From a virus (taxonomy: Duplodnaviria; Caudoviricetes): a stretch of 64,000 nt of DNA. Below the pieces are notes generated by a model. That model had not been told where the DNA came from, did not search any database, and worked only from the letters and a program-made list of their open reading frames with translations. A program made the position numbers and the translations under genes. The stretch is from positions 112,420 through 176,419 of the IMG/VR virus record IMGVR_UViG_3300021399_000103. One strand, given 5' to 3'. How positions within the stretch are numbered: the first letter of the stretch is position 1; each line of letters opens with the position of its first letter. This document shows positions 1 through 64,000 of this stretch, one piece after another.

Positions 1-987
1 ATTTCCATATTTATTATACAATTTTTTCAAATTCTTAGTCAATTTTTTGAATTCATCATCACCTATATCTTGGAATTGTCTGTCTAATGCCACAACAATT
101 TCTTTAACTCCTAATTCAGTTAAAAGATTCATCTGGTAACCAGAAATATTACTACCACAACAAGCTACAGAAATATCATTCTCATGACCAAAATAAGTTT
201 GATATAAAAGACATGATTTTTCGCCTTCAAATATTATGGCACGACCTGCAGTCGCAATATTTTTAGCAGAATTATTTAAGTTATATAAGTTCATTCCAAG
301 AGGGTGATTATACATTTTTTTATTTATAATTAAAGGGCGATATTTTCCATACATTTCCGCATCTTCTTTTGCTAAGGCGCGGCCACGGATACCAACTAAA
401 CGATTGTTTTTATCAAAATGCGGGATTGTTATTTGATTTCCTCCTGGAAAATAACCTATTTTATTATAATCTAAAACTTCTTGTGAAATATTTTCTTTTA
501 ACCATGGAAGTATTTTCAAATCATAATTAAATATATTTAATATATCTTTTTCATATGATTGAAGTTTTACATTATATTGTTTGATTTCAATTTGTTTAAT
601 TCGATCATAATTACTAAATATAGACCAATCTTCTAATTGCTTATCATCTTCATCTAAAACGAATGAGCCAGCGATGCCAAATCTAAAAGCAATTAACCTA
701 ATAGCGTCATTTAATGTGATCTTTTGGTTTTTTTGAATTTCATAAACTTTAATACATAATTCAAATATATCAAATGAATCATCTCCACCAGTATAAGATT
801 TAAACAATCCACTATTTTCATAGAAATAGAGTTTGCGGCTCCCGACTCCAGGCGGATTGTGGTCTATTGTTTCTGCAAGAATCCCAAAACTGGCATATTG
901 CGGATCTCCTCCCCATTCAAGAAGGAGATCAAATATGTCGTTAATAGTTAAACTATCTCTAATTTCTTGTTTATCATAGTTAATCAT
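1..987 (-). CDS. dnaG: DNA primase, DnaG/Toprim type (runs off left edge; missing from ORF track)
   Basis: Hand translation from ATG 987: MINYDKQEIR...TIPHFDKNNRLVGIRGR...IIFEGEKSCL...VVALDRQ (Toprim E and D motifs); overlaps helicase stop; Trp codons all TGG. Confidence 0.88.
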   Translation of the reverse strand, partial: MINYDKQEIRDSLTINDIFDLLLEWGGDPQYASFGILAETIDHNPPGVGSRKLYFYENSGLFKSYTGGDDSFDIFELCIKVYEIQKNQKITLNDAIRLIAFRFGIAGSFVLDEDDKQLEDWSIFSNYDRIKQIEIKQYNVKLQSYEKDILNIFNYDLKILPWLKENISQEVLDYNKIGYFPGGNQITIPHFDKNNRLVGIRGRALAKEDAEMYGKYRPLIINKKMYNHPLGMNLYNLNNSAKNIATAGRAIIFEGEKSCLLYQTYFGHENDISVACCGSNISGYQMNLLTELGVKEIVVALDRQFQDIGDDEFKKLTKNLKKLYNKYGN

Positions 988-2521
988 CAAATGCTCCACG
1001 TTCTACTTTAATTTGATAATCATCCATTTCTATTAACTGATATCGCCAATCGGTAGCAAACATTGGATTGATTCTACAAGTACCAAGATCTGCTTTACAC
1101 CAAAGATAAATTCCTTTATATTGACCTCTACGGTTCTTATAAACAGATAATTTTAAGTCTGGTTTTTCATATATATTTTGCTTTAATAGATTTTCTAATG
1201 AATCCAAATCTTTTTGACCAACAGGTAATAAGATACTACCATAGTCAATTTTATCTGCAATCGCCTTAGCTCCACGAAGCAAGTTCTGATCAGGAGTTTC
1301 TGATTCTTGATAATCTGCATTTAACTGAGTTGCTGACTCAATAAAAATACCATATTTATTACATAAATCTTTTAATCTAATTGATAACATAAATAATACA
1401 TTATCTTCTCTTAGTTTAACACCACCAGAGCGACGAGTAACTTCTTCTAAAATCTTCATTGATGTATGAATATAATCATGGAAGATATATTTTACATTAT
1501 GTTCTCTTATACCTTTTTTAATTCTATCTTCAACATCTTGAAGAGAAAAATCTGGCAGTTCTTCAACATATATTGGAGATCTTTTTAAGATCTCAGCAGC
1601 CTTTCTTACTCTTTCTATTTCATCGCCTTCATATTGATTATTGATAATATGCTCTTCATTTACTGAAGATAAGAAAGCTAGCATCATTGTCTGAATTTCT
1701 TCTAACTCTTGCTCTGTTGAAATATATAAACAAGGTTCTGCGATTCCATTACCGATCCAACCCAACATATCATCATAAATCATATCTGCGCCAATATAAC
1801 AGCAATCGGCAATCATTGAACGAGACTTACCTACGCCAGTAGGAGCAGAACGCAAATAAAACTTTTTAAGTCTTGCGCCACGAGTGACTCTATTAATAAA
1901 TTTGCCATATAAAGGAGAACCTACTTCTGGATATGTCATCAATCTATCTATTAAAGCATCAATACCTTCACCAGCTTGATGAGTATTTCCAAAAGTATCA
2001 CTAACACACTCTAAACGAATTGCGTCTACAATAGCATCTACTTTATCAGCAATTTGAGTAAGACTCATATTATCTAACTGTTCTTCTTGAAGTTGTAATT
2101 TTTTAGTATCAATTTCATCTGGATTATAAATAAAATTAACATCAATACCATATGAATCATATGCTCTTAAAAGAGTCATTTTTTTCATTCTGTTATAATA
2201 AAAATCAAAAGCAGATGGAATAGCTTTTTCCGCAATAGTTTTTAACCATTCCTCACCTTTATTTACAGTAAAGATAGCCTCGCTTTTTGGTTTGGTAGAT
2301 AAAAAATCGCAGATACTTTCTATTGAAATTGATTCTGCGCCAAGCTCATATACTTTATAAATTGCGCCAAATACAATTTTATGAAAATCTGAAACAAAAT
2401 CCTCTTCTGTAATTACATATTTATCAGTTTCATCAAGTAATTGCGGTTTTATAAATACGCTACCTATAACTTGAACTATTGCGACAGTGTCTAAATATTT
2501 TGAACTACCCATATTATTCAT
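980..2521 (-). CDS. DnaB-like (SF4) replicative helicase
   Basis: Walker A SAPTGVGKS, ISTEQ, HDYIH, TQLN, KNRRG motifs; adjacent to primase. Confidence 0.9.
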   Translation of the reverse strand: MNNMGSSKYLDTVAIVQVIGSVFIKPQLLDETDKYVITEEDFVSDFHKIVFGAIYKVYELGAESISIESICDFLSTKPKSEAIFTVNKGEEWLKTIAEKAIPSAFDFYYNRMKKMTLLRAYDSYGIDVNFIYNPDEIDTKKLQLQEEQLDNMSLTQIADKVDAIVDAIRLECVSDTFGNTHQAGEGIDALIDRLMTYPEVGSPLYGKFINRVTRGARLKKFYLRSAPTGVGKSRSMIADCCYIGADMIYDDMLGWIGNGIAEPCLYISTEQELEEIQTMMLAFLSSVNEEHIINNQYEGDEIERVRKAAEILKRSPIYVEELPDFSLQDVEDRIKKGIREHNVKYIFHDYIHTSMKILEEVTRRSGGVKLREDNVLFMLSIRLKDLCNKYGIFIESATQLNADYQESETPDQNLLRGAKAIADKIDYGSILLPVGQKDLDSLENLLKQNIYEKPDLKLSVYKNRRGQYKGIYLWCKADLGTCRINPMFATDWRYQLIEMDDYQIKVERGAFDD

Positions 2522-3146
2522 CCTCCTCTACAAATTTCCATTTTAGAGGTTCTTTTGTAATGGGATGTTTACCGGCAGAAATTCTCTTTCCTCTACAAAC
2601 TTGACCGATATTACTTAATGGTTTTAGACCACACCATTGCTCCGCTTCTGTTATACTATTAAATATTACACCGGTATTTAAACAAATAACTTTTTTCTTC
2701 TTTTTTTCACTCATTTTTTGTTTTTCTTCTTCAGTATGTAATCTAAAATGTTTTCCTTTATTATTTAAACTACATTTTTGTTTTGACAACTCTGTTGGTT
2801 TATAACCTAAATGAGATTCTCTTAATTTTTGTTTTGTTTCTTCTGAAACGGGCGCATTATTTCCACCATAAGTTAAATTATATCCATTATTAACGGTATT
2901 ATAATAATTTATATAATATGCTTCCCAATAGTTTGCTTCATCTAATGTTAAATGAGATTTTAAAATTTTGTGTTCAAAATTATCCCATCCATACTTTTTA
3001 ATTGCTTCAAAAAATTTTGGACTTCGTTTATATCCAAATCCATTTTGCCATCTTCTATCTAAAGGTTGAGATGTTTGACCAACATATATTTTTCCGTTTA
3101 TTTTATTTTTATGTGAATAAACTATATATTCTAATTTACTTGCCAT
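2514..3146 (-). CDS. Free-standing GIY-YIG homing endonuclease with NUMOD-type DNA-binding tail
   Basis: IVYSHKNKINGKIYVGQT, EAYYINYYNTVNNGYNLTYGG, SEETKQKLRESHLG, VICLNTGVIFNSITEA. Confidence 0.85.
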   Translation of the reverse strand: MASKLEYIVYSHKNKINGKIYVGQTSQPLDRRWQNGFGYKRSPKFFEAIKKYGWDNFEHKILKSHLTLDEANYWEAYYINYYNTVNNGYNLTYGGNNAPVSEETKQKLRESHLGYKPTELSKQKCSLNNKGKHFRLHTEEEKQKMSEKKKKKVICLNTGVIFNSITEAEQWCGLKPLSNIGQVCRGKRISAGKHPITKEPLKWKFVEEDE

Positions 3147-3666
3147 CAACATCCTCCTCGTCTAAAAATGTAAATACTTTGCGGCGGTGCATTTTTCGCA
3201 CCGGTTCGGGGATTTTAATTTCTATAATCTTAGGCTCATATCGTTCTAAAATTTTGGCTTCATTATTTTGATTTGCTAACCAAATAGAATACCAATAATT
3301 ATAAGCCTGATCATACATATATGGGACAATTCCAATAGAACCATTACCTTTTTCTATTGGTTCTTTTTTTATTTCATATACATATTTCATTGTTCTTTCT
3401 ATACCAGAAAAAGAAAAACCATTCTTTTCATGATATGATTTTGCTAATTTTAATGTTTGACTATAATTAAATAATCTACCATATAATTTGGCGCAATATT
3501 GCATTAAATGGTCTAAATCTTTTTCTTCTTGCGTTTTTGCGGCTTCTCGCTCATCATAGCACTTTTTATGCGCATACCAGGTTTTACCGTGCTTTTCAAC
3601 GGGCTCTGTGTCTGCGTCAAAGCGTTCACCGCATATTCTACATTTTACATAATGAGCCATATACAC
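3136..3666 (-). CDS. Hypothetical replication protein with N-terminal Zn finger (possible helicase loader)
   Basis: CRIC...HKKC; position in the replication operon; function inferred. Confidence 0.5.
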   Translation of the reverse strand: MYMAHYVKCRICGERFDADTEPVEKHGKTWYAHKKCYDEREAAKTQEEKDLDHLMQYCAKLYGRLFNYSQTLKLAKSYHEKNGFSFSGIERTMKYVYEIKKEPIEKGNGSIGIVPYMYDQAYNYWYSIWLANQNNEAKILERYEPKIIEIKIPEPVRKMHRRKVFTFLDEEDVDGK

Positions 3667-3727
3667 AACTCCTTTATATTATTATACCATAATAAAATAA
3701 AAAAGTCAAGCCTACGCTTGACCTTCT

Positions 3728-4699
3728 CTATTTAACTAAAGTATCTTTTATTTCTCCAACAATTAGATCAATAAATTCTGCCTGATCTCTTGTTGTTTCT
3801 GAAACTTTCTTTCCTTTACCAAGATATTTATCGACAATCTCTGTAATCTTAGGCCCATTGCTTGGATTTTTTCTCATCAAATCGCCAGTAATTGTTTGGA
3901 ATTCATTCATAAGTGCGTCATAATCATATGTTGGCGCAATTACATCAGAAACTCTTTCTTCTGTAACGAATTTATTATTCGTTTCAGCTGCTTCTCTATC
4001 AATCGCCTTATTAAGGGCATTAACCAAATCTTGATAACTAAATGGAATTTCTGGTTCAATATATTTAAATCTACAGCCAGTATCTACGCTACCATCAAGA
4101 GAACGAAGAATTAATTTTCTTTCTCCATTCACAATATCCGCACATGCGAAGATATCAGCCATTCCCTTTACAATTTCATTAACACTTCTTTGCGCTGTTG
4201 GAACCATCTGATTATATTCAGTTCCATCTTTACGCTTAAAGGTTTTATCGGCAGAGTGTGAGATAAAGCAAACCGCATATCCAAGTTGAGTAATTGTTCG
4301 GAAAGAATCCTCAAATTCTTTCTTATATTTAGACCAGCCATTTGTACTCCAACCGCCATCGCCAATATTCTCAATACCAAGCTGATTACAAATATATTTC
4401 TCACAAAGCGCAGCCGCAATATCAACCGTATCAATGATAATTGATTTATAAACTGCTTGTACTTCTGGTTTCTTTAATTCTCTTAATACCTGCTTAAATT
4501 CACCCCAAGTAGTAATATCCTGAGCCATTACCCCAGGTAGTGCGTTATAACCTCTTTCAAAAGCAAGGATTAGCGCGCCTGGGAATTGTGCTCCAAAGGT
4601 TGTTTTACCAACCTTTGGAATTCCATATACATAGGTAATATAGCCAGATAAATCTCGACTTACTTTATGAGGTTGCAAGTTTAACAAATTTATAGCCAT
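3728..4699 (-). CDS. AAA_24/Sak4-like P-loop ssDNA-annealing protein
   Basis: YGIPKVGKTT Walker A, IIIDTVD Walker B, FISH; next to SSB-like gene. Confidence 0.75.
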   Translation of the reverse strand: MAINLLNLQPHKVSRDLSGYITYVYGIPKVGKTTFGAQFPGALILAFERGYNALPGVMAQDITTWGEFKQVLRELKKPEVQAVYKSIIIDTVDIAAALCEKYICNQLGIENIGDGGWSTNGWSKYKKEFEDSFRTITQLGYAVCFISHSADKTFKRKDGTEYNQMVPTAQRSVNEIVKGMADIFACADIVNGERKLILRSLDGSVDTGCRFKYIEPEIPFSYQDLVNALNKAIDREAAETNNKFVTEERVSDVIAPTYDYDALMNEFQTITGDLMRKNPSNGPKITEIVDKYLGKGKKVSETTRDQAEFIDLIVGEIKDTLVK

Positions 4700-4711
4700 A
4701 TTTACCTCCTA

Positions 4712-5686
4712 TTAGAAATTATATTCTTCATCTCTTGGCGCTGTCATAGTGCCTTTTGTAGAAGTGTTACCAATCGCATTGCCCTGAGATGCCTTATATT
4801 CATCTCTACGCTGCTTCAATTCAGCAAGTGTATTTTCACGAGCTTGAGCTGCTGCTTTAAGATCCGCAAATGTAATTGTTTCTTCAAGACCGAACTCATA
4901 TGGTTCTGATGCTGCCCAAGTAACAACATAATCTTTATTTGAACTCTGAACTTCTCTTACAGAATCTTCTCCAAATGCAGATTCTTCATGAATATATCTT
5001 GTAATCTGTTCTGAAACAATCTGACCTCTAACCTTTGTAAATACAGGATTCTTTGGAGACGCTTCAAGTCCTACAAAATAGTCAATAGCTTTTGGATTAA
5101 TTGCTGAGAAAGTTACTGGCAACATTTCTTTTCTAAAATTAAAGATTCTACCATCAATAATTGCTTTTGCTGGTGAAGTTACATTTCCATTATCATCTTC
5201 AACAGCTTCTTTTTCTCTTACTCCAACAATAACCACATCTGCTTCAAATGTGCTTCTCTGATTCTCATTTTCACTAATAGACTGAGCTACATGAACAAAT
5301 CCGCCCTCATTTCTCTTAACAGAAACAAGTTCTTCTGCTCCGCTTCTGTCAGAATAGAATTCATTCAAGCCAATAGCAGAATCAACTCTAAGTTTTGCGG
5401 CATTATCTCCTACTTCTGGATTTGTATAACAACCAATTTTTCCATCAATGATATTCTTTAATGTTGTAAATGTTGCGTTTTCCTTGCCGCTTGCAGTAAC
5501 CGCAGTAACATATGTAAAATGAACTGGAACGATATTTGTTTTCTTATCATTTGTCGCAATATCAATTGTTCCAGAAATAAACTCTGTTCCTGGCTTTTTA
5601 GAGTTCGGACCCGATACCTTCAATTCAAGATTGTGCTGATACAAAATACCTTCAATTCTTGTTGAGTTTAATAATCTTGCTTTCAT
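4712..5686 (-). CDS. Putative single-stranded DNA-binding protein
   Basis: beta-rich body, acidic/aromatic C-terminus (DEEYNF), context. Confidence 0.55.
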   Translation of the reverse strand: MKARLLNSTRIEGILYQHNLELKVSGPNSKKPGTEFISGTIDIATNDKKTNIVPVHFTYVTAVTASGKENATFTTLKNIIDGKIGCYTNPEVGDNAAKLRVDSAIGLNEFYSDRSGAEELVSVKRNEGGFVHVAQSISENENQRSTFEADVVIVGVREKEAVEDDNGNVTSPAKAIIDGRIFNFRKEMLPVTFSAINPKAIDYFVGLEASPKNPVFTKVRGQIVSEQITRYIHEESAFGEDSVREVQSSNKDYVVTWAASEPYEFGLEETITFADLKAAAQARENTLAELKQRRDEYKASQGNAIGNTSTKGTMTAPRDEEYNF

Positions 5687-5698
5687 CTTCTTTTCTCC

Positions 5699-6049
5699 TT
5701 AATCAATTTTATAATTTTTACCTTTTTCGCTTAATGTATATATAACAGGATCTTTACCAATTTTTTCAGCAAATCCATCATTTACCAATTTTCTTAGCGT
5801 GCCAGATACCGCTCTTGAAGAAATACCCAATCCTTCTGCAATATCTTTAGATTTTGCCATTTTAATATCATTATCTTGCATATACTTTAAGACAACTTTT
5901 CCATTATCTGTAATTTCTGGTGCAGAACTATCTTTTCCAGATCGTAAGATTTCAAGGTACATCTTTACATCTTCTGTCATAATACTTTTTGCATAATCTT
6001 CATTATGTGAAATTAAATCATCAATAAAACTTAAAAATTCATCTTTCAT
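5699..6049 (-). CDS. Winged-HTH DNA-binding protein
   Basis: SKDIAEGLGISSRAVSGTLRKLVNDGFAEK. Confidence 0.75.
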   Translation of the reverse strand: MKDEFLSFIDDLISHNEDYAKSIMTEDVKMYLEILRSGKDSSAPEITDNGKVVLKYMQDNDIKMAKSKDIAEGLGISSRAVSGTLRKLVNDGFAEKIGKDPVIYTLSEKGKNYKID

Positions 6050-6094
6050 ATTTTTTTACCTTTCAATCATTGTAATTATATTATAACATAATTT

Positions 6095-6982
6095 TTATTC
6101 AAAGGCAACTTTTTGATCAAATATAAATTGATCCGCATATGGTAGTGTATGCGCCCAATCAACAAATTGATGCCATTCTGTTAACTTATGATTTGCGCGC
6201 TGGGCACAAATGCTGCGTATATTCTCGTAATTCATTGTAATGGTTCTGGTTTGAAGCCATCCATTAGGCAACCAGCGCACCAATTCTTTCCAATATCGTT
6301 TATCTTTAGTTTCATTATATTTTAACCGAAGAGATTCCAAGAACCCGATAATTGTAGCTTCTGGCCAGTAGACATTATCTTCTTTTTCTCCAACAACATC
6401 CTTAATAGATATATGGTAATCAAATGGAGTGTCTCCTGTCTCGTCAATTCCTTCTTCAAAAATTATATTTGGTTCATAATCGTCAGTTTCAAAACAATCA
6501 ATGGTAATTGGAGTTGAGGCTAATTTATGCATTGTTGATGTACTATTGGCTACCGTACCGACTTTGTAAGTATCAAATTCCTTGAAAAAATATAATGGTG
6601 CTGTAATATCAACACATACCTGAATTTGACGTAAAAATTTACGATGCTCTGGACCGGCTTTACAAAGTCGCATAGCTAAATCCATATCATTTGGACCAAT
6701 CCAAGCTGTTTCATAAAAATTACCTTGGCTAGATTCTTTAAGTATTCCATTCTTAAACAACCAGTTTAAACGCTTCTCTTCTTCATCACAGTATTCCTTA
6801 CTTCCAAATTCTAAGTCGGGAAATAACTTATTGACCCATAAATCTGCTATTTCTAATGCGGTTAAACTACCATCTTCTTCAATACCAAATGACGAATCAG
6901 ATTTCTTCCAACTTGCAAGCGGATTACGCATTCCTCTTAATGCTCCTTCAAAATTTGATACATATGTATTCTCAAATTTCAT
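6095..6982 (-). CDS. ThyX-like (FAD-dependent thymidylate synthase-related) protein
   Basis: HRKFLRQI, EFDTYKVGTVANSTSTMH, TMNYENIR..QRANHKL.EW family signature; activity not assured. Confidence 0.55.
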   Translation of the reverse strand: MKFENTYVSNFEGALRGMRNPLASWKKSDSSFGIEEDGSLTALEIADLWVNKLFPDLEFGSKEYCDEEEKRLNWLFKNGILKESSQGNFYETAWIGPNDMDLAMRLCKAGPEHRKFLRQIQVCVDITAPLYFFKEFDTYKVGTVANSTSTMHKLASTPITIDCFETDDYEPNIIFEEGIDETGDTPFDYHISIKDVVGEKEDNVYWPEATIIGFLESLRLKYNETKDKRYWKELVRWLPNGWLQTRTITMNYENIRSICAQRANHKLTEWHQFVDWAHTLPYADQFIFDQKVAFE

Positions 6983-7248
6983 TATAAATTTCCTCCAAAC
7001 CCTTTAACAAAACATCCTATAATTTCTAAAAATTCATCAATATCATCTAAGTAAGCATTATTTTGATTATAGTCAGATGTTTTTAGAAAATCATAATATG
7101 AAATTATATTGACATGATATCCATAAGCATGTGCTTTTACTAACATTGCTTCTGGATTTTTACATACTAATGTTGCGTTTTCGTCCTGGCAAAGAGCCAT
7201 TAGTTGTTTTGTTTTACCTGAACCAGGTTCTCCAATAATCTTTTTCAT
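6982..7248 (-). CDS. Small P-loop protein
   Basis: GEPGSGKT and YLDD. Confidence 0.55.
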   Translation of the reverse strand: MKKIIGEPGSGKTKQLMALCQDENATLVCKNPEAMLVKAHAYGYHVNIISYYDFLKTSDYNQNNAYLDDIDEFLEIIGCFVKGFGGNL

Positions 7249-8216
7249 TAATTCTTATTCCCCTGTGTACTATTATAACCCCAATCAGTGCTTTGATAAA
7301 AATCAATTCAATACTTCTCACGTTCATTAAGTTGAGATCTCTCGCATTTTTCAATAATTTCATACATAAATGATTCTGGCCCAATAGACTTCATTTCTGT
7401 ATAAAATCTATTATTTGAAGAAGAAATACCAAGACCTGCTTTAATATGATCGCGTAATCTATTTCGTAAATCAACACTTTGACCTATATAACACTGATTG
7501 GTTTTTAAGTTTGTAATTTTATATATTCCACAATGATTTTGTCCAGTAGGAGTTAATCTACCTAATAAATCCATTGTTGGTTTTTTATAATAAAGTTCCC
7601 ATATTATTTTATTGATAGGTTCTGGATCTTTATTTAATTTTGTAGCGACTTCTTTTAATAATTGTATATCTTCTATATCTTGATCTGAAATTTTTAATTT
7701 ATAATAATCTTTTTCAGATTCTTTAAGCATATTTCTTTTATCTAAATCAATTGCGGCTCTTACTTTTTCTTTTAATGTTTTTAATTCTTCATTTACAGTA
7801 TTTAATTCTGCTTGTTTTGCAGCAATACTTTCTGTAAAAAGCTTGGCATTTTCTTCCATTATAGAAAGATATTCTTGTTTATGCTTTTCTTCTGCTAATT
7901 GATATCTATATCCAGCTATCTCCGCAGACTGAGACATTCGTTCTTGCATTAAATCATATGATTTTTTATAGATTTCGTCTGCGGCCGCAGATGCCTGGGC
8001 GCTTATAGTTTCGATGTCTGCGTTAAGAGACGCCTTTCTTCGTTCTAATGCGCTAGTTTCTGTCTCAGCAGAAGCGATTTCCGCAGTTAATTTAGTTAAA
8101 TTATTCTGTAATTCTTTATTCTTTTGGAGCACTTCTTCGTCTAATTTATGCTTTGGATATAAATATATTATTATACCAATCAATGCTCCAATAATTATCG
8201 CATAAATTCAAATCAT
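7248..8216 (-). CDS. Membrane-anchored coiled-coil GIY-YIG nuclease-domain protein; 2 in-frame TGA read as Trp
   Basis: AAGGAG then ATG 8216; TGA at codon 3 (8208-8210, MI*IYAIII) and at 7308-7310 in EREKY*IDFYQSTDWGYN; TAA 7248-7250 overlaps next ATG. Confidence 0.8.
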
Positions 8217-8288
8217 TATTTTCTCCTTAAAAAAGAAGGGGTAGATTAGTAATTACCTACCCCAGTATTTTTACAAAATTAACTCAGA

Positions 8289-8552
8289 TTACTCAGCGTC
8301 AGCATCTGGGTCAAAGTCTAAGCCTTCCTTAGTAAGACTTAGAAGCTTGATTGCCTTATGAGAACCATCATCAAGTTCAATTTCTGCAGGTGTTCTAACA
8401 CCAAGTCCCTTACGCTGAATAGCAGAGGTAAAGATACCATCTACGCTTCTCTTTTCAAGTCCGAGTGCAGCAGCAACATCAGCAGCTGTCAAATCTTCAC
8501 CATTGTGTTCCTTGAGATACATTAATACTTTCTTTGAATTTTCTTTCATCAT
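8289..8552 (-). CDS. HTH DNA-binding protein
   Basis: LTAADVAAALGLEKRSVDG; RBS favours ATG 8552. Confidence 0.65.
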   Translation of the reverse strand: MMKENSKKVLMYLKEHNGEDLTAADVAAALGLEKRSVDGIFTSAIQRKGLGVRTPAEIELDDGSHKAIKLLSLTKEGLDFDPDADAE

Positions 8553-8618
8553 AATCTTTTTTCTCCTTATTTCTTTCTTTATGTAAAAATTATACCACAA
8601 ATGTTTTTATTAAGTCAA

Positions 8619-8813
8619 TTATTTTTTTAAAATTTTTTGAACCATATCATCTATATCCATCATATCTTCTAAACTTAAATTATATTTAGATGTTAGATTT
8701 ATGATTTCTTCTTCCGCAGATTCTATTGATTCTTTATTTCGACCATTTTGAATAATCCGCTCTGCTGCCGCTATTCTCCTAGCTATTTTCTTTTTTAATG
8801 ACTCACTTGCCAT
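8619..8813 (-). CDS. Hypothetical protein
   Basis: ORF with RBS and own promoter. Confidence 0.5.
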   Translation of the reverse strand: MASESLKKKIARRIAAAERIIQNGRNKESIESAEEEIINLTSKYNLSLEDMMDIDDMVQKILKK

Positions 8814-8861
8814 ATATTTGTTCCTTAATTTTTACAATTATATTATACATAAAATTTTTCT

Positions 8862-10817
8862 TTAAAGCAAGAATTTCTGAATAAATTCTTCCTCAGTAAT
8901 AATCGGCACGCCCAATCTTTTCGCAGTAAGATTTTTGGATGAGGTGCTTGTGTTATCGTTATTGATTAGATAACTTGTTTTTGCAGAAACAGCACTTGAA
9001 ACTCTACCACCCCTGGATTCAATTTCAGACTGAAGTGCCGCTCTGTTTTTATACTGTTTTAATGAACCAGTGATTACGACTACAATATCTTTTAAATTAT
9101 CTAAATTATCTTCTTTTGCGGACGCAGGCCACTTTTCTAATGCCGCACCAGCCAAAATAGCTTCACCATAATCAAAGTTTAGGATTGAGCCTACTCGTTC
9201 TGGGCCAAAACCATCAATAGCATAAAAATCAAAGTCAGACCCCTCTTCAGTTGCATGTACAAAAGATGGAAAATCTTTGAAATGTTTAGCCAATTCTTTT
9301 GCCTGACTCAAACCAATTAATGGTATTCCAATGGCAGAAATATATCTTTCTAATGGAATATCTGAAGTTCTGATATTTTCAATCGCTTCAAGAATATTGT
9401 CTACAGATTTAATCCCAAAACCAGGTTTTGAAACCCACTCATCTCTATGATATTTTAACTCAAAAATATCGTGAAATTCTTTTACCCAATCCCAATCAAT
9501 TAATTTTTCAAGAGTTGCTTTAGAAAGACCTTTAATATCTAAGCCTTTCTTGCCGCAAAAATGATCTAAACGATTAATTAATTTACCAGAACAATTTGGA
9601 TTTTCACAAACTAAAGTAATAGAATCAGTTCCATGCTCGTATAATGGTTCTCCGCAAATAGGACAAACCCAAGGCTGGCTAATGTATGATTTTGTATACT
9701 CATCATCTTCTTCCGCTGATAAAATTTGCGGAATTATCATATTCGCCTTAAAAATTTTAATTTTTTGACCAACCCAGCTATTACCGTGTAAAACACTATG
9801 CATTATACTTAAATTATGTAGTGAAGCACGTTCAATTATAGATCCATCTAATTCAACAGGTTCAAATACCGCAACAGGAGTTAAAACTCCAGTTCTACCC
9901 ATAGTCCATTGAATATCTTGTAGTTTTGTTTCAACAGTTTCTACTTCTGGTTTCCAAGCAATTCCATTTCTAAAATGGTGGGATGTTTGTCCTAAAGAAT
10001 TTCCATATTCAGTATCATTAAATTTCCATACAACACCATCGCAAGGATATTCATCTTTAAAAGACATAATTATACTATTTGTTGATTTAATTTCATCAAC
10101 TGGTATATCAGTAATAAAATAAACTGTTTCAAACCCATAAGACTGAACTTCAATTAATTTTTCACTTAACAGCTTATAGTCACTACCAACAATAACATCC
10201 CAAGCAATAAAAGACAATTTTCTTTCTTCTACTAACTGAGTGTCAAGAACATTTAATGCTCCTGCTGCCGCATTTCTTGGATTTTTAAACTCATTATTTT
10301 TATTGATTTCTTCAAAATCAGAAACTTTAATTATAGCCTCTCCATCAATAATGAATTCATTTTTATATGGAATTTCTAATGGAACGTTTTGGAATTGCTT
10401 AATATGCTCAGTAATATCAGTGCCTTCAACTCCATTACCGCGGGTGTTTGCGGAAATCAATTTACCATTATTATATTTGATGCGGACTGATAAACCATCA
10501 AGCTTTATCATAGCAATCATTTCTTGACCATTCGCAAAATCCGCAACCTCCTCGTCGGAGTGGCACTTATCTAAACTAAGCATTGGTTTTGGCGTAATAG
10601 GAATTTTTTTAAGGAAGGGTAAAGTTGCAGTTCCTACTTGTTGCGTTGGACTATTGGATAAAATTATATTATTTTTATTCTCAAATGCGGAAAGCTCCTC
10701 TAATTTTAAATCATATTCTTGATCACTCATTATAGGACTATCAGAATTATAATACGCATCAGAAGCTTTGTTTAATTGATTTATTAAATCTGAGTATTCT
10801 TGAATATTACGCAACAT
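8862..10817 (-). CDS. ligA: NAD+-dependent DNA ligase
   Basis: KLDG adenylation motif, NPRNAAAG, Zn finger CPIC..C..C, HhH motifs, C-terminal BRCT. Confidence 0.96.
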   Translation of the reverse strand: MLRNIQEYSDLINQLNKASDAYYNSDSPIMSDQEYDLKLEELSAFENKNNIILSNSPTQQVGTATLPFLKKIPITPKPMLSLDKCHSDEEVADFANGQEMIAMIKLDGLSVRIKYNNGKLISANTRGNGVEGTDITEHIKQFQNVPLEIPYKNEFIIDGEAIIKVSDFEEINKNNEFKNPRNAAAGALNVLDTQLVEERKLSFIAWDVIVGSDYKLLSEKLIEVQSYGFETVYFITDIPVDEIKSTNSIIMSFKDEYPCDGVVWKFNDTEYGNSLGQTSHHFRNGIAWKPEVETVETKLQDIQWTMGRTGVLTPVAVFEPVELDGSIIERASLHNLSIMHSVLHGNSWVGQKIKIFKANMIIPQILSAEEDDEYTKSYISQPWVCPICGEPLYEHGTDSITLVCENPNCSGKLINRLDHFCGKKGLDIKGLSKATLEKLIDWDWVKEFHDIFELKYHRDEWVSKPGFGIKSVDNILEAIENIRTSDIPLERYISAIGIPLIGLSQAKELAKHFKDFPSFVHATEEGSDFDFYAIDGFGPERVGSILNFDYGEAILAGAALEKWPASAKEDNLDNLKDIVVVITGSLKQYKNRAALQSEIESRGGRVSSAVSAKTSYLINNDNTSTSSKNLTAKRLGVPIITEEEFIQKFLL

Positions 10818-10868
10818 TTTTTCTATTCCTTTCTTACAACCAATTATATTATATCATAATTATTTTAT

Positions 10869-12011
10869 TTAATCAAATCATTCTATTTTTGAACCATTAA
10901 TTTGTGTTGATTTTCTTTTTTTCGCTTGATGAACAGCTTGTCTTGAAACCCCTAAATATCTACCAGCTTCTGAAAAAGAATCAAACGGTATTTCATCTAT
11001 AATACAGATAAATGGTACTTCTATTTCTTCTAATGGTTCATCTGTATAATACAAAAAGTATTTACTTTTATAACGAGTTTTTTCTCTTAAAGCCTTTTGG
11101 ATTCCAGTGGTTTTGAATCCTTCTAATTGGATATCTTTTACTGTTTTATAAGTAGATTCCAATTCGCCGCCTGCGTTATATACAGCAATAAAACCTTTTG
11201 GATTTCCTATATACTCACCCCTTCGCTGAAGCGTTCTCAATGTAAATAACCGCTCATTTGGAGTGTAATAATACATAGGTGGTTTTTTATGTTCTATAGA
11301 ATAGTTATTAAATACGTCATCATTTTGTTTATAAATTTTTATTTTTGTACATATTGGATATTCATTATTTGGTTTTGGATATTCTAAAATATCAGAAGCA
11401 GGTGTTAAAGTTTTATCTAAACGTAATATATAAATAAATTGTTTAGTTCATGTTTTTCTAACATCTGAATATAAACTGCATATGCCTTCTGTAAATGGAA
11501 TTGATTCAGGGCAATTATGCTTATATAAATACCATAAAGTTGTTAAGTGACGTTCTTGCCCATCCAATAGCCAAAATCCTTCAGAAATAAAATATCCTAA
11601 ATATTCTCAATTTGTTGCTTGATAAATATATCCATAATTACCTTCTTTGCGGCCGGAGTAAGAAACTAGTAACCGCACATTTGGGCGGTATTTTTTTATT
11701 CATTTAATACCAAGAGAAATAGCTTGTGATTCTGAATTTTTCCCTTCTGAATCAGCCATACAAAATCTATTTAATTCAAGGTATTCTGATTTTTCTATTG
11801 GTTCTTTAACATATCTATCAAGTTTAATTTTTTCTTGAAAAGAACAACCTCATTGGAGTACTCCTACTAAAAGATTATCTTCTTTTCGGAATACTCCAAG
11901 ATTAAGAATTGCTTTTTTAAATCCTACCCCAGAATAATGTCAAGCAGATGTAAATTGATATGCTTTTGACGAGTTTATCTGGTCTATAAAATATCTTTTA
12001 TTTTCAATCAT
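10869..12011 (-). CDS. Mom-family (GNAT-like) DNA adenine modification enzyme with C-terminal NUMOD1/HTH-like domain; 6 in-frame TGA read as Trp
   Basis: ATG 12011 is in frame with ORF 10878-11276; motifs A*HYS, LELNRF, ESQAIS, LLVSYS, GYIYQATN*EYLG; TGA at 11940, 11850, 11700, 11607, 11448, 10878. Confidence 0.8.
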
Positions 12012-12013
12012 AA

Positions 12014-14335
12014 TTATACCTTTGATACTGATTGTATCTTATCTTTTAATGTGATATTACCTGCGGCGGTGCGTCCTAAAAGCGGAATATCTTTCGCTGA
12101 AATACAGATTGATTTAGAACTACCAACTACCAATACCTGGTCTTCATCGCTTAATAAAGCGGCTGCCGCAACTTCATCATTAGATTTATAACAAATAATA
12201 CCTTTACCACCACGTTTCTGTAAGACAAGATCATTTGGTGAAATTTTCTTACTGAAACCTGATGTTGAAAATATGCCAAGTGTATCATTACTATCTCTAA
12301 CGACCAATGTAGCAATTACTTCATCATCATCATTGAGATTTATACCTTTTACGCCAGAAGTAGTTCTTGAAGTTGCTGAAATCTCTGTTGAATTGAACTT
12401 AATACACATACCTTTCTTAGTAATAAGAATTATTGGTTCATCTTTAATTAAAGATACGCTGGCTAAGTTATCACCTTCTCTTAATGTGATTGCGGCGATA
12501 CCTGTTTTCTTTTTTGTCTTTGTGTATTCTTCTAATGAAGTTTTCTTTACTAACCCATTTTTTGTTGTAAACAAGACATATTTTGCGTCAGTATCTCTAT
12601 AAATTGAATAGATTACTGTTGGATTTTCGTTTGGTTGCATTTGAATTAGATTTTTAACAGAAATGCCTTTTGTTGTATTTGTTCCCCCAGGAATTGAATC
12701 TACAATTAAACGATACATGTTACCTTTATCTGAAAATACCATAAGAGAATCAACTGTATTTGTACGAATCACCGCATTTACAATATCATCAGTTGTTTTA
12801 ACTCCCTTGCCACCTCTGCGTTGTGTGCGGAATGAAGTTGCTGGAACTCGTTTAATCAAACCAGAATCAGTCATAATAACAACAACCTTCTCTGGTTCAA
12901 CAAATTGAATTTCTTTATCCTCTTTTTTAATTTCAATTTGTGTTAATTCAGTTCTACGAGCATCTCCATATTTTTTAACAAGTGAAGCTAATACAATTTT
13001 AACTGTTTTATATTGTGCTTCTGTATTATTTAACCAATTTGTAATTTCTTCAATATTTGAAATTAACTGTTTTTCTTCATCCTGTATTTCAACTTTTTCC
13101 AAGTTGGCTAAGCTACTTAATCTCATTGCGAGAATTGCTTTTGCTTGTTCCTCTGAAAAGTTATATTTTTTGATTAACTCTTCTTTAGCACTTGCCGCAG
13201 AAGCTGATTTTCTAATTAATGCAACAATATTGTCAATATCTTCAAGAGCTTTTAATAAACCTTCAACAATATGTAGTCTTGCTTTAGCTTTATTTAAATC
13301 AAATTCTTTTTCTCTTTTCAAACAATTTAAAGCATTGTTTACATAAATTTCACAGCAATCTTTAAGATTTAACTCTGTTGGAGTTTTACCTACAAGCGCA
13401 ACTTGATTATATGAGAAACTTGATTGAAGGTTTGTTTTAGCGAATAGCTGATTGGCTATATAATCAGAATTTCTATCACACTCAACTACAATTCTAACAC
13501 CTTTTTTATTAGTTTCATCTCTTACATCAGTAATTCCTTCGATTTCTTCAGCAACTTCACCAATTTCCGCAATTAAAGATTCTACGTTTGTTCCATAAGG
13601 AATTTCATAAAATATAAGATTATTTTTTTCTTTCTTATACTTCGCCCTAATTTTAACTGAACCATGACCTGTTTTCATAATGGCTGGAATATCGTTTTTA
13701 TTGATGATAATTCCACCTGTTGGAAAGTCCGGGCCAGGTAATGTTGGCTCTTTACCATCAATATAATCGTTAATTGCTTGCGCAACTTCAATTAAATTAT
13801 GCGGCGCCCAAGAGCAAGCTAAAGCTACACCAATTCCACTATTTGGATTACAAAGAAGATTTGGAAAATAAGATGGAAGAACTACTGGTTCTTTATCTAA
13901 TTCATCATATGTAGGGACAAAATCAACATTATTCTTCTTTAATCCTTGTAACAATCCATCTTCTGAAATTTTTGCAAGTCTTGCTTCTGTATAACGTGCG
14001 GCCGCAGGGCCATCTCCGACGATATTACCATTACTTCCATGCCAGTCAATAAGAGGATAACGCATAATCCAATCCTGAGAAAGTCGAGCCATTGCGCCAT
14101 AAATTGAACTGTCACCATGCGGGTGTAATTTACCCATTACATCGCCTACAATACGAGCAGCTTTAACGTGCGGCTTTGAATACGTGCGCCCCTCCATAAG
14201 ACAAGAATATAAAATACGTTTTGCTACTGGTTTTAACCCATCTACGGCACTGGGGATGGCACGATCGGAATTAACGGCATACGCATATTCAATAAAATTA
14301 GTATGTAATTCATTATAAATATCGTTATTTTGCAT
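12014..14335 (-). CDS. gyrA: DNA gyrase subunit A
   Basis: DGLKPV, HPHGDSS, AAARYTEARL, GyrA-box QRRGGKG, pinwheel repeats. Confidence 0.93.
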   Translation of the reverse strand: MQNNDIYNELHTNFIEYAYAVNSDRAIPSAVDGLKPVAKRILYSCLMEGRTYSKPHVKAARIVGDVMGKLHPHGDSSIYGAMARLSQDWIMRYPLIDWHGSNGNIVGDGPAAARYTEARLAKISEDGLLQGLKKNNVDFVPTYDELDKEPVVLPSYFPNLLCNPNSGIGVALACSWAPHNLIEVAQAINDYIDGKEPTLPGPDFPTGGIIINKNDIPAIMKTGHGSVKIRAKYKKEKNNLIFYEIPYGTNVESLIAEIGEVAEEIEGITDVRDETNKKGVRIVVECDRNSDYIANQLFAKTNLQSSFSYNQVALVGKTPTELNLKDCCEIYVNNALNCLKREKEFDLNKAKARLHIVEGLLKALEDIDNIVALIRKSASAASAKEELIKKYNFSEEQAKAILAMRLSSLANLEKVEIQDEEKQLISNIEEITNWLNNTEAQYKTVKIVLASLVKKYGDARRTELTQIEIKKEDKEIQFVEPEKVVVIMTDSGLIKRVPATSFRTQRRGGKGVKTTDDIVNAVIRTNTVDSLMVFSDKGNMYRLIVDSIPGGTNTTKGISVKNLIQMQPNENPTVIYSIYRDTDAKYVLFTTKNGLVKKTSLEEYTKTKKKTGIAAITLREGDNLASVSLIKDEPIILITKKGMCIKFNSTEISATSRTTSGVKGINLNDDDEVIATLVVRDSNDTLGIFSTSGFSKKISPNDLVLQKRGGKGIICYKSNDEVAAAALLSDEDQVLVVGSSKSICISAKDIPLLGRTAAGNITLKDKIQSVSKV

Positions 14336-14573
14336 TAATTAACTCCTCTCCATTAATTATTAATAATTTAATTTGATTAGAATAAAATTCTAAATAGGTA
14401 TTGGGTTTATGATATTTTTCTAATAGTGAGATTCCTTTTTGAATATTGTTAATTCCAATATTGATATTACAAAAATCACAATGAATATGCCAAGGCGTTC
14501 TACCCCATTCGTCTAAACAAATATAACATTCATTTCCACAATTTGGACAGACTATTATTTTTTTATTTTGCAT
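14325..14573 (-). CDS. Small Zn-ribbon hypothetical protein
   Basis: CPNC...CDFC; overlap-coupled to gyrA. Confidence 0.5.
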   Translation of the reverse strand: MQNKKIIVCPNCGNECYICLDEWGRTPWHIHCDFCNINIGINNIQKGISLLEKYHKPNTYLEFYSNQIKLLIINGEELINAK

Positions 14574-14793
14574 TAACTACCTCTAGTTTATCCCAGGTTG
14601 TGACATAAACTCTATTGTTCCATAATACTCTAACATAATATCCATAAAAATTGTAAAATTCATTTACATATTCTACAATTTCATGAGCGGGAATATTTGG
14701 ATATTTTAATGCTGCTTGAGTCATAAAATCTTCGTCATATATTTCTCTCAATGTTCTTAATTTTACATTATTCATGCCATACTTCCTCATCAT
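14563..14793 (-). CDS. Hypothetical protein
   Basis: Overlap-coupled ORF between gyrB and gyrA. Confidence 0.5.
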   Translation of the reverse strand: MMRKYGMNNVKLRTLREIYDEDFMTQAALKYPNIPAHEIVEYVNEFYNFYGYYVRVLWNNRVYVTTWDKLEVVNAK

Positions 14794-15067
14794 TATATAT
14801 TGAATCTTTAAATCTATAATTTTTCCAATGATATAATTTCATTAAAGCTATATATCTGCCAAATATATTTCTATTTGAATAATAATTTTTTAAATTATCC
14901 CAACAGAATTTTATATAAGGATAATCACCCAGTTTTAATAATGGAATAAAAGTATCTGGATTATTTTCATCAATTACCTGTTTTACAATTTTCTTTGGTA
15001 AATAAAAATCTCCATCTCTATCTTTGTACCAAGTTTCATTATTCGGCGTTATATAATCCCGCTTCAT
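14768..15067 (-). CDS. Hypothetical protein
   Basis: Overlap-coupled ORF after gyrB. Confidence 0.45.
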   Translation of the reverse strand: MKRDYITPNNETWYKDRDGDFYLPKKIVKQVIDENNPDTFIPLLKLGDYPYIKFCWDNLKNYYSNRNIFGRYIALMKLYHWKNYRFKDSIYNDEEVWHE

Positions 15068-16958
15068 TGCTATGCTCCTTAATATATTCTTTTCTTAAAC
15101 TTGCACTTTGGCCCATTAAAGTTTCAAATAGCTGATCTGTGGCTGTAATATCTTCAATAGTGATTTGCTTAATAATTCTATTATTAGGGTCAGTTAAAGT
15201 TTCTTCCGTCTCTTCGACCGACATTTCACCAAGTCCTTTAAGTCTATTAACTAGATATTTTACACCCTTATTCTGGTTTCTAAATTCATCCAGAGCCGCA
15301 TCATCTTTTAAATATTTATAACCCTTATTTCCAGGTAAAGTAATTTTATAAAGCGGCGGCACTCCCGCATAGACATATCCATCCTCAATTAACTGTGGAC
15401 AGAAGTTCCAGATAAATGTGTAGAACAGGTTTTTGATATGCGCACCATCAACATCAGCATCAGATTCAATAATAATTTTGCCATATCTCAAATCTTCTGG
15501 ACGATATGTAATTTTCATTGTCTTAAGATCAATAGTCAATCCAAAAGCATCAATCATTGACATAATTTCTGCATTCTTTTGGATCTTATCTATTGTTGCT
15601 TTCTGAGTGTTAAGAATTTTACCTCTTACCGGCATAACAGCTTGGAATGAATTATCTCTTGCCATTTTTAAGTTAGCAGATGCAGAATCACCCTCTGTAA
15701 TATAAATTTCACAATCTTTTCTGGGTTTGCCTTTACAATCTGCTAATTTCTTATCAAACTTTAAGGCTTTTTCTTTCTTCTTTGTTTGTGCACGAGCATT
15801 ATCACGAGCTTTTTTCGCAGCTTCTCTTGCCTTGCGGGCATTGATAGCCTTATCCGCAATTAACTTAACTTCTTTTTCATTGGCGTTCATCCATGCTTCA
15901 AGATTATCAATAATTGCTCTTGTAAAAGGCGTCATATCAATTTTAGTAATTCTTGATTTTACTTGAGCGTCATATGCTACTCCTGGCGCGGTAATGTTGA
16001 AGACGATGTATAAACCTTCTTGGATATCTTCACCAGTGAGGTTTTCATCCTTTTCTTTTAACCATTTTTTCTCCTTGAAGAATTTATTAAATTCTCTTGT
16101 TAAAATAGTTTTAACTTGTGTAATATGTTGACCAGATTCGGTAAGACCAGTATTAACATATGGAACAATAATAGACCCATATGCTGATGTATAAGTCATA
16201 ACCATATCCATTTTATTCTTACCATTGGCAAAATTCATGTTAAATCTATTATCAATTAATTCTTTATTTTTTACTGCGGTATCTACTAAATCGTTAATAC
16301 CATTTTTAGAAAAGTATGTAGATTTATTACCATTATCATCAAGATTAATTGTTAAACCTGGACAAAGTGCCGTAATAGTCTTACAAAGATCTTTTACTTT
16401 AGAGATTTCAACTTCTGTATGGGTAAAAAACTCTTCAGATGGTTGCCATTGCACAGTTGTTCCATTTTTAAGATTAAAATTATTTGGTTTAAATTTTTCT
16501 CTTTTTTCAAAAACTCCCTCTTTAAACCAAATATTTTCTCCATCTCCATCTCTTACAGTTCCAACATTTAACCAATGGGATAAAAAAGTAGTGATTTTAC
16601 TACCAATTCCAAAAGATCCTAATGAGGTTCCTTCATAAGTGCCATCTTCACGATATTTTCCAGAAGTGTTTAATACACTGAAAGCAGCTTCAAGAATTGT
16701 TTTTCCATCATCTCTAAATGAATTAGGAATAAAACCTTGTCCATTATCAGTTACCGTTACAATATCTTTATTAATATTAATATCAATCTGATTACCATGA
16801 CCAAGTCTAAATTCATCAATAGAGTTAGATAAAATTTCGACCAAAAGCTGAGTTGAATATGTAGTATCGCCAGCATATACTCCTGGTCTTAGTCTTGTAA
16901 ACTCTAATGGTGAAAGTGATTCAATAGATTGTTCATTATATAAAGTTTTATCTACCAT
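15039..16958 (-). CDS. gyrB: DNA gyrase/type IIA topoisomerase subunit B
   Basis: RPGVY, EILSNSIDE, DNGQG, EGDSA, PVRGKILN, DADVDGAHI, KGLGEM. Confidence 0.94.
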   Translation of the reverse strand: MVDKTLYNEQSIESLSPLEFTRLRPGVYAGDTTYSTQLLVEILSNSIDEFRLGHGNQIDININKDIVTVTDNGQGFIPNSFRDDGKTILEAAFSVLNTSGKYREDGTYEGTSLGSFGIGSKITTFLSHWLNVGTVRDGDGENIWFKEGVFEKREKFKPNNFNLKNGTTVQWQPSEEFFTHTEVEISKVKDLCKTITALCPGLTINLDDNGNKSTYFSKNGINDLVDTAVKNKELIDNRFNMNFANGKNKMDMVMTYTSAYGSIIVPYVNTGLTESGQHITQVKTILTREFNKFFKEKKWLKEKDENLTGEDIQEGLYIVFNITAPGVAYDAQVKSRITKIDMTPFTRAIIDNLEAWMNANEKEVKLIADKAINARKAREAAKKARDNARAQTKKKEKALKFDKKLADCKGKPRKDCEIYITEGDSASANLKMARDNSFQAVMPVRGKILNTQKATIDKIQKNAEIMSMIDAFGLTIDLKTMKITYRPEDLRYGKIIIESDADVDGAHIKNLFYTFIWNFCPQLIEDGYVYAGVPPLYKITLPGNKGYKYLKDDAALDEFRNQNKGVKYLVNRLKGLGEMSVEETEETLTDPNNRIIKQITIEDITATDQLFETLMGQSASLRKEYIKEHSNEAGLYNAE

Positions 16959-16971
16959 TGTATAATCCTTT

Positions 16972-17151
16972 CTATTTTAATACTCCCCATGAACTACCAA
17001 TAGGCTTAGTATCAAATCCGCACATTTTAAGCTGTTCTCTAATCCATTCAGCAACTTCTTCATTGGATTTTTCATTAAACCATTCATTATTATGAATCAT
17101 TAATCCAATTTCAAACATAATATCTATCAGTTTTTGTTCATTGCTTTTCAT
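16972..17151 (-). CDS. Small hypothetical protein (59 aa; below ORF-track cutoff)
   Basis: MKSNEQKLIDIMFEIG...GSSWGVLK*; directly after a promoter. Confidence 0.5.
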   Translation of the reverse strand: MKSNEQKLIDIMFEIGLMIHNNEWFNEKSNEEVAEWIREQLKMCGFDTKPIGSSWGVLK

Positions 17152-17206
17152 ATATTATTATTATATCATATTTAATTAAAAAAGTCAAGATTTTTTCTTT
17201 CTTGAC

Positions 17207-17485
17207 TTATTTCTCTTCATTTTTATTATTTTCTTTTTCTAATTGCTCAATCAGATTTTTCAGGAGTCTAATCGTATCTTCTCGCTCAGCGAAAGTTAAA
17301 TCCATATAATTATTAGGTAAAATTATAACCATATTATTTGGAAATTTTTTAGATAATCCATTTTGTAATTCCTCTATTTCTTTTCTTGAAAAAGAAAGAT
17401 GATCTATATAGCATATTACGACAAAATCTTTATCTTGTAATTTAATAAAAGTTTGTTTCAAAATTTTATTTTCCATATTTTGCAT
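17207..17485 (-). CDS. Hypothetical protein
   Basis: ORF overlapping RNase H stop. Confidence 0.45.
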   Translation of the reverse strand: MQNMENKILKQTFIKLQDKDFVVICYIDHLSFSRKEIEELQNGLSKKFPNNMVIILPNNYMDLTFAEREDTIRLLKNLIEQLEKENNKNEEK

Positions 17486-18104
17486 ACCAGTCCATTAATT
17501 CTTGTGTAGGATGTATCCACCCATCTTCAATTCCAATTATCCAATAATGAGGATCATCTTTATATTTTGATTCTGCTTTCCAATTATTTTTACCTATAAA
17601 ATATCCATAGTTGGGAATATTATTCTGTACATCGCTATAATACACCTCTTCCGCAGTAAGTGTACCAGTAGCCAATTTATCGGCTAATTCATTACCTTTA
17701 ATCCCAGTGTGACCGCTACATTTCTCAATAATAATAAAATGATCGTTCCAATATAAATCATATATTTTTTTAATTAAATCTTGATTTTCTACTGGATTTC
17801 CTTTGCTATTAATCCAACCATTTCTACTCCATATGTCGCCCCATTCAGTAATACATTTCATAGCATATGCGGAATCAGTATAAACCTTATTCGCTCCAAA
17901 AATACTATCTGAACCGTATCTTTCAATTACTTTATAAAGAGCCATTAATTCCATTCTATTATTTGTCGTATTTTGAATTTGTTCTGAATAAGCATCTATG
18001 ATATATCCAGAGTTATCGTACACTACATAACCAAAACCGCCTATATTATTTGCTCCTTTTTGATTATTAATTCTTGTACTTCCATCACAATAAATTGTAT
18101 ACAT
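17466..18104 (-). CDS. rnhA: Ribonuclease HI
   Basis: IYCDGS, TNNRMEL, YTDSAY, GHTGIKGNELADKLA. Confidence 0.93.
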   Translation of the reverse strand: MYTIYCDGSTRINNQKGANNIGGFGYVVYDNSGYIIDAYSEQIQNTTNNRMELMALYKVIERYGSDSIFGANKVYTDSAYAMKCITEWGDIWSRNGWINSKGNPVENQDLIKKIYDLYWNDHFIIIEKCSGHTGIKGNELADKLATGTLTAEEVYYSDVQNNIPNYGYFIGKNNWKAESKYKDDPHYWIIGIEDGWIHPTQELMDWYAKYGK

Positions 18105-18158
18105 ATTTAAACCTTTCTTAACTTTTTTTAATTTCTAAGCGATTCTGACCTATATATA

Positions 18159-18755
18159 TTATGACAAAAATTTTTCTATTTGTCAATTTTTTAGAACTTC
18201 TTTTCCAGTTTTTGATTTTGGATGATGAATTCCAAAAATAATAGCTCTTATTAAAAGTATGCTAAATCCATGTTTTTCTAATCAATAATTAGAATCTGGA
18301 AAATTAGATATTTCTGAATAATCAAATATAACTGTTTCATCTCAATTAAAATCTTTACATAAATCATCACATAAAGCTGCTAATTCAGCAAGGCAGTCTG
18401 CTAAATAATCTCTATCATTTAATTTATCTTCGCAAATACAAACATGGATATAGTTATCATTTCAAGTTTTTATATTCAATGGAAAAGTTTGTACAGTTAT
18501 TACATTATTATTTTTATCTTTACCTATTCAATAGTGGAAATTATATAATGTATGAATATGATTTCAATCATTATGTTTATGATTCTCGCCTAATTGAGCA
18601 ATAATATCAATATAGTTTTTATTATCTTTACTTGGCTGTACATATTGTCGTAAATAGGGATTATTTCGACCAGAAGAATGAATCACAATGCCCACTGGTT
18701 TTAATTCCCTATGATAAGCTCATTGAGTGCTGTTCGTCATCATGCAGTTTAGCAT
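18159..18755 (-). CDS. N-acetylmuramoyl-L-alanine amidase (Amidase_2)-like protein; all 7 Trp encoded by TGA; absent from ORF track
   Basis: MLNCMMTNSTQ*...GIVIHSSGRNNPYLRQYVQP...ND*NH...HY*IGK...VQTFP..KT*...ICED...NY*LEKHG; no TAA/TAG for 198 codons. Confidence 0.78.
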
Positions 18756-19173
18756 ATTCTTCCCTCATTTTTCTAATTTTTTTATGATGTTCGTCTTTCA
18801 TATTGATATATTCATACAAATCTAATTTTAGAACTGCTAATTGATGTTTAGCAATTTCTAAATCATTTTTAATCATTTTAATTTGTCGATGTAGCATTAT
18901 ATTTTCATAACTTTTTGGATTAAATTGTTTACTATGTTTCATTGAATAATATAATTGATTTAAGGCAGATAGCTTTATTTTTAAGTCATCTCTATATGTT
19001 TTAGCTGCGGCAATGCGCGCTCGCATTTCTGCGATAGTAGATCCCATAATCATACTTTCAAAATCTTTATCTTCTTCTGCGCACCATGCTTCACCAATAA
19101 AGACTCGCCCCATATCATCTTCAGCAGTACATTTCGCATATCCATCTTTGTAGTAAAAAGTGGGTTCTTTCAT
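18709..19173 (-). CDS. Hypothetical coiled-coil protein
   Basis: ORF with promoter and RBS. Confidence 0.55.
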   Translation of the reverse strand: MKEPTFYYKDGYAKCTAEDDMGRVFIGEAWCAEEDKDFESMIMGSTIAEMRARIAAAKTYRDDLKIKLSALNQLYYSMKHSKQFNPKSYENIMLHRQIKMIKNDLEIAKHQLAVLKLDLYEYINMKDEHHKKIRKMREEYAKLHDDEQHSMSLS

Positions 19174-19288
19174 AATTTCAAATCTCCTTTATATTATTAT
19201 ATCAAAAAATAAATAAAATATCAAATATACGACGAAAAGAGCGGAAAATTTCCACTCTGAAAAGTACTAAACAATATTTAGTTTGATT

Positions 19289-19501
19289 TTACGATTTAGG
19301 CGGTGGTTGGCGGCCGGCTTGGCTATAGCGTTCCAAAATGCCGTCCAATTCATTATGTATAATATCCAATTTATTTTTTAGTTCCTCATTTTCTCTCTGT
19401 ATCTTTTCGTTAATTCCAAGCAGGAGATAGCATCCGATCAACAGAAAAATTGATAAAATTATAAGTAAAATCATTAGCTGATCAATAGTAATAGTAAGCA
19501 T
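19289..19501 (-). CDS. Small membrane protein
   Basis: N-terminal hydrophobic helix. Confidence 0.5.
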   Translation of the reverse strand: MLTITIDQLMILLIILSIFLLIGCYLLLGINEKIQRENEELKNKLDIIHNELDGILERYSQAGRQPPPKS

Positions 19502-20046
19502 TATTGTTTCCTTTCTTTTATTTCTGAAATAATCTGTTCAATATTTACAGGGAACCCATTATGAGCATCCACTTCACAATGATAAATAAGCCCTTTATCA
19601 AAATCCGCAAATGGGTCTGTTGTATGAGTATGACCGCAAAGATTAATTGTAGCAGTTCTTTTATAGTCATCATAGTTAGAGCATAATGTTGGATAATGTG
19701 ATAGATAAAGATGATGCTTATGCACTTTAATTACATTAGCATATGTAATTTCCATTATATTTGTCGTATGATAAAGATAAGCATTAACTCTTCTATCGCT
19801 ATCGTGATTTCCTCTAACAATAAAGATATTTCCATTTAATTGACGCAAGCAATTTATGCCATCATCTAAATCTCCAAGCGTAACATCACCAAGATGATAT
19901 ACGGTATCACCAGGAGAAACAACACTATTCCACTTCTGGATTAAATCTTTATTCATTTCTTCAACTGTGTTGTATCCACGCGCCGCATAGATAAAATCTT
20001 TATTATGGTTGAAATGAGTATCGGATATTACAAAAATATTATCCAT
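19501..20046 (-). CDS. Calcineurin-like metallophosphoesterase
   Basis: SDTHFNH, HLGD, GNHD, SHYP, GHTH. Confidence 0.9.
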   Translation of the reverse strand: MDNIFVISDTHFNHNKDFIYAARGYNTVEEMNKDLIQKWNSVVSPGDTVYHLGDVTLGDLDDGINCLRQLNGNIFIVRGNHDSDRRVNAYLYHTTNIMEITYANVIKVHKHHLYLSHYPTLCSNYDDYKRTATINLCGHTHTTDPFADFDKGLIYHCEVDAHNGFPVNIEQIISEIKERKQ

Positions 20047-20533
20047 AGCTAATCACCTCGATTTTTACATTTTCAAGACTTAAAAAATCATTAACAGAAG
20101 GCCGGCGATATGAAGCCGCCATACTTCTAATTGAATCTTCTGGCACTCTTTTCATTTCTTCTCTTGGAGCATTTCTTTCTAAGCACACTTCAAGAGGTGT
20201 TTCGATAGCAACAAAATCAATTTCTTCAAAATCATTGCGGTTAATATTATAGAGCAATTTCCATCTTGAAGAGTTGTTAAGATGGGTAGCATCTGCCCAA
20301 ATTACATCATATTTTCCAATTCCGTTGTTAATTCTATTACAGAACTCATTGAATACTTCTTTTTCTTTTGAGAAGTAAGGAATGCCAGGAGTAATCATTG
20401 AAAAACGAATTTTATCGCGTGATACTATAAGATCTTCTGGATTCGCATGTTCTTTAATATAACTGGATTTGCCTGATGCCGGAACTCCGCACATTACTTT
20501 TAGTATTGTCATTTTCAAAATCTCCATTCTCAA
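20039..20533 (-). CDS. Polynucleotide kinase-like P-loop protein (AAA_33)
   Basis: CGVPASGKS, VSRDKIR, DATHL, CLERN. Confidence 0.85.
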   Translation of the reverse strand: MRMEILKMTILKVMCGVPASGKSSYIKEHANPEDLIVSRDKIRFSMITPGIPYFSKEKEVFNEFCNRINNGIGKYDVIWADATHLNNSSRWKLLYNINRNDFEEIDFVAIETPLEVCLERNAPREEMKRVPEDSIRSMAASYRRPSVNDFLSLENVKIEVISYG

Positions 20534-20723
20534 ATTTTCTCTTAAATTTTTCTACATCTTGTTGTGAATAACATTCATAATGATTTACTTCATCTTTGCA
20601 GTGAATACACCAGAGCTTCTTTAAGTGCCCCTTACCTCGTTGTGAAGCTGTGTTTCTAAAAACTGGAAGTCCTTCATTACCGCACTTCGTACAAAAAAAC
20701 CTGTGTTGTTCTAATTTTGCCAT
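20454..20723 (-). CDS. Zn-ribbon hypothetical protein
   Basis: CTKC...HLKKLWCIHC. Confidence 0.55.
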   Translation of the reverse strand: MAKLEQHRFFCTKCGNEGLPVFRNTASQRGKGHLKKLWCIHCKDEVNHYECYSQQDVEKFKRKFENGDFENDNTKSNVRSSGIRQIQLY

Positions 20724-20850
20724 TCAAATATAATCACCTCTTTACCTTTCTATATATATTATAACATATTTTTATTATTTTTTCAATTAAAATGTAAGCG
20801 ATTTGCGGCCGGGGCTACGCCGATCGTATTAACCGCCAGCCGCAAACTTC

Positions 20851-21057
20851 TTATCTAACGCACAAAGAGCATATTGAAACTTCTTGTGTCCGCCCTCCAG
20901 TGGCTGGAATAACAATACTATTTGTAGTATATGCCATACATCCTTTTCCTATACAATCTTCAAATTCTTCATGTTGTTCAGTAATAATAGTAGTATCTTT
21001 CCAAGCGGAAGTCGTATTATCAACATATATTCTTTTTCTAAATGGACATTTTTTCAT
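20851..21057 (-). CDS. Small Cys-rich hypothetical protein
   Basis: KCPFR...CIGKGCMAY. Confidence 0.5.
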   Translation of the reverse strand: MKKCPFRKRIYVDNTTSAWKDTTIITEQHEEFEDCIGKGCMAYTTNSIVIPATGGRTQEVSICSLCVR

Positions 21058-21069
21058 ATAAAAGTTCCT

Positions 21070-22206
21070 TTATTTTAAGAAATCTGGTAATTCATAATCT
21101 GGTAACAATTTGATAATTCTACTCAATTCAGCACCAGAATGAATGAAATCATCGGCATTTAATTTATTTCCAAGAGACTTAAATCCAAAATATGCTAATT
21201 TATGATCTTTAATTGCTTGTGCTACTGGTTTACGCTCGTGAGAGTATTCTTCATATAAACTTCTTACCATAACTAAGAAACGATCAATCTCCCATTTAAG
21301 AGTTTCAATTTGATATTGATAAAATCTAATTTGAGCGCCATAAGCATGATTACTAATATCAACTCTATCCCAGGTATTATCTAAAGCAAGTGAAACTGCG
21401 GTATCTTTAGATAACAAATAAGAGCCATTATTCCAGTCATGATGCGCTGCTAAATACTCTGGTGATTTGATTTTAATACGATGCCAATTTTTATCCACAA
21501 CAACAAAGCCTTCAGCATCAACATGAGAGGCGCAATTATTTAGAGCAGCGGCTGCCTTAATAGCATCTTCAAAAGTTGAAATTGAATATTCTTTTGGTTT
21601 CTGAACACCAATATTAAGATTATATTCGTTGCCAGTAATATTGTTACGAGTTCCAGTATGATATAATTTAATTTCTGGATATTCAACCACAATTTTATTA
21701 TATGGTGAAACTAATTCAAAAATATAAGTATAATCATGAGTTAATGCTTCAAAAGGAATATCTTTATAGTTTTTAGCAGAAACAATTATATCATAAAAAG
21801 TTTTATTAAAACCTTGAACATCGGCATTACGAGCATCAATAACTCCATTAGTTGCCCAGATCCATTCATCATTAAACCAATAGAGTTTAACAATAGAACC
21901 ATCTACTTTTTCTTGAACTCGTGCAGATGCCCAATCAATGTTATCAACATATGATTCATTATGATTACCGAATTTGCGGAAAGGCCAGCAGACAACATCT
22001 AAAGTATCAAGATTGATAATAATACCTCTTGCTTCTTGAACTATTGGATCAGAAAAATCGCAATCAATACTATAATTAAAAATAGCACGATAATCATTAG
22101 GAGCAAACTTGATTTTGATATTTTTTGCTTCAAGTAATTCTTTCCAATCATTTGGATGATTTCTTATGAATTGTACAATTAAAGATTTTTCATTCATTTT
22201 TATCAC
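21070..22206 (-). CDS. T4 Rnl1-like RNA ligase
   Basis: EARG, KFGN, EKVDGS (motif I), FEL, EGFVV (IV), RIKIKS (V). Confidence 0.88.
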   Translation of the reverse strand: MIKMNEKSLIVQFIRNHPNDWKELLEAKNIKIKFAPNDYRAIFNYSIDCDFSDPIVQEARGIIINLDTLDVVCWPFRKFGNHNESYVDNIDWASARVQEKVDGSIVKLYWFNDEWIWATNGVIDARNADVQGFNKTFYDIIVSAKNYKDIPFEALTHDYTYIFELVSPYNKIVVEYPEIKLYHTGTRNNITGNEYNLNIGVQKPKEYSISTFEDAIKAAAALNNCASHVDAEGFVVVDKNWHRIKIKSPEYLAAHHDWNNGSYLLSKDTAVSLALDNTWDRVDISNHAYGAQIRFYQYQIETLKWEIDRFLVMVRSLYEEYSHERKPVAQAIKDHKLAYFGFKSLGNKLNADDFIHSGAELSRIIKLLPDYELPDFLK

Positions 22207-22278
22207 CTCTTTTCCTTTATATAAATATTATATCATATTTTTTATAAAAAATAAAAAAAGGATGGTTTATCACCATCC

Positions 22279-23322
22279 TTAATAATCCATAATTTGTTCT
22301 TTCAGCTGATTGGCACGAAGTGGATTTCTTAATTTCTGCATTGCCTTTGCTTCAATTTGACGGGCACGTTCTCTTGTAACACCAAGAACTTTGCCAATCT
22401 CATCTAAAGTATGTCCAGTTCCATCTTCAAGCCCAAATCGCATTTGAACAACAAGTTTTTCTCTATCAGAAAGAGTTCCGAGTATATCATTAATAGCCTG
22501 TTTTGTGGCATCTCGTCTGACTTTTTCTTCTGGAGTTTCCTGATTTAAGTCTGGAACAATATCTGTCATATCAACATCATCATCTTCCGCAACTGGTTTA
22601 TCAATAGACAGGGGGTTTTTAGATGCGGCAAGGTACATTGCTACTTTCTCAGCGGTTAAACCAGTAGCAGCTCCAATTTCTTCTTCTGTTGGTTCATGTC
22701 CAAGAGTCTGAAGTAATTCGGCTCTTGCTTTAGAAATTTTAGACAATGATTCTACGACATGAACTGGAGTACGAATTGTTCTGCCCTGGTCAGCAATGGC
22801 TCTACTAATCGCCTGGCGCACCCAATATGTAGCATATGTAGAAAACTTAAATCCTTTTGTGTAATCATATTTATCAGCAGCTTTGTATAAACCAAGGTTA
22901 CCTTCTTGAACAAGGTCTAAAAAGCTCAGATTACATTTGCCAACATATTTTCTTGCGATAGAAGCTACTAAGCGAAGATTTGATTCAACTAATTTATTTT
23001 TTGCTTCAGTATCCCCATCGACTACTCGTTTCGCAAGATATAATTCTTGTTCTGGACTAAGTAACGGAATAGTGTGAATTTGACGCATATAAATTTTAGC
23101 TGAATTGCTTACTGAATTAAATTTTAAATCATCATTACTTTCTTCATCAAAATCTGGCAACACAACTTGAATATTAGCTTCATAAAGAGCGTCATATGCT
23201 TTTTCTAATTCTTCATCATCAGAGAAGATTTTTTCAATTTCAGCTTCATCAATTGTGTTATCTTTTGCTTTAGCAATTAATGCTTGAATCTTTTGTTCGA
23301 ATGTCATATTCAACACCTCCAT
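22279..23322 (-). CDS. Phage-encoded primary-type sigma70 factor (SigA/RpoD-like)
   Basis: [51 protein letters not shown]. Confidence 0.93.
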
Positions 23323-23365
23323 TTTTTCTTTTCTTTTCTTTATATATATATTATATCATATTTTT

Positions 23366-24160
23366 TTAATTATTCAAAAAAGAATCTTTTTGATAATCAT
23401 TTATTGAATATCCAAAAGGAATAGCTAAATGATATAACATGGTTGCGTTTTCTGGTATATCCCGATCATCGTGATAATGTCCCCAATACCAGTGCTGCCA
23501 AGAAGTACTTGCCGCAATTTTATTCAAGAAATCTTCCATACTATAATCAATTTGTGATTGATCTATTGAAGATAAGAATAAATCATTTATATATTGATGC
23601 CATATATGTGGACAAGTGTGAGATAAAATATAATCATAATGCGGTTTCAAATTATTTAATATATCTATTTGTTCTTTTTCGTTCAACTGCTCTTCTGGAA
23701 ACCAAGACCAATGATTTTGTATCCTGTACCATTTATCAACTGAATATGCTCCAGGTATTACCAATACAGACTTTCCAGCAATTTCATATTCTCCGCCTTG
23801 ATCTAATGCGTATAAAATCCTTGGATGTTTATCTTCATTCCAAACAGTATTGCCAAAGAATTTCTCTTTATGCCAGTCTGATGGGTAATTTTTAGCTAAT
23901 ACAGAAGGACGTTCTTCATGATTCCCCCTAATTACAAAATAAGTTAATGGATAATACTCTATTTTATCTTTAAACTTATCATCTTTTTTATTTAAATAAA
24001 AATTTCCACCAAAATCTCCAAGTATTATTAAAATATTTTCCCTAAAATCTTTAGAGAGTTCATTTTTATGATACATATAGAAATTCCGAATTGGAAGCCA
24101 ATCGCCATGGACATCTCCCATTATCCATATGTTTTTTATTACTTTTTCTCTATCTAACAT
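23366..24160 (-). CDS. Metallophosphoesterase
   Basis: GDVHG, LGDFG, RGNHE, SHTCP, WGHYH. Confidence 0.88.
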   Translation of the reverse strand: MLDREKVIKNIWIMGDVHGDWLPIRNFYMYHKNELSKDFRENILIILGDFGGNFYLNKKDDKFKDKIEYYPLTYFVIRGNHEERPSVLAKNYPSDWHKEKFFGNTVWNEDKHPRILYALDQGGEYEIAGKSVLVIPGAYSVDKWYRIQNHWSWFPEEQLNEKEQIDILNNLKPHYDYILSHTCPHIWHQYINDLFLSSIDQSQIDYSMEDFLNKIAASTSWQHWYWGHYHDDRDIPENATMLYHLAIPFGYSINDYQKDSFLNN

Positions 24161-24948
24161 TATATCACCTCTTTCAGTGAAAGTTGACTTATTAAGGCTG
24201 TATCTATAAAATCTTTACAGCAATCATGCAATAATATCTCAACTTCTTCATTTGGTTCTTCTACATCAATACGTTTAGTATAAGCGTCAATTAATACTTT
24301 AATTGTTTCGATTGAATGATCTGCAATACATTGAAGTGCATTCGCTCCAATTTCATGATTGCGGATTTGCATAATATAATTGCGATCTTCTCCCTGCGGC
24401 CGCAAACATTGCTCATAAGGAAGGTTATTTATATAATTTTTAAGATAGTATTCATATCGCACTAAATTTGCGACTTGTTTACAACTAATCTCTCCTTCTG
24501 GAGTATATAATCTATCATAAGCATTTAGTGCCATACCCTTAACTGTTTTTACCGCAGTCATTTTATCATAACGAACAATATCTTCTTTATATTTTTCTAA
24601 TTCATTCCAAATATTTTTATATCCAGGATTGATAATTTTATAATCTGTATAAAGAATTTCGAGCATATTAAGATTTTGCTTTTTTAATTCAGATAAAGCA
24701 ACTCGAATATCTTTTATGCTTATTTGTTCTTTTGAATCTGGTAATTTAGAAGTAGAACTATCTCCTTTTTTATTTTTGTAAATGTCTTCTAAACTTGGTA
24801 CAATTAACAGTTTTGTATCAACATCAGAAGTTTCTAAGGCAGTTCCATAATTTTGACTGCCAGCCAAAAATATACCAATAATTCTATCTTCATCAACTTT
24901 GGTTTTTGCGTGTTGATAATGTGCGTTTAAGCGTTCCACCACGGACAT
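24160..24948 (-). CDS. Pol-beta-superfamily nucleotidyltransferase
   Basis: GSQNYGTALETSDVD; KQNLNMLEILYT. Confidence 0.8.
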   Translation of the reverse strand: MSVVERLNAHYQHAKTKVDEDRIIGIFLAGSQNYGTALETSDVDTKLLIVPSLEDIYKNKKGDSSTSKLPDSKEQISIKDIRVALSELKKQNLNMLEILYTDYKIINPGYKNIWNELEKYKEDIVRYDKMTAVKTVKGMALNAYDRLYTPEGEISCKQVANLVRYEYYLKNYINNLPYEQCLRPQGEDRNYIMQIRNHEIGANALQCIADHSIETIKVLIDAYTKRIDVEEPNEEVEILLHDCCKDFIDTALISQLSLKEVI

Positions 24949-25226
24949 CTTGGATCATCTCCTCCCGATACTTCAATTTCAGCATTTTTAATTGCTTTTG
25001 CATATAAATCTTTTGAATATATAATTTCAGTTCTATAATGAATATAAGAGCTAATTGGATTTTTATATAATAACATAACTGAATACGCATATTCTTTTGG
25101 AATATCTTCTTCCTTTATTTTCCCCTCTTGTTTCAAAAAATAAAAAGAAGTTATATTATAGCATTTTTCATAATCTAAATCATATTTTTCAGATGCTAAT
25201 AAAGCAATTTCTTTGACTTTATCCAT
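24927..25226 (-). CDS. Hypothetical protein
   Basis: ORF with promoter and RBS. Confidence 0.5.
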   Translation of the reverse strand: MDKVKEIALLASEKYDLDYEKCYNITSFYFLKQEGKIKEEDIPKEYAYSVMLLYKNPISSYIHYRTEIIYSKDLYAKAIKNAEIEVSGGDDPRCPWWNA

Positions 25227-25308
25227 AATACCTCTCCTTTCTTTTATATATTATATCATATTTTTTATATAAAATAAAAAAATCCCTGATTTAACCAGGG
25301 ATTTTTTA

Positions 25309-25686
25309 TTATACATTTACTTCTTCTGGATTTGTTAGATTCCTAACAATATTTTCTAATTCAATAATTCTGCCTTCTAATGAATCCACTTTATTTTGAA
25401 GAGCATCAATAATTGCGCTTGGGCTAATTGCGTCAGTAATGACATAGATTTGAGGTTCTGTATCTACTCTAATTTCCATGCTGCGCAATAGTGTATAATT
25501 AGAAAAATCTCCAAGTTTTAAATCATCTTCATAAATAGCTACTGGCCCAGTTTGAATATCTGTTTTTAATTTATTTAAATCGTAAGAAGTATTTTCATTG
25601 TTAATGAATAAATGTAAACGTCCATTTTGTTCCGTGTAGTAGCTATTTAAAATATATTCAGTTTCATTAATAATCGCTTTACGCAT
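25309..25686 (-). CDS. Hypothetical protein with C-terminal coiled coil
   Basis: RBS; ends in a terminator. Confidence 0.55.
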   Translation of the reverse strand: MRKAIINETEYILNSYYTEQNGRLHLFINNENTSYDLNKLKTDIQTGPVAIYEDDLKLGDFSNYTLLRSMEIRVDTEPQIYVITDAISPSAIIDALQNKVDSLEGRIIELENIVRNLTNPEEVNV

Positions 25687-25778
25687 ATTTTTATCTCCTT
25701 CGCATTTTTATTTATGTTTTGCCATAAAATTATTTAAAATAATATTAAATAATTTTATTAAAATTGTCCAAAATTATA

Positions 25779-27317
25779 TTATTTTACTATTTCATATCGT
25801 GGAGAGTCAAGCTTCGCCATCATCAAGTCATAGCCAGTCTTGCCAGTAGCAATTGTCTGATAGATAGATGGACTCATGCCAGAGACAAATGAAGCACCTT
25901 CTCCAATCATTGGGATATTATTTTGACGAGCATCTACGTTCCAGAATACAAGGTTTGGAATCTTATATCCATACTTTTCCCATTCAATAGCAATCTTTTC
26001 AAGCTCCGTATTAATAGTTGCTTTTGAGAAAGTAGGAAACTCTGTTTTTGAGTATGAATACCAACCAGGCCGAGCGCAACTATCAAATTCCATATCACTA
26101 ATGATAATGATATTTTCTGGGATATCTGCTTGAGCACAGTTATTCTTAATAGCAGTATTAAGAATAAGGTCAAAGACACCTTTAATATTAGTGTTTTCAC
26201 AAATATTCTTAGAGTAAATTCTCTTAACCTTATCAACAAAGTCAACACCTTCAATCTCAATCAACTGTGGATCATGAGAGAAAGTAATGAAGTGATTATG
26301 ATAAGGGCCTTTTGCTTTTTCCGCACAGCACAAACCAAGAGAAATAGCGATGTTCATTGGCTGATTTTTGTCTCCATAATGAAGCATTGAAGCGGAAGTA
26401 TCTACAACTGCGATACCATTAAACTTAAAATCATCAAATGATTCCAAATAATTATCCCAATACTTATTAACTATAGTACGGTCAAAGGTATCAGCCTTAT
26501 TATATGAGTATTTGGTAATATTAATGGCTTCACCAACAATCTCATATGGATAAAGGTCTTTTGCGTTTACTCTCTTGGTTTCATCCTGGATAAATTCCTT
26601 ATAAGACTGGATATTCTTATTCTGCATCATGCGCTCAACATCATGACGAGCAAACGCATTTTTGTAGATAAAACCAGCTTTCGAAGGGATTTTATCAAAT
26701 TCAATTTCGCTCCAACGACCAGCAGACATAAGTCTTTCAAGAACATTGATGCGCTCACGAAGGATAGATAATGTCTTACGATACTGACGTGGAGTCATAT
26801 GCATCTGGACTCTTGTATGTCTACCCAGGCGCTTACTTTCCTTTGATGAAGTATTTTCTGATTTCATCCACTTTGCTAAAAGTGAAGGAGTTTTAGACTG
26901 AGTGTCAAGAACAAGCTGATGCTTCATAAACTTCCACATATCATCTTCAACTTGAGTCCCAATAAGTGCGTAAAGGTCGTCCCAGCGTCCATATTCAGGA
27001 ATGTTCTTGATATTTCTACGCATTGCTTCTGGATCCTGCTTAGCGAGATCAGTTAAGCAAAGGCGGAAGAAGCGTCTTTCTCCCTGGCCGCCACGAATGT
27101 CGCGGATATAGAAAAGACACTTTAAGGCATAAGTAGGATTTTCCACATATGCCTTACGGAACATTAAAATAACATCTTCGTCAGAGCGATTACGCATTGC
27201 CGCCCCCATAGCAAACATATCTAAAAGATCACTTTTGGTTGTCTTATGAGTGATGCCACCATTTTCGGTATAAGTGAAATTGGTTTCATCTTTAAGGGCA
27301 TTTAAAAATGTAGTCAT
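25779..27317 (-). CDS. DUF2828-type helical + vWA protein (Ro60/TROVE-like architecture)
   Basis: TENG, RDIRGGQGER, YGRWDDL, LAKW; vWA MIDAS VDTSASM...ISDMEFD, VFWNV; Ro60 likeness is inference. Confidence 0.8.
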   Translation of the reverse strand: MTTFLNALKDETNFTYTENGGITHKTTKSDLLDMFAMGAAMRNRSDEDVILMFRKAYVENPTYALKCLFYIRDIRGGQGERRFFRLCLTDLAKQDPEAMRRNIKNIPEYGRWDDLYALIGTQVEDDMWKFMKHQLVLDTQSKTPSLLAKWMKSENTSSKESKRLGRHTRVQMHMTPRQYRKTLSILRERINVLERLMSAGRWSEIEFDKIPSKAGFIYKNAFARHDVERMMQNKNIQSYKEFIQDETKRVNAKDLYPYEIVGEAINITKYSYNKADTFDRTIVNKYWDNYLESFDDFKFNGIAVVDTSASMLHYGDKNQPMNIAISLGLCCAEKAKGPYHNHFITFSHDPQLIEIEGVDFVDKVKRIYSKNICENTNIKGVFDLILNTAIKNNCAQADIPENIIIISDMEFDSCARPGWYSYSKTEFPTFSKATINTELEKIAIEWEKYGYKIPNLVFWNVDARQNNIPMIGEGASFVSGMSPSIYQTIATGKTGYDLMMAKLDSPRYEIVK

Positions 27318-27334
27318 TTCCTTTTTCTCCTTTC

Positions 27335-27400
27335 AAGACCCTAAGTCTATTATTGAAAAAATGGCACAATCCATAAACTAGAAATTGCTGTTAGGGTCTT
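27335..27400 (-). promoter_or_regulatory. CAGCAA-helix element A: structured 5' leader of the DUF2828 gene
   Basis: AAGACCCTAA-CAGCAA...TTAGGGTCTT perfect 10-bp helix ending just before the SD AAGGAG. Confidence 0.75.
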
Positions 27401-27433
27401 TTTTATTACATTATTATTATATCATAATTTTTA

Positions 27434-27868
27434 TTATTTTTCAAGTATTTGTAAATATTTGTAAATAGTACTTCTACTACAATTTAGCTTTCTTGCAGCT
27501 TCAGTTTTTGTTATTTCATTGTTTTTTATTTTATTAAGATAATCAAAAAATTGATCTGGAATATCTTCTAAAGTAGTTTTCTTTCTTCCGCCTGTATAAG
27601 TACCTGATTCTTTTTGTTTCTTTATTGCTGCTTTTATTAGTTCTGAATGAGAAATATGATTGTCTTCACTTATTCCATGATGTAGTATATTATGACATTC
27701 TGTACATATAGGAACTATATTTGTAATAATATCTTTACCCCCTAAACTAATAGGTACTATATGGTGATATATTATTAAATCATGACATTCTTTTCCGCAA
27801 TTACAACATTTTGTTCCAAGTTGATCAATTAATATTGTTCTATTAATTTGTGAACTTTTTCTGCTCAT
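27434..27868 (-). CDS. HNH endonuclease with C-terminal HTH
   Basis: CCNC, HHIVPISLGG, CTECHNILH, TKTEAARKLNCSRSTIYKY. Confidence 0.85.
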   Translation of the reverse strand: MSRKSSQINRTILIDQLGTKCCNCGKECHDLIIYHHIVPISLGGKDIITNIVPICTECHNILHHGISEDNHISHSELIKAAIKKQKESGTYTGGRKKTTLEDIPDQFFDYLNKIKNNEITKTEAARKLNCSRSTIYKYLQILEK

Positions 27869-27987
27869 TTAAAGATACTCTCCTTTTTATTTTTATTTCT
27901 AAGCTTATAATTTTTATCAAAAATTTTCCATATGCGATTCTTTGGCGGCAACGGCCGTTCGCGTGGGTTACCAGCAAAACTTTCCCC

Positions 27988-28395
27988 TTATGCGCGAGTT
28001 AAAATTAACCAGTGAAGTTTATTTATAAAGATTTTTTTATCATCCACAGAAAACTCCGCATAATCATTTTTTATATTACTAATGCTAATTGTAGTTCCAT
28101 AGAAAATAAATAAAGGTTCATCCGCACAAGAAGATATTAAAAGTATTTTTTTATTTTCTTTATAGTATGATTGAATCCAAGATTTAGCAAAATTAAAATC
28201 ATCTGTATTTGCGGTAACTCGCCCCACTTCAGTATCATAAGCAATAAATGAATTGCCGCAAATGGTAAGTGTTTGTTTTGCCGCATTAATAGTAATCCAG
28301 TAGGGTTCTCTTTGAGCGACATTAAACTTAGGTTCATTAAAATTAAATTCTAATAATTTTTCATTTTTATTTGTAAATGTTTCTAATCTAATCAT
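27988..28395 (-). CDS. Hypothetical protein
   Basis: ATG right after promoter (leaderless-like). Confidence 0.5.
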   Translation of the reverse strand: MIRLETFTNKNEKLLEFNFNEPKFNVAQREPYWITINAAKQTLTICGNSFIAYDTEVGRVTANTDDFNFAKSWIQSYYKENKKILLISSCADEPLFIFYGTTISISNIKNDYAEFSVDDKKIFINKLHWLILTRA

Positions 28396-28426
28396 AATTA
28401 TATTATAACATATTTTTTAAAAAAAG

Positions 28427-28452
28427 AAAAGGCGAAGTAAAAACTTCGCCTT
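28427..28452 (-). terminator. Intrinsic terminator ending a tRNA/ncRNA transcript
   Basis: AAGGCGAAGT/ACTTCGCCTT hairpin plus U-tract. Confidence 0.75.
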
Positions 28453-28454
28453 GG

Positions 28455-28693
28455 TGTTGGTGGTGATGCTCTACTTTCAAGTATCGGGACTGCCCATTAT
28501 TTTATACCGCGGGCACAGCACGGACTCCGGAGAACCACCATGTCCGGTAGGTTTATACCCTTTTTGAATAGAGATTCAAGAAATACCTTCTAGTTAATAA
28601 AGAAATTTCAGGTTGGGCATCACGCCCCTTATCATATAAGTTTGACCTAGGAATTCTTATATGATCGCAGTTATTCGTCTATTCTCTGCGCGT
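28455..28693 (-). ncRNA. Unassigned structured RNA between tRNA-Thr and terminator
   Basis: No ORF; helices CGCAG/CTGCG, ATCATATAAG/CTTATATGAT, GTGATGC/GCATCAC, TGCCC/GGGCA. Confidence 0.45.
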
Positions 28694-28695
28694 CG

Positions 28696-28766
28696 TGCCG
28701 GATGACGGAATCGAACCGCCCTCAGAGGTTTACAAGACCACTGTAATACCGATATACTAATCCGGC
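28696..28766 (-). tRNA. tRNA-Thr(UGU)
   Basis: Cloverleaf; loop CTTGTAA; T-loop TTCGATT. Confidence 0.88.
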
Positions 28767-28773
28767 AGAAATC

Positions 28774-28890
28774 AAGACACCTTTTACTGTGCTTTACCAT
28801 TTAGCTACTCCCCCATAACAGTGGGGGAGACAAGATTCGAACTTGTAATCTCAGGGTCCAAAACCGAGAGTTAATTGCTGAAAGTGTCTT
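28774..28890 (-). ncRNA. CAGCAA-helix element B: circularly permuted tRNA mimic (Y RNA/YrlA-like)
   Basis: AAGACACTTT-CAGCAA; T-arm ACAAG-TTCGAAT-CTTGT, closed acceptor CTCCCCCA/TGGGGGAG, D-arm GCTAAATGGTAAAGC; closed by GTGTCTT. Confidence 0.8.
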
Positions 28891-28894
28891 TAAG

Positions 28895-28968
28895 TGACGA
28901 TACGGAGATTCGAACTCACGATTTCCACCTTGAGAGGGTAGCGAACTAAACCATTATTCGATATCGCC
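28895..28968 (-). tRNA. tRNA-Glu(CUC)
   Basis: Loop CTCTCAA. Confidence 0.85.
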
Positions 28969-28973
28969 AGAAG

Positions 28974-29046
28974 TACTGCCAACGGGACTCGAACCCGTAT
29001 TGCAACCTTGAAAGGGTTGTGAACTAACCTCTTATTCGATGACAGC
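28974..29046 (-). tRNA. tRNA-Glu(UUC)
   Basis: Loop CTTTCAA. Confidence 0.9.
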
Positions 29047-29053
29047 ATATTTC

Positions 29054-29157
29054 AAGTCGCTTTTGTTTTGGAGTGGAATTGAACCACCAATAGACAGTTT
29101 GGAATACTGTTGCCTTAACCTTTTGGCTACCATCAGATTTTTTGCTGTAAGCGACTT
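29054..29157 (-). ncRNA. CAGCAA-helix element C: D, anticodon (UCC) and T arms inside the helix, without a full acceptor stem
   Basis: AAGTCGCTT...AAGCGACTT; D GCCAAAAGGTTAAGGC; ACAGT-ATTCCAA-ACTGT; GTGG-TTCAATT-CCAC. Confidence 0.78.
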
Positions 29158-29160
29158 AAG

Positions 29161-29234
29161 CGGTCCCGACGGGATTCGAACCCGCAACCCTCGCCGTGAC
29201 AGGGCGATACGCTAACCAGTTGCGCCACGAGACC
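29161..29234 (-). tRNA. tRNA-Asp(GUC)
   Basis: Loop CTGTCAC. Confidence 0.92.
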
Positions 29235-29239
29235 ATAAC

Positions 29240-29315
29240 AAGACAGATATTTTTTATATGATTTTAGTTCAAAAGTCTAATCCAGTATAATTTTCAATAT
29301 TGCTGTATCTGTCTT
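29240..29315 (-). ncRNA. CAGCAA-helix element D: minimal, with anticodon-like hairpin
   Basis: AAGACAGATA-CAGCAA...TTAG-ACTTTTGAA-CTAA...TATCTGTCTT perfect 10-bp helix. Confidence 0.72.
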
Positions 29316-29319
29316 TAAG

Positions 29320-29393
29320 TGCGAATGGAGTGATTCGAACACTCGACCCCAGCGTTATCAGCACTGTGCTCTAGCCTACTGAGCTACACTCGC
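29320..29393 (-). tRNA. tRNA-Ile(GAU)
   Basis: Loop CTGATAA. Confidence 0.92.
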
Positions 29394-29756
29394 ATATATC
29401 GGCATCCATTGCCATTATATAGAAAGTTTCATCGTCAATGTAATCCTCATCAATTAAAATACCTTCATCCATTAAGTATTGATATAATGCTTCACACATA
29501 ATTTTTACTCCTTTCTTTATTTACATATATATTATAACATTTATTTTTTAATTTTTCAAATAAAGATTATCGAGTGGGTTGCAACGATGTTTTATTAATG
29601 GAGGTTCTCTCCTCTCAGTGTCCCAACTTCTTATTATCTTCTTCGATAATCACTACGAAGCACAACCTCCGCGCGCAGAGTGTCTTACCCTGGAGTTCCC
29701 TCGCTTTGCCGGCTATCCACCAATTATTACTTGGTTCGAGGTGGTGGGATTAAATC

Positions 29757-30353
29757 TTACGGCCACTCGACCAAGTGGAGGCCAAACTGTTTACCATTGT
29801 TTAGCTCTGATCCTATTTCTGTACAATATGCAACCTGACCACCAACAGATGTAAGATCTCTAAATAAGTCACCAGCAATATCCTGATAAAGAGTACTGAT
29901 AATGCCATGTGCATCATTAAGGTTATCATTAAAGAACTGAACAACTTCCTTCTTGAAAACAACATAGGTAAAATCAATATATCTATATCCTTCCTGCGCA
30001 GGAGCTACACAATAGCAGAATGCGGGGTTTCCTTTAAAAGCAGTTTCGAATAATTCTTTGTTAGAAGCAAAAGCCAAGTTAGGAAGCTTTTTTCCACATT
30101 CTACACCAATTTCTAGATCAACATTACCATAATTAATCTTTTCTGGGAGCAACTTACGAATAGCTACAGCCTTTTCTGGATTGTTAGTAGAAAGTACGAT
30201 AGATGGTTCGCCTGTCCAAGTTATATTACAAGCGATTTGAGGATCTCCGTCAAACATTGCCCGGATTTCATTAATGCAAGTAATCCAAGGAGGTGAAATC
30301 TTAAGTCTTACACCAGTCGAACTGTTTACATTGGATAAAAAAATTCTTGTCAT
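29757..30353 (-). CDS. Conserved phage hypothetical protein
   Basis: ISPPW...FKGNP...YVVFKKEVVQFFNDNLND; RBS and promoter. Confidence 0.65.
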   Translation of the reverse strand: MTRIFLSNVNSSTGVRLKISPPWITCINEIRAMFDGDPQIACNITWTGEPSIVLSTNNPEKAVAIRKLLPEKINYGNVDLEIGVECGKKLPNLAFASNKELFETAFKGNPAFCYCVAPAQEGYRYIDFTYVVFKKEVVQFFNDNLNDAHGIISTLYQDIAGDLFRDLTSVGGQVAYCTEIGSELNNGKQFGLHLVEWP

Positions 30354-30413
30354 TTATCTTTTCTCCTTATTTTTTACATATATATTATAACATTTATTTT
30401 TTTGAAAATCAAT

Positions 30414-30926
30414 TTATTTTGAGTATTTATCGGCAATTGTAGAAGCAGCATATGAGTTAGGTTTGATTTCATAATCATATCCCACTGCGCGCACCCATCC
30501 TTCTAACTCTTGGATATATTTACTTGTTGGGCCATTTTTACCAACATCCATATGAATTGATAAATGGATATGAGAGTTTTCTTTTTGAATATCAAGACCT
30601 TTATTTTTCAATTTTTCAATTAAGATTTCCGCAGCATCTAAAGAAGCTTGAGTTTCTTCATATAACTTTTGGTGTAATTGATTATTTTTATACGCCTTAT
30701 GATATTTAGAATGTAAGAAGAAAATACCACCATTATACAATCTATGAAGTGTAATAGATAAAACTACCTTGGTTTCAGAACAAGTTTGAGAATCTGTTCC
30801 AATGGCTAAAATATAATCTTTTTCTGGATCTTTATCTATATAATCTATAATTTTATCCGCAACCATATCAAAAGTGATATCTCCTTGTGATAGATTGCGG
30901 AATAAGATATCTTCTGTTATATTCAT
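30414..30926 (-). CDS. YkuK-family RNase H-like protein
   Basis: IGTDSQ, GGIFF, YEET, IHMDVG, IKPNSYAASTIADKYSK. Confidence 0.85.
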   Translation of the reverse strand: MNITEDILFRNLSQGDITFDMVADKIIDYIDKDPEKDYILAIGTDSQTCSETKVVLSITLHRLYNGGIFFLHSKYHKAYKNNQLHQKLYEETQASLDAAEILIEKLKNKGLDIQKENSHIHLSIHMDVGKNGPTSKYIQELEGWVRAVGYDYEIKPNSYAASTIADKYSK

Positions 30927-30951
30927 ATCAAACTCCTTTTCATATAAAAAG

Positions 30952-31027
30952 CCTCCTCTATAGGATTCGAACCTATGCGAAACCTGGTTTCGTAGACCAG
31001 TGCTCTGTCCATCTGAGCTAAGAGGAG
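30952..31027 (-). tRNA. tRNA-Arg(ACG)
   Basis: Loop CTACGAA. Confidence 0.9.
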
Positions 31028-31032
31028 AAAAG

Positions 31033-31104
31033 TCGTCCCAGTAGGATTCGAACCTACAGCCTTGACTTTGTAAGAGTCACAATCTCCCGTTGATATATGG
31101 GACG
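31033..31104 (-). tRNA. tRNA-Val(UAC)
   Basis: Loop CTTACAA. Confidence 0.85.
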
Positions 31105-31109
31105 ATAAG

Positions 31110-31183
31110 TAGCAGAAGTGGGAGTCGAACCCACACTCTATCGGGTATGAACCGATTGCTTTTGCCAGTTAAGCTATTCTGCT
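31110..31183 (-). tRNA. tRNA-Met(CAU), elongator (or Ile2)
   Basis: Loop TTCATAC. Confidence 0.85.
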
Positions 31184-31562
31184 AACGAAACATAATTTTC
31201 CAAGTAATAATAATTTGAATTAAATGGAAAAGTTGATCTTGCCATAAATTAATTTTGAACTTATTTGCTTTTAGATCATCTATGAGCGCATGAATAATGG
31301 TGTTAATTAATACCATTATTACAATAGTAATATGCCAATCTGTATTTGTAAATAAACACCAAGCTAACATTGGCATTAACATCATACAAGACCATTCAAA
31401 AGCGTGTTCAATTAATGCGGGAATGTAATCATATTTATAAAGTGGATTTGTTGTATTTTCCTCCCACCACTTTTTCTGCTTCATTGAAGCCAAAATACCT
31501 TGCATTCCATAATCTTCTATAATGTGGCAAAAAATCATTCCTAATAATATAATATATTTCAT
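31182..31562 (-). CDS. DUF3307-like membrane protein
   Basis: HIIEDY.MQ, HAFEW, HALID, DQLFH; hydrophobic. Confidence 0.7.
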   Translation of the reverse strand: MKYIILLGMIFCHIIEDYGMQGILASMKQKKWWEENTTNPLYKYDYIPALIEHAFEWSCMMLMPMLAWCLFTNTDWHITIVIMVLINTIIHALIDDLKANKFKINLWQDQLFHLIQIIITWKIMFR

Positions 31563-31564
31563 AG

Positions 31565-31644
31565 CACCCAGGCAAGGAGTCGAACCCTTTGACGATAGAT
31601 TTGGAGTCTATTGGAGGCCCGGCCTCCTTTAAGTCTACCCAGAT
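31565..31644 (-). tRNA. tRNA-Trp(CCA) with atypical D region
   Basis: ATAGA-CTCCAAA-TCTAT; T-loop TTCGACT; D region is a long linker plus GGAGGC-CGG-GCCTCC. Confidence 0.8.
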
Positions 31645-31744
31645 ATATTTATGTCTGTTTACCCCAACTCCAACAGACCGCATCAGTCGCCCAAAAATTA
31701 CCACCGCCATATAGACGGGCTGATGTCCCCAACTATGATTTACG

Positions 31745-31818
31745 TGCGGCGGGCGGGATTCGAACCCGCAAAACTCTGGGTTTGAGCCAGATATGTATGC
31801 CAGTTCCATCACCGCCAC
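31745..31818 (-). tRNA. tRNA-Leu(CAA), short variable arm
   Basis: Loop CTCAAAC. Confidence 0.85.
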
Positions 31819-31825
31819 AAATCAG

Positions 31826-31897
31826 GTTGACCTATCAGAATTGAACTGATATAACTGGAGCCACAATCCAGGGCACTACCATTGTGCTAAGGCCAAC
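31826..31897 (-). tRNA. tRNA-His(GUG)
   Basis: Loop TTGTGGC; G-1/C73. Confidence 0.9.
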
Positions 31898-31903
31898 ATA
31901 AAG

Positions 31904-31975
31904 AGGACCAGGTCGGATGCGCGCCGACGATCGGGGTGTTGCAGACCCCTGCCTTAACTCCTTGGCTACAGGTCC
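31904..31975 (-). tRNA. tRNA-Cys(GCA), non-canonical T-loop
   Basis: Loop CTGCAAC; U73; T-loop CGCGCAT. Confidence 0.75.
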
Positions 31976-32166
31976 ATTCTGTTCATTAACTTATCTATTC
32001 CTTCTGGAGAATAACCAGCAACTTTTAATGCTTTAAACCAAGCATACATTGCTTCTTCATAAGTAGCACCTTCATTAACTTCAATCTCACAATATAAGGC
32101 ATATTGTGAATCGTATCCAATATCCTTATCTTCAAAAGCTTTTTCTGTAACAATAATTTTCAACAT
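31966..32166 (-). CDS. Hypothetical protein
   Basis: Promoter and RBS; stop overlaps tRNA-Cys 5' end. Confidence 0.5.
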   Translation of the reverse strand: MLKIIVTEKAFEDKDIGYDSQYALYCEIEVNEGATYEEAMYAWFKALKVAGYSPEGIDKLMNRMDL

Positions 32167-32225
32167 ATTTATTACCTCTTTCTTTATATATATATTATAT
32201 CATATTTTTTTTATTTTTCAAATTT

Positions 32226-32660
32226 CTATTTTTTATCAAACAGCTTTGTATAACTATCAGTAGCGTCACAGAATAATACTACCTCTTTATTTATAGGAAT
32301 ATAATTTACTTCATATTTAACAAATGGAATTGGTTTAACTTCTTCCCAATCGTAACATTCGCTATCATAACAATTATCAGTATAATAATACGCAAAATAT
32401 CTGTCTTTAACTTTAATAATTAAAGTTCTATATGCACAACTTTTATAAGTATCATATTCATCTAAAACGTCATCAAAAATGAAGTTATTACCTAGTTCTG
32501 TTAATAATCTCCAAGATTCATCATCTCCTACAAGAGAACCATGATCTTCCCAATTAAGTAACATTGCTTCAGCAAGAGTATCATCATCGACCTTATCAGA
32601 ATAATATAATTTTTCAATAGAAATAGGCTCTAAGATTAATTGCATTTGTTCAAATTTCAT
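32226..32660 (-). CDS. Acidic hypothetical protein
   Basis: Promoter and RBS. Confidence 0.55.
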   Translation of the reverse strand: MKFEQMQLILEPISIEKLYYSDKVDDDTLAEAMLLNWEDHGSLVGDDESWRLLTELGNNFIFDDVLDEYDTYKSCAYRTLIIKVKDRYFAYYYTDNCYDSECYDWEEVKPIPFVKYEVNYIPINKEVVLFCDATDSYTKLFDKK

Positions 32661-32781
32661 CTTCTTTTCCTTTCTTTATACAATAATTATATTATATATT
32701 TTTTAATTTTTCAGCTAAAGAAAAATACTGTAAGATTTTTCTTACAGTATTATTATATAATAATTTTATTATTTTTTCAAA

Positions 32782-34059
32782 TTAGTTTTTATGAGGTAAG
32801 ATTAAATTAGTAATAATTCCAAGAATTAAAGCACAAGCTACTGAAGTTAAAGTAATTGCGCCAATAGATAAGGTTAAACCACCAATTCCAGTTATTAAAA
32901 TAATTGAAATAATCATAACATTATTTATATCTTCAAAATCAACATTCTTAAACATTTTCAAACCAGAAGAAGCAATATAACCATATAATAGCATTGTAAC
33001 TCCACCCATTACACATGCGGGAATACTTGACAAGATTGTCGCAATTGGGCCAATAAAGGAAATGATTAAACACTCTAATGCCGCAACCGCAATTACAAAT
33101 GTTGAAGCTGATTTAGTAAAAGCTGTTGTAGCAATGGATTCGCCATATGTTGTATTAGGACAACCTCCGAATATTGCTCCACCAATAGATCCAATACCAT
33201 CACCAAGTAATGTTCTATGTAAACCCGGATCTTTAAGTAGATCTTGGTTTACTATTGTAGAAAGATTGCGGTGGTCGGCTAAGTGTTCCGCAAAGACGAC
33301 GAATGCTACCGGAACATAAGCAACGGCAATTGTTCCAATATATCCTGGAGTTAATTCAGAAAAAGCACCGAGCGCAGAAATGAATACAAAATTTGGAATG
33401 GAAAATAAGTGTATATTAGAGAAAATAGTTAAATTAATAATTGGGATACCGGCACAAGATATTGCTAAAGCGGCAATATATCCTGTAAAAATACCGAAGA
33501 TAAATGGAATCATTTTTACTCTTGGAGAGCCATATGCGGAAGCAAGCATTGTTGTAAATAAAGCAATCATACCGCATAGAATACCCCAATAACCACCAGT
33601 AGTAAGATTAGTGATTGCGCTGCCTGCTAAGCCGAGCCCTATAATCGCCACTGTTGGACCGATTACAACGGGAGGCATCAATTTTTCAATCCAGTTAGTT
33701 CCGACCGCTTTAACGACAGCCGCAATAATCACATATATAAGACCCGCAAAAATTGCGCCAATAATGAGACCAAGATATCCAAGTCCTATTGTTGCGGCTC
33801 CTGCGAATGCCGCAGTCATTGAGCCAATAAAAGCAAAACTTGAACCAAGAAATACTGGACTTCTCATTTTAGTAAAAAAAAGGTAAATAAAAGTTCCAAT
33901 ACCAGCTCCGAAAATTGCGGCAGAAGGATCAAGACCATTACCAATAATCATTGGTACTGTAATTGTAGCTGCCATAATTGCCAAAACCTGTTGGAACGCA
34001 AGAATAATAGCCTCTTTAATTGGAGGTTTTTCATTAATCTGATAAATTAAACTATTCAT
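32782..34059 (-). CDS. Uracil/xanthine permease (NCS2, UraA/PyrP-like)
   Basis: FLGSSFAFI, PPVVIGP, EHLAD, GLHRTLLGDG, PNTTYGES. Confidence 0.92.
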   Translation of the reverse strand: MNSLIYQINEKPPIKEAIILAFQQVLAIMAATITVPMIIGNGLDPSAAIFGAGIGTFIYLFFTKMRSPVFLGSSFAFIGSMTAAFAGAATIGLGYLGLIIGAIFAGLIYVIIAAVVKAVGTNWIEKLMPPVVIGPTVAIIGLGLAGSAITNLTTGGYWGILCGMIALFTTMLASAYGSPRVKMIPFIFGIFTGYIAALAISCAGIPIINLTIFSNIHLFSIPNFVFISALGAFSELTPGYIGTIAVAYVPVAFVVFAEHLADHRNLSTIVNQDLLKDPGLHRTLLGDGIGSIGGAIFGGCPNTTYGESIATTAFTKSASTFVIAVAALECLIISFIGPIATILSSIPACVMGGVTMLLYGYIASSGLKMFKNVDFEDINNVMIISIILITGIGGLTLSIGAITLTSVACALILGIITNLILPHKN

Positions 34060-34124
34060 ATCTTTTTCTCCTTACTTTTTATTATACCAAAAAATAAAAA
34101 GTAAGTCAAAAAAGAGTGGTATTT

Positions 34125-34415
34125 CTACCACTCTATATGTCGAGGAAGTACTTTCATATTCATCTCGTTTTCATCTAATGAATATTGTAATGATTCTAAT
34201 TTTTTCAAATCAGAAATCTTATAACCATTACGGTTAGTTTTTGCGGAGCATATAGGACATGAACAATGAATTTTATTTTTGCTTAAACGATGTTTTTGTT
34301 TTTCCCAAAAATCTTTATACCATCCTTCATCTTCCCAAACGTGTCTAATAATATTTGCCTTTTTATGGATTTTTCTCCAATCATTATGGCGACGTTCTGC
34401 TTTTGTTCTACGCAT
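34125..34415 (-). CDS. Small basic protein with HCSCPIC motif
   Basis: AGGAGG RBS. Confidence 0.55.
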   Translation of the reverse strand: MRRTKAERRHNDWRKIHKKANIIRHVWEDEGWYKDFWEKQKHRLSKNKIHCSCPICSAKTNRNGYKISDLKKLESLQYSLDENEMNMKVLPRHIEW

Positions 34416-34560
34416 AAAATACCTCCTAATTATTAGGCTAGGCCTCCGAGAGCAGGACGCTTAACCCTGCATCTTCCTTACCGCGGCGGATATGCTATCT
34501 TGGAAACGATTTTGCACCATCTCGTTCTTTTAATTTTTCCTATTTCCTCCTAATAAAAAG

Positions 34561-34633
34561 CGGCTCCAGATGGACTTGCACCATCCACACCGACATTTTC
34601 AGTGTCGTGCTCTACTGTCTGAGCTACAGAGCC
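34561..34633 (-). tRNA. tRNA-Phe(GAA)
   Basis: Loop CTGAAAA; T-loop TGCAAGT. Confidence 0.82.
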
Positions 34634-34741
34634 AATTATTATATCAACCAAGCCTTCTACCAACAGTTGATATGTATCTGACACCACACGTTATTTACAG
34701 CCACGCGTTACGGCTTTGGCTAGGTCAGATGTCCCTTTTAG

Positions 34742-34851
34742 TGGAGCCCTAGGGATTTGAACCCTCGTTTCTGGTGACGAACCAGCCTCTTGCCATTGGA
34801 CATACTCACAATGTTGTCATCGTTGCCCCTTTGTCTCCCGAAGATGGCCCC
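34742..34851 (-). ncRNA. tRNA-like RNA with Ala-type acceptor (G3.U70) and no canonical anticodon arm
   Basis: GGGGCC...AGGG-TTCAAAT-CCCT-AGGGCTCCA; directly downstream of tmRNA. Confidence 0.55.
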
Positions 34852-34857
34852 ATATAG

Positions 34858-35206
34858 TGGAGCTGCGGGGAGTCGAACCCCGGTCTTGTTCAGTATACTA
34901 TCGCAATTCTCTTTATCCACAGCTTACTCAAATATTAACTTAGCAAACATATTATTTGAGAACTTTTGTTTGCGGCAGCCCGCATATGAGATCGGATTAA
35001 GCGGCGAGCGCACCTATTCCGTTTGCTTTAATTTATACTCTAACTAGCAAGCTAAAGCTACTTGATAGGAAGGAGCAAAGAAATTCTTGATCTTTGCGAA
35101 TGTGCTTTTAATAAAGTTTGCGTTTAATTTTTAATTTAGTGGTTAGAGTCACTACCTCGCTGCGAATTTTGACCTCAACTGCCAATCGATTTCCATTTAC
35201 AACCCC
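34858..35206 (-). ncRNA. ssrA: tmRNA; tag ANFIKSTFAKIKNFFAPSYQVALAC*
   Basis: 5' GGGGTTGTAAATGGAAATCGA, resume codon after TTAAAC, 3' GACCGGGGTTCGACTCCCCGCAGCTCCA. Confidence 0.93.
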
Positions 35207-35210
35207 ATAT

Positions 35211-35325
35211 ATCTTGGGTAAGGATTTGCACCTTACATAGTTTTCGCCTTGGTCGTCATAAGCTGTCACCTCCGCTAAACCTCGTATCCTATTAACTCAG
35301 CGTCTACCTATTTCGCCACCAAGAT
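35211..35325 (-). ncRNA. tRNA-like RNA with D and T arms and expanded middle
   Basis: ATCTTGG/CCAAGAT, GGCGAAATAGGTAGACGCT, GTAAGG-TGCAAAT-CCTTAC. Confidence 0.65.
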
Positions 35326-35329
35326 AATT

Positions 35330-35662
35330 TTAATCTAATTCCCACCAAAAGTCAAAGGATTTGTTATAAGTTGAATCATAAACATTCATTTTCTTATTTC
35401 TTCTGGCGTAACGATGCCCATATGTTTTTAGATACTTACTGCGATGGCCGCGCCATCTTCTCTGAATGTAAGCTCCTTCGGCAGGAATGCCACGCATTGT
35501 ATTCCAATCCCAATCATAGTCACTCCATCCTACAGGCCACGGATACCAATGGTCACCGCCAATATCAATTAAATGTTTAAGTTTTCTTTTTTCTTTGCGG
35601 AGGTGCGCATGACGCATACTTTTGGACTTACCTGAATAAGGATCTTTATATCTATGTGCCAT
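35330..35662 (-). CDS. Very basic Trp-rich hypothetical protein
   Basis: GGAGG RBS before MAHRYK. Confidence 0.55.
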   Translation of the reverse strand: MAHRYKDPYSGKSKSMRHAHLRKEKRKLKHLIDIGGDHWYPWPVGWSDYDWDWNTMRGIPAEGAYIQRRWRGHRSKYLKTYGHRYARRNKKMNVYDSTYNKSFDFWWELD

Positions 35663-35676
35663 ATATACCTCCATAG

Positions 35677-35748
35677 TCCGGATGGGAGGAATTGAACCTC
35701 CACTCTTGCCCTTATAAGGAGCCCGCTTTACCTTTAAGCTACACCCGG
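35677..35748 (-). tRNA. tRNA-Ile(UAU)
   Basis: Loop CTTATAA. Confidence 0.8.
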
Positions 35749-35970
35749 TTATTCTTCGTCACCAGTCCAGATACGTTCAACCCAATCTTGCCAACTGATT
35801 TCTGGATAAAAATCTGAAAATACCCAAGTATATAATATATCACCAACTGCGTTCCAATTTTCAATCGTATTTTCACAATTTTTATATTTAGCTAAATCTA
35901 ATCTTAGTCCTTGATTATCTATTGGAATATGATCTAATAAATCAATAATTACTTCTGATAATTCTCTCAT
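35749..35970 (-). CDS. Hypothetical protein
   Basis: AGGAG RBS; between tRNAs. Confidence 0.5.
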   Translation of the reverse strand: MRELSEVIIDLLDHIPIDNQGLRLDLAKYKNCENTIENWNAVGDILYTWVFSDFYPEISWQDWVERIWTGDEE

Positions 35971-35987
35971 ATATATCTCCTAAAAAG

Positions 35988-36060
35988 TGACCCCGGAGAG
36001 GCTCGAACTCTCGCTCCCGTGATTAAAAGTCACGTGCTTTACCAACTAAGCTACGGGATC
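35988..36060 (-). tRNA. tRNA-Lys(UUU)
   Basis: Loop CTTTTAA. Confidence 0.92.
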
Positions 36061-36066
36061 AAATAA

Positions 36067-36140
36067 CACCCTCAGCTGGATTTGAACCAGCGACCTACGG
36101 TTTAGAAGACCGTTGCTCTATCCAGTTGAGCTATAAGGGC
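36067..36140 (-). tRNA. tRNA-Arg(UCU)
   Basis: Loop CTTCTAA. Confidence 0.92.
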
Positions 36141-36145
36141 ATGAA

Positions 36146-36189
36146 GTTCTATCCTATTTAAAGACCAGGATTGAACGAGTAGAGGTCTT
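36146..36189 (-). ncRNA. H-type pseudoknot in tRNA spacer (copy 1)
   Basis: P1 AAGACC/GGTCTT; P2 GTTC-A-ATCC/GGAT-A-GAAC; linker TAAATA. Confidence 0.65.
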
Positions 36190-36191
36190 AG

Positions 36192-36265
36192 TCGGGATAG
36201 CAGGATTCGAACCTGTGACCTCATCGTCCCAAGCGACGCGCTCTACCAAACTGAGCTATATCCCG
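36192..36265 (-). tRNA. tRNA-Pro(UGG)
   Basis: Loop CTTGGGA. Confidence 0.92.
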
Positions 36266-36276
36266 ATAAAAGGTGG

Positions 36277-36759
36277 CTATTTTACCACTCTTTTTATAAC
36301 AGCTAAACCAATAATCATGGTAATAGTATCAATAGCAAATGCCACCATACTTTTTATAATTTTTACTTCAAATGGAATACTGTATAAGAAGCATTCAATT
36401 CCAGTTTTTGCAACAAGAATACCGAGGGCTACAAAGAAAATAATTGCAACAATTCTTTTCCAAGTTTTTTCAGTATGCTTAAACACAAATCCACATCCTA
36501 ATCCAATAATTAAGTTAGCAACGAACCAACCAATACTGAATCCATATGGAGAGAATAAAATACTCTCAATACCACATCCTACCGCTCCGATAAAAGCACC
36601 CCACATACCAAACATCGCACATCCTACCGTCAAGGCTATATAGCCAAGATCCAAAGAGATAGCTCCAATAAGTGGGATTTTCATCATAGCACTAAGCACT
36701 ACATAAAGTGAAGTTAAAATCGCAATACCACTAATTTTTCTTACTGTTGGTTTATTCAT
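36277..36759 (-). CDS. ECF transporter S component (substrate unknown)
   Basis: ~160 aa, 5-6 TM helices, KISGIAILTSLYVVL, IP..G.ISLDLG..FG..GAFIGAVG. Confidence 0.8.
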   Translation of the reverse strand: MNKPTVRKISGIAILTSLYVVLSAMMKIPLIGAISLDLGYIALTVGCAMFGMWGAFIGAVGCGIESILFSPYGFSIGWFVANLIIGLGCGFVFKHTEKTWKRIVAIIFFVALGILVAKTGIECFLYSIPFEVKIIKSMVAFAIDTITMIIGLAVIKRVVK

Positions 36760-36764
36760 AATTT

Positions 36765-36884
36765 TCTCCTTTCGTATTTGAATAAACCAAAAATACTAAG
36801 GATAGTATTTTTGGGGATAGTTTAACGACATAATTTGCGACAAATACAAACATCTTGGTCGAACCTTTATAGTTGGTTAAACTA
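36765..36884 (-). promoter_or_regulatory. Candidate riboswitch-like pseudoknotted leader of the S-component gene
   Basis: P1 TAGTTTAAC/GTTAAACTA; loop TTTGTATTTG pairs with CAAATACGAA next to the SD. Confidence 0.5.
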
Positions 36885-36885
36885 A

Positions 36886-36961
36886 TGGACCGTATGGGAG
36901 TCGAACCCATCTGATATTCTGCTTGCAAGGCAGATGACCACCCCTGGCAGTCCCACAGCCC
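36886..36961 (-). tRNA. tRNA-Ala(UGC)
   Basis: Loop CTTGCAA; G3.U70. Confidence 0.85.
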
Positions 36962-36966
36962 AAGAA

Positions 36967-37010
36967 GACTCTACTTTATTTAAAGACTGAAGTTGAGTCG
37001 GTATAGTCTT
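36967..37010 (-). ncRNA. H-type pseudoknot in tRNA spacer (copy 2)
   Basis: P1 AAGACT/AGTCTT; P2 GACTC-A-ACTT/AAGT-A-GAGTC; linker TAAATA. Confidence 0.65.
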
Positions 37011-37012
37011 AG

Positions 37013-37086
37013 CTGAGGTGGAGGGACTTGAACCCCCGAATGACCGAGTCAAAGTCGGTTGCGTTTACCAGCTTCGCCACACCCCA
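37013..37086 (-). tRNA. tRNA-Gln(UUG)
   Basis: Loop CTTTGAC. Confidence 0.92.
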
Positions 37087-37124
37087 ATAGCTAGCTCCAT
37101 ATTACAATGGAGCAGTTTTAATTT

Positions 37125-37706
37125 TTACATCCAAGTAAAAGCGTATCCTAATGTTGCTTCAGTTTTATCTTCAAACACATCAGAAACAAATACTCTATGT
37201 GTCATCTGATTTACAGCTACAAGAGCAACAGAAACATCGTCGTCAGGTCCTGCAGAGATCGTTTTTGCCATAAAGATATGATTTAAACCTTTTGTCATCT
37301 TTGTTCCAAGGTAAGCGAATGGCTCAAATCTTAGTCCTATATAAATCTCAAAAGCATCATCCCAAGTTGCTTTTGCGTTTTCATCCATATCGAAAGTGTC
37401 ATTAATTGTTACGCCACCAAGACCTGTTCCGCTATCTAAAATATGCTCAATATTTACAAGAGTTGCGGTCATATCTCCTGGTTTTTCATTAAAGATTAAC
37501 ATTACAATGTTAGTTGTATCTTTACCAGTTAGAACAGTCTGTTTTGCCAAAACCGCATGGTTTGTACCATTTACCACTTGAGAGCCGAGATATGCAATTT
37601 CTTTATATTCAGCTCCAGTCATAACTTCATTTAGATTTGCCATTGTCGTAGCAACTTTCTGCGGCAATTTACTAACCTGTACATCAATGTTCCAATTTCC
37701 CGTCAT
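37125..37706 (-). CDS. Hypothetical protein with two internal repeats
   Basis: YKEIAYLGSQVVNGTNH and FEPFAYLGTKMTKGLNH. Confidence 0.65.
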   Translation of the reverse strand: MTGNWNIDVQVSKLPQKVATTMANLNEVMTGAEYKEIAYLGSQVVNGTNHAVLAKQTVLTGKDTTNIVMLIFNEKPGDMTATLVNIEHILDSGTGLGGVTINDTFDMDENAKATWDDAFEIYIGLRFEPFAYLGTKMTKGLNHIFMAKTISAGPDDDVSVALVAVNQMTHRVFVSDVFEDKTEATLGYAFTWM

Positions 37707-37731
37707 TTATTCTGTCCTTTCTTTCTAAAAG

Positions 37732-37816
37732 TGGGTTGGGTAGGAATCGAACCTACGGTGTATCTTACGTAACGGGTTTACAGCCCGCCCCAATCGCCAT
37801 CTATGGATACCAACCC
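37732..37816 (-). tRNA. tRNA-Tyr(GUA)
   Basis: Loop CTGTAAA; long variable arm. Confidence 0.88.
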
Positions 37817-38027
37817 AAATGAGTGAGGTTTTCTCCCTTTTATGGGTGCGGGATAACCTCAAACCTGAGAGCACTTTACTTCGCTTCTTTATATAGCGTT
37901 TTCCGCTGTAGCCACATATCACTGACCCGCATATCTCTAAGGACGCCGAGGTTGAGTGCCGGTGGTAGTTTAAGTGCTAAATCCGTGTTAACGCTCTGCC
38001 CGGACTAACGCGGAACCGGGAGCTAAG

Positions 38028-38108
38028 TCGAGATGGTCGGACTCGAACCGACACGCACAAGGCACCAGTTTCTAAGACTGGCATGGCTACCAGTTACATC
38101 ACATCCCG
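38028..38108 (-). tRNA. tRNA-Leu(UAG)
   Basis: Loop CTTAGAA. Confidence 0.88.
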
Positions 38109-38111
38109 ATA

Positions 38112-38186
38112 TGGAGTCCTGAACGGGAATCGAACCCGTATATTCGCCTTGGCAAGGCGACGCACTAACCATTGTACTACCAAGAC
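38112..38186 (-). tRNA. tRNA-Gly(GCC), CCA encoded
   Basis: Loop TTGCCAA. Confidence 0.88.
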
Positions 38187-38190
38187 ATAA

Positions 38191-38274
38191 TCCCCAGAGC
38201 CGGATTCGAACCGGCACGACCTTTCGATCACGGGATTTTAAGTCCCGGGCGGCTACCCGTTACGCCATCTGGGG
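38191..38274 (-). tRNA. tRNA-Leu(UAA)
   Basis: Loop CTTAAAA. Confidence 0.9.
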
Positions 38275-38280
38275 TTAATT

Positions 38281-38450
38281 GTCACTACTTTTGGACTTCT
38301 TCAGCACGGCCGGCTCTTCTATTCCGTGCGATTCCTAGGTACCGGTGCTACTTATCCTCAGCGTTTTTATTTTGAGGCACTTCCTGAGAGAATGTTGTCC
38401 ATCTTTCTTTCCTACTTTGCAACGCAAGAGAGAATTCGCCTTGTAATGAC
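38281..38450 (-). ncRNA. Promoter-proximal ~170-nt structured RNA
   Basis: Terminal helix GTCATTAC/GTAGTGAC; no ORF. Confidence 0.45.
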
Positions 38451-38500
38451 TTTTTACATATATATTATATCATATTTTTTTAATTTTTTCAAATAAATTA

Positions 38501-38672
38501 AGAAAGGTTTAAGCTACTTTCTACGACTTCCTCTACTTTCTATGGTCGAAATTCCGAAGATCATGACTCCTTCTAACCAGAGGTACTGTTGTATCGCTTC
38601 TTCCTTCAGCGACCTCGGACTTGAGGCTGGCTACTCAGGTGGTACCATTTCCTGTTATTTATTACCTTTCCT
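38501..38672 (-). ncRNA. Promoter-driven ~170-nt structured RNA
   Basis: Terminal helix GAAAGGT/ACCTTTC; GGTAC/GTACC; no credible ORF. Confidence 0.45.
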
Positions 38673-38741
38673 TAACTTACATATATATTATATCATTTAT
38701 TTTTTAATTTTTCAACTTTTGGATTTTACAATCAGAATTAA

Positions 38742-38942
38742 TTAAGAGTTTTTATTTATAACATATAAAAGAACAATAATAGTTATTACAAATTCAATAA
38801 TGAATGGAGATAAGATTACCCACCAACTATAATCAATAACCCCACAAAGTTTCATAGTAATAAGAGATATCTCTAAAGCATCAATAAAATTTAAACCTCT
38901 ATTATTACTATTATTTTCCGATGTGACTTTCCATTTGCTCAT
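38742..38942 (-). CDS. Small membrane protein
   Basis: LKLCGVIDYSWWVILSP-type hydrophobic motif. Confidence 0.6.
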   Translation of the reverse strand: MSKWKVTSENNSNNRGLNFIDALEISLITMKLCGVIDYSWWVILSPFIIEFVITIIVLLYVINKNS

Positions 38943-39438
38943 AATTAAATTCTCCAATCTCAATATTTTCATTTAATACTTTTATAGCTAAATCAGCTTT
39001 TTCCGCAGTCAACCCAAGATTATACCAATCAGTTTTTACTAAATGCTTATCAATATCACATTCCTTAAAATCTGGAAAATACTCATCATCTAAAACGACC
39101 CAGGCTTCTGGTTTATATTTTTGAACAGAAGATTTAATTCCATGACCTCTATAATATAAATCATTTTCCCAAGTGCGATTTAAGATAGAAAGTCCAACAG
39201 CAGAAAATCTTTTATCAATCTCATTGCCAAAATCATCTTGAAAATCTTTATCTAATGGATCTTTAAACCAACGAGTTTTCCAAGTTGATGTTAAAATAAT
39301 TTCTGCATTAGTCTCATCAATAATTCGTTTTAATTGTTGAAGTTTATCCTCATCTATACCAACATAAACATCATATATATATATTGGAGAGGAATCACAA
39401 TTTAAAACGCCATCTATATCTAAATAAACTATTTTCAT
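38911..39438 (-). CDS. HAD phosphatase, Swiss-army-knife RNA-repair type
   Basis: YLDIDGVLN, ILTSTWK, VVLDD, GLT. Confidence 0.85.
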   Translation of the reverse strand: MKIVYLDIDGVLNCDSSPIYIYDVYVGIDEDKLQQLKRIIDETNAEIILTSTWKTRWFKDPLDKDFQDDFGNEIDKRFSAVGLSILNRTWENDLYYRGHGIKSSVQKYKPEAWVVLDDEYFPDFKECDIDKHLVKTDWYNLGLTAEKADLAIKVLNENIEIGEFNYEQMESHIGK

Positions 39439-39683
39439 TCCTATCACCTCTCTTTGTATATATATTATAACATATTTTTTTATAAAAATAAAAAAAACTC
39501 CTTTCAACAAAAGTGAAAGGAGTTTTATAATTACGCTCTATATTATTAACAATATTAGCTATCACTAATAATAATGATTTTTTAATTTATTAGTATCTTT
39601 TTCAAAACCCAGTTTTCCATATAACAAAATAGGATTTACTTTAATAAACTTCGCCGCATCCCAAATATAGGCATTATTTTTAT

Positions 39684-39947
39684 CTATTGTGGAGTATCAC
39701 TAGGAATTGTGTCGCCTGGCTCTTCATTGCTATTATTGCCAGATTCTGAACTTGAACCACCTTCAGCATTTTTTACAGCAATTCATTTGCCTTCTCCATT
39801 TAAGATATAATTAGCATCTTCTTCTATGATAAAACAAGTGCTTCCCATTCGAGTTGTACGAAGATCAATTTTAGAAAGTTCGTCTGATTTATCACAAACA
39901 TAGCGTTTAATTCCTATCTGCTGTTCATTCTTTACAACTGCAATCAT
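39684..39947 (-). CDS. Small protein; 1 in-frame TGA read as Trp; absent from ORF track
   Basis: AAGGAG RBS; MGSTCFIIEEDANYILNGEGK*IAV; TGA 39783-39785; TAG at 39684. Confidence 0.6.
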
Positions 39948-40030
39948 TAACTTTCTCCTTTCTTCACTTCAAGTATAATAAAAAAAAGGACAAATTAATT
40001 ATCTTAATTTGTCCTAGAAAGAGAGGTAAA

Positions 40031-40102
40031 AGCGCCATAAGGGAGTCGAACCCTTGTTTCCAGCTTGGAAGGCTGAAGTATTAGCCATTATACGAATGGC
40101 GC
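40031..40102 (-). tRNA. tRNA-Gly(UCC)
   Basis: Loop CTTCCAA. Confidence 0.92.
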
Positions 40103-40133
40103 AGAAATAAGTCCTATTGGACTTAAAACTTAA

Positions 40134-40885
40134 TAGGCTGAGAGAATTGACCTTTTATACCTGCGTCTTATGCGGTTGGCCGCACGTTCTCACACTCAAC
40201 TTTTCAGCGAGTAACAGGCATGGACTCTGATCTTGCGAAGACCAGTAGAATCTTACATAGTTCATTATAGCGTTCCTTTTATTGCCCAACCTCTTGGAAG
40301 AGTTCAATACGTCCCCGCATTTATTGACGACAATTACTTGTACTTACTCACTCTATAACTTGCGGCTTAGTGGTGTCTCCATATTTCAGGAGGATAAGTC
40401 CATTTTTCTGAAACTATGTCCAGCACACTTTTGCTTTGTATACTTAATCTGTAAAATTGATTTTCCACTGTCAATTTATTATTCAAAAGTGTTGTTCCGA
40501 TTTACTGCGCGATGAGGTGCTGGTTTGGGGTCCGTGCCTTTTGAGCATAGCCCGCCCATCACCGTGCTGCTTTCATGCCACTTACTTGCTTCAATGTCGG
40601 CGCATGGCGTTTCGTCTAACACGCCGGCGCATTGATTATCCCAGCACTAACCTTTGGCGATGTTCGTACCAGGTAACATATCATATTATCATTATTTTCA
40701 TAACTTATTCCCATCCCAATCTTTCTCGAAGGCATAGGACTGCCGCATACATTCCCTCGTCTGCACGTTGAGAGAAGCGGACACAATATTATATGGCTTT
40801 CTGTGGAGTCAGTTTTCTAACCGCAGACTACGTTACTTCCTGCTTTAGCCCATCGCTGGGTTATCCTAAGGTGCCGAAGCCGCAC
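40134..40885 (-). ncRNA. Large structured ncRNA, GOLLD-like
   Basis: ~750 nt of raised GC with no ORF, between a promoter and tRNA-Gly; segments TGCTCAAAAGGCACGGA, AAAGCAAAAGTG and 3' TCTCAGCC recall GOLLD (from memory). Confidence 0.6.
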
Positions 40886-40886
40886 C

Positions 40887-40939
40887 GAAACATTAGTTGG
40901 TTATCCAGGGTCGCCACGTGGAGGCTGTTTCTTGACCCC
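40887..40939 (-). ncRNA. Minimal HDV-like (theta-type) self-cleaving ribozyme
   Basis: P1 GGGGTC/GACCCT (G.U), P2 GAAACA/TGTTTC, P3 GCC-TCCACGT-GGC, P1.1 CC/GG, J4/2 ..CTAA. Confidence 0.8.
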
Positions 40940-41212
40940 ATTGCCCTCAATGTAAGCTGAGGGCGCATATATGCTAACGTCTTGACCCCGACGACAGGGA
41001 GTAATTTTTACCGAGCTTATTACTATCTGCATCGAACCAACGCCTAGAAGTTGGATAAAAGTTAATATTTCCCATATGGATTAACTTTTTCAGCTTACTT
41101 ATATATTTTAACAAATTTTTTTATTTTTGTCAAAATATATTTTAGTGGTTTTATCCCTTTTCGTTATAACCACTTTACTCTACGGCATCTCGCTTAGTGG
41201 GAATAGAGTTAG

Positions 41213-41285
41213 TTCCGGGTGCGGGAGTTGAACCCGCCTTTTCGGGATATGAGCCCGACCTGGGACCGATCCAGTGTAACCCGGG
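41213..41285 (-). tRNA. Initiator tRNA-fMet(CAU)
   Basis: C1xA72 mismatch; GGG/CCC anticodon stem. Confidence 0.85.
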
Positions 41286-41289
41286 ATAA

Positions 41290-41672
41290 GAATTTGAACT
41301 ATTGGTAGCTATCCAGTTTAGGTTTACGTAGACCGACTCCCTGGGCCTAGCTAAGCCTACACACCACGTCAAGGTTGTTCAATTTGTGTAGGTGTCAAGC
41401 CTTCTGCAAAGGAGACCAATCCTCATCTATCGTCGTGGATGTTTCACCACTAAGATGGCTACTGACTTGACAGGTCAATATGTGCCATACATTCCGGGTT
41501 AGACACGTTGCCCGTAGACTTATTGATTAAAGTCCCGGTCTAGTCAGGACAGAGAACGAATAGCCGTTATCTCTATTCACGCACTATTCTAAATGGTTTT
41601 CCTAAGTACAGTTTCCTTGCCATCCCGATGCATTTATATACCGAGCCAGGACAGACGCGGTTTGCGTACGCA
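41290..41672 (-). ncRNA. Unassigned ~380-nt structured RNA
   Basis: No ORF; helices CCTACAC/GTGTAGG, AGAGATAACG/CGTTCTCT, GTCC/GGAC. Confidence 0.45.
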
Positions 41673-41673
41673 G

Positions 41674-41759
41674 ATAAGATAATTAAGCCTTTGTCCTCTT
41701 GGCTACCCGGCCCTTTCGGGCCAGGGTGGGATTCGAACCCACGATATTAACTATCTTAT
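41674..41759 (-). ncRNA. Circularly permuted tRNA mimic with GAAA-capped acceptor stem (YrlA-like), without CAGCAA
   Basis: ATAAGATAGTTAA..GTGGG-TTCGAAT-CCCAC CCTGGCCC-GAAA-GGGCCGGG TA GCC-AAGAGGACAAA-GGC TTAATTATCTTAT. Confidence 0.82.
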
Positions 41760-41822
41760 TATTTATAAGGCAGATTTTTATCTCTTTCCTTACTTTACAT
41801 ATATATTATATAATAATTTTTT

Positions 41823-42143
41823 TTATTTTTCAACTAATTCGTAATCTTTTTTAATAGCTTCTTCAACAAAGTATCGTCTTAAATCACCAGTAGTCCAGTT
41901 ATCAATAAGATATTCACGCAATTCGTTATCATCTACTGGATCTCTATTGTATTTATCTCTAAACTCTTTTACCATTGAATTAAAATCTTCTATGTGATCT
42001 AAAACCCAATTTTTTTCTTCTATATTATCTGGATCAAAATATTCCCAGTTATCAATTCCAGCAGATTCTAAATCTGCTAAATGCAATTCTTGTAATAATA
42101 GTGATTTTAATCTTGCTTCTCTAACTAAGTAATATTTTGTCAT
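41823..42143 (-). CDS. Hypothetical protein (GIDNW motif)
   Basis: ORF coupled to upstream gene. Confidence 0.55.
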   Translation of the reverse strand: MTKYYLVREARLKSLLLQELHLADLESAGIDNWEYFDPDNIEEKNWVLDHIEDFNSMVKEFRDKYNRDPVDDNELREYLIDNWTTGDLRRYFVEEAIKKDYELVEK

Positions 42144-42145
42144 AT

Positions 42146-42454
42146 TTAATCCTCATGCTGGATACCAGTTAAAATAAAATATGCCTTTTTGTTATTCTCA
42201 ATTAAATCAAATTTATCTATAATTTTCACGGTACTAATTTTAACATTTTCTCTTTTGGGGATTTCATAATTCCAAGTATCACCAATTACTACAGCCGTAC
42301 CATTTATTTCAACTACAGTACCTGGAAATGCTTTAATTTTTATTTCATCAAATTCAGCGCCTTTTAAGAAAGATCCTGTAATTAAAGATTCTTTGGTTAA
42401 ATCTTCTGGCGAATGATTATTTTCATCATAATACTTAAATTGTTTTACAACCAT
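42146..42454 (-). CDS. Hypothetical protein
   Basis: GAGG RBS before MVVKQF; the longer ORF-track start lies inside tRNA-Ser. Confidence 0.55.
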   Translation of the reverse strand: MVVKQFKYYDENNHSPEDLTKESLITGSFLKGAEFDEIKIKAFPGTVVEINGTAVVIGDTWNYEIPKRENVKISTVKIIDKFDLIENNKKAYFILTGIQHED

Positions 42455-42469
42455 AATTACCTCTCTCAG

Positions 42470-42556
42470 CGCCCGCAGAAGGATTCGAACCTTCGCACCA
42501 GTCACCCGATCTAGTTCCTTAGCAGGGAACCCTCTTCACCACTTGAGTATGCGGGC
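42470..42556 (-). tRNA. tRNA-Ser(GCU)
   Basis: Loop CTGCTAA; long variable arm. Confidence 0.9.
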
Positions 42557-42614
42557 ATTTCTTAAATAAATTAAGAAAGTAATTAAAATACTTTAATTAC
42601 TTTGACCAATTTAG

Positions 42615-42696
42615 CGCCGGCCACAGGATTCGAACCTGCAAATCGTTTCCGATCAATGGTTTTCAAGACCACGCCCTCACCGCCCGGACAGCCGGC
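42615..42696 (-). tRNA. tRNA-Ser(UGA)
   Basis: Loop CTTGAAA; long variable arm. Confidence 0.88.
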
Positions 42697-42765
42697 AAAA
42701 TTAGAAAACCGGGATATTTATAGAGAGTTACCGGTGTTCTCTTGGTTTAGTTTGTTGTGGAACAG

Positions 42766-42836
42766 CGGCCCGTGCTGGAATCGAACCAGCCTTGTGCGGT
42801 TAACAGCCGCGAGTTCTACCGATGAACTAACGGGCC
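42766..42836 (-). tRNA. tRNA-Asn(GUU)
   Basis: Loop CTGTTAA. Confidence 0.9.
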
Positions 42837-42842
42837 ATATTC

Positions 42843-42953
42843 AAGGCACTTTATCTTGCTTTAACCATTTAGCTACTCATCAAAATTTTTGGCTGATAAG
42901 ACAGGAATCGAACCTGCATATAAGAATAATCTTATGTTTGCTGTATGTGCCTT
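42843..42953 (-). ncRNA. CAGCAA-helix element E: circularly permuted tRNA mimic
   Basis: AAGGCAC-ATA-CAGCAA; T-arm GCAGG-TTCGATT-CCTGT; acceptor CTTATCA-GCCA..TGATGAG; D-arm GCTAAATGGTTAAAGC; GTGCCTT. Confidence 0.8.
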
Positions 42954-43160
42954 TCTTTATTTTACATAAATATTATAACAAAATTTTTTATTTTTGTCCA
43001 ATGATTGTAAAGATATCTGTCGATGGGACAACCGCTAAGCCGCCCCACGAACCGTGAAGTTGCCCCATATCGTCGATGCTTCTAACGACACCTTCTCTGC
43101 CCGTATATTGAGGCTCACCATCCATATATTCAATTCTAATTGTATCTCCAATTTTTACCA

Positions 43161-43472
43161 TTATAGTCCCATCCTTTGCATTAATTTCCGCACATTCTCT
43201 CGTTCTTTATCTGAAATCTCTACTTTTTCAGGAGCCACCGCAATCGTATCATCATTAGTAAAATCTCTACCTGTATTATAATTTAATTCACTTGTGTTAA
43301 TAGTTTCAATCATTACTTTTGGACATGTCATTGATAGAGCGATTTGAACTCGTTCACCCCCATCATCAGCCCAAACATAAAGTTTTTTATCGACTTCTCC
43401 AACAAAATCTGCTCCAAAAGCAGCTTTAATTTTTTCAGCTACTTTTTCTTTTGCAATACTTCCTCTTGCCAT
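43161..43472 (-). CDS. Conserved phage hypothetical protein
   Basis: MARGSIAKE...QIALSMTCPK; RBS. Confidence 0.6.
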   Translation of the reverse strand: MARGSIAKEKVAEKIKAAFGADFVGEVDKKLYVWADDGGERVQIALSMTCPKVMIETINTSELNYNTGRDFTNDDTIAVAPEKVEISDKERENVRKLMQRMGL

Positions 43473-43492
43473 TTTATCTCCTTATATTATTA

Positions 43493-44854
43493 TTATAACA
43501 TATTTTTTTCTCTATAGCAATCTTCGCAATAATAACGGTCTCTTTCTTCATCCCATATAAGATCATCTACATGATATATCATATTGCAATTAATACATCT
43601 ATCATAATAATGACTGTAGCAATCAATACATATCGGATGATCTTCTGCGCGACCAGTCCAATAGACCATATCTTCTGGAACAATTTCTCCACAATCTGCG
43701 CAATGAATAAAACCATTAGGTTCTAAACATTGAGAGCAAACCATTGAATCTGTATCCGTTAAATAATTATCGCCGCATATCAGACATGGGACTTGCGCAC
43801 CGATATGAAATTTTATTGGCGCTGGAGATATTTTATTCCAACAGTAATAAGGAATATAAAAATTTGACTCTAATAAATCATTAAAGTGTAATTTAGATTG
43901 GTCTTTAACCAATGCCCTCATTGAATATATTTTATCTCTTATAGGAACATATCTATCGTTAGTAGAAAAATCATCTAAAGATGACCATTTTTTTAATTGT
44001 ATCTGTTGAAAATAGTCATCATGCCAATGACTCCAAGCATTTGAAGCACCCCAAATGGCTCTCTCAATACCCGGCGTTGCCTTTTCAGCCCAGCGTTCAC
44101 GTACTACTTCCATGATATTTTCAGAAAAGAATGGATAATGGCGTCCAGCAAAAACCGCATTCCAATTATCAGATACAAAAAGTAACATTCTCCATTTTTT
44201 ACTATTCCAAGGAATAGATTCTGGAAAACGAGGTAATTTTTCTTTTCTATCATTACAAATATAACAAACTATCGTGCTACTATCAAGCATATAAGATAAA
44301 TTACCTGCACGGTATTCTCCATCTAAAGCATGACAGCTACGCCAGTTATTATTATTTTCACTACTGGATAAATAATCTAATGGATGGACAGACAAACAAA
44401 GGTATCCTGTAATTTTATTTTCTTGAATTAAACGACTTGCTGCAGTTTGGATTCTATCTAAATCATATTCGTTATTAACAAATTCTTTATACGCTTTTGT
44501 TAATTTCATTCCAGAAGCAATATTAAAACCATGTCTATTATATGATGAGGACATTTTATTATCAAAAAAATCATTTTGATAATAATCAATAAAATCAATT
44601 AATTCTGGATAATTATAATTAGAATTAATCATATCAATAAATTTCTGAAGTTTTGAAATTTGTTGATCTCTATCTAATTCAAAGGTAACAGGTTCTTTAG
44701 TCTTATAAATTAATTCTCCATCAAAAGCTTCTATAAAATCTCTTTTTGCTTCAAGCCATTTTTCAATTAATAAATCTGTATTAACATTTGAAAGTGATTG
44801 AGAATATTCAATTACAGCCTTTACTTGTTTTTTTAATTCATCTTTATTAATCAT
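43493..44854 (-). CDS. Uncharacterised protein with C-terminal CxxC repeats (paralog of 47417-49000)
   Basis: LCLSVHPLDYLSSSEN..WRSCH, WNSKKWR, GRHYPF. Confidence 0.7.
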   Translation of the reverse strand: MINKDELKKQVKAVIEYSQSLSNVNTDLLIEKWLEAKRDFIEAFDGELIYKTKEPVTFELDRDQQISKLQKFIDMINSNYNYPELIDFIDYYQNDFFDNKMSSSYNRHGFNIASGMKLTKAYKEFVNNEYDLDRIQTAASRLIQENKITGYLCLSVHPLDYLSSSENNNNWRSCHALDGEYRAGNLSYMLDSSTIVCYICNDRKEKLPRFPESIPWNSKKWRMLLFVSDNWNAVFAGRHYPFFSENIMEVVRERWAEKATPGIERAIWGASNAWSHWHDDYFQQIQLKKWSSLDDFSTNDRYVPIRDKIYSMRALVKDQSKLHFNDLLESNFYIPYYCWNKISPAPIKFHIGAQVPCLICGDNYLTDTDSMVCSQCLEPNGFIHCADCGEIVPEDMVYWTGRAEDHPICIDCYSHYYDRCINCNMIYHVDDLIWDEERDRYYCEDCYREKNML

Positions 44855-44855
44855 A

Positions 44856-45884
44856 TTACCTCTGCTTCTTTTTTATCTTTTTAGCACAGTCTTTACAAAA
44901 TTGACTATATGGATGTTTTGGATCTATTTCAAAACATTCTCCGCAACTTTTGCACCATTCAACATTATTTGAGTTAAGGCAATCAATACAATAATATCCT
45001 TTACCGCCTCTAATTAATTTAACATCAAGAACTTCATCTCTATCATAATCATTACCACAATTATGACATTTGTATTTAATTGAATCTGCGGATGGGAAAG
45101 GATCAATAGGATAATCATCTTCATAATCGTATCCATAATTATAATATGAAGCTGGATAATGCCAATTATAATATGCGCCTGGTGCTGGAATATATTTAAA
45201 TTCTGGAATATTTTCAACAGATAACATCTTTTTTACTTTTTCAATAGTAGATAACATTTGTCCAACAAATAAGACTTCTGATGTAGTATGCTCATCTTTA
45301 TATCCAATAGAAAGGTTTACTCCTGCGATACCCCATTGCGGGCATAGTTCGCAAATATCAGTAAAACTCCCCCAAGCAGTAATGAATCCAAAAGATTCAA
45401 TATATTTTTCAAAATCTTCATTATCGCAATCATAAAAAACGCAATCATTACTATTTCTACGATCCAACTGAATAATATAACGAAGATCTTTAAATGGACA
45501 AGGAAAATAAGATAATTCTTCTGCCCCAATACAGCCTATTTCTTCATCTGTTGTAAAGATAATATGTGGACGATAACCTGCTTTTATGATCTGAATAATA
45601 GCAAATACTCCAGCTCGATCATCTGCTCCCATACCAGTAGGAGACCACATTACATTCTTTTTACGATCATAGAAAATTTCTTTTGGCGGAGTCTTAAACA
45701 CAGTATCCATATGCGCAACAAGCGCAATTGGAATATTACCTTCTGCCAATAGAAAATCTTCGTGATATGTAGCTTCTTTATAATTCTGTTTTAAAAATTT
45801 ATATAATACATGTTTAAGTGTTTCTTGCGAAACTTCGCAAAGATCTTCCATTAAAGTAACTTCACTTTTTGTCAGTATTTTCAT
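44856..45884 (-). CDS. M20/M28-family Zn peptidase with C-terminal Zn ribbons
   Basis: AHMDTV, GADDRAG, TDEEIG, QLDRR, YKDEH. Confidence 0.8.
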   Translation of the reverse strand: MKILTKSEVTLMEDLCEVSQETLKHVLYKFLKQNYKEATYHEDFLLAEGNIPIALVAHMDTVFKTPPKEIFYDRKKNVMWSPTGMGADDRAGVFAIIQIIKAGYRPHIIFTTDEEIGCIGAEELSYFPCPFKDLRYIIQLDRRNSNDCVFYDCDNEDFEKYIESFGFITAWGSFTDICELCPQWGIAGVNLSIGYKDEHTTSEVLFVGQMLSTIEKVKKMLSVENIPEFKYIPAPGAYYNWHYPASYYNYGYDYEDDYPIDPFPSADSIKYKCHNCGNDYDRDEVLDVKLIRGGKGYYCIDCLNSNNVEWCKSCGECFEIDPKHPYSQFCKDCAKKIKKKQR

Positions 45885-45925
45885 TCCATATAACCTCTCA
45901 CATATATATTATATAATATTTTTTA

Positions 45926-46699
45926 TTATTTTTCAACAATAGAATCTTTTGGTTTTGGCAAAAAATCAGGATCAGCCAGTTTCAATGCGGTATAGCACAT
46001 ATGGCATCTACCGCCTGATTTACAATTTTGACGACATTTTAATCGAGTTTCAATTACTTCTGGCATAATCATTCTGTTAATTGCGGGAGAACCTAAATCT
46101 TCAACTAAAATATCTAATCTTGTGCGCCATTCTTTATCTTGAGAATATACCTTAAATAAAGTTTGTTCTCTTACGATGTCACAAGGTTCAAACTCTAATA
46201 CTTGTATATAGTCTTCATATTCTTCTACATCTTCTGGTCTAATCCACTGGCCGCAAACGCCATCGTTATGCGGTAATGTATGATTATATGCTACTGTTGG
46301 AATAGCTCTAATTTGAATATCGAAATCTAATGTATGCTCTAAATCAAAAAATAATGGAATACCAACATAAGCATATTTAGCACCTAAGTTTTGTAATCCT
46401 TCTAACTCCCAATAAGATGTTGCTTCTGTATTAAGCATAAACTTTATTTTATTTTCTTTCGCATATTGAACTAATTCTAAATTACTAAGATTTAATATAA
46501 GATTAGAGTTACAAAGTAGATCATATTGTCTCATTTCAGCCCAATCATATTCTGATATGTCTCCTGGAAATAAAATAATAGGTTTTCCATATTTATGGTA
46601 TAAATCTGGGATAGATTTTCTATCTCTAAATTGAACTTTTATTTCATCAGCTTCTCTTAAAAAACGGGGAGCTAATCTACTACTTAAACAATATTTCAT
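45926..46699 (-). CDS. Hypothetical protein with Cys-rich C-terminus (possible U32-like barrel)
   Basis: WIRPEDVEEY; C..C....C..C; fold is a guess. Confidence 0.5.
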   Translation of the reverse strand: MKYCLSSRLAPRFLREADEIKVQFRDRKSIPDLYHKYGKPIILFPGDISEYDWAEMRQYDLLCNSNLILNLSNLELVQYAKENKIKFMLNTEATSYWELEGLQNLGAKYAYVGIPLFFDLEHTLDFDIQIRAIPTVAYNHTLPHNDGVCGQWIRPEDVEEYEDYIQVLEFEPCDIVREQTLFKVYSQDKEWRTRLDILVEDLGSPAINRMIMPEVIETRLKCRQNCKSGGRCHMCYTALKLADPDFLPKPKDSIVEK

Positions 46700-46836
46700 A
46701 TAAAACACCTCTTTTATATATTTTACCATATAATTTTCTAAAAGGCAATTTTATTTGCGGTTTCGGTGCGGGCGTCCGGCGGCGCGGCGAGCAAACCTCC
46801 AACTTTCAAAAAAAAGAGAACTTTATGTCCTCTTCC

Positions 46837-47226
46837 TTACGCTACTGTATATGCTACAAGCTTTCTTGCTCTACCGCCTTCTTCAGCTGCGACAGTAACT
46901 TCTGTCTTTACAGCTCTTCCAGCCTTAGCCAGAGCGTTTGTTCTATATGCGATCTTGTTAACTGTAGCTTCCTCGTCAGCGATTGCAGCCAGAATGTCAG
47001 CATTTGTCATAGGTTCATCTGTCAGAACAGCAGCGATTGCGTCCATCAAAGCGTCGCCTTCAGCTGCCTTTGCCGCAGCTCTCTCCTTTGCCTTAACTGC
47101 CTTGTGATCAATTGCCGCAATCTCCTTTTCACAGAATGCAACTACATCTGCGTTGTCAGCCATAGCGTCCTTAATCATGTTGTAGAAATCCTTCTTTGTC
47201 ATCTTTTTGTCTGTCATTTTGTTCAC
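46837..47226 (-). CDS. wHTH family paralog 1
   Basis: MTKKDFY...VAFCEKEI...VAYTVA. Confidence 0.65.
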   Translation of the reverse strand: MNKMTDKKMTKKDFYNMIKDAMADNADVVAFCEKEIAAIDHKAVKAKERAAAKAAEGDALMDAIAAVLTDEPMTNADILAAIADEEATVNKIAYRTNALAKAGRAVKTEVTVAAEEGGRARKLVAYTVA

Positions 47227-47290
47227 CTTTTTTTAACCTTTCCTTATTTACATATATATTATACTATTTATTTTTTATTTTTTCAAATGT

Positions 47291-47375
47291 AAGGTAAGTG
47301 CGGCGCGATGGTGTTCCGCGCATTTCCGTTTATTGTCACTTCGCAATGCCTTCGTCAAGGTTTTTCCCTTACCTT
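47291..47375 (-). ncRNA. Promoter-driven ~85-nt hairpin RNA
   Basis: AAGGTAAG/CTTACCTT terminal helix directly after a promoter. Confidence 0.45.
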
Positions 47376-47416
47376 ACATATATATTATATTATATTTTTT
47401 TATAAAAATCAATTAG

Positions 47417-49000
47417 TTAATCATAATATCCACTAATAGATTTTTCAATAATATCAATTACTTTATCAGAAAGCTCTGTTTTAACAACATAGTCATATCT
47501 TTTATTAAACTCATAATTCCAAATGGTGTTAACTACCTTAAAAACAATTTTATGAATAGGATTATTTTCTCTGTTGTAATTTTCAAAGGCCCAATCATCA
47601 TAAATCATAAACCTTGGAAAATTACTAACAAAATAATCTTCATCATCTTTATGCTGTTCTAATTCTTCTTGAGAGGAAACTAAATAGATTTCGTGCATAT
47701 TATCCCTATGATGGTATTCACCTTCAAACGGGTCAAAACTTCTGTATTCATAATAGCAATCTTCGCAGTAGTAGTCACCATCTAATTCAAATTCTTCAGA
47801 GATGGTAGTTCCGCAGCAGCAACATTCAAGCCTGTTCATATATTTATTACAAATTACCTCATCGGCTTCATTAATATCATAATCCCAGCCATCAATCTCA
47901 TGTCCGCTATACATACATTCTGCTTTGCCAGAATAATAACAATAAACTTCTTCTTCATCTCTTAATACTGCTGGATTTAAGATGAAATGAGTGATATTAT
48001 CATTGCCAAAATCATTATACATAAATCCAGTTTCAAAATTAAAATTAATTTCGCATTCACTATCCTCTAAATCAACTTCTTCAGAGTTCTCATTAAAGTG
48101 ATGTTCATAAATAGTATCGCCGTATTTATAGCCCAGATTTTCTTCTGCTAATTCTTTTAAGATATGAATTGTTGCTTCATCAAGCTCTGTGCTTTGATAT
48201 GGGTAACCTTTAATACCTGTAATACACTGCGGAGTAACAATAAACAGATTTCTCCACTTTTTACTATTCCATTCATAGTCATAATATCTCATTACTTTAT
48301 TATCTCCTTTGAGATAAGCAACTACGACATATGGAGAATTCATCATTTCAACAGTACCCATACGGTAACATCCACCATTACGCCAGTTCATACAAGAGTT
48401 CCAGTCATACTCATTATCACTCATAGTTAAATAATCAAGCGGGTGGATAGAAATACAAAGAGTTCCTGTAGTGCGCTTTTTATCTAAAGCCATGGAATGG
48501 GCAATTCTAAAACGCTCAAATCCTTCAATATTTGCGGCATTTGCGATTTTACCAATAACCCTTGAAGGCTTACATCCAGATTGAATAGCAATAGTTTTGT
48601 CACCAATAGCAATCTTAAAAGTCTGACCAGTATATTCATTATCAGCCAAAGTATTCCATCCACAAAGCCTCATTAAACGATGTCTAGTAACTTCGTCAAA
48701 ATTAGATTCATATAATACCCAGTCTGTATAATGATCTATAAACTTACGCATATCTCGATTTTCATACATAATATCTTCAATTTCAGTACTGCGACGAGTA
48801 AAAGAAACTTTCTTTTCAACAATAAAGTTTTTCCCAAGCATATCATATAATGTTTTAGATTTTGCGTCCTCCCAAAATTTCATTAATTCATAAAGAGACG
48901 CAGGCTCTTCATTAGTTGTAACATTATTATAACTGCCATAAGCTGCGATCCAAGCCTTAAGTTCTTCTTTGTAAGGTAATTTATCAAACATAATTCCCAT
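47417..49000 (-). CDS. Uncharacterised protein (paralog of 43493-44854)
   Basis: LCISIHPLDYLTMSDN..WNSCM, WNSKKWR, KGYPY, YYCEDCY. Confidence 0.7.
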   Translation of the reverse strand: MGIMFDKLPYKEELKAWIAAYGSYNNVTTNEEPASLYELMKFWEDAKSKTLYDMLGKNFIVEKKVSFTRRSTEIEDIMYENRDMRKFIDHYTDWVLYESNFDEVTRHRLMRLCGWNTLADNEYTGQTFKIAIGDKTIAIQSGCKPSRVIGKIANAANIEGFERFRIAHSMALDKKRTTGTLCISIHPLDYLTMSDNEYDWNSCMNWRNGGCYRMGTVEMMNSPYVVVAYLKGDNKVMRYYDYEWNSKKWRNLFIVTPQCITGIKGYPYQSTELDEATIHILKELAEENLGYKYGDTIYEHHFNENSEEVDLEDSECEINFNFETGFMYNDFGNDNITHFILNPAVLRDEEEVYCYYSGKAECMYSGHEIDGWDYDINEADEVICNKYMNRLECCCCGTTISEEFELDGDYYCEDCYYEYRSFDPFEGEYHHRDNMHEIYLVSSQEELEQHKDDEDYFVSNFPRFMIYDDWAFENYNRENNPIHKIVFKVVNTIWNYEFNKRYDYVVKTELSDKVIDIIEKSISGYYD

Positions 49001-50632
49001 TCCTTGTACCTCTTTCCTTATTACATATATATTATATCATATTTTTTTATAAAAATAAAAAGCGATCTTTTAATCGCCTTTATCTTTGTCATCATCATCT
49101 AAAGACATAATTGAAATACTTTTGATTTTATCTGCCAATGCGGCAACGATAAGGTCTTCTGTAGCATCCAGCCGTTTATTTATTAAAATAATTTGAATTT
49201 CTTGGATAATTAAAGAAATTCCCAAAATAAGTTTTACCCAGTCCATTATAACAACTCCTGTATTCTATCATATACATATTCAGCATCTTCATCATTGAGA
49301 TTAAAACTATATTTAATATCTTCAATCTCAACACCTTCCGCATCTGAGCCAAAGTTTCTTACTACATCTTTAGCAATACTATCAAGTTTATCGCAATTCA
49401 TAGCATAAAGATTAAAAGCTGTTCTCTCTACTGGATCATTATACCAGGGTGCATCAACTCCAATTTTCATTATAATCCCTCCTTAATAGCTTTTTCAAAA
49501 AGTTCAATAGTTAAGTCATCTTCAAGATAGAACGGATCTACCGGCCCATTTGGGAAAGGAATACAACTAAGCAGCTGCCAAAACCGCAGGTCTGGATACT
49601 TGTGCCAAAGTTCATTTAACTTTACGGTAACCTCATCAATTCTCTTAGGATCTCTCATATTTATCACCTCTTCTTTATATAATAATTATATAATATTTTT
49701 TAATAAAAATCAAAAGAGGATTATTTATCCTCTTTTACACTGTCAACATCTTCTGGCTTAATCCAAATTGTCTGATCGCCAATTTGAACTCTATACTTTT
49801 CACCACTATTGAGTCCGGTTACTGTTCCAGTAACAGTAGCTTTTACTAAAATTTGTTTACCTTGTCTAATATCCATTCTAACTCCTTAATAACTCGCAAT
49901 CATCCAAACTTCATAATCTGGATCTTTCAAATATTCAATTACGTTATCACATGCTTCCCAAAAATTAACCATATAACCAACAGAGAAATCATAACCTAAT
50001 TGCGGAGATACATCAAAATTATCATCAAACCATTTTTCATATGTATCCACAAGTTTATGCTCTCTTGGATAGGCATTCTTAAAATCCTCTATATTATCAA
50101 AATCATCCCAATGTTCTTCAAGAGTCGCATATGCAGTATTGATTTCGTTTAAGAACGGGCCAATAGGAGAAAGGATTTTCATTAAATTAACCCAATCTTC
50201 TAATTCAAGTTTTGATGTACAATCATTTTGAGTATCACAACGAAGTGCATATACAAGTTCCCAACCCTTGCGTGCGTAAAACAACTCACGCTTTTCCTGA
50301 TCCTCATAAGACATTTTGTAGTAATCATCGAGGGTTTCGCCTTTGCGCAAATAGAATCCATAAAAATCAAGTCCCATATGTCACCATTCCTTTCTATTCT
50401 TTTAGTTTAATAAAATAAGTTTTTAATTCATACGGAGATATATGTTTATATGTTTTTTCAACTCCAGAAGGAGATTCAATTTTTTGAAAAACGAAGTGAT
50501 TTGGTCGAGCGACCCAATAAGTTCCAATTTGAACATCTTGATATGATTTAATACATTTGTAAATTTCTAACATAAACCTTGCGCTGGCCGGCAAAACCGA
50601 TCGTAAAACCGGCCAGCCGCAAATCCTCCTAA

Positions 50633-51355
50633 TTATTCTTTATTTTTAGCAAGAGTGCATCTTGTAAGAATGGTCTGCTTTACCCCACGATATTCTTTAT
50701 GATCTTTAATAGTTCCTTTCATCTTGTAAGTTACACCAACTTCAAGTGTTTTTGCCGCAGTAGTCCAAACAAAGACGTTGCCAGAAAAATCTTCCATAAT
50801 ATGCATTGTGCTATGTCCATACATACCATCAACACCGATAGCCTTCTTGATTGTTAATTCAAAATTCTCTCTATCGCCAATTTCTCCGACGTATTCACTT
50901 GTGCTTTCAACATCTTTATATTTAAGATTATTAATAGCTTTTTCCGCCAAAGTTTCGCTAACATCGGTTCCATATGAAACATCTTCCCAACAGAGTTTTT
51001 CTACTCTGATACCTTCTGGAAGATCATTTGAAACTTCTTCATTTGATGGAGTGAACCATCCCCAAATTTTATGATAACGGCATTCAGGTTCAGCTTTAAA
51101 CCAGTTAAGATTTTCATATGTATTTCCAAGATAGACATAAATGTAACCAGCATCACCAAAACCCAGTACACTTTTTAACGATCTGAAACGCTTAGGCTCT
51201 GTTTCTTTATACATTCTTGCATATTCAGCATCTGTATACCAACGAACATTCTTTAATTCTCCAAAAGGAGTTTCGATAGTAACATACTGGCGACCATTTT
51301 GAGTGAAAGGCTCGCCCATAATATCACATCTCTGGTAGGACTTTGCGACCGGCAT
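50633..51355 (-). CDS. Hypothetical protein with C-terminal OB-like domain
   Basis: SEYVGEIGDR...FVWTT...GTIKDHKEYRGVKQTILTR. Confidence 0.65.
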   Translation of the reverse strand: MPVAKSYQRCDIMGEPFTQNGRQYVTIETPFGELKNVRWYTDAEYARMYKETEPKRFRSLKSVLGFGDAGYIYVYLGNTYENLNWFKAEPECRYHKIWGWFTPSNEEVSNDLPEGIRVEKLCWEDVSYGTDVSETLAEKAINNLKYKDVESTSEYVGEIGDRENFELTIKKAIGVDGMYGHSTMHIMEDFSGNVFVWTTAAKTLEVGVTYKMKGTIKDHKEYRGVKQTILTRCTLAKNKE

Positions 51356-51895
51356 TATCTATCACCTCTTTCTACATATACATCAAAGTATGTTTCAGGT
51401 TCACCTTCAAAGTTTTTTCTTACATCATGCTCATAATAACAAACTTCATAATTGCCATAAAACTTCAAAGTACTTGGTGAAAATCCCATATAATCGGGGC
51501 CTGCTAACATAATATCTGTATCATTATCCCAAATGCAGCAAGCAGAAGTGTATAATCCTTTTGGAAGATTTTTTACTTTACACATTTTTATCACCTTTCT
51601 TTCTTCTTACATATATATTATAATATATTTTATAAAAAAAATCAAATAGAGTATCATCTATTTGATTTCTACTGTTTTATATTCTGGTTGATGCTCTGAA
51701 TAATACTTATCCATAAGTCTTAATGCCGTCATAGCATCAATACCATGCTGAAGAAAGTTCATAAAGTCCTGCTCGGTAAAGCCATATGCACTACAAAACT
51801 CATTTAGATCATAATATCGTTCAGAGCATTCATTATAAATCGCATATGCGATCCGACCTTCAAGTTCATTCATATCAAATGTCATATGTGACTCC

Positions 51896-52297
51896 TTATT
51901 CAGTAACGGTAATATCAATTAAGCCATGTTCAATTACTTCTTTTGGCGGGAAGAATGCTATTTCATATGCATATGGAGTGGTTTCAGCAGGTTCCAACTG
52001 AACACATGTATATGTTACATCTTGACTTAAATGGGCATAAAATAGTTTATATTGTTCAGGGCCTGTTTGAATTAAGACATTAAGATCGCCATCACTATCA
52101 GCGCTAATAGAAATTAAACCTTCAACTTCAAATAAAGCTTCATTTGTTCTCGTGTTAATGGCAATAACTCTACGTCTTATTATAAATTCATCAGCATCTT
52201 TTCTTAAATTGTAACTTACTCTGTCTGCTTGGCGGCAGCCGGTTAATCCGATCGTCAAAGCGAGACCGCAAGATAAAAATAATTTACGCACGTTCAT
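51896..52297 (-). CDS. Phage lipoprotein
   Basis: Lipobox LTGC then RQADRVSYN. Confidence 0.75.
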   Translation of the reverse strand: MNVRKLFLSCGLALTIGLTGCRQADRVSYNLRKDADEFIIRRRVIAINTRTNEALFEVEGLISISADSDGDLNVLIQTGPEQYKLFYAHLSQDVTYTCVQLEPAETTPYAYEIAFFPPKEVIEHGLIDITVTE

Positions 52298-52801
52298 GTA
52301 ATTCTCCTTGTGTAATTTTTCCAGCTTTTAACATTCTGCCGAATCTTTTAGCGGCTCTATGTCTAATTAATGAATGACGATATGAAGTTGAAAAGAAATG
52401 AATTGCTTCATCAATAGTACAATAACCTGCTTCAACCATTTCGATTTGATTGTCACACATTTTACGAGCCTGCGCAGACCAAGACTCTGGATGATAACTT
52501 CTCATATTTTACACCTCTCTTTCTGCTGGTTCTGGTAGAAAACTCCAGGCTAAAACTTCTTCATCAGTATACCGGCTCCATTGCCCATCATAATATAACC
52601 CCATATAAGTATATACTGCATTGTCATTATATGGATCAATAACCGTAATCAAATATAAATCTGATTTAGGCGGAGCCTTTTCGCTATAATAAATCCATTC
52701 GGTACTCATTAATTTATTACCTTTCTTTTTACATAATAATTATAACATATTTTTTTCTAAAAATAAAAAGGAGAGGTATGCACCTCTCTCCTTTTATATC
52801 A

Positions 52802-53146
52802 CTAGGCAACAGTCCAAGTAGCTTTAACTTTGCCTTTGCCTTCAGTTGCTTTTACGACGCCTGCCGCATCTTTGAGCAAACGAGCTGCTTTCTGATTGGA
52901 TACGTTGAATGCTTCTTCAACGTCGGCGCAAGTAACTACGCCTTTCTCAGCTACAAACTGAGCAACTGCTTCAAGGTCAGCCTGACGAGCGATCTGAGCT
53001 TTTGTTGGTTTGTTAGAGCGATTGCCAGCTTTGCGGACAGATTTGAGAGCACGTTCAACGAGGAAGTTGAATTCGTCTTCAGTCAAAGTTTCGAAGTTGA
53101 TGCTGTTGATGCGAGCTGTGAGATTCATTTTTTCCATTCTTATCAC
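52802..53146 (-). CDS. wHTH family paralog 2
   Basis: KPTKAQI, SNQKA, KGKVKATWTVA. Confidence 0.7.
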   Translation of the reverse strand: MIRMEKMNLTARINSINFETLTEDEFNFLVERALKSVRKAGNRSNKPTKAQIARQADLEAVAQFVAEKGVVTCADVEEAFNVSNQKAARLLKDAAGVVKATEGKGKVKATWTVA

Positions 53147-53351
53147 CTTTTCCTTTTCTTTACATATATATTATATTATATTTTTTAAGTTTTTTCAAAT
53201 AAAGTTCTCCAATCACTTGCTTGATTGCTACACATTGGAGGTTCCTGGCTTTATGGCTCCAGTAGTCATTACATCCGATTGCTTTTTTCGTCTGAGAGAT
53301 GAACTCTACGGTCTTTATTTTATAAGGCGACGCGGTTTCCTTATCCTTATA

Positions 53352-53690
53352 CTAGGCTACAGTGTAAGTTGCCTTAACCTTGCCCTTAGCTTCAGTAGCC
53401 TTAACGAACTTGCCGGAACGGTTCAGGATAGCAGAGATCTTCTGGTTGGAGAGACCGAAAGCCTCTTCCAGTTCAGCACAAGTAACTGCTTCGTGCTCAG
53501 CTACATATGCGGCGATCTGATCAGCCAGTTCGGCATTGGCGATCTGAGCCTTAGTCGGCTTGCGCGGGCCCTTAGCTGCCGGGCGCACGGACTTCAGAGC
53601 ACGTTCTACCAGGAACTGGAAGTCATCTTCAGTAAGAGAATCGAAAGCCATAGCGTTGATACGATCGGAAATAGTCATCTTGTTAGTCAT
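53352..53690 (-). CDS. wHTH family paralog 3
   Basis: KPTKAQI, SNQKI, KGKVKATYTVA; close paralog of 52802. Confidence 0.7.
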   Translation of the reverse strand: MTNKMTISDRINAMAFDSLTEDDFQFLVERALKSVRPAAKGPRKPTKAQIANAELADQIAAYVAEHEAVTCAELEEAFGLSNQKISAILNRSGKFVKATEAKGKVKATYTVA

Positions 53691-54113
53691 AGTTTAATCA
53701 CCTTTTTACCTTTCTTTTTCTTTTTACATATATATTATAATATATTTTTTGGATTTTTTCAAATCGCAGATCTTTTTGTAGAAGTAAGGGAGAGAACTTC
53801 CATTGAAGACCTTTTACCTCTTTCCTATACCTTACATATATATTATAATACTTTTTTTTAGATTTTTCAATTTACCGTTCGGTATTTTGAGATTGCATTT
53901 CATCAGCCAGGAGGTCAAATACGACAGCAGCCTTGTCCATTAGGTCATGCGTTTCTGTAAACCCATACATAGAAGCTCGGCCGGAGATAGTTTGACACAT
54001 ACGACTAAGCTCTCTTAAATCAGCTTCTGTTATTGTCATATTTATCACATTTCCTTTCTTTACATATATATTATAATACTTTTTTTTAAGATTTTCAAGT
54101 TATTGGCTTACAC

Positions 54114-54229
54114 GAGGCCCGGGGGAATTGAACCCCAGTCTCCCTATGAGACCGCCCTTTTGTAATGGCACCGCCTAATCATCTTTTGATTTACCTGGCA
54201 CAGCTACCCTGATGCTGCGTTCGGGCTTC
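54114..54229 (-). ncRNA. tRNA-like RNA with expanded middle
   Basis: GCCCG/CGGGC acceptor-like, GGGG-TTCAATT-CCCC T-arm, GCAGC..GCTGT D-like stem. Confidence 0.5.
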
Positions 54230-54252
54230 CTGTAAACCAATAACCTGAATAG

Positions 54253-54325
54253 TGCCGAATGAGGGGTTCGAACCCTCGACCCATCGATTAAGAGTCGATT
54301 GCTCTGCCAGCTGAGCTAATTCGGC
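54253..54325 (-). tRNA. tRNA-Lys(CUU)
   Basis: Loop CTCTTAA. Confidence 0.92.
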
Positions 54326-54837
54326 ATAAGTTTAGGTGAGGTCAATCATCTTCCAAGAATAGCCGCTCCTTTAGCTGACGGAGTGGGTAATCTGATGAGG
54401 ATTACGACCATCAATCTCCGCCTGGGCCTCGAACCCCTGCTTATTCTCCCATTTCCTTTTTACATATATATTATAATATATATTTTTTAATTTTTCAAGT
54501 AAGAAGATTTTTTTAGGATTTTTATTTATCCCTATCTCTTTCTTACATATATATTATATAATAATTTTTATAAAAAATAAAACGACGATTTTTTAATCGT
54601 CGTTAATTTAACCAAGAGGGATCTGTAATTTTTACTACTTTATAACGAGGCCAGTGTCCGAACATTTTGCGAGCTTCTTTCGCACTTTCTTTAGAAACAA
54701 ATAAAACTGGAGTGTATATTTCAAGACCCATTATGTCAGATATTGTGTGAAATTGTCCGTTTTCACATAGAATTGAAGGGTCGCTCCATTCAAATCAACT
54801 TCAATCATAATGCTTACTTTTTTGGACAATATAAAAA

Positions 54838-55083
54838 CTATTCTCCAAGAGCTTCTTCCTCTTCGATAGCTTTTAAAATTTTAGCTTCGTTTTCTTCTCT
54901 TCTTTTACGAGCACCTTCAGTTTTAATTAGTTCCTCCTGGAAGCAATCGCCGCACATCCTTTTTCCAAAGATATTAGTCATTATAGATTTCATAGGCTTG
55001 CCGCATCGAGGACATCTTGGATACCTCGGTTTAGAGGGATATTTTTCTTTGAAAGTATCAAAATCAATATAGCCTTTTGCCAT
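54838..55083 (-). CDS. Small Zn-finger protein; last gene before the strand switch
   Basis: AGGAG RBS; CPRC...CGDC. Confidence 0.55.
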   Translation of the reverse strand: MAKGYIDFDTFKEKYPSKPRYPRCPRCGKPMKSIMTNIFGKRMCGDCFQEELIKTEGARKRREENEAKILKAIEEEEALGE

Positions 55084-55182
55084 TATTATTCTCCTTATAA
55101 AATTATTATACAAAAAGTTTTTTAGAAACGCAAATTGATTTTTAATAAAAAATATAGTATAATATTTATATAAAGAAAGAGA

Positions 55183-58100
55183 GTGATATATAAGATGAGA
55201 CCAACAGAGAAACAATTAGCGTCAGCTTTAAGAAAATATAATGAGATTATGGAATATCGGTGTTATGAATTCTTGACTATTGGAAAAGAATATTCTGAAG
55301 ATACTGATGGTTGGAATCTGCGGGATATGGTTGCGGAATGTAATTATCAGCTAAGCACTTATTATGAAGAGGGTCACGTTAACTGTGAAATGAAACAAGA
55401 AGATAGAAAACAGTGGTTAGCTGAGACTGGTAGATTAAAAAGATTTATCGCACATTGGGAACCATATATTGATGAAATGGTTTGCGTTTGCGGACATTGC
55501 AGTAAATACGATAACTAGGAGGTGTGTGTGTATATGAGTTATGTATTTTATGCTAAGGTAAAAGGGTGTCACAGCGATGGTGAGAATTATTTTGATGAAT
55601 TATTTACTATTGCGGATAGCTATACTGCAGCCGCAAGGGATATTGAAAATAGATTTAACACTGACTTGTTAGGATTCAGTTTATATTGTTTTGATTCAGA
55701 TGTGATTCATATTCAGGATATTAATGAATATGTAAAGGAAGCGAGAGCGATAGTAGGTTAATATGACGGTTAAAGATAAACAGCATTATTTTCCCGAAGG
55801 ATTTTTTTCAAAGGAAAGACCAATAGCTAAAGGAGAAGATGAGAAATTGATCGCAAAGACAATTATTCCAAATCGGTTGGTATATATTTATAATCCAGAT
55901 CCGATTAAGTTCTTCTTTTGGCTCAAGCCAGAAGGATTGCTGATAACGAATTTTCGCTTTAAGGTTCATTATAGTAATAACAAAAGTCTGACTAAGTTAC
56001 ACATATTGATTAGATCGCCTTTGCTTTGTATAGATCGTGATGATACAGGAATAACGATTGGTAATAAACATCAGTTGTTTTTTATGAAAAATAGAAAGGG
56101 AGGAAAATAAGTGAATATTATTATAAAGTATGACACTGACGATATTCTAAATTTAATAAAAAAAGATGTTACTGAAACTTTTAATGATCGTCCAAATTAT
56201 AAGTTGTTTATAGACGAGGTTGAATTTGATCGTTGGCTTAACACTGACCAAGGACTAAAGATTGAAGCACATGCTGATATTAGTTTTGAGAAAATAATAG
56301 AGGAAATTAAAGATGAAATTGATTAATGCCAATGCTCTTGAAAAGGCAATTTATGAATGGATGCCAAAAGATCAAGAAACATGGATGAATAGTGATATAC
56401 CTCCGATTGAGAACTTAGTTACATCTATCATGATGACAATTCAAGAACAGTCACCAATTGAAGCTATTCCGGTTGAGTGGATTAAGGAATGGATTAAGAA
56501 ACATCATGAATACGCAAGTAGAGTTACTATTACATGGTTGCTTGATGATTGGGGAGAAGAACGGGAGGATAAGGAATGACAGTAGAACAGATTTTGACCG
56601 AGATATACAAGAGTGGTTGTGCTGACGATGTGTTTCTTGTATTGGCAAAGCGTGTAATTAGTGAAAAGGAAAAATTGAATAAGCAGATTGCAGAGAGTAA
56701 CGCAACTTTAAGATTGATAGGTAAAATTACGAATGATAAGACGGTGAAGGAGATACTTGAAGAATGAGAGCGATAAATGCGGATGCTTTTGAGAAACATT
56801 TAGAAGAAGCGTGGATGCTTCACAAAATTAGTAATGACGATTTGACACAGATCAGAAAATGGCTCGCAGAAGAAAAGACAGTGGATGCACCGTCTGGCAG
56901 ATGGATATGTTATCCAGAAAGCTTGAAGTACAAAAGTAGTATCGAATGCAGTGTTTGCGGTGAAGCTTTTAATATATTAAGTAATGAAACAAAGCGGTTT
57001 AATTATTGTCCGCATTGTGGGGCAAAAATGGATGGTGAGAAGTGGATGAAATAAAGATTGAAATGATTGAAAAGTACATTTCAGAAATTGAAGATAAAGT
57101 CCCTGATGTAGCTGCAGCAGTAAAAGGGTTTATTGAAATATGGAAAAAGGAACAGGAGAAATGGAATGAACGATAAGGAAAAGACATATTTACAGGGTTT
57201 GATAGATGCTTGGGAGATGGCAAGAACAATTGCGCTGCCGCCTACAAGAGGTGGAATGGGATACAATGATTTGGTGGAGTGCTTTAATATGGCACGACAT
57301 GATGTTTTTTGTTTACCTGTGTCTGAAGTAAAAGAAAAATATGATAATTGGAAAGCAAATATTAAGTAATTGTTTTGGCACTCTTTTAATTGTATTAATA
57401 TGTTTAGTTATTATGTTATTAATTATTATTATAGCAGATACAATATATGAAATTGTAAGGGATTGGTTTAACTAGGAGAAATAATATGACCGTTAGAGAA
57501 TTGATTATAAGACTCGTAAGAGAGACGGATTTAGATAGTAATATAACCGTGTTTGACATGGATGAGAATAAATTTAAAGATCTGGCTATTGAAAAATTGG
57601 GAACGATAGTATATTTTTATATCAAAAACCGCAAGAAATCTGATATGGAAATTCGAGAAGATTTTTTCAGAAACGCTTAGAAAAAGCGTTTTTTAATTAG
57701 AGTATCCTAAATTTTACGAAAATAAAAAGTTAAAGAGTAACGAAAAAGACGTTGACACGAAACAGTTATTTATGGTATAATATAATATATACGAGCTAGA
57801 AGCCCCGAAGGGGATTCGCGGCGAGTAAGCCCAGAAGCCGCAGGCGCACTGGGCGTTAGGAGGAAAAGAATGGCATTAAGAGATGATATTAGAGATTTAA
57901 CCGCCACAGAGGTTCAAAGATTTAGAGAAGAAATGTTAACGCAGGAAGATTTAGAAAAAATTATGGATGATGTGACTGCGTTTTGTATTCTTGAAATTAG
58001 AAAGTTTTGCGGGGAGGATATCTTTGAGAGAAAAGTGCAAGAACTTAAAGATAAGGGTATAGATAAAGCGAGAGAAAAAATTAAAGTTAATTTAACTAAA

Positions 58101-58365
58101 GGTAAGAAAAATGAATAGGATCGTTGCATATAATAGAAGTAATGTTGCTGTTGGAGTTTATAAAGATTTAGATGCGGCCAGTGCGAAATTGGGTCTTACG
58201 CGCCATGAGATTGGAAGGAATCTTAGAGGATTGGGGCCAGAATATATTAAAGATTTAAAATTTGGTTATGAGGTTACTAATAAAGAATTGCGCAAAGCCC
58301 GGTTAGAAGATCGGAAGAACCGCCAAGCGCAGAAGCAAAAAGAATTAGAAAAATGGTTTAAATAA
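55183..58365 (+). other. Plus-strand operons of small hypothetical genes
   Basis: ORFs 55183, 55522, 55763, 56111, 56313, 56576, 56764 (Zn ribbon), 57133, 57486, 57870, 58111; ATGA overlaps at 56576 and 56764. Confidence 0.65.
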
Positions 58366-58512
58366 TTCCATATACTTTTGGGTAAAGATGGATAAACTTA
58401 TTGATGGAAAAGGTATAATAAATAGGATTTTCATCCATCTTGGATACAATCTATATATAGTACTTTAAGAGTTGTATCGAAGGTGGATAAACTATTAAAA
58501 AAGGAGATATAT

Positions 58513-59259
58513 ATGGAATTAGAATTGAATAAACCTTATACAAGCGAGGAAATCGCAAGAAATGAATTTAATGTATCGGCTAAAACATTTTCAAATAAAA
58601 GAGATATTTATTTAGAAAAATTGTCTTCAAAGTATAAATGAGAATATAAGAAAAGGAAGTATATTTTACTAGAAAAATTAAATGATAACAATTTACAACG
58701 AGCTTCTAAGATAGAAATTCAACAAGAAATTAGGCAGCCGGTTCATGATGTTGTAAGTAAAAATACTTTACAAACATATAGTAGCATTGCCAGAATAATG
58801 GTAAATAATAATGTTTCATATGTTAAAAAGCATCCGCAACAAGAAAATACAATGGTAAGATATATTCGTGCGGTAATGGAAACTGATTATGCGGTAAAAG
58901 AATGAGTATGGGGGGATATAAATCAATTACCAATTCAACCTTTAACGCAGGATCAAAAAGAATATTTAACGGTTTTAATGGCGAAAAAAGATGGATTGAG
59001 TTTAGATCAGTTAAGTTTTATGATTAAAGCTATGGAAGAATCTGGTTATATAACTAAAGAAGAGGCGAAGGATTTATTATATGATACCGCAACAAAAGAT
59101 TATGAAGATGTAATGAGAGGATTCAAACAGAAATATCATTTTAGACCAAGATTAGTTGCGGATTGGCAAGAAGGCATTGCGTTTGATGCGGATATTGTTA
59201 TTCCTTATGGATTGAAAAATAAGGAGAAATTGTTGGAATATAAATATGACAAAAATTAA
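58513..59259 (+). CDS. Hypothetical, possibly DNA-binding, protein; 2 in-frame TGA read as Trp
   Basis: AAGGAG then ATG 58513, in frame with ORF 58978-59259; TGA at 58639 and 58903; no other stop. Confidence 0.65.
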
Positions 59260-59763
59260 GGGGGGTCGATTTAGCAAAAACATGACAAAACTTTATAAAG
59301 ATAAAGAAGAACAAATGTGGGATTCGCTTGAGGATTTTGCGAAATCATTTTCAGAAGATGAATTGAAAAAATTAAAAGAAGAAAATCCTAATTTATATGA
59401 GATGATAATGAGTTTAATTTGGGAATAATTCATTACAAAAATAAGGATGGTTTTTCTTAAAAATTCATTACAAAATTTTAAGTTTTAGGGTTTTGCTGGA
59501 GTGGGGTGCCGATCGGACCTCCTCTATATGCTCCTTCATTTCAAAAACGATTTTCAATCGAAACCGGGGGTATTCCCTATCAAAAACCGGATTGAAAAAT
59601 CCGGGGGTACCCAAAGCGCAACTACCTAAGGAACGAAATGAAAACTCATTTGAAAATCGCGTTAGGAGATTACCAAAATTCGAATCAAAAAATGAGTTGA
59701 CTTGCCAAAATAAAAAAATTATATTATAATAATAATAGAAAGAAAGTTAGAGGTTCAACTTTT

Positions 59764-60156
59764 ATGAGCAAAAGTAAAGATATGCTACAAGAAGCAATAA
59801 AGGCATTATATGAAGAAGGTAAAAGACGTAGCGAAATTCGTTCTTTATTTGATACAGTATTAGAAGAGAATGATCAGATCTATGTGATCCGAGATATAAT
59901 CGTACAGGCAATTTTTGATTATGTGGATAAAGTTCATCCAGATATGCGTAATACATATACTAAAGAAGATCTAGAGAAGTTTACAACAGACCAGATTTTT
60001 GGTACTATTAATAAGGATCTGGATGAACTGCGGACTTTGAAAGCCGATGGGTATACGAAGGTCTCTAGTAGTGAAACTTGTCGTGGTACTAACTCTAGGC
60101 CTGGATTAGAAGGATATGACGACGAAGCTTTAAAGGCGTTTTTGCGGACTTTGTAA
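59764..60156 (+). CDS. Hypothetical protein
   Basis: TTGACT..TATAAT promoter and GAGG. Confidence 0.6.
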   Translation: MSKSKDMLQEAIKALYEEGKRRSEIRSLFDTVLEENDQIYVIRDIIVQAIFDYVDKVHPDMRNTYTKEDLEKFTTDQIFGTINKDLDELRTLKADGYTKVSSSETCRGTNSRPGLEGYDDEALKAFLRTL

Positions 60157-61437
60157 GAAATTACTGCCAAGATTTTTTACAAGGGATAATTTAGAGTACG
60201 TTTTGTAGCTTTCGAATTAACTACAAATTATGATATTGGCGTCACGTTTTATTTACCTCCCTTTCTATATACATATATTTAGTTAACCCAGCGACGCCCT
60301 GGGTTTTTCAGGTTATATAAAATTAGAGATATAGTAATAAAGGTCGGCTATACGCCGACCGGTTTTTATCTTCCCCCTAAATAATTATACTATATTTTTT
60401 TATATAATACAATATTGTGAAAATTTTCACAAAGTCGCTCCCCAGGCTTGAACCAAGAGTAAATAGTAAGTATAGAGATGCGGCCAGCCCGGTTAAGGGA
60501 TCGGTTTAGCGACCTGGCGCAATGACTACTATTACTTTCTACTACTGGAACAACAAAAAATCGGCCGCTTAAGCGCGAATTATGTGCGCACGACCGATCT
60601 TTCGGAAAAGTTAAAATGGAATGGAGTAAGCAGCTTTCACTGCTTACAATTATTATTATACCAAAAATTTTTTCTAAAAGTAAGAAAAATTTTTATTTTG
60701 GAACTTTTTTTTCATAAAAAGTTACTTTTTAGTGCGATTATATGCGGTTTTTATTAAAAACGTTTGATATTTTAATTATATTATATTATATTTTTTAATT
60801 TTTCGCAAATTTTTTAATAAAAATAGTAATTTTTTTAAGATTTTTGGCGATTTTTTAACTTTTTTTATTGGTTTTTTTTAAAATTATACCAAATTTTTTT
60901 AATTTTTGCCAATAAAATAGATCTATTTTTGGAAAAAAAGTTTCATCATATGATCTTTTTAGCGCGATTGATCCGATCGGCGTTTTAATTTGTGAAAATT
61001 TTCACAACCCGAACGGCGCCGCCGCCGATTTTTGTGATTTTTCGCGCGCCATATGGAGCCTGCACTTCCGAGAAAAAAATTGCCATATGGTGTGCCGATC
61101 GGAACTCCGATCGTCATCGGGGTTAGTTAGCCTAAACTAACTATAGCACTGTGACGCTTTAACGCGTTAAAGCGGTAAAGTAGTTGGAAATGCAACTATT
61201 TTGGGAATGTGAAAATTTGATGAAAATTTTAAAAATTTACTTGACTTTTTTTCGATTGTGTGGTATAATGGAATTTCGGGCCTAGGCAGTCGCCGACGGC
61301 CCGAGTTAGTCAAGCCTAACTTTCTGAAACTTTTGTGTCAATTTTGAGTTTAGTGTGGCTAAACTTTTGCTCCAAGTTTAGTGCTACTAAACAACCGGCG
61401 CAGTTAGCATAGACTAACTATCGCCGTAAAAAAAGAG

Positions 61438-61809
61438 CTAGTTTTTGCTAGCTCTGTGTGCCGTCAATGTGACTGTATAGCTTACGCCGTCAATGGTGAA
61501 GTCTACAGCTCTTTCCGCATTCGTTACAGCCACGTTTTCGTAGCGTTTGAGCGCATCCGCAAGCACTGTGATGATTTCCTGTTTTACAGGGTTTTCCTTG
61601 CGTGTGCGTGTTGTTTTCCCGCTTGTCTTGCGTGTTGTAGCGTTTGCGAGCTTGCGAGCGTTTTTCATTTGCTCTTTTGTGAGATCCCAATCATGCGGAA
61701 TCCCGCGATCAGTTTCAGCATCATCCTTGATCAGCTGAATTGCTTCTTCACGCGAACACTTTAACGTGCGCATGTGGTGCTGAATAAGCTTTTCATCCAT
61801 TTTTATCAC
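61438..61809 (-). CDS. Basic hypothetical protein
   Basis: GAGGTG RBS. Confidence 0.6.
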   Translation of the reverse strand: MIKMDEKLIQHHMRTLKCSREEAIQLIKDDAETDRGIPHDWDLTKEQMKNARKLANATTRKTSGKTTRTRKENPVKQEIITVLADALKRYENVAVTNAERAVDFTIDGVSYTVTLTAHRASKN

Positions 61810-61856
61810 CTCTTTCTATTGGATTGTAAGGGAAGAAAAGGGCTTGCGCCCTTTTC

Positions 61857-62207
61857 TCACGCTTTTGTGAAATAGGCTCTTCCCTTTTCCTCTGTGCGGA
61901 CTACACGACCATCCAAACGCAAGCCACGAACGAGAGCAGAAACCTTATTTCCGCTAAACTCAGCGAGCGCAGGAATCATCTTGTGAATCTCTGTTACAGT
62001 ATAACGAGTACCATCAGCCATAGCGTCATAGATGACGTTCATCAACTCAGCGTTAGCGAGCTGATTTTTTGTAGGCTTGTCACTCTTGCGCTCATTCTTA
62101 CGAGCGAGCAATTCAAGTTCGTGGTCAATAAATGCCACGAGTTCAGCATCATCAGTTACGCGAGCGCGCAGAGCGTTGAAGTAGTCACGTTTTGTCATTT
62201 TAGTCAT
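61857..62207 (-). CDS. wHTH family paralog 4 (ends in a TGA stop)
   Basis: MTKRDYF, KPTKNQ, SGNKVSAL, EEKGRAYFTKA. Confidence 0.7.
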   Translation of the reverse strand: MTKMTKRDYFNALRARVTDDAELVAFIDHELELLARKNERKSDKPTKNQLANAELMNVIYDAMADGTRYTVTEIHKMIPALAEFSGNKVSALVRGLRLDGRVVRTEEKGRAYFTKA

Positions 62208-62563
62208 AGTTAATCACCTTTTACCTTTCTACACTTATTATTATAATGATTATTTTATGATTGTCAACAAGAAGTTACACTTTTTTTCAAAGAACTTTTT
62301 TGTGCCCTCCTCCCTTTGACGCTATTATTATAGCAAATAATTATGTGAGAATTATGGGAAAATTGTGTGAAATTATGTGATTGAGTTAGCACACACTAAC
62401 TGCCGGTGTTTAGTATCACTAAACTTTTGGAGCGTGTTTAGTGGTACTAAACTTTTGGGATAAAAAAATTGACGCAAAAGTTTCACAATTTTCTCTTGAC
62501 AAATGCTGGCGGGTGTGGTATACTAAAATTTCGGCCCGCTGCACACGTTTGCGGGCCGCCAAA

Positions 62564-62761
62564 TAAAAACGCCCACCCCAAGGAGGAGGAGGGTGAAGCG
62601 TTCGAGCGTCAATGTTAGGGAGAAGGAGGAGTCGAACCCAAATTGCGCTTGCACTATCCGCGCTCACATGTTTACCATGTTATCCTAGGTTCATGGTAAC
62701 TGTCAGAGGTGAAGCGGTCAAGCACTGCTCGCCGTGTCAGATTTTTGCAATCCAATCTCCC
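62564..62761 (-). ncRNA. Promoter-driven RNA with tRNA-like ends and an anti-SD terminator loop
   Basis: TTGACA..TATACT promoter; GGGAGA/TCTCCC; GGTTCGACTCC; hairpin loop TCCTCCTCCTT. Confidence 0.5.
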
Positions 62762-63074
62762 ATTTCTTTTTACACTATTAGTATACCATGCGGTAGGGGT
62801 TTTGTCAACCCCTTTCCGCATTTTTTTTTAAAGATTAATTTCTTTATACACAGGGATTTTTCCAAACCTATTTAAATCGGTTACAAGATCGACAATGCTA
62901 GGATTGTCAAGATCGAAAGAGCAATCATCAATCAGCTCTCCATTACAATAGAGTTCAAATACTCCAATTTCTTCGTTTGTTACAAAATAGATTTTTTCCA
63001 TTTTTATTTACCTCTCTTTACGCTATTATTATAGCAGAAGGGGCTGAGGTTGTCAACCCCTTTTCTGCATTTTT

Positions 63075-63311
63075 TTAGAAATCTTCGTCAGCGTACAGTT
63101 TAACGATTTTCGCAAACAGTTTCACAGTTTCTACATACTCTTCAGTATTTTCCGCGATGCTCTCATAATCATCATCATCTGAGTCATCGGGAACACCGCA
63201 CATCAGCCAAGGATCAAATGCTTCCTCGTCATTCATGTTGCGGATTGCGTTATCCATAGCCTTGAGAACGGCAATGCGAGAGTTGATCACATCTCTTTTG
63301 AATTCTGTCAT
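63075..63311 (-). CDS. Acidic hypothetical protein (GVPD motif)
   Basis: Promoter and GAGG RBS. Confidence 0.6.
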   Translation of the reverse strand: MTEFKRDVINSRIAVLKAMDNAIRNMNDEEAFDPWLMCGVPDDSDDDDYESIAENTEEYVETVKLFAKIVKLYADEDF

Positions 63312-64000
63312 TTTATTTACCTCTCTTTCTATAATTATTATACCCTATTCCGCAGAATTGTCAAGTACTTTTTTCATTTTTCTGCGGAAATCTTTGCGGG
63401 TCTTGTGTTTCCAAAAGTGCCAAGCTTTGCGGTTATTTTCTACCCAACAAGCGTATTTGCGGTCGAATTTATCTTCGTAAGTCATTTTCTTGTGGATATT
63501 GTTCTTCATTGTGTTCACCTCTTTTACAATAATAGTATAGCGTAAGAAAGGGGTTTTGTCAACCCCTTTTTTTACTTTTTTTCTATTGAGTTGATTACAT
63601 TTGCTTTATCTTTCATGATTTCCCAGAATTTTTCTTCTGCGTCTTTTTTGTTTTTTGCTTTGATTTTGATTACACCCTCATAGCTTACGTAAAATTCTTT
63701 TTCCATTTTTTTTACCTCTTTTTCTTTACATTATTATTATAACATAAATAAAAAAAAATGTCAATACTTTTTTCAAAAAATTTGTGCTAAAAAAAATTTT
63801 TTGCTATAATAATAATGTAAGGAAAAACCTTACACATTCCATTCCATTTTAAACTTTTCTTAGGGGTTTGTCAATAGGCAAGCCCCACTTTTTTTGGGAA
63901 AAATAATTTTTTATTTTTTTCTTAAAAAACTCTTGACAAAAATTGCGTGATCCGGTATACTGCGAAAATCTGGTCGCCACAGCCGGCGGCGACCAGATTT

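Follow-up and report, generated by a model that had tools for sequence, protein, structure and literature searches.

The window analyzed here is a 64-kb stretch of DNA that forms the end of a 176-kb phage record, which is rated 94% complete and has a GC content of 33%. Within it lie five genes that a preliminary description had proposed to be intact only under genetic code 4. All five are indeed open when TGA is read as Trp, and their TGA counts are those originally given (Table 1).

Table 1. Genes and features in the window and, for the suppressor tRNA gene, in the complete record (G000)
Feature	Position	Strand	Characteristics
GIY-YIG homing endonuclease gene	2514..3152	-	5 TGG, 0 TGA; TIGR01453 above cut-off
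GIY-YIG gene	7248..8216	-	2 TGA, 2 TGG; hydrophobic N terminus, probable coiled coil, C-terminal GIY-YIG nuclease domain; PF01541 above cut-off
ligA, gyrA, and gyrB, around the Mom-family gene	8862..16958	-	TGA-free by codon counts; TGG 10 (ligA), 4 (gyrA), 6 (gyrB)
Mom-family DNA-modification gene	10869..12011	-	6 TGA, 2 TGG; PF25680, 135.9 bits (cut-off 27.1)
Amidase_2-like gene	18159..18755	-	7 TGA, all 7 Trp codons; PF01510 above cut-off
tRNA-Trp(CCA)-like gene, atypical, function doubtful	31565..31644	-	anticodon and T arms good, D region abnormal, acceptor with several G-U pairs
87-residue gene, no known family, tRNA region	39684..39947	-	1 TGA (codon 55); Pfam and PHROG searches without match
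Two small genes ending in TGA, ATGA overlaps	56313..56776	+	TGA stops at 56579 and 56767
248-residue gene, unnamed family	58513..59259	+	2 TGA (codons 43 and 131); profile-search homologs mostly 220-266 residues
Conserved 116-residue gene, putative early region	61857..62207	-	true TGA stop; homologs end at the same residue on TGA or TAA
tRNA-Trp(UCA), split gene	G000:96747-97015	+	about 15.4 kb before the window; 196-nt group I intron after U34

The Mom-family gene encodes a protein of 380 residues and starts 2 nt past the gyrA stop codon, so that it is probably co-transcribed with the TGA-free gyrA. Five of its six TGA sites are Trp in 97-120 of 120 homologs; the sixth, site 24, is Tyr in 114 of the 120. 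Where the sites were read in the DNA of three homologs the codon was TGG, with one homolog having Lys at position 188. Each of the seven TGA sites of the amidase is Trp in 8-11 of 11 homologs, and a homolog lacking any TGA has TGG at four of them. Trp-303 of the GIY-YIG gene corresponds to TGG in a relative (L112) whose own copy holds 11 TAG codons, and Trp-3 lies at a position that cannot be aligned with homologs. Most TGA sites of these three genes are thus Trp or TGG in homologs, which bears out the suggestion that several TGAs occupy family Trp positions. For the 87-residue gene a single relative was found, 71% identical over residues 1-86 with the frame conserved; it shares the TGA and therefore gives no independent support for Trp there. 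A scan of viral contigs gave no relatives of the 248-residue gene, and a profile search gave 52 homologs. Site 43 is aromatic in 37 of 40 of these (Trp in 7), site 131 is a variable column (Trp in 1 of 40), and the nearest full-length homolog itself requires TGA to be read as Trp. The alternative that the five genes are pseudogenes with nonsense mutations, raised in the preliminary description, could appeal to Mom codon 24 and codon 131 of the 248-residue gene, which are not Trp in most homologs, but it is contradicted by the homolog alignments and hardly conceivable, given that every break is TGA with no TAA, TAG, or frameshift, that most TGAs fall on conserved Trp, that the 98% identical Mom of a relative carries seven TGAs, and that the terminase, portal, and lysin genes are likewise open only with TGA as Trp.

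Apart from the five genes, the remaining 71 minus-strand genes of the window contain 218 TGG codons and no TGA, as expected from the earlier statement that replication-type genes lack internal TGA. Over the minus arm of the whole record 86 genes encode Trp with 275 TGG codons and no TGA, and all 25 TGAs are confined to 7 genes, compared with an expectation of 20.4 genes (0 of 20,000 permutations). The late arm, which lies outside the window, has 239 TGA and 122 TGG codons, and some recoded genes hold 12-24 TGAs each. Recoding is concentrated in structural and lysis genes, and replication genes are compatible with the standard code. Stop codon recoding of late and lysis genes had been put forward as known from gut phages, and the pattern does match that published in the accessible part of Borges et al. 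(bioRxiv 10.1101/2021.08.26.457843). Seven late genes have Trp but no TGA, as against 2.0 expected (p = 0.0005). The late genes carry sigmaA-like matches; visual inspection, rather than a formal motif search, showed no distinct late-promoter motif. These data support the presence of two codes in one genome, with TGA read as Trp in selected genes.

TGA also serves as a stop codon in this phage. Among 120 homologs of the conserved 116-residue gene, 106 terminate three residues past the final aromatic-F motif, including two that use TAA as the stop, and reading through the TGA would append 18 residues and run into a hairpin. The two small genes with ATGA overlaps have an in-frame TAG or TAA one codon (56579) or two codons (56767) past the TGA, so both fit either code, are weak evidence, and were not taken to prove termination at TGA. 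The claim that early genes stop on TGA thus holds at 61857, and the two overlaps are uninformative. A host that constitutively uses code 4, with the phage merely sharing it, is very unlikely. Walled gut bacteria reading TGA as Trp do exist (Eggerthellaceae, according to the accessible part of PMC13462651), and two of the three TGA stops originally cited are those with backup stops 1-2 codons on. Nevertheless, constitutive code 4 predicts TGA as Trp in every gene class, whereas TGA accounts for none of the Trp codons in the 86 minus-arm genes of this AT-rich genome. Moreover, the 116-residue gene ends on a true TGA stop, sister phages use TAG as Gln or neither code, and the phage supplies a suppressor gene of its own. 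The lysins, of the GH25, CHAP, and CW_7 types, point to a Gram-positive wall. A host search with the lysin returned a single weak genome match, to Eubacterium multiforme (31% identical).

The phage-encoded TGA suppressor is recognized only once an intron has been removed in silico. The intron splits the anticodon of the tRNA-Trp(UCA) gene and thereby hides it from detection; the gene escapes both ARAGORN in its default setting and the tRNA model of Rfam. The tRNA spliced in silico has an A1-U72 pair, G73, and the anticodon UCA. The suppressor unit is itself TGA-free and has a host-type promoter match upstream. Thirty related loci, comprising 17 exon/length types, all splice in silico to Trp(UCA) at the same junctions, the search pattern having demanded a Trp-like 3' exon. 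No other, intron-less UCA tRNA was found in the record. The joined tRNA exons are absent from the Logan contigs, which, as assembled contigs only, are uninformative either way. In two RNA studies, contigs start at about G000:96150, a short distance past the promoter match, and a contig of a related strain ceases to match at the terminal G of the intron; each is a weak hint.

In the Rfam alignment the intron has a U at -1 (U34) in the P1 U-G pair and a terminal G. The core helices P3, P4, and P7 are present together with P9. P4 and P7 are invariant and so on their own say nothing about covariation; compensatory changes occur in P2, P3, and P9, with 95.7% of cells paired. The covariation score was 0.51, compared with 0.17 for shuffled and at most 0.13 for slid controls. 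Against Rfam RF00028 the intron scored 22.7 bits, which is under the 50-bit gathering score and exceeds the 18-20-bit threshold given for tRNA introns in the accessible part of Williams 2020. The anticodon-loop introns described there share the insertion between positions 34 and 35, the U at -1, the terminal G, and a length of about 200 nt; the present intron differs in sitting in a phage opal suppressor. That study screened bacterial and archaeal genome assemblies and distinguished 21 types, among which an entry for Trp or a suppressor is possible. A phage tRNA-Leu(UAA) in one related locus (L004) bears a similar intron. A literature search covering mostly open-access papers turned up no phage suppressor tRNA described as split by an intron.

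The tRNA-Trp(CCA)-like gene of the window is classed by ARAGORN as a possible pseudogene, scores 22.1 bits with Rfam (below the cut-off), and has a 5-bp anticodon stem. Exact-pattern relatives were found neither in viral contigs nor in the fetched loci, and the gene folds no better than shuffled sequences. Decoding of UGA by a near-cognate tRNA-Trp(CCA), either encoded by this gene or supplied by the host with an anticodon stem of 4 bp, is improbable. Such tRNAs do read UGA in E. coli (PMC13092985), and the D region of the phage CCA gene is altered. However, a fully cognate UCA gene exists and is conserved beside the recoded genes, the phage CCA gene combines its 5-bp stem with a sub-cut-off score and no relative in the viral scan, and leaky decoding would hardly be adequate for genes with 12-24 TGAs. 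The record, at 94% completeness, has no match to PF00472, PF03462, or PF00579 for RF1, RF2, and TrpRS.

Splicing of the suppressor might itself act as a timer or sensor. The pre-tRNA would be made as soon as infection begins, and its self-splicing, being slow or conditional, would determine when UGA changes from stop to Trp. This change would release the late arm together with Mom, the nuclease, and the amidase. In keeping with such a role, the anticodon is formed only by splicing, with U34 supplying the U of the U-G splice pair in P1, a host-type promoter serves the suppressor unit, and a structurally intact intron is retained in many relatives. We nevertheless consider a timer unlikely. Intron-less suppressor orthologs occupy the same locus in relatives that have the same dual code (3-4 TGAs in RuvC, 0 of 17 in DnaE), and some intron copies carry an ORF of 149-161 codons, one of which matches the PD-(D/E)XK endonuclease family, and resemble mobile introns.

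Relatives that read TAG as Gln place recoded stops in the same embedded genes, Mom and the GIY-YIG gene, and have clean gyrase genes. Mom is recoded in 3 of 3 TGA loci and 8 of 9 TAG loci, and the GIY-YIG gene in all three loci of either kind, many of the loci being near-duplicates and the Mom tree containing few independent groups with unresolved deep forks. By comparison, among 44 Trp codons of gyrA, gyrB, and ligase there is no TGA, and among 190 Gln codons of gyrA and gyrB there is no TAG. The proposal that recoded genes are interspersed in code-11-compatible replication operons is therefore sustained. Membership of individual genes inside TGA-free operons in the recoded class is supported, and the TAG lineages strengthen it. 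In relatives L116 and L117, TGA also occurs inside homologs of dnaB, primase, and RNase H, so the boundary of recoding is not sharp family-wide.

A more specific proposal was that active selection has placed TGA codons as locks in toxic genes (Mom, the nuclease, and the amidase), which would be kept silent until the code is switched at a set time. We regard this as possible but on the unlikely side. The probable co-transcription of Mom with a TGA-free gene, the late and cytotoxic nature of Mu Mom (PMC3378877), the recoding of the same genes under two different codes, and the exclusive use of TGA for Trp in the amidase all speak for locks. However, in recoded genes TGA makes up 0.69 of Trp codons in the late arm and 0.77 in eight island genes, where the A-ending share of Lys, Glu, and Gln codons is 0.82 and 0.85, respectively; the island genes lie within this bias (27 of 35 versus 0.85, p = 0.23) and the late arm significantly below it. 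TGA is the first Trp codon of 26 genes out of 34, where 22 would be expected. The homing endonuclease gene, which lies in the same operon, has no TGA, Mom near gyrase is free of recoded stops in relatives L112, L118, and L125-L129, and the bulk of TGAs is in tail genes, which have no known toxicity. Gating of toxic genes by a code switch was thus not borne out.

We favor, with a probability of roughly 0.78, a reading in which a large phage infects a standard-code host and, in the course of infection, alters how UGA is read through its own tRNA-Trp(UCA). Its observed basis is the codon pattern, the Trp identity of the recoded sites, the split tRNA gene, the intron structure, and the convergence with TAG lineages. 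The host would be a standard-code walled gut bacterium, probably of the Clostridia. The tRNA would be transcribed in its TGA-free unit off the host-type promoter, excision of the group I intron would form the anticodon, and the host TrpRS would presumably charge the product, the record lacking a TrpRS. Charged tRNA-Trp(UCA) would then compete with host RF2. Purifying selection would remove TGA from genes needed before the tRNA accumulates (replication, sigma factor, and RNA repair), and genes needed in very large amounts, namely the probable capsid-region genes, would likewise be kept TGA-free. In genes needed only later, AT bias would let Trp codons drift toward TGA. Such late-acting genes placed within replication operons would include Mom, the GIY-YIG gene, the amidase, and RuvC, and the TGAs in them may delay translation as a by-product, which for Mom is perhaps useful. 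Against suppressor-driven switching stand the host-type promoter of the suppressor unit, which would not by itself explain a delay of the switch, and the TGAs in replication-gene homologs of L116 and L117.

The dual code itself is already published. The accessible part of Borges et al. describes code-4 gut phages of the Agate, Jade, and Sapphire clades that resemble the present phage in using TGA as Trp mostly in structural and lysis genes with standard-code-compatible replication genes, and in their large genomes, probable Firmicutes hosts, and relatives with TAG as Gln or the standard code. A recoded intron endonuclease within an early gene is also reported there. Two Jade genomes have an RF1/TrpRS "code change module", whereas the present record has neither RF1 nor TrpRS. 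Alternatively coded crAss-like phages (Yutin et al. 2021, PMC7886860) also recode mainly late genes, show suppressors that track recoding imperfectly, and switch codes over short distances; they differ in having Bacteroidetes hosts and introns in protein genes rather than in a suppressor tRNA. For the tRNA-Trp(UCA) of phages AP1 and HF2, experiments have demonstrated Trp insertion at UGA (PMC12636597). Those phages have their own TrpRS, unlike the present one, and that paper nowhere uses the term "intron", whereas the tRNA here has one. Mom of phage Mu acts late, is cytotoxic, and is subject to translational control (PMC3378877, PMC13219725); it hypermodifies adenine using Gly-tRNA (PMC13219725). 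The present gene matches the same family, PF25680, far above the cut-off, but its product has an extra C-terminal part and it lies in a replication operon, where TGA read-through would replace Com-type control.

Two points go further: the intron-split suppressor, which differs from the suppressors in the accessible text of Borges et al., and the recoding of the same embedded genes in TGA and TAG lineages, a convergence in replication operons not described in that text. TGA suppressors were detected there in only 35% of code-4 genomes; non-canonical forms were guessed at, and tRNA introns go unmentioned in the part available. For the approximately 65% of TGA-recoded phage genomes with no detectable suppressor, an intron-split gene is a testable explanation in part of the cases. 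The tRNA-intron unit is short and can be assayed without the phage; if splicing did prove to be a timer, this would be a ribozyme-timed switch of the genetic code. Because lineages with different recoded stops hit the same replication-operon genes, recoded stops would mark late-acting embedded genes. The phage family offers a natural test of the question, open in this field, whether recoding serves regulation or reflects drift that is tolerated.

The full record, G000, is 176,419 nt long with a GC content of 33% and is rated linear and 94% complete. Its initial 126 nt recur 4 nt before the record end, and so G000 may be almost the entire genome. The window spans G000:112420–176419 and holds a minus-strand arm of replication and tRNA genes (28 ARAGORN calls, a tmRNA among them). 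A plus-strand late arm, G000:15.7–97.5 kb, lies beyond the window and carries portal, virion, and lysin genes and a probable terminase (weak match).

Features located in the window, with coding or RNA characteristics
Feature	Position	Strand	Remarks
Homing endonuclease gene	2514-3152
Gene with GIY-YIG domain	7248-8216	-	2 TGA; hydrophobic N terminus
Mom-family gene	10869-12011	-	6 TGA
Amidase_2-like gene	18159-18755	-	7 TGA
Phage sigma-70 gene	22279-23322
DUF2828/DUF7788 gene	25779-27317	-
Y-RNA-like (YrlA) matches	28785-28854, 41675-41758	-	Weak
tRNA-like gene, anticodon UCC	29064-29136	-	Rfam 46 bits; missed by ARAGORN
Xanthine/uracil permease gene	32782-34059	-
tmRNA	34857-35206	-	Tag of 25 residues
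Gene without named family	39684-39947	-	1 TGA
tRNA-Gly(UCC)	40031		Ordinary
GOLLD-like large RNA	40135-40567	-	83.9 bits, E 1.8e-20; gathering score 150 not reached
Initiator-like tRNA, anticodon CAU	41213-41285	-	Unpaired first pair; missed by default ARAGORN
Gene without named family	58513-59259	+	2 TGA

The five TGA-containing genes, previously proposed to be intact only under code 4 (TGA read as Trp), were open under that code with the TGA counts first reported. Because database proteins may themselves be code 4 calls, homolog DNA was read. The preliminary description placed several TGAs at family Trp positions, which was upheld for most Mom sites, all amidase sites, and W303 of the GIY-YIG gene (TGG in one relative). 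In Mom, Trp occupies five of the six sites in 97–120 of 120 homologs, and these five are TGG in the DNA of three relatives, except for Lys at 188 in one. At all seven amidase sites Trp predominates among homologs, and four are TGG in the DNA of one homolog lacking TGA. Mom site 24 is an exception (Tyr in 114 of 120 homologs). The 58513 gene falls in a family of 220–266-residue proteins, whose columns are aromatic at its first TGA site and variable at the second. The 39684 gene has a single relative, carrying the identical TGA.

The remaining 71 minus-strand window genes contain 0 TGA and 218 TGG codons. Non-recoded genes of the whole minus arm have 0 TGA and 275 TGG, and the late arm has 239 and 122, respectively. 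The 25 TGAs of the minus arm are confined to 7 genes versus 20 expected; this clustering by gene is far from chance. Further recoded islands beyond the window are RuvC, its neighbor, and one small gene.

Default ARAGORN listed no Trp tRNA, and neither a release factor nor TrpRS was matched in the record. An intron-aware search flagged G000:96747–97015 (+) (6747–7015 of L001, a locus from the same record), ∼15.4 kb before the window. A 196-nt insert with a group I core (G000:96781–96976; L001:6781–6976) starts after U34 and has a terminal G; it scores 22.7 bits against RF00028, under the gathering score. Its excision in silico gave a 73-nt tRNA-Trp(UCA) cloverleaf that has A1-U72 and G73 and whose anticodon loop reads CU-UCA-AC. 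Pattern scans returned 30 loci of 17 distinct types, all spliced in silico as tRNA-Trp(UCA) at the identical position, although the pattern demanded a Trp-like 3′ exon and the count is thus silent on other tRNAs. Across nine diverse copies 95.7% of cells were paired and compensatory changes occurred in P2, P3, P9, and the stems of the tRNA, exceeding both controls. The junction was confirmed by L045, L049, and L050, related loci in which an intron-less tRNA-Trp(UCA) with the identical unusual loop occupies the equivalent locus. The suppressor unit is TGA-free and comprises a small ORF, hsp20, the tRNA, a 135-aa ORF, and a terminator-like hairpin. A σA-type promoter match precedes it (G000:96098–96126; L001:6098–6126), at equal distance in six relative loci.

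Other copies vary. The spliced tRNAs of L021, L023, L025, L026, L027, L029, L074, L076, L094, and duplicates carry an additional hairpin where the variable arm would be, absent from the G000 copy; its loop copies the normal Trp CCA anticodon loop, and the stem sequences differ. Introns of 566–605 nt, expanded at the L1 loop, occur in L021, L023, L024, L025, and L076, and those examined contain a 149–161-codon ORF, matching the PD-(D/E)XK endonuclease PF11645 in L021 and having an in-frame TGA in L023. On L084 (Ga0214473_10006913), a metagenome contig of 50% GC, the identical intron end precedes a tRNA-Trp-like 3′ exon; this could be a cellular copy.

Early genes had been said to use TGA as a stop. 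This is correct for the 116-aa gene ending at 61857, which belongs to a large family whose members terminate at the same residue position (of the loci read, two stop on TAA and two on TGA). At 56576 and 56764, a backup TAG or TAA lies 1–2 codons downstream of the ATGA overlap, and both sites are compatible with either code. The true stop at 61857, the TGA avoidance, and the GH25, CHAP, and CW_7 lysins point to a walled, standard-code host, probably among the Clostridia. Three putative early-region genes have a TGA stop embedded in the TTGACA box belonging to the promoter match that follows (G000:7433, 8919, and 9741, minus strand). A TTGAAA-17-TATAAT promoter class recurs in window 17000–55000 (-) and is distinct from the TTGACA promoters of that putative early region.

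Several other RNAs were seen. The UCC tRNA-like gene has good D, anticodon, and T arms and three acceptor-stem mismatches. The substrate of Mu Mom is Gly-tRNA (PMC13219725), and a link between this gene and Mom is speculation. The YrlA matches and the DUF2828/DUF7788 gene lie near RNA ligase, kinase, and phosphoesterase genes.

Among 19 related replication-operon loci, TGA is recoded in some, TAG (Gln) in some, and neither in others. Mom has a recoded stop in 3/3 TGA and 8/9 TAG loci and the GIY-YIG gene in 3/3 of each. For gyrA, gyrB, and ligase the count is 0 TGA in 44 Trp codons; the two gyrase genes have 0 TAG versus 190 CAA/CAG. Recoded genes are interspersed in code 11-compatible operons, as proposed, and this holds for TAG as well as TGA. 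In the Mom tree TGA and TAG groups interleave; because several of the loci nearly duplicate one another and the deepest branching order is open, same-gene recoding under both codes represents only a few independent cases. The pattern places recodability with the gene, not the codon.

That TGA gates toxic genes, as suggested, is possible but less likely. The TGA share of Trp codons in recoded genes (0.69 in the late arm, 0.77 in eight islands) does not surpass the proportion of Lys, Glu, and Gln codons that end in A (0.82 and 0.85, respectively), and so positive selection for TGA is not needed; strong selection against it is needed in non-recoded genes. Moreover, the homing endonuclease gene has no TGA, seven relatives carry a Mom without any recoded stop, and TGA extends into dnaB, primase, and RNase H homologs in the related loci L116 and L117. 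The strongest candidate for a useful lock is Mom, since it starts 2 nt past gyrA and its Mu counterpart acts late and is cytotoxic (PMC3378877). TGA is absent from seven Trp-encoding late genes versus 2.0 expected. Several of the seven belong to the capsid region, consistent with UGA decoding being costly for presumably abundant proteins.

We consider the following mechanism as a whole probable (about 0.78). The host would treat UGA as a stop; the phage tRNA would be transcribed, presumably spliced and charged by host TrpRS, and compete with RF2. TGA would be shunned in genes required early or in bulk and accumulate in the remainder, for translation putatively late. That the intron itself times the code switch is possible but unlikely, as intron-less relatives keep the identical recoding pattern and some intron copies have an endonuclease-like ORF.

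The dual code is already known, being the phenomenon of Yutin et al. (PMC7886860) and of Borges et al. (10.1101/2021.08.26.457843), which includes a recoded gene within an early gene. The intron is of the type described in Williams 2020. A literature search covering few subscription papers found no report of an intron-split phage suppressor or of same-gene convergence of TGA and TAG codes.

The first gene of the late arm (G000:15710–16786; 710–1786 of L008, from the same record) follows a perfect σA-type promoter match and contains 3 TGA codons. Its product matches a PHROG labeled "sigma factor," without Pfam support. If this gene is a late regulator, it would be suppressor-dependent.

Follow-up and report, generated by a model that had tools for sequence, protein, structure and literature searches.

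In phage Mu, Mom transfers glycine from Gly-tRNA to the N6 of adenine in double-stranded DNA, and the residues H58, Y59, R111, S124, D149, R151, Y159, W48 and W181 are important for this (Silva et al. 2026, PMC13219725). The Mu gene is lethal when overexpressed and is confined to late infection (Karambelkar et al. 2020, PMC7261163). Jumbo phages carry Mom fused to DNases of the restriction-endonuclease fold (Iyer et al. 2021, PMC7824862). Gut phages with reassigned stop codons were described by Borges et al. (bioRxiv 10.1101/2021.08.26.457843), together with a suppressor tRNA and relatives using codes 4, 15 and 11. The preferentially recoded genes listed there for the Agate clade are an intron endonuclease, a tail protein and a membrane protein only, and Mom has no occurrence in the main text of the preprint.

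Mom enzymes and the TGA=Trp recoding pattern of gut phages are already known. What is new here is a mom gene that is recoded under two codes inside a stop-free operon, and a Mom subfamily in which an active-site Asp is replaced by Gly. No paper on Mom in recoded phages was found in a literature search over mostly open papers, in which Borges et al. was covered by the main text of the preprint.

A mom-family gene read with TGA as tryptophan

The stretch analysed, called the window, comprises 64,000 nucleotides of a phage record of 176,419 bp (33% GC, 94% complete). Between gyrA and ligA, its minus strand carries a gene of 380 codons, running from an ATG at 12011 to a TAA at 10871-10869. Two nucleotides separate the gyrA stop from the mom ATG, and 51 nt separate the end of mom from ligA.

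10869 to 12011, minus strand: mom-family gene, 380 aa with TGA read as Trp (protein P0001), pN/pS 0.04
12014 to 14335, minus strand: gyrA/parC-type gene, 0 TGA and 4 TGG codons
8862 to 10817, minus strand: NAD-dependent ligase gene ligA, 0 TGA and 10 TGG codons
11940 to 11942, minus strand: TGA codon 24, the first in-frame stop, preceding His25-Tyr26 (Mu H58-Y59); Tyr column
11850 to 11852, minus strand: TGA codon 54; Trp column
11700 to 11702, minus strand: TGA codon 104; invariant Trp
11607 to 11609, minus strand: TGA codon 135; invariant Trp of YQATNW
11448 to 11450, minus strand: TGA codon 188; mostly Trp column
10878 to 10880, minus strand: TGA codon 378; Trp column, stop codon of the table-11 tail ORF

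Besides the six TGA codons the frame holds two TGG codons (147 and 160), and under table 4 it shows neither a TAA or TAG before its end nor a frameshift. The plus-strand reading of 10869-12011 meets many stops and gives no gene. The first-pass annotation had proposed a 380-codon gene between gyrA and ligA of which the ORF track shows the tail only. Both statements hold, with the strand now assigned as minus; table 11 lists a single 132-aa ORF (10878-11276) within the gene, so that an annotation under this table misses the Mom enzyme domain altogether. The gene is 'hidden', as it was then called, only in the sense that a table-11 ORF caller overlooks it in a phage that is recoded genome-wide.

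The mom family comprises 331 near-length homologs, and an alignment of 121 homologs was examined. Five of the six TGA codons fall at columns that are Trp in nearly all of these 121, and the column of codon 24 contains 114 Tyr, 4 Trp and 3 Phe. The aligned columns, Trp (38) or Tyr (3), rule out a reading of TGA as Sec or Gly. Two near relatives keep all six TGAs and have a seventh at codon 147. Comparison with these two gave 36-40 silent and 5-7 replacement changes (pN/pS 0.04); with the TGAs retained at so low a ratio, mom is intact and under purifying selection.

The genome as a whole shows the same code. Coding cover is 0.85 with code 4, against 0.66 with code 11 and 0.69 with code 15, which was rejected. 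The GC skew changes sign near 15 and near 96 kb. The portal and virion genes lie in the plus-strand arm (about 15.7-96 kb), which is rich in TGA, whereas the minus-strand replication arm is nearly free of it; TGA at Trp columns is concentrated in structural and lysis genes and absent from the replication core.

The late arm ends with a tRNA gene of anticodon UCA, located 15.4 kb ahead of the window (G000:96747-97015; L142:8748-9016, plus strand). Default ARAGORN misses this gene, which is detected once introns are allowed. It is split after U34 by a 196-nt insert that weakly matches group I introns (E 1e-4, below the Rfam cut-off), and excision yields a perfect cloverleaf with A1-U72 and G73. 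These are Trp identity elements in Bacillus. The gene is, by its sequence, the phage's TGA suppressor, with predicted splicing and charging. The suppressor tRNAs of relatives G001 and G005 (UCA) and G002 (CUA) are 95 nt long; they have a long variable region, and no intron was called in them. The TGA=Trp recoding postulated earlier holds.

Inside the window no suppressor tRNA was found. The ARAGORN label 'SeC' reflects the UCA anticodon only, and neither a shortened tRNA-Trp(CCA) nor a degenerate tRNA at 29064-29136 has support as a suppressor. The former (31565-31641, minus strand) has good anticodon and T arms and an atypical D-arm and is seen only at a lowered ARAGORN threshold (Rfam 22 bits). 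The latter (minus strand), missed by ARAGORN, has a degenerate acceptor stem and the loop AUUCCAA; a further tRNA-like gene that escapes ARAGORN, at 41213-41285 (minus strand), has the anticodon CAU. A phage tmRNA (34855-35206, minus strand) and a match to GOLLD RNA (40135-40567, minus strand; 84 bits, below the gathering value of 150, E 3e-20) lie inside a cluster of 28 or more tRNAs.

The Mom domain and the C-terminal tail

11373 to 11993, minus strand: Mom/GNAT domain, residues 7-213, with an HTH-like helical insertion at about 156-180, by Pfam, PHROG, PDB and hhalign
11046 to 11192, minus strand: first NUMOD1/HTH-like module, residues about 274-322, by model secondary structure and by NUMOD1 and HTH matches in homolog P0121
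10878 to 11006, minus strand: second NUMOD1/HTH-like module, residues about 336-378, by the model, by NUMOD1 (E 1.3e-5) in homolog P0078 and by HTH_23/MarR in homologs P0121 and P0070

Membership of P0001 in the Mom family, suspected from the outset, was supported by four methods. The Pfam family Mom (PF25680) matches it at E 1.8e-39 (135.9 bits, cut-off 27.1) over model positions 2-202 of 202 and also matches all 121 homologs, and PHROG 1384 matches at 7e-38. The sole PDB sequence match is Mu Mom (8bv8, E 2e-17). A structural model built from the 121 homologs (pLDDT 86.5) returned 8bv8 as the top Foldseek hit (E 3e-13, TM 0.75 by target), followed by a GNAT at 3e-5. With hhalign (99.2%) the P0001 profile reaches the C-terminal YPK of Mu Mom, and the model helices 156-166 and 173-180 align with its HTH-like insertion (Mu about 175-209).

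The residues H25, Y26, R82, S95 and Y130, equivalent to Mu H58, Y59, R111, S124 and Y159, are each present in 121/121 homologs. At the position of Mu D149 all 121 have Gly (Gly120), whereas 48 of 49 Mom motifs from distant homologs retain Asp; the near homologs all have SY[AS]GRK in place of S[YF][AS]Dxx, with Arg121 in 120. In the sequence alignment Mu R151 corresponds to Lys122, next to Arg121, while W48 corresponds to Ser15 and W181 to Glu153. Because Asp149 is Gly throughout, Mu-type chemistry cannot be assumed: P0001 is, on sequence grounds, a member of the Mom family in a subfamily of its own, and this subfamily is a candidate for a new tRNA-dependent DNA chemistry. A sister group of shorter Mom matches (L010-L014, L135) has S[FY]SDGKEGN, with Asp where the P0001 subfamily has Gly-Arg, and is possibly intermediate.

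P0001 might not be an adenine glycyltransferase of the Mu type at all. It might use another aminoacyl donor or another base, or be mainly a DNA- or tRNA-binding protein. The replaced motif points this way, as do the dimer residue W48, not kept in the sequence alignment, and the extra tail of 165 aa. In Mu, D149A greatly reduces activity and R151A abolishes it, and the substrate of Mom cannot be predicted from structure (PMC13219725). Against this stand the five invariant active-site residues and the alignment over the full length of Mu Mom, insertion included. R151, moreover, varies widely among distant Mom homologs as well, and Arg121/Lys122 and Glu123 nearby could substitute for the missing groups. 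We regard a non-Mu chemistry as possible rather than probable; it is compatible with stop gating of mom. Modification of DNA by P0001 appears moderately likely.

The Mu target SASNY occurs as often as expected (o/e 1.00), which is uninformative as to 6-NcmdA, and avoidance of SASNY and of palindromes does not differ between mom-plus and mom-minus genomes. A dedicated tRNA-Gly linked to Mom was also considered and rejected, the two tRNA-Gly genes among the 28 tRNAs lying 26 kb away and not being specific.

In the model, the tail of P0001 forms two modules, each consisting of a beta-hairpin, a helix-turn-helix and a strand. The NUMOD1/HTH tail described in the first-pass annotation is thus retained for the model and for the homologs and not as a significant match in P0001 itself, where the Pfam search gave Sigma70_r4 at E 0.16 only and no NUMOD1 (PF07453). 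NUMOD1 is found at E ≤ 0.05 in 21 of the 121 homologs, with a best score of 25.7 bits against a cut-off of 22.8, and HTH families match both module places in several of them. Among P0001 and its homologs Pfam found HTH and NUMOD1 families in the tail and no nuclease family. A single-sequence fold of the tail was unusable (pLDDT 43). The modules may bind DNA.

Recoding of mom among stop-free neighbours

The 13 core replication genes contain 0 TGA and 84 TGG codons, where about 78% TGA would be expected from the A-ending codon bias (p = 1e-56). With 6 TGA and 2 TGG codons, mom departs from the replication arm (p = 8e-4). It can be stated firmly that stops have been purged from the operon neighbours of mom and not from mom itself, so that its product is not required ahead of the switch.

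Stops are not confined to mom in this arm. An Amidase_2 gene (window 18159-18815, minus strand) has 9 TGA and 0 TGG codons and is recoded in close relatives too. A GIY-YIG protein with an N-terminal membrane helix and a coiled coil (window 7248-8216, minus strand; 2 TGA, 2 TGG) is TGA- or TAG-recoded in many relatives. At the end of the arm lie a RuvC-like resolvase (L142:10144-10668, minus strand; 4 TGA, 1 TGG) and a membrane-anchored protein of no known family (L142:9508-10089, minus strand; 4 TGA, 0 TGG). In the TGA phages L121/L154 (G007) and L133, RNase H is recoded (4/0 and 3/1), in G007 together with some other replication genes, so that the stop-free core differs between lineages.

In the late arm, the portal and nearby head-region genes (L141:4785-9543 and 13858-14916) use TGA in 2 of 17 Trp codons though they are late; 'late' and 'recoded' are therefore not the same class. 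The efficiency of suppression may limit highly expressed genes such as these. The late arm opens with a sigma-factor-like gene (PHROG 5767; L141:340-1287). It has three in-frame TGAs here and in G007, two in G005 and none in G001, and could couple late transcription with the code switch.

The relatives' mom usually adjoins gyrA/gyrB or ligA, and the pattern recurs there under two codes. In the TGA-coded relatives (7 loci), 36 of 53 Trp codons in mom are TGA against 1 of 155 in the core; in the TAG-coded ones (18 loci), TAG makes up 115 of 298 Gln codons in mom against 12 of 970, near-copies inflating these totals, which pool those distinct copies that have 500 or more codons of core neighbours. 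The TAGs stand at invariant Gln columns (e.g. 53, 96, 131, 191). Of the 41 recoded mom copies, 39 have their first stop before codon about 95. The complete standard-code relatives G003 and G004 have a stop-free mom, and the close recoded relatives G005 and G006 have none. On a tree built from mom alone and drawn with midpoint rooting, the TGA label changes 6 times (at least 4 on starred, well-supported branches) and the TAG label 9 times (at least 5); these may be changes of code or movements of the gene.

The TGAs had been proposed to delay expression of mom. Such a delay is to be expected provided that the published code-switch model is correct, and it gains comparative support from the recoding under two codes and from a 5' skew of rare stops. 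As a special device, however, the six TGAs do not stand out. Their share in mom is 0.75 and in late genes 0.65 (p = 0.72), and the share of A-ending codons is 0.93. Over five genomes the stop shares of mom and late genes are 0.75/0.65, 0.86/0.57, 0.14/0.15, 0.11/0.27 and 0.05/0.06. As the mom share equals that of late genes and does not exceed the A-ending share, drift suffices for the number of stops.

Their position is a different matter. In mom copies with one to three stops (9 loci) the mean relative rank of the stops is 0.25, against 0.50 expected (p = 0.0004), in a test that was chosen after the data had been seen and is small, with loci that are not fully independent and lone stops in unverified loci that may be nonsense mutations. 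Few-stop control genes gave 0.47 (p = 0.10), and CAG codons in mom have no 5' skew. Five few-stop loci with an independent sign of recoding gave 0.20 (p = 0.002); G001, whose sole TGA is codon 378, is a counter-example. Selection for gating by in-frame stops is suggested, short of being demonstrated, and whether the mom stops were partly selected as a gate we consider evenly balanced.

The stops may instead be a passive by-product: in a gene that is dispensable and unneeded before the switch, TGG would turn into TGA by drift as fast as mutation supplies it, the delay would be real and unselected, and mom would be no different from other genes that tolerate stops. The tracking of late genes by mom in each of the five genomes fits this account, as does the TGA share of the tail genes, 0.83 against a mutational expectation of 0.84. 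Stop-free mom in standard-code relatives and close kin without mom are likewise in keeping with it. It does not explain the 5' skew, which is missing from control genes and CAG, nor the change in this lineage of a Tyr column to TGA immediately before the catalytic His, nor the excess of TAG (106) over both CAA (89) and especially CAG (12) in the mom of TAG phages. We give it real, if minority, weight.

More speculative, and in our judgement rather improbable as a whole, is a combination in which a distinct Mom subfamily (Asp to Gly-Arg, tandem HTH tail) carries out a modification that is possibly unlike that of Mu, and in which 5'-proximal reassigned stops, TGA or TAG by lineage, were repeatedly selected to keep a toxic, tRNA-consuming enzyme off until the switch, which here may depend on splicing of the suppressor tRNA.

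A host that itself reads TGA as Trp (Mollicutes-type code 4), with nothing gated, would suit the Mycoplasma code and the 33% GC, but is very improbable in view of the 0 of 84 core replication Trp codons, the phage's own UCA tRNA and the sister phages whose code at this locus is TAG=Gln or standard. That mom is a dead gene with nonsense mutations can be set aside almost entirely: it is dispensable, and TGG-to-TGA nonsense changes would likewise fall at Trp codons, but TAA, TAG and frameshifts are absent, pN/pS is 0.04, the TGAs are common to relatives with a TGA/TGG swap at codon 147, and TGA is used genome-wide, coding cover rising from 0.66 to 0.85 with code 4.

Proposed expression and comparison with known systems

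17160 to 17188, minus strand: host sigma-A-type promoter-like site before gyrB, 11/12 with TG; candidate start of a gyrB-gyrA-mom transcript
10848 to 10876, minus strand: ligA promoter-like site with extended -10, 10/12; present also in relatives without mom

The promoter scan, which is weak evidence since its 78 sites against 66 +/- 9 by chance are not above chance regionally, revealed no evident promoter of mom's own. No terminator-like site was seen on the minus strand between the gyrB promoter-like site and mom. With no mom promoter and a good sigma-A-type site before gyrB, mom is probably co-transcribed with the gyrase genes, and the 2-nt gap makes co-transcription and coupling with gyrA likely. 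In relatives without mom, a terminator-like hairpin bearing a T run stands behind gyrA, and the ligA promoter-like site comes next. Here mom replaces the second half of the hairpin and the ligA site is retained; an early stop in mom would thus not starve ligA. Each end of the mom cassette carries a copy of an 11-bp direct repeat, ATAATTATGAT (window about 12005-12017 and 10853-10865, minus strand), which may reflect microhomology at insertion or may have arisen by chance in an AT-rich sequence.

The reading that we favour, with moderate confidence overall, is a suppressor-gated accessory Mom with late DNA modification. A TGA=Trp phage would infect a standard-code host and carry an intact accessory GNAT of the Mom family, transcribed with the gyrase genes. 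As long as the UCA suppressor tRNA is lacking, ribosomes would halt at codon 24 and, before the switch, yield a 23-aa peptide. It is very likely that full-length Mom requires the suppressor, and quite likely that mom belongs to the late class; the enzyme would then appear only after the code switch, together with the resolvase and the tail and lysis proteins. Most probably it would aminoacylate a base of the phage DNA from a charged tRNA after replication; the modification would protect this DNA from nucleases of the host, and the two HTH modules would increase the affinity for DNA.

Like Mu Mom (PF25680, PHROG 1384, 8BV8), P0001 has a GNAT fold with a helical insertion (35% identity over 151 aa), the invariant equivalents of H58/Y59/R111/S124/Y159 and a C-terminal YPK, and its expression is apparently held back until late. 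It differs in having Gly for D149 and, by sequence alignment, Lys for R151, Ser for W48 and Glu for W181, and in the 165-aa tail with two NUMOD1/HTH-like modules. In contrast to Mu, there is no com-like gene upstream, a late promoter of its own was not seen here, and mom lies in the replication operon of a 176-kb lytic-type phage, where the delay would come from in-frame stops. With the jumbo-phage fusions it shares a Mom domain joined to an additional nucleic-acid-interacting domain in a large phage; the tail families here are HTH/NUMOD1 and not nucleases.

Of the recoded clades, Agate fits best by description (size, GC skew, mixed codes), Jade or Sapphire being alternatives. As in Agate, TGA encodes Trp in structural and lysis genes while replication genes keep the standard code, and a suppressor tRNA, bidirectional GC skew, mixed-code relatives and a recoded homing-type endonuclease in the early region are present. 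Differing from the Agate description, the recoded island here is a DNA-modification gene, under both codes, and the suppressor tRNA is split by a group I-like intron. Recoding is thereby extended to anti-restriction DNA modification. The idea of stop reassignment as a gene timer has been drawn chiefly from late operons, in which codon use is confounded with genome position. The mom gene provides an internal control, being one recoded gene in a stop-free operon, found under two codes, variably present in kin and with a simple chemical read-out, so that regulation and drift can be tested against each other directly.

What the first reader, a model, noticed from the sequence alone, without database searches (positions are those of the whole stretch)
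27317..27410. The same helix forms the 5' leader of the DUF2828 gene (possible autoregulation)
Seen: a promoter (TTGAAA..TGATATAAT) starts transcription a few nt before element A, and its 10-bp helix ends immediately before the SD AAGGAG. The interior contains TGGATTGTG, identical to the 5' side of this phage's tRNA-His anticodon arm. Inference: free protein binds its own leader and tunes translation to the supply of partner RNAs. This is the strongest internal link between the motif and the protein.
Basis: partly seen in the sequence, partly recalled or inferred. Interest (0 to 1): 0.75.

Follow-up and report, generated by a model that had tools for sequence, protein, structure and literature searches.

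The report
Partner-RNA handle before Ro60-like gene
The message for this phage's Ro60-shaped RNA-binding protein starts with a copy of the "handle" carried by the phage's small tRNA-like RNAs, right against the ribosome-binding site, and about nine in ten close relatives keep a rearranged mini-version of that handle at the same place, so the protein probably binds its own message to limit its own synthesis, though no binding has been shown.

Summary
Observation confirmed. On the minus strand: phage promoter, helix 27400-27391/27344-27335 with CAGCAA, an unpaired G, SD AAGGAG, then the 512-aa DUF2828 gene, whose model folds like Ro60. Four sister handles lie in the tRNA arrays.

Homologue survey: five close orthologues keep this leader (7-bp core, G 2 nt from the SD, free interior). 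New here: 107 of 121 near homologues carry instead an 18-nt hairpin, CUU-G-nnn-AAG. It reads as a circular permutation of the handle's end: same terminal pairs, same G, 7-bp covarying stem, conserved downstream C. Only 4 of 738 control leaders have either form. In a reverse scan, 40 of 46 such hairpins precede DUF2828. A leader-only mini-hairpin is unlikely to be a free RNA, which supports a cis-acting site.

The tRNA-His 9-mer is weak (P 0.015-0.09) and not conserved. Binding and repression are untested, and some SD-abutting handles precede other genes.

Autogenous repression is about 50% likely.

The parts
27416..27444 (-). Sigma70/SigA-type promoter with extended -10 (phage consensus); +1 inferred near 27409
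   Evidence: also present 12-18 nt before the helix in four of five orthologous leaders, the fifth contig is cut
27391..27400 (-). 5' arm of handle helix; the first 7 nt (AAGACCC) are the conserved core, followed by a 3-nt linker
27385..27390 (-). CAGCAA motif, 7 nt after AAG as in the array handles
27345..27384 (-). Variable interior; holds a possible worn tRNA-His anticodon arm (27373-27365) whose loop lacks three bases
   Evidence: not conserved in orthologues
27334..27344 (-). 3' arm of helix ending CTT, plus the conserved unpaired G (27334)
   Evidence: G follows the stem in 94% of 213 handles
27327..27332 (-). Shine-Dalgarno AAGGAG, 2 nt after the G and 9 nt before ATG
   Evidence: same spacing in all six leaders of the clade
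25779..27317 (-). DUF2828 + DUF7788 protein, 512 aa; helical repeat region plus vWA domain with DxSxS; predicted Ro60-like fold
28774..28890 (-). Array handle RNA with YrlA-like cargo (T arm, closed stem, D arm)
   Evidence: (YrlA 29.3 bits, E 0.0012, below gathering 69)
29054..29157 (-). Array handle RNA enclosing a tRNA body without acceptor stem
29240..29315 (-). Array handle RNA with short, anticodon-arm-like cargo
42843..42953 (-). Array handle RNA with T-arm and D-arm-like cargo
31825..31896 (-). tRNA-His; possible source of the 9-mer in the leader interior

Best explanation
Autogenous translational control by target mimicry. The DUF2828 protein is a Ro60-like ring (predicted) whose partners are the handle RNAs of the tRNA arrays (inferred). 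Its mRNA starts about 9 nt before a copy of the handle (inferred +1). The helix end with its unpaired G lies 2 nt from the SD, so a bound 58-kDa protein would block the 30S subunit without any refolding (inferred). Array RNAs would soak up the protein first, and only surplus protein would shut off its own synthesis (inferred). The recognised core is probably the helix end AAG/CUU, the unpaired 3' G and a C 10-11 nt after AAG, because most relatives keep just these in a permuted hairpin. The interior, tRNA-His-like or not, is incidental cargo. Shown: sequence, conservation, covariation, gene specificity, predicted fold. Not shown: transcription start, binding, repression.
For: Handle (type A) or permuted hairpin (type B) in 113 of 121 non-redundant leaders at 48% or more identity, against 4 of 738 control leaders from the same loci. 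Held-out metagenome set, fetched after B was defined: 52 B, 2 A, 4 neither of 58. Reverse scan: of B-pattern matches that fold into 6 bp or more, 40 of 46 precede DUF2828; of those that do not fold, 0 of 47. In two relatives listed in full, the exact B core occurs once per record, in this leader. B covaries (96.8% paired, 20 double changes) and has G-U pairs, so it is RNA. B shares A's terminal four pairs, unpaired G and 7-bp length and has C at +10/+11 in 69 of 92, against 7.8 expected. A and B were never both found next to the SD of one leader, and this genome has no B before any gene start that I could see. G-to-SD distance piles up at 1-2 nt (8 protein-selected leaders), the rest spread over 10-85 nt. 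No tRNA or terminator separates handle and SD. The model matches Ro60 structures 9kop, 1yvr, 2nvo at E 2e-6 or better. Handles flank the gene in 7 of 8 cultured phages. Precedent for a hairpin next to a free SD blocking 30S binding when the protein binds: thrS (PMC3858243).
Against: B lacks most of CAGCAA, the most conserved part of A, and the A-B likeness was noticed after the fact. In 90 of 124 B leaders the stem starts 20-23 nt before the SD, at the edge of the ribosome footprint. SD-abutting handles also precede unrelated ORFs in tRNA regions (L035, L039, L312/L315; in L034 a nucleotidase, with DUF2828 second in the operon). The six A leaders are one clade, so one event, not six. In distant homologues handles lie 10-85 nt upstream, downstream of the gene, or are absent, as ordinary neighbouring RNA genes would.
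Confidence: 0.5

Rival explanations
1. The protein (or its complex) binds the leader, but the result is protection or processing, not repression: a protein-capped stem near the 5' end shields the mRNA from 5'-to-3' decay or marks a cleavage site.
For: A and B both sit near the 5' end of a transcript: promoter within 45 nt in 62 of 91 B leaders and 12-18 nt before A. Handles also follow a promoter in front of other genes (L034, L035). Thermus phage Ro60 with its RNAs slows PNPase (PMC12135203). The host is probably a Firmicute, where 5' exonuclease RNase J acts (own knowledge).
Against: Protection does not need the fixed 1-2 nt distance to the SD. Positive feedback on an RNA-binding protein's own message is less usual than negative feedback (own knowledge).
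Confidence: 0.2
2. The element is simply one more partner-RNA gene, co-transcribed in front of the protein gene and cut out, as Y RNA genes lie upstream of rsr in bacteria. Closeness to the SD is compact packing.
For: [quoted passage not shown] Tandem handles lie just upstream of the gene in Bacillus PBC2, Listeria LMTA-34, Campylobacter F352 and L037. The interior is cargo like that of array RNAs: 33 of 97 short interiors hold an anticodon stem-loop against 9 in shuffles.
Against: It does not explain the leader-only 18-nt B hairpin in about 88% of close relatives, nor the fixed spacing. No downstream tRNA offers an RNase P cut to free the 3' end.
Confidence: 0.2
3. The leader elements are read by another factor (a host nuclease or another phage protein) that recognises the AAG/CUU-G helix end, or B is an unrelated regulatory hairpin that only looks like A.
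For: B lacks most of CAGCAA and has a preferred GUCC loop (95 of 124). No DUF2828 protein has a published RNA ligand in the papers searched.
Against: B is found almost only before this gene, shares four pairs, the G, the stem length and the downstream C with A, and several B leaders read literally as A's 3' arm, three bases, then A's 5' arm.
Confidence: 0.1

Closest known systems
Ro60/Rsr with Y RNAs: bacterial and phage YrlA/YrlB (Chen et al. 2014, PMC4201824; Rfam RF02553) and Thermus phage phiLo Ro60 with Yrl1/2 (PMC12135203; PDB 9KOP)
   Same: Predicted helical-repeat plus vWA ring; RNA with a terminal stem, a conserved single-stranded motif near the 5' end and tRNA-like cargo, encoded next to the protein gene; one array element scores weakly as YrlA.
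   Different: Protein is DUF2828/DUF7788, not TROVE by Pfam, 10-14% identical to Ro60, no sequence hit in the PDB. Motif is CAGCAA, not GNCGAAN0-1G or CGAA. I found no report of a Ro60 protein binding or regulating its own mRNA leader.
Autogenous translational repression by target mimicry: E. coli thrS/ThrRS and rpsO/S15 (PMC3858243), ribosomal-protein operons (PMC4538822, PMC10931766)
   Same: A copy of the protein's presumed RNA target in its own 5' leader, next to a free SD, conserved in structure across homologues.
   Different: The mimicked targets are small handle RNAs rather than rRNA or tRNA; the regulator would be a Ro60-like ring; most relatives use a circularly permuted half-site; nothing is tested at the bench.
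Dictyostelid Class I RNAs (Rfam RF01414; Kjellin et al. 2021, PMC7919456)
   Same: Short closing stem, conserved 11-nt motif next to its 5' arm, variable interior, about 60 nt, AAG start and CUGU end. The leader element scores 19.7 bits against this model.
   Different: Far below gathering (41.5; E 2.2). Class I RNAs are free eukaryotic RNAs with a DUSE promoter and a known RRM partner (Rnp1A); this copy is part of a phage mRNA.

Membership tests
Ro60/TROVE protein | Helical-repeat ring closed by a vWA domain with MIDAS motif | tested here: met
   AF2 model (pLDDT 67, pTM 0.54): top 12 Foldseek hits are all Ro60, TM 0.40-0.54; DxSxS invariant
Ro60/TROVE protein | Sequence match to TROVE (PF05731) or solved Ro60 chains | tested here: not met
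   Pfam gives DUF2828 and DUF7788 only; no Ro60 hit by phmmer at E up to 1
Ro60/TROVE protein | Binds a Y RNA stem | not testable with these tools
   needs a binding assay
YrlA-type Y RNA (leader element) | 5' motif GNCGAAN0-1G | tested here: not met
   the leader has CAGCAA at that place
YrlA-type Y RNA (leader element) | tRNA-like domain (T arm, stem, D arm); Rfam RF02553 score | tested here: not met
   no YrlA match at 27335-27400; only the sister at 28785-28854 scores, 29.3 bits against 69
YrlA-type Y RNA (leader element) | 5'-3' terminal stem, encoded next to a Ro-fold gene | tested here: met
Dictyostelid Class I RNA | Rfam RF01414 gathering score | tested here: not met
   19.7 bits against 41.5, E 2.2
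Dictyostelid Class I RNA | Short closing stem, motif next to the 5' arm, variable interior | tested here: met
Autogenous translational operator (target mimicry) | Target-like structure in the gene's own leader, at or next to the ribosome-binding site | tested here: met
Autogenous translational operator (target mimicry) | Structure conserved with covariation and specific to that gene among homologues | tested here: met
   113 of 121 against 4 of 738; 40 of 46; covariation. Exceptions for type A
Autogenous translational operator (target mimicry) | The encoded protein binds the leader and lowers its own translation; the true target competes | not testable with these tools
   needs EMSA, toeprint and reporter assays

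The most novel reading that the evidence does not exclude
An undescribed phage Ro60-like ribonucleoprotein system controls its own protein through a leader mimic of its partner RNAs, and evolution has produced two interchangeable operators: the full CAGCAA handle (this phage) and a circularly permuted 18-nt hairpin (most relatives). The pair would define the minimal DUF2828 binding site and would be, as far as I could search, the first case of a Ro60-fold protein regulating its own mRNA.
Probability: 0.45. Interest if true: 0.75.

Novelty: new variant of a known kind. Interest (0 to 1): 0.6.

Why it matters
DUF2828 genes occur in at least 702 cultured phage records and have no tested function. 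The link between protein and handle RNAs has rested on gene neighbourhood. A site kept in the gene's own leader, in two topologies, is a tighter link and gives a cheap assay: an 18-nt hairpin or 66-nt handle in a reporter, with predicted loss-of-function changes. If it holds, it shows feedback control in a Ro60-type system, names the RNA determinants the protein reads, and opens the function of a widespread phage particle that lies beside tRNA arrays and RNA-repair genes.

Tried and rejected
tRNA-His identity as a functional signal: rejected; each orthologous leader has a different interior, the loop is incomplete, and chance is 0.015-0.09. SD hidden inside the handle helix: rejected; the SD lies outside. 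A second weak SD/early-CDS pairing is predicted here and in L001 (0.75, 0.95) but is 0.13-0.42 in the other four, so not counted. Intrinsic terminator or attenuator: none found in the leader. DNA operator reading of type B: unlikely, as stems covary and contain G-U pairs. B as the junction of two tandem handles: attractive, but junction spacers seen are 7-14 nt, not 4-5; unproven. Direction of change: trees nest the six A leaders among B leaders, but the AU test does not reject B as one clade (p 0.133), so gain versus retention is open. Known Rfam family: none at gathering. Overall folding z-score: uninformative. Two review papers were not held. Searches were input or time-out slips. Complex prediction not used: it cannot take RNA as partner.

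Full report
1. Observation. The window lies in a 176,419-bp virus record. On the minus strand the sequence shows a promoter (27444-27416), a 10-bp helix (27400-27391 with 27344-27335) whose 5' arm is followed by CAGCAA, an unpaired G (27334), AAGGAG (27332-27327) and the ATG of a 512-aa ORF at 27317. The promoter is the phage's standard type: 10 copies in the window against 0.09 expected. The same 'handle' occurs four more times, all in tRNA arrays, and nowhere else in the genome; shuffles give 0-1. The helix forms with probability near 1.0 and leaves the SD outside it.

2. The protein. Pfam calls it DUF2828 plus DUF7788. It has no sequence match to solved Ro60 chains. An AlphaFold2 model of moderate quality (pLDDT 67, pTM 0.54) has only Ro60 structures as its 12 best matches, the best being Thermus phage Ro60 at E 9e-8. 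Homologues occur in 702 cultured phage records. An RNA ligase, a kinase-like AAA_33 protein and a metallophosphoesterase are encoded 3.5-6 kb downstream.

3. The handle. In 213 handles collected without filtering on their ends, the consensus is a 7-bp stem beginning AAG and ending CUU, three bases, CAGCAA, a free interior, and an unpaired G after the stem in 94%. Handles lie next to the gene in 7 of 8 cultured phages: upstream in Bacillus PBC2, Listeria LMTA-34, Enterococcus EF5 and Campylobacter F352, downstream in a mycobacteriophage, a Felix-type phage and Staphylococcus CF9, and not within 5 kb in a Vibrio phage. One array copy in the window scores weakly as YrlA and the leader copy weakly as a Dictyostelium Class I RNA, both below gathering; the Class I build is indeed similar.

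4. Five orthologues at 65-89% identity keep the same leader: promoter, handle, G, two bases, AGGAG. Only 7 bp are shared, and the interior differs in each. These six form one clade (100/100), so they count as one event. The same abutting layout appears in three distant lineages (L372/L374, L037, L274), found first by a motif search that required it. Other distant homologues have the last handle 10-85 nt from the SD, or none.

5. The unexpected result. Most close homologues lack the handle in the leader and carry a small hairpin, stem-CUU-G-nnn-AAG-stem (type B; first seen). Among 121 non-redundant, protein-selected leaders at 48% identity or more there are 6 A, 107 B and 8 neither; among 738 other leaders of the same loci, 2 A and 2 B. 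In a set fetched after B was defined, 52 of 58 are B. With no sequence filter, the best hairpin in 90 of 115 leaders is closed by CUU with a G-starting 4-nt loop. In the reverse direction, a scan of viral contigs for the B core plus SD gave 46 matches that fold, 40 of them before DUF2828, and 47 that do not fold, none before DUF2828. B shows 34 different stems, double changes and G-U pairs. In two relatives listed in full, the exact core occurs once, in this leader.

B reads as the handle's open end closed by a loop. Its four loop-proximal pairs equal the handle's four terminal pairs, its first loop base is the handle's unpaired G, its stem is 7 bp, and a C stands 10-11 nt after AAG in 69 of 92 leaders against 7.8 expected, where the handle has the first C of CAGCAA at 11. 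Several leaders read as the handle's 3' arm, three bases, then its 5' arm. This likeness was noticed after the fact and B lacks the rest of CAGCAA, so it is an inference. An 18-nt hairpin found only in this leader is hard to read as a free RNA gene; it points to a cis-acting site under selection in front of this gene.

6. The tRNA-His match. The 9-mer is real. By chance a match that long occurs with P 0.09 against all tRNAs of the window and 0.015 against anticodon arms. Short handle interiors often hold anticodon stem-loops (33 of 97 against 9 in shuffles), so a worn His arm is plausible. The loop lacks three bases and no orthologue shares it; L002 has a Cys-type loop instead. It carries no weight for regulation.

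7. Against the simple story. Handles abutting an SD also precede small ORFs in tRNA regions (L035, L039, L312/L315) and a nucleotidase that heads an operon with DUF2828 second (L034); the four of these records that could be searched all encode DUF2828. This may be a small regulon or mere packing. Most B hairpins lie about 20 nt before the SD. Y RNA genes commonly lie upstream of rsr and are processed out (PMC4201824). No expression data could be had.

8. Mechanism. Most likely (0.5): surplus DUF2828 binds the leader handle and blocks 30S loading, while array RNAs compete, as ThrRS does at hairpins next to a free SD in thrS (PMC3858243). Rivals: binding that protects or processes the mRNA (0.2), a mere co-transcribed RNA gene (0.2), another factor or an unrelated B (0.1). 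It works like an autogenous operator and like a Ro60/Y RNA system, but it fails the sequence tests for TROVE, YrlA and Class I RNA membership.

9. Novelty. Ten literature searches found no description of the handle, of a DUF2828 RNA partner or of Ro60 autoregulation; most subscription journals are not covered. The scan itself has noted the handle/protein pairing 143 times and SD-abutting handles on other genomes; these are unchecked notes, not support. Verdict: new variant of a known kind, interest 0.6.

Noticed in passing
window 19501-22206 (minus): RNA-repair-type trio downstream of DUF2828: T4 Rnl1-like ligase (21070-22206), AAA_33 kinase-like protein (20039-20533), metallophosphoesterase (19501-20046).
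   Followed up: partly
window 22279-23322 (minus): Phage-encoded sigma-70 factor with regions 1.2, 2, 3 and 4, with its own promoter at 23377-23350.
   Followed up: no
window 28695-42836 and 54252-54325; tmRNA 34857-35206: 27 tRNA genes plus a tmRNA; ARAGORN finds no tRNA-Trp in this window.
   Followed up: no
window 29064-29136 (minus): tRNA body (46 bits in Rfam, missed by ARAGORN) whose acceptor stem is replaced by the handle; anticodon-like loop centred on TCC.
   Followed up: partly
window 27434-27868 (minus): HNH endonuclease with C-terminal HTH; its last codons overlap the -35 box of the DUF2828 promoter.
   Followed up: no
window 27300-27330 (minus): Predicted pairing of the SD with early coding sequence, here and in L001 only.
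   Followed up: partly
L002 and L411 leaders: L002's handle interior is a full Cys-type anticodon stem-loop; L411's holds a second CAGCAA in a hairpin loop.
   Followed up: no
L034 / L371: Promoter, handle, SD, deoxyribonucleotidase-like ORF, then DUF2828; the end of the first ORF holds a worn handle (CATCAA) whose G abuts the DUF2828 SD.
   Followed up: partly
L035/L081, L039, L312, L315: SD-abutting handles before small ORFs of 37-78 aa in tRNA regions; in L035/L081 the DUF2828 gene of the same genome has a type B leader. Possible small regulon.
   Followed up: partly
Type B leaders, e.g. L007, L008: The commonest loop region (GUCC followed by AAG or GAG) resembles the GGUCCGA that vertebrate Ro60 contacts; may be coincidence.
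   Followed up: no
window 32782-34059 and 30414-30926 (minus): A xanthine/uracil permease and an RNase H-like protein (PF04308) inside the tRNA region.
   Followed up: no
L135 (Listeria phage LMTA-34): An RtcB-type tRNA-splicing ligase is annotated 1.3 kb after DUF2828.
   Followed up: no

Follow-up and report, generated by a model that had tools for sequence, protein, structure and literature searches.

What does a minimal HDV-like ribozyme do at the head of a large non-coding phage RNA of the GOLLD family? The question is raised by the window analysed here, the whole stretch of 64 kb that closes a linear phage record of 176,419 nt (94% complete), whose positions serve as coordinates below; the runs containing its sequence were ruminant and unspecified gut metagenomes. 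From sequence comparison, we consider it likely that the ribozyme is active and punctuates a phage non-coding RNA operon, replacing the tRNA or promoter that forms the 5' boundary of GOLLD elsewhere.

The ribozyme occupies 40939-40887 on the minus strand, with predicted cleavage between 40940 and G40939 and with C40896 at the catalytic position. The nested double pseudoknot proposed in the first-pass annotation, with a G.U at the cleavage site and a J4/2 cytosine, was recovered with all its helices located on this strand: P1 (40939-40934 with 40912-40907, 6 bp) opens with G40939.U40907 and is followed by a J1/2 of 2 nt, P2 joins 40931-40926 to 40892-40887 (6 bp), P3 joins 40925-40923 to 40915-40913 (3 bp), L3 comprises 7 nt, P1.1 pairs C40921/C40920 with G40905/G40906 (2 bp), an 8-nt loop stands in the P4 slot, and C40896 is the first base of J4/2. 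With P4 absent and a P1 of only 6 bp, the ribozyme is minimal. An HDV-like descriptor run over all 176,419 nt returned two matches, 40939-40887 and 41392-41294, and its strict version the former alone; 12 locally shuffled genomes gave 0-1 loose and 0 strict matches, and the local region, shuffled 2000 times, never adopted the fold. When the descriptor was relaxed to allow any P1.1 pair and a J1/2 of up to 60, it produced 5-14 chance matches per shuffled genome, and in this form it was therefore limited to short regions, each with its own shuffles. Rfam scores lay under cut-off for both the CPEB3 (E=0.009, 21.9 bits, cut-off 35) and the HDV-F-prausnitzii model (21.3 bits, cut-off 44), which is no argument against the fold, since the HDV-type models are narrow and contain P4. 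The ribozyme is not behind a tRNA, as also noted in the first pass; the nearest upstream tRNA-like gene (CAU, 41285-41213) ends 273 nt off, beyond the promoter.

On the downstream side, P2 is followed without a spacer by the first hairpin of GOLLD, whose opening base is 40886. The conserved 3' domain of GOLLD (40567-40135, minus strand) matches the whole Rfam model RF02032 (model positions 1-416; 83.9 bits, E=1e-21), and its variable 5' domain (40886-40568, minus strand) could be aligned across seven loci, with GOLLDs preceded by tRNA-Met or a promoter among them. This match and the hairpin adjoining P2 bear out the earlier proposal that the ribozyme heads a genuine GOLLD-family RNA. Although the score is below the RF02032 gathering score of 150, other gut-phage GOLLDs tested reached 71-107 bits, which points to a divergent GOLLD subfamily. 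The RNA measures 752 nt plus the ribozyme, near the 800 nt expected, and lies within a phage tRNA cluster (27 tRNA genes were called in the window). It is followed, here and in relatives, by tRNA-Gly(TCC) (40102-40031, minus strand), and an intrinsic terminator-like hairpin (40015-39987, minus strand) marks the operon end in the sequence. In some relatives, genes for HNH or PD-(D/E)XK nucleases lie between GOLLD and tRNA-Gly (L321:551-1177; L342:14369-14806), suggesting homing at this locus, and a tRNA-Leu is found inside the GOLLD linker of another locus (L254:4847-4920), as reported for some GOLLDs. BLASTN against annotated phages yielded short GOLLD-motif and tRNA matches only, and none for the GOLLD of L254; a loose GOLLD pattern search gave mostly chance matches. 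Two scans of genome contigs returned no GOLLD locus, one chance match lying inside a Nostoc coding sequence, and thus no host was identified; its CIRCE and Rex boxes hint at a Gram-positive one.

Upstream, the promoter expected from the first pass near ~41100, some 160 nt away, and the hairpin GCCCTCA/TGAGGGC ahead of the ribozyme were both located on the minus strand. The promoter is of the sigma-70 type with an extended -10 (41133-41105; -35 at 41133, -10 ending at 41105), shows 11 of 12 consensus matches and is kept in 8 aligned relatives, with a predicted transcription start at ~41098. The 7-bp hairpin (40964-40943) ends 3 nt ahead of the cleavage site, is invariant in 8 relatives and has a pair probability of ~1.0. 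It terminates a structured, uncatalogued leader RNA of ~159 nt, here called leader X (41098-40940, minus strand), which matched no Rfam family and is present in one copy in the genome. In 8 relatives, 97.9% of the cells in leader X helices are paired, 4 pairs in two hairpins carry two-sided changes, and insertions of 40-55 nt occur in some. Judged by this conservation, leader X is a structured RNA in its own right and no throw-away spacer. The terminal-hairpin loop and the 5' end of the leader are complementary, and the invariance of this complementarity neither proves nor disproves their pairing; a possible kissing interaction in the leader is weakest in the window strain. Pairing between the leader and the ribozyme loop was also predicted but dropped, because the leader strand concerned sits in a covarying hairpin. 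Flanking sequence controls the HDV ribozyme, as with P(-1) of HDV (PMC4615214), and by analogy the terminal hairpin is a possible P(-1)-like insulator.

Loci of relatives were reached through two neighbouring genes, while a related-locus search with the neighbouring 119-aa protein gave no match. The ribozyme adjoins GOLLD in every relative in which the GOLLD 5' end is covered, with nine distinct ribozyme sequences at the junction (L332 included) and a gap of 0-1 to the first hairpin; these relatives, too, are phages of the ruminant gut. The first-pass annotation had advised looking for the same pairing in relatives, and it is present in these sequences, with compensatory changes in P1 and P2. 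In an alignment of nine close-clade rows, 98.7% of cells are paired, against 28-50% in slid controls, a figure that is not a probability because the rows are mutually related; two-sided changes affect one pair in P1 and two in P2. Insertions among the orthologues fall in the P4 slot, where some carry a P4 hairpin. The G.U first pair is found in 9/9 aligned rows and in L332, and the J4/2 cytosine in all nine junction sequences (one column shifted in L317); together with the P1.1 pairing, they are constant while neighbouring positions vary. A catalytically dead relic, kept as a merely structural 5' domain of GOLLD, would agree with the short 6-bp P1, with an A.C mismatch in P1 of the L312 ribozyme and with the weak Rfam scores, but the retention of G.U, P1.1 and the cytosine in all nine sequences amid variable neighbours speaks against it, and we regard it as extremely unlikely.

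The exchange of its surroundings also speaks for a ribozyme that belongs to GOLLD. In three relatives (L130, L319, L323) the order is leader X, a ribozyme of C-G type, a second RNA of ~140 nt, called RNA Y (L319:2860-3000, L323:2660-2800, L130:5385-5524), the orthologous ribozyme and GOLLD. A ribozyme of one subtype or the other comes after leader X in every case. RNA Y is closed by a helix between its 5' and 3' ends, ends 3-4 nt ahead of the ribozyme and is preceded by a promoter of its own in L319 and L323; its interior in L130 is unlike that of the other two. In L332 (record G021), a promoter is followed by a ~60 nt AT-rich leader ending in one small hairpin, and then by a ribozyme that is likewise HDV-like but differs in sequence (P1 of 7 bp, a P4 hairpin and a core resembling the F. 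prausnitzii family; 0/2000 local shuffles with the fold) at gap 0 to the GOLLD hairpin. The GyrB of this phage is 56-76% identical (main pieces), compared with 92% for the record of L130. Since the upstream neighbour varies and the distant L332 ribozyme differs in sequence, the ribozyme appears to travel with GOLLD; close relatives not being independent, the deep comparison depends mainly on L332, whose ribozyme could reflect deep orthology or a second recruitment. Other GOLLDs are headed differently: tRNA-Met ends ~10 nt ahead of the first hairpin in L172, L243 and L333, a promoter stands at the head in L254, AT-rich sequence with neither tRNA nor ribozyme in L205, and in L221 tRNA-Met lies further upstream. 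The comparison indicates that the 5' boundary of GOLLD is kept while the means changes among tRNA, promoter and ribozyme. No GOLLD was found within the 10 kb read of a more distant relative (L344), and a further 49 records, most of them with a ribozyme, gave no GOLLD match, the controls among them being silent too.

The window ribozyme also has kin beyond GOLLD. A pattern in which only P3, L3, P1.1 and the loop were fixed, P1 and P2 being left free so that the check was not circular, was searched in viral contigs, and 33 of the 34 distinct matches form both P1 and P2 (non-cognate pairs, 5-6%), with 24 different P1 sequences; the window ribozyme therefore belongs to a real subtype with a 6-bp P1. 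An exact-core search of viral contigs gave a lone match, by chance, inside a coding sequence. None of the 34 members is behind a tRNA, and a hairpin ends 0-5 nt ahead of 20 of them (shuffles, 13%). Members often stand between a hairpin and a ribosome-binding site (L088, L028, L136, L150, L160 and others), with up to four copies per locus, suggesting a general mRNA punctuation in phages. In one contig the subtype is found at the GOLLD 3' end, 2 nt past the terminal hairpin (L330:1901-1955; this GOLLD scores 242 bits, above the Rfam cut-off). The habit of following hairpins, the L330 case and the conservation of a leader X that always precedes a ribozyme would fit a ribozyme selected solely for the 3' end of the upstream RNA, as in theta ribozymes, its place at the GOLLD head being a by-product of operon order. 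We find this unlikely, since the orthologous ribozyme stays with GOLLD despite the swap of the upstream RNA in L130, L319 and L323, and since in L332 nothing but the short AT-rich leader precedes it.

Further RNAs share the minus strand of this non-coding cluster. The second HDV-like fold (41392-41294), which belongs to the upstream transcript, has a C-G first pair, a long P4 and a P1.1 in which U.U accompanies a single G-C pair; it shows compensatory P1/P2 changes in relatives, carries a short conserved hairpin element upstream, and also occurs in the unrelated contigs L290 and L292. It ends just ahead of the tRNA(CAU)-like gene (41285-41213; unusual D arm, Rfam 40.2 bits, missed by ARAGORN), and in relatives it is likewise kept before tRNA(CAU). 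Several relatives keep this gene nearly unchanged, while others have an ordinary tRNA-Met instead. A YrlA-like circularly permuted tRNA mimic (41758-41675; Rfam E=0.0056, below cut-off) is partly covered by RNA contigs and has a tRNA at its position in relatives. Next to it, a further structured RNA of ~270 nt free of ORFs (41660-41393) matches viral contigs L003, L027 and L075 over its first 69 nt and has partial cover in two RNA runs. The tRNA array of another phage contig holds the 6-bp-P1 subtype together with an RNase P class A-like RNA (L158:1736-1970; Rfam E=2.7e-12, below cut-off).

In three metatranscriptomes, from three studies, contigs cover 40086-40925 with no flanking coding DNA, and smaller RNA patches lie at 41080-41127 and 41486-41726. 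One contig spans 40495-40925 and thereby joins ribozyme to GOLLD within an RNA library, and another ends at 40885. Position 40939 is crossed by a DNA contig (40665-41649) but by no RNA contig; because ends cannot be read from contigs and the two stops lie at different positions, the stop before 40939 is a weak hint only. Leader X has almost no RNA-contig cover, which was not counted as evidence.

HDV-like ribozymes cleave at their own 5' edge, and the downstream product would hence be the ribozyme together with GOLLD. In our model, transcription would begin at ~41098, from the promoter seen in the sequence; leader X would adopt its covariation-backed fold, and its terminal hairpin may shield the ribozyme from upstream sequence. 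While the transcript is still being made, the ribozyme would cut between 40940 and G40939 with C40896 and Mg2+, as expected from the family, and the leader X so released would end at a fixed 3' position in a 2',3'-cyclic phosphate. On the other side of the cut, the RNA would bear a 5'-OH on a base-paired G and keep the ribozyme as a compact 5' domain, and host RNase P acting at the 5' end of tRNA-Gly would release its 3' side, giving an RNA of ~805-837 nt whose 5' boundary needs no host nuclease. GOLLD RNA thus probably cuts itself free by means of a fused ribozyme. The first-pass idea that cleavage sets the GOLLD 5' end survives in part: the ribozyme heads GOLLD, is inherited with it and occupies the slot that tRNA-Met has in others, but the first base of GOLLD would not be exposed and the 53-nt ribozyme would remain as 5' domain. 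The companion idea, that a leader RNA is freed, gains from leader X being conserved and structured, with the qualification that the ribozyme would also set the leader's 3' end in theta-like manner.

A regulatory role of the cut has also to be weighed, in which cleavage destabilises or times GOLLD in the way of glmS, or is switched by alternative pairing of the leader. A 10-nt direct repeat of the ribozyme 5' end is present in a leader loop (40989-40980, minus strand), and the pseudoknot-free ensemble favours the decoy P1 (0.6) over the native one (0.38), so that cleavage at G40989 is a conceivable strain-level alternative. The perfect match is not kept in relatives, being imperfect in most and lacking in those with RNA Y ahead of the ribozyme. 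Moreover, the 5'-OH end made by the glmS ribozyme leads to decay by RNase J1 in Bacillus subtilis (PMC11780869), so a stabilising effect of cleavage cannot be assumed; both this and the control of HDV ribozymes by their flanks agree with regulation, as does the Gram-positive host suggested above. Set against these points, G40939 is paired in P1 and offers no single-stranded 5' end, and GOLLD is the best-covered part in the three RNA runs, weak evidence in itself; taken together, we hold a regulatory cut to be improbable, and maturation at the 5' boundary is the reading we retain.

The first-pass annotation had further supposed that a phage kinase, phosphoesterase and Rnl1 act on the ends produced. 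The genes exist, ~19-21 kb off: direct Pfam scans found a metallophosphoesterase (19501-20046), a P-loop kinase (AAA_33, 20039-20533) and Rnl1 (21070-22206), and also a HAD repair domain (HAD_SAK_2, 38911-39510), but action on the ribozyme ends has no support beyond matching chemistry. Repair of tRNAs by enzymes of the T4 Pnkp/Rnl1 type is the standard explanation for such a set, and this phage carries ~30 tRNAs, whose repair accounts for it. That the ends are made for these enzymes, which would rejoin or circularise leader and GOLLD, is in our judgement very unlikely. In its favour, close relatives encode RtcB (L340/L341:2023-3222), and theta-bearing phages are enriched for an RNA ligase family (Kienbeck et al., 2024; PMC10879173); on the other side, the RNA contigs contain no circle or ligation joint, although contigs drop rare forms, and RtcB was not detected in the genome by a family-level search, a weak negative given that the same search missed Rnl1 and the phosphoesterase.

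A ribozyme head bears on what GOLLD does and how it matures. A more speculative proposal, which we consider doubtful, is that the ribozyme, once retained, serves as a functional element of the GOLLD protomer and that self-cleavage, perhaps with subsequent processing by the phage kinase or ligase, licenses or times nanocage assembly; if true, it would define a self-maturing, ribozyme-capped class of GOLLD in which cage formation is tied to the release of a partner RNA. Under the preferred reading of 5' boundary maturation, a change of C40896 to U offers a single-base switch for probing the role of the 5' boundary in GOLLD folding, cage assembly and stability. The analysis has also uncovered an uncatalogued leader RNA.

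Among known systems, theta ribozymes are the nearest (Kienbeck et al., 2024; PMC10879173): they share the P4-less nested double pseudoknot, the J4/2 cytosine, the setting in animal-gut phages and a recoded genome. In line with the link to recoded gut phages named in the first-pass annotation, crude coding density reaches 0.83 when the genome is read in code 4 but only 0.59 in code 11 and 0.64 in code 15; the gain is concentrated in the first 100 kb of the genome (G000; TGA recoding), and ARAGORN called an intron-containing tRNA with anticodon TCA (C1:96747-97015). Code 4 makes up 5.6% of theta-bearing genomes (PMC10879173). The tRNA-associated theta ribozymes cleave <=5 nt from the tRNA 3' end, an adjacency that the window ribozyme lacks, and it differs from them as a subtype with a 6-bp P1; its sequence was not found in the portions of the supplement searched. 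The paper also reports 526 non-tRNA matches without known function, none of them assigned in its accessible part to a large non-coding RNA, and a GOLLD head would give some of these minimal HDV-like ribozymes a concrete job.

As for GOLLD itself (RF02032; Kretsch et al., 2025, PMC12286853; review PMC12990946), the window RNA agrees in the full-length 3' domain match, the length of ~800 nt and the phage tRNA cluster, and departs from the env-38 GOLLD, which lies downstream of tRNA-Met (PMC12286853), in being headed by a ribozyme and scoring below the gathering score. No searchable paper joins GOLLD, HDV and ribozyme, subscription papers and theses lying outside that search, and the titles and available passages of GOLLD papers that mention 'self-cleaving' or 'ribozyme' make no link between them. 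Ribozyme and GOLLD are each of a known kind, and their pairing appears to be undescribed in searchable papers.

Both the parts and the principle of ribozyme punctuation have precedents. The 5' HDV-like ribozymes of the R2 and L1Tc retrotransposons likewise cut their element from a co-transcript and stay as its 5' domain (PMC6765202), but these are eukaryotic retroelements with coding RNA, whereas here the RNA is a phage non-coding one, with no link to a reverse transcriptase seen. Hammerhead and twister ribozymes of bacteria and phages have likewise been proposed to punctuate polycistronic RNA (review PMC6765202), in their case mRNAs and with no defined product, while here the products would be defined non-coding RNAs. 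By analogy, the window ribozyme would resemble a theta ribozyme from the side of leader X and the R2 ribozyme from the side of GOLLD.
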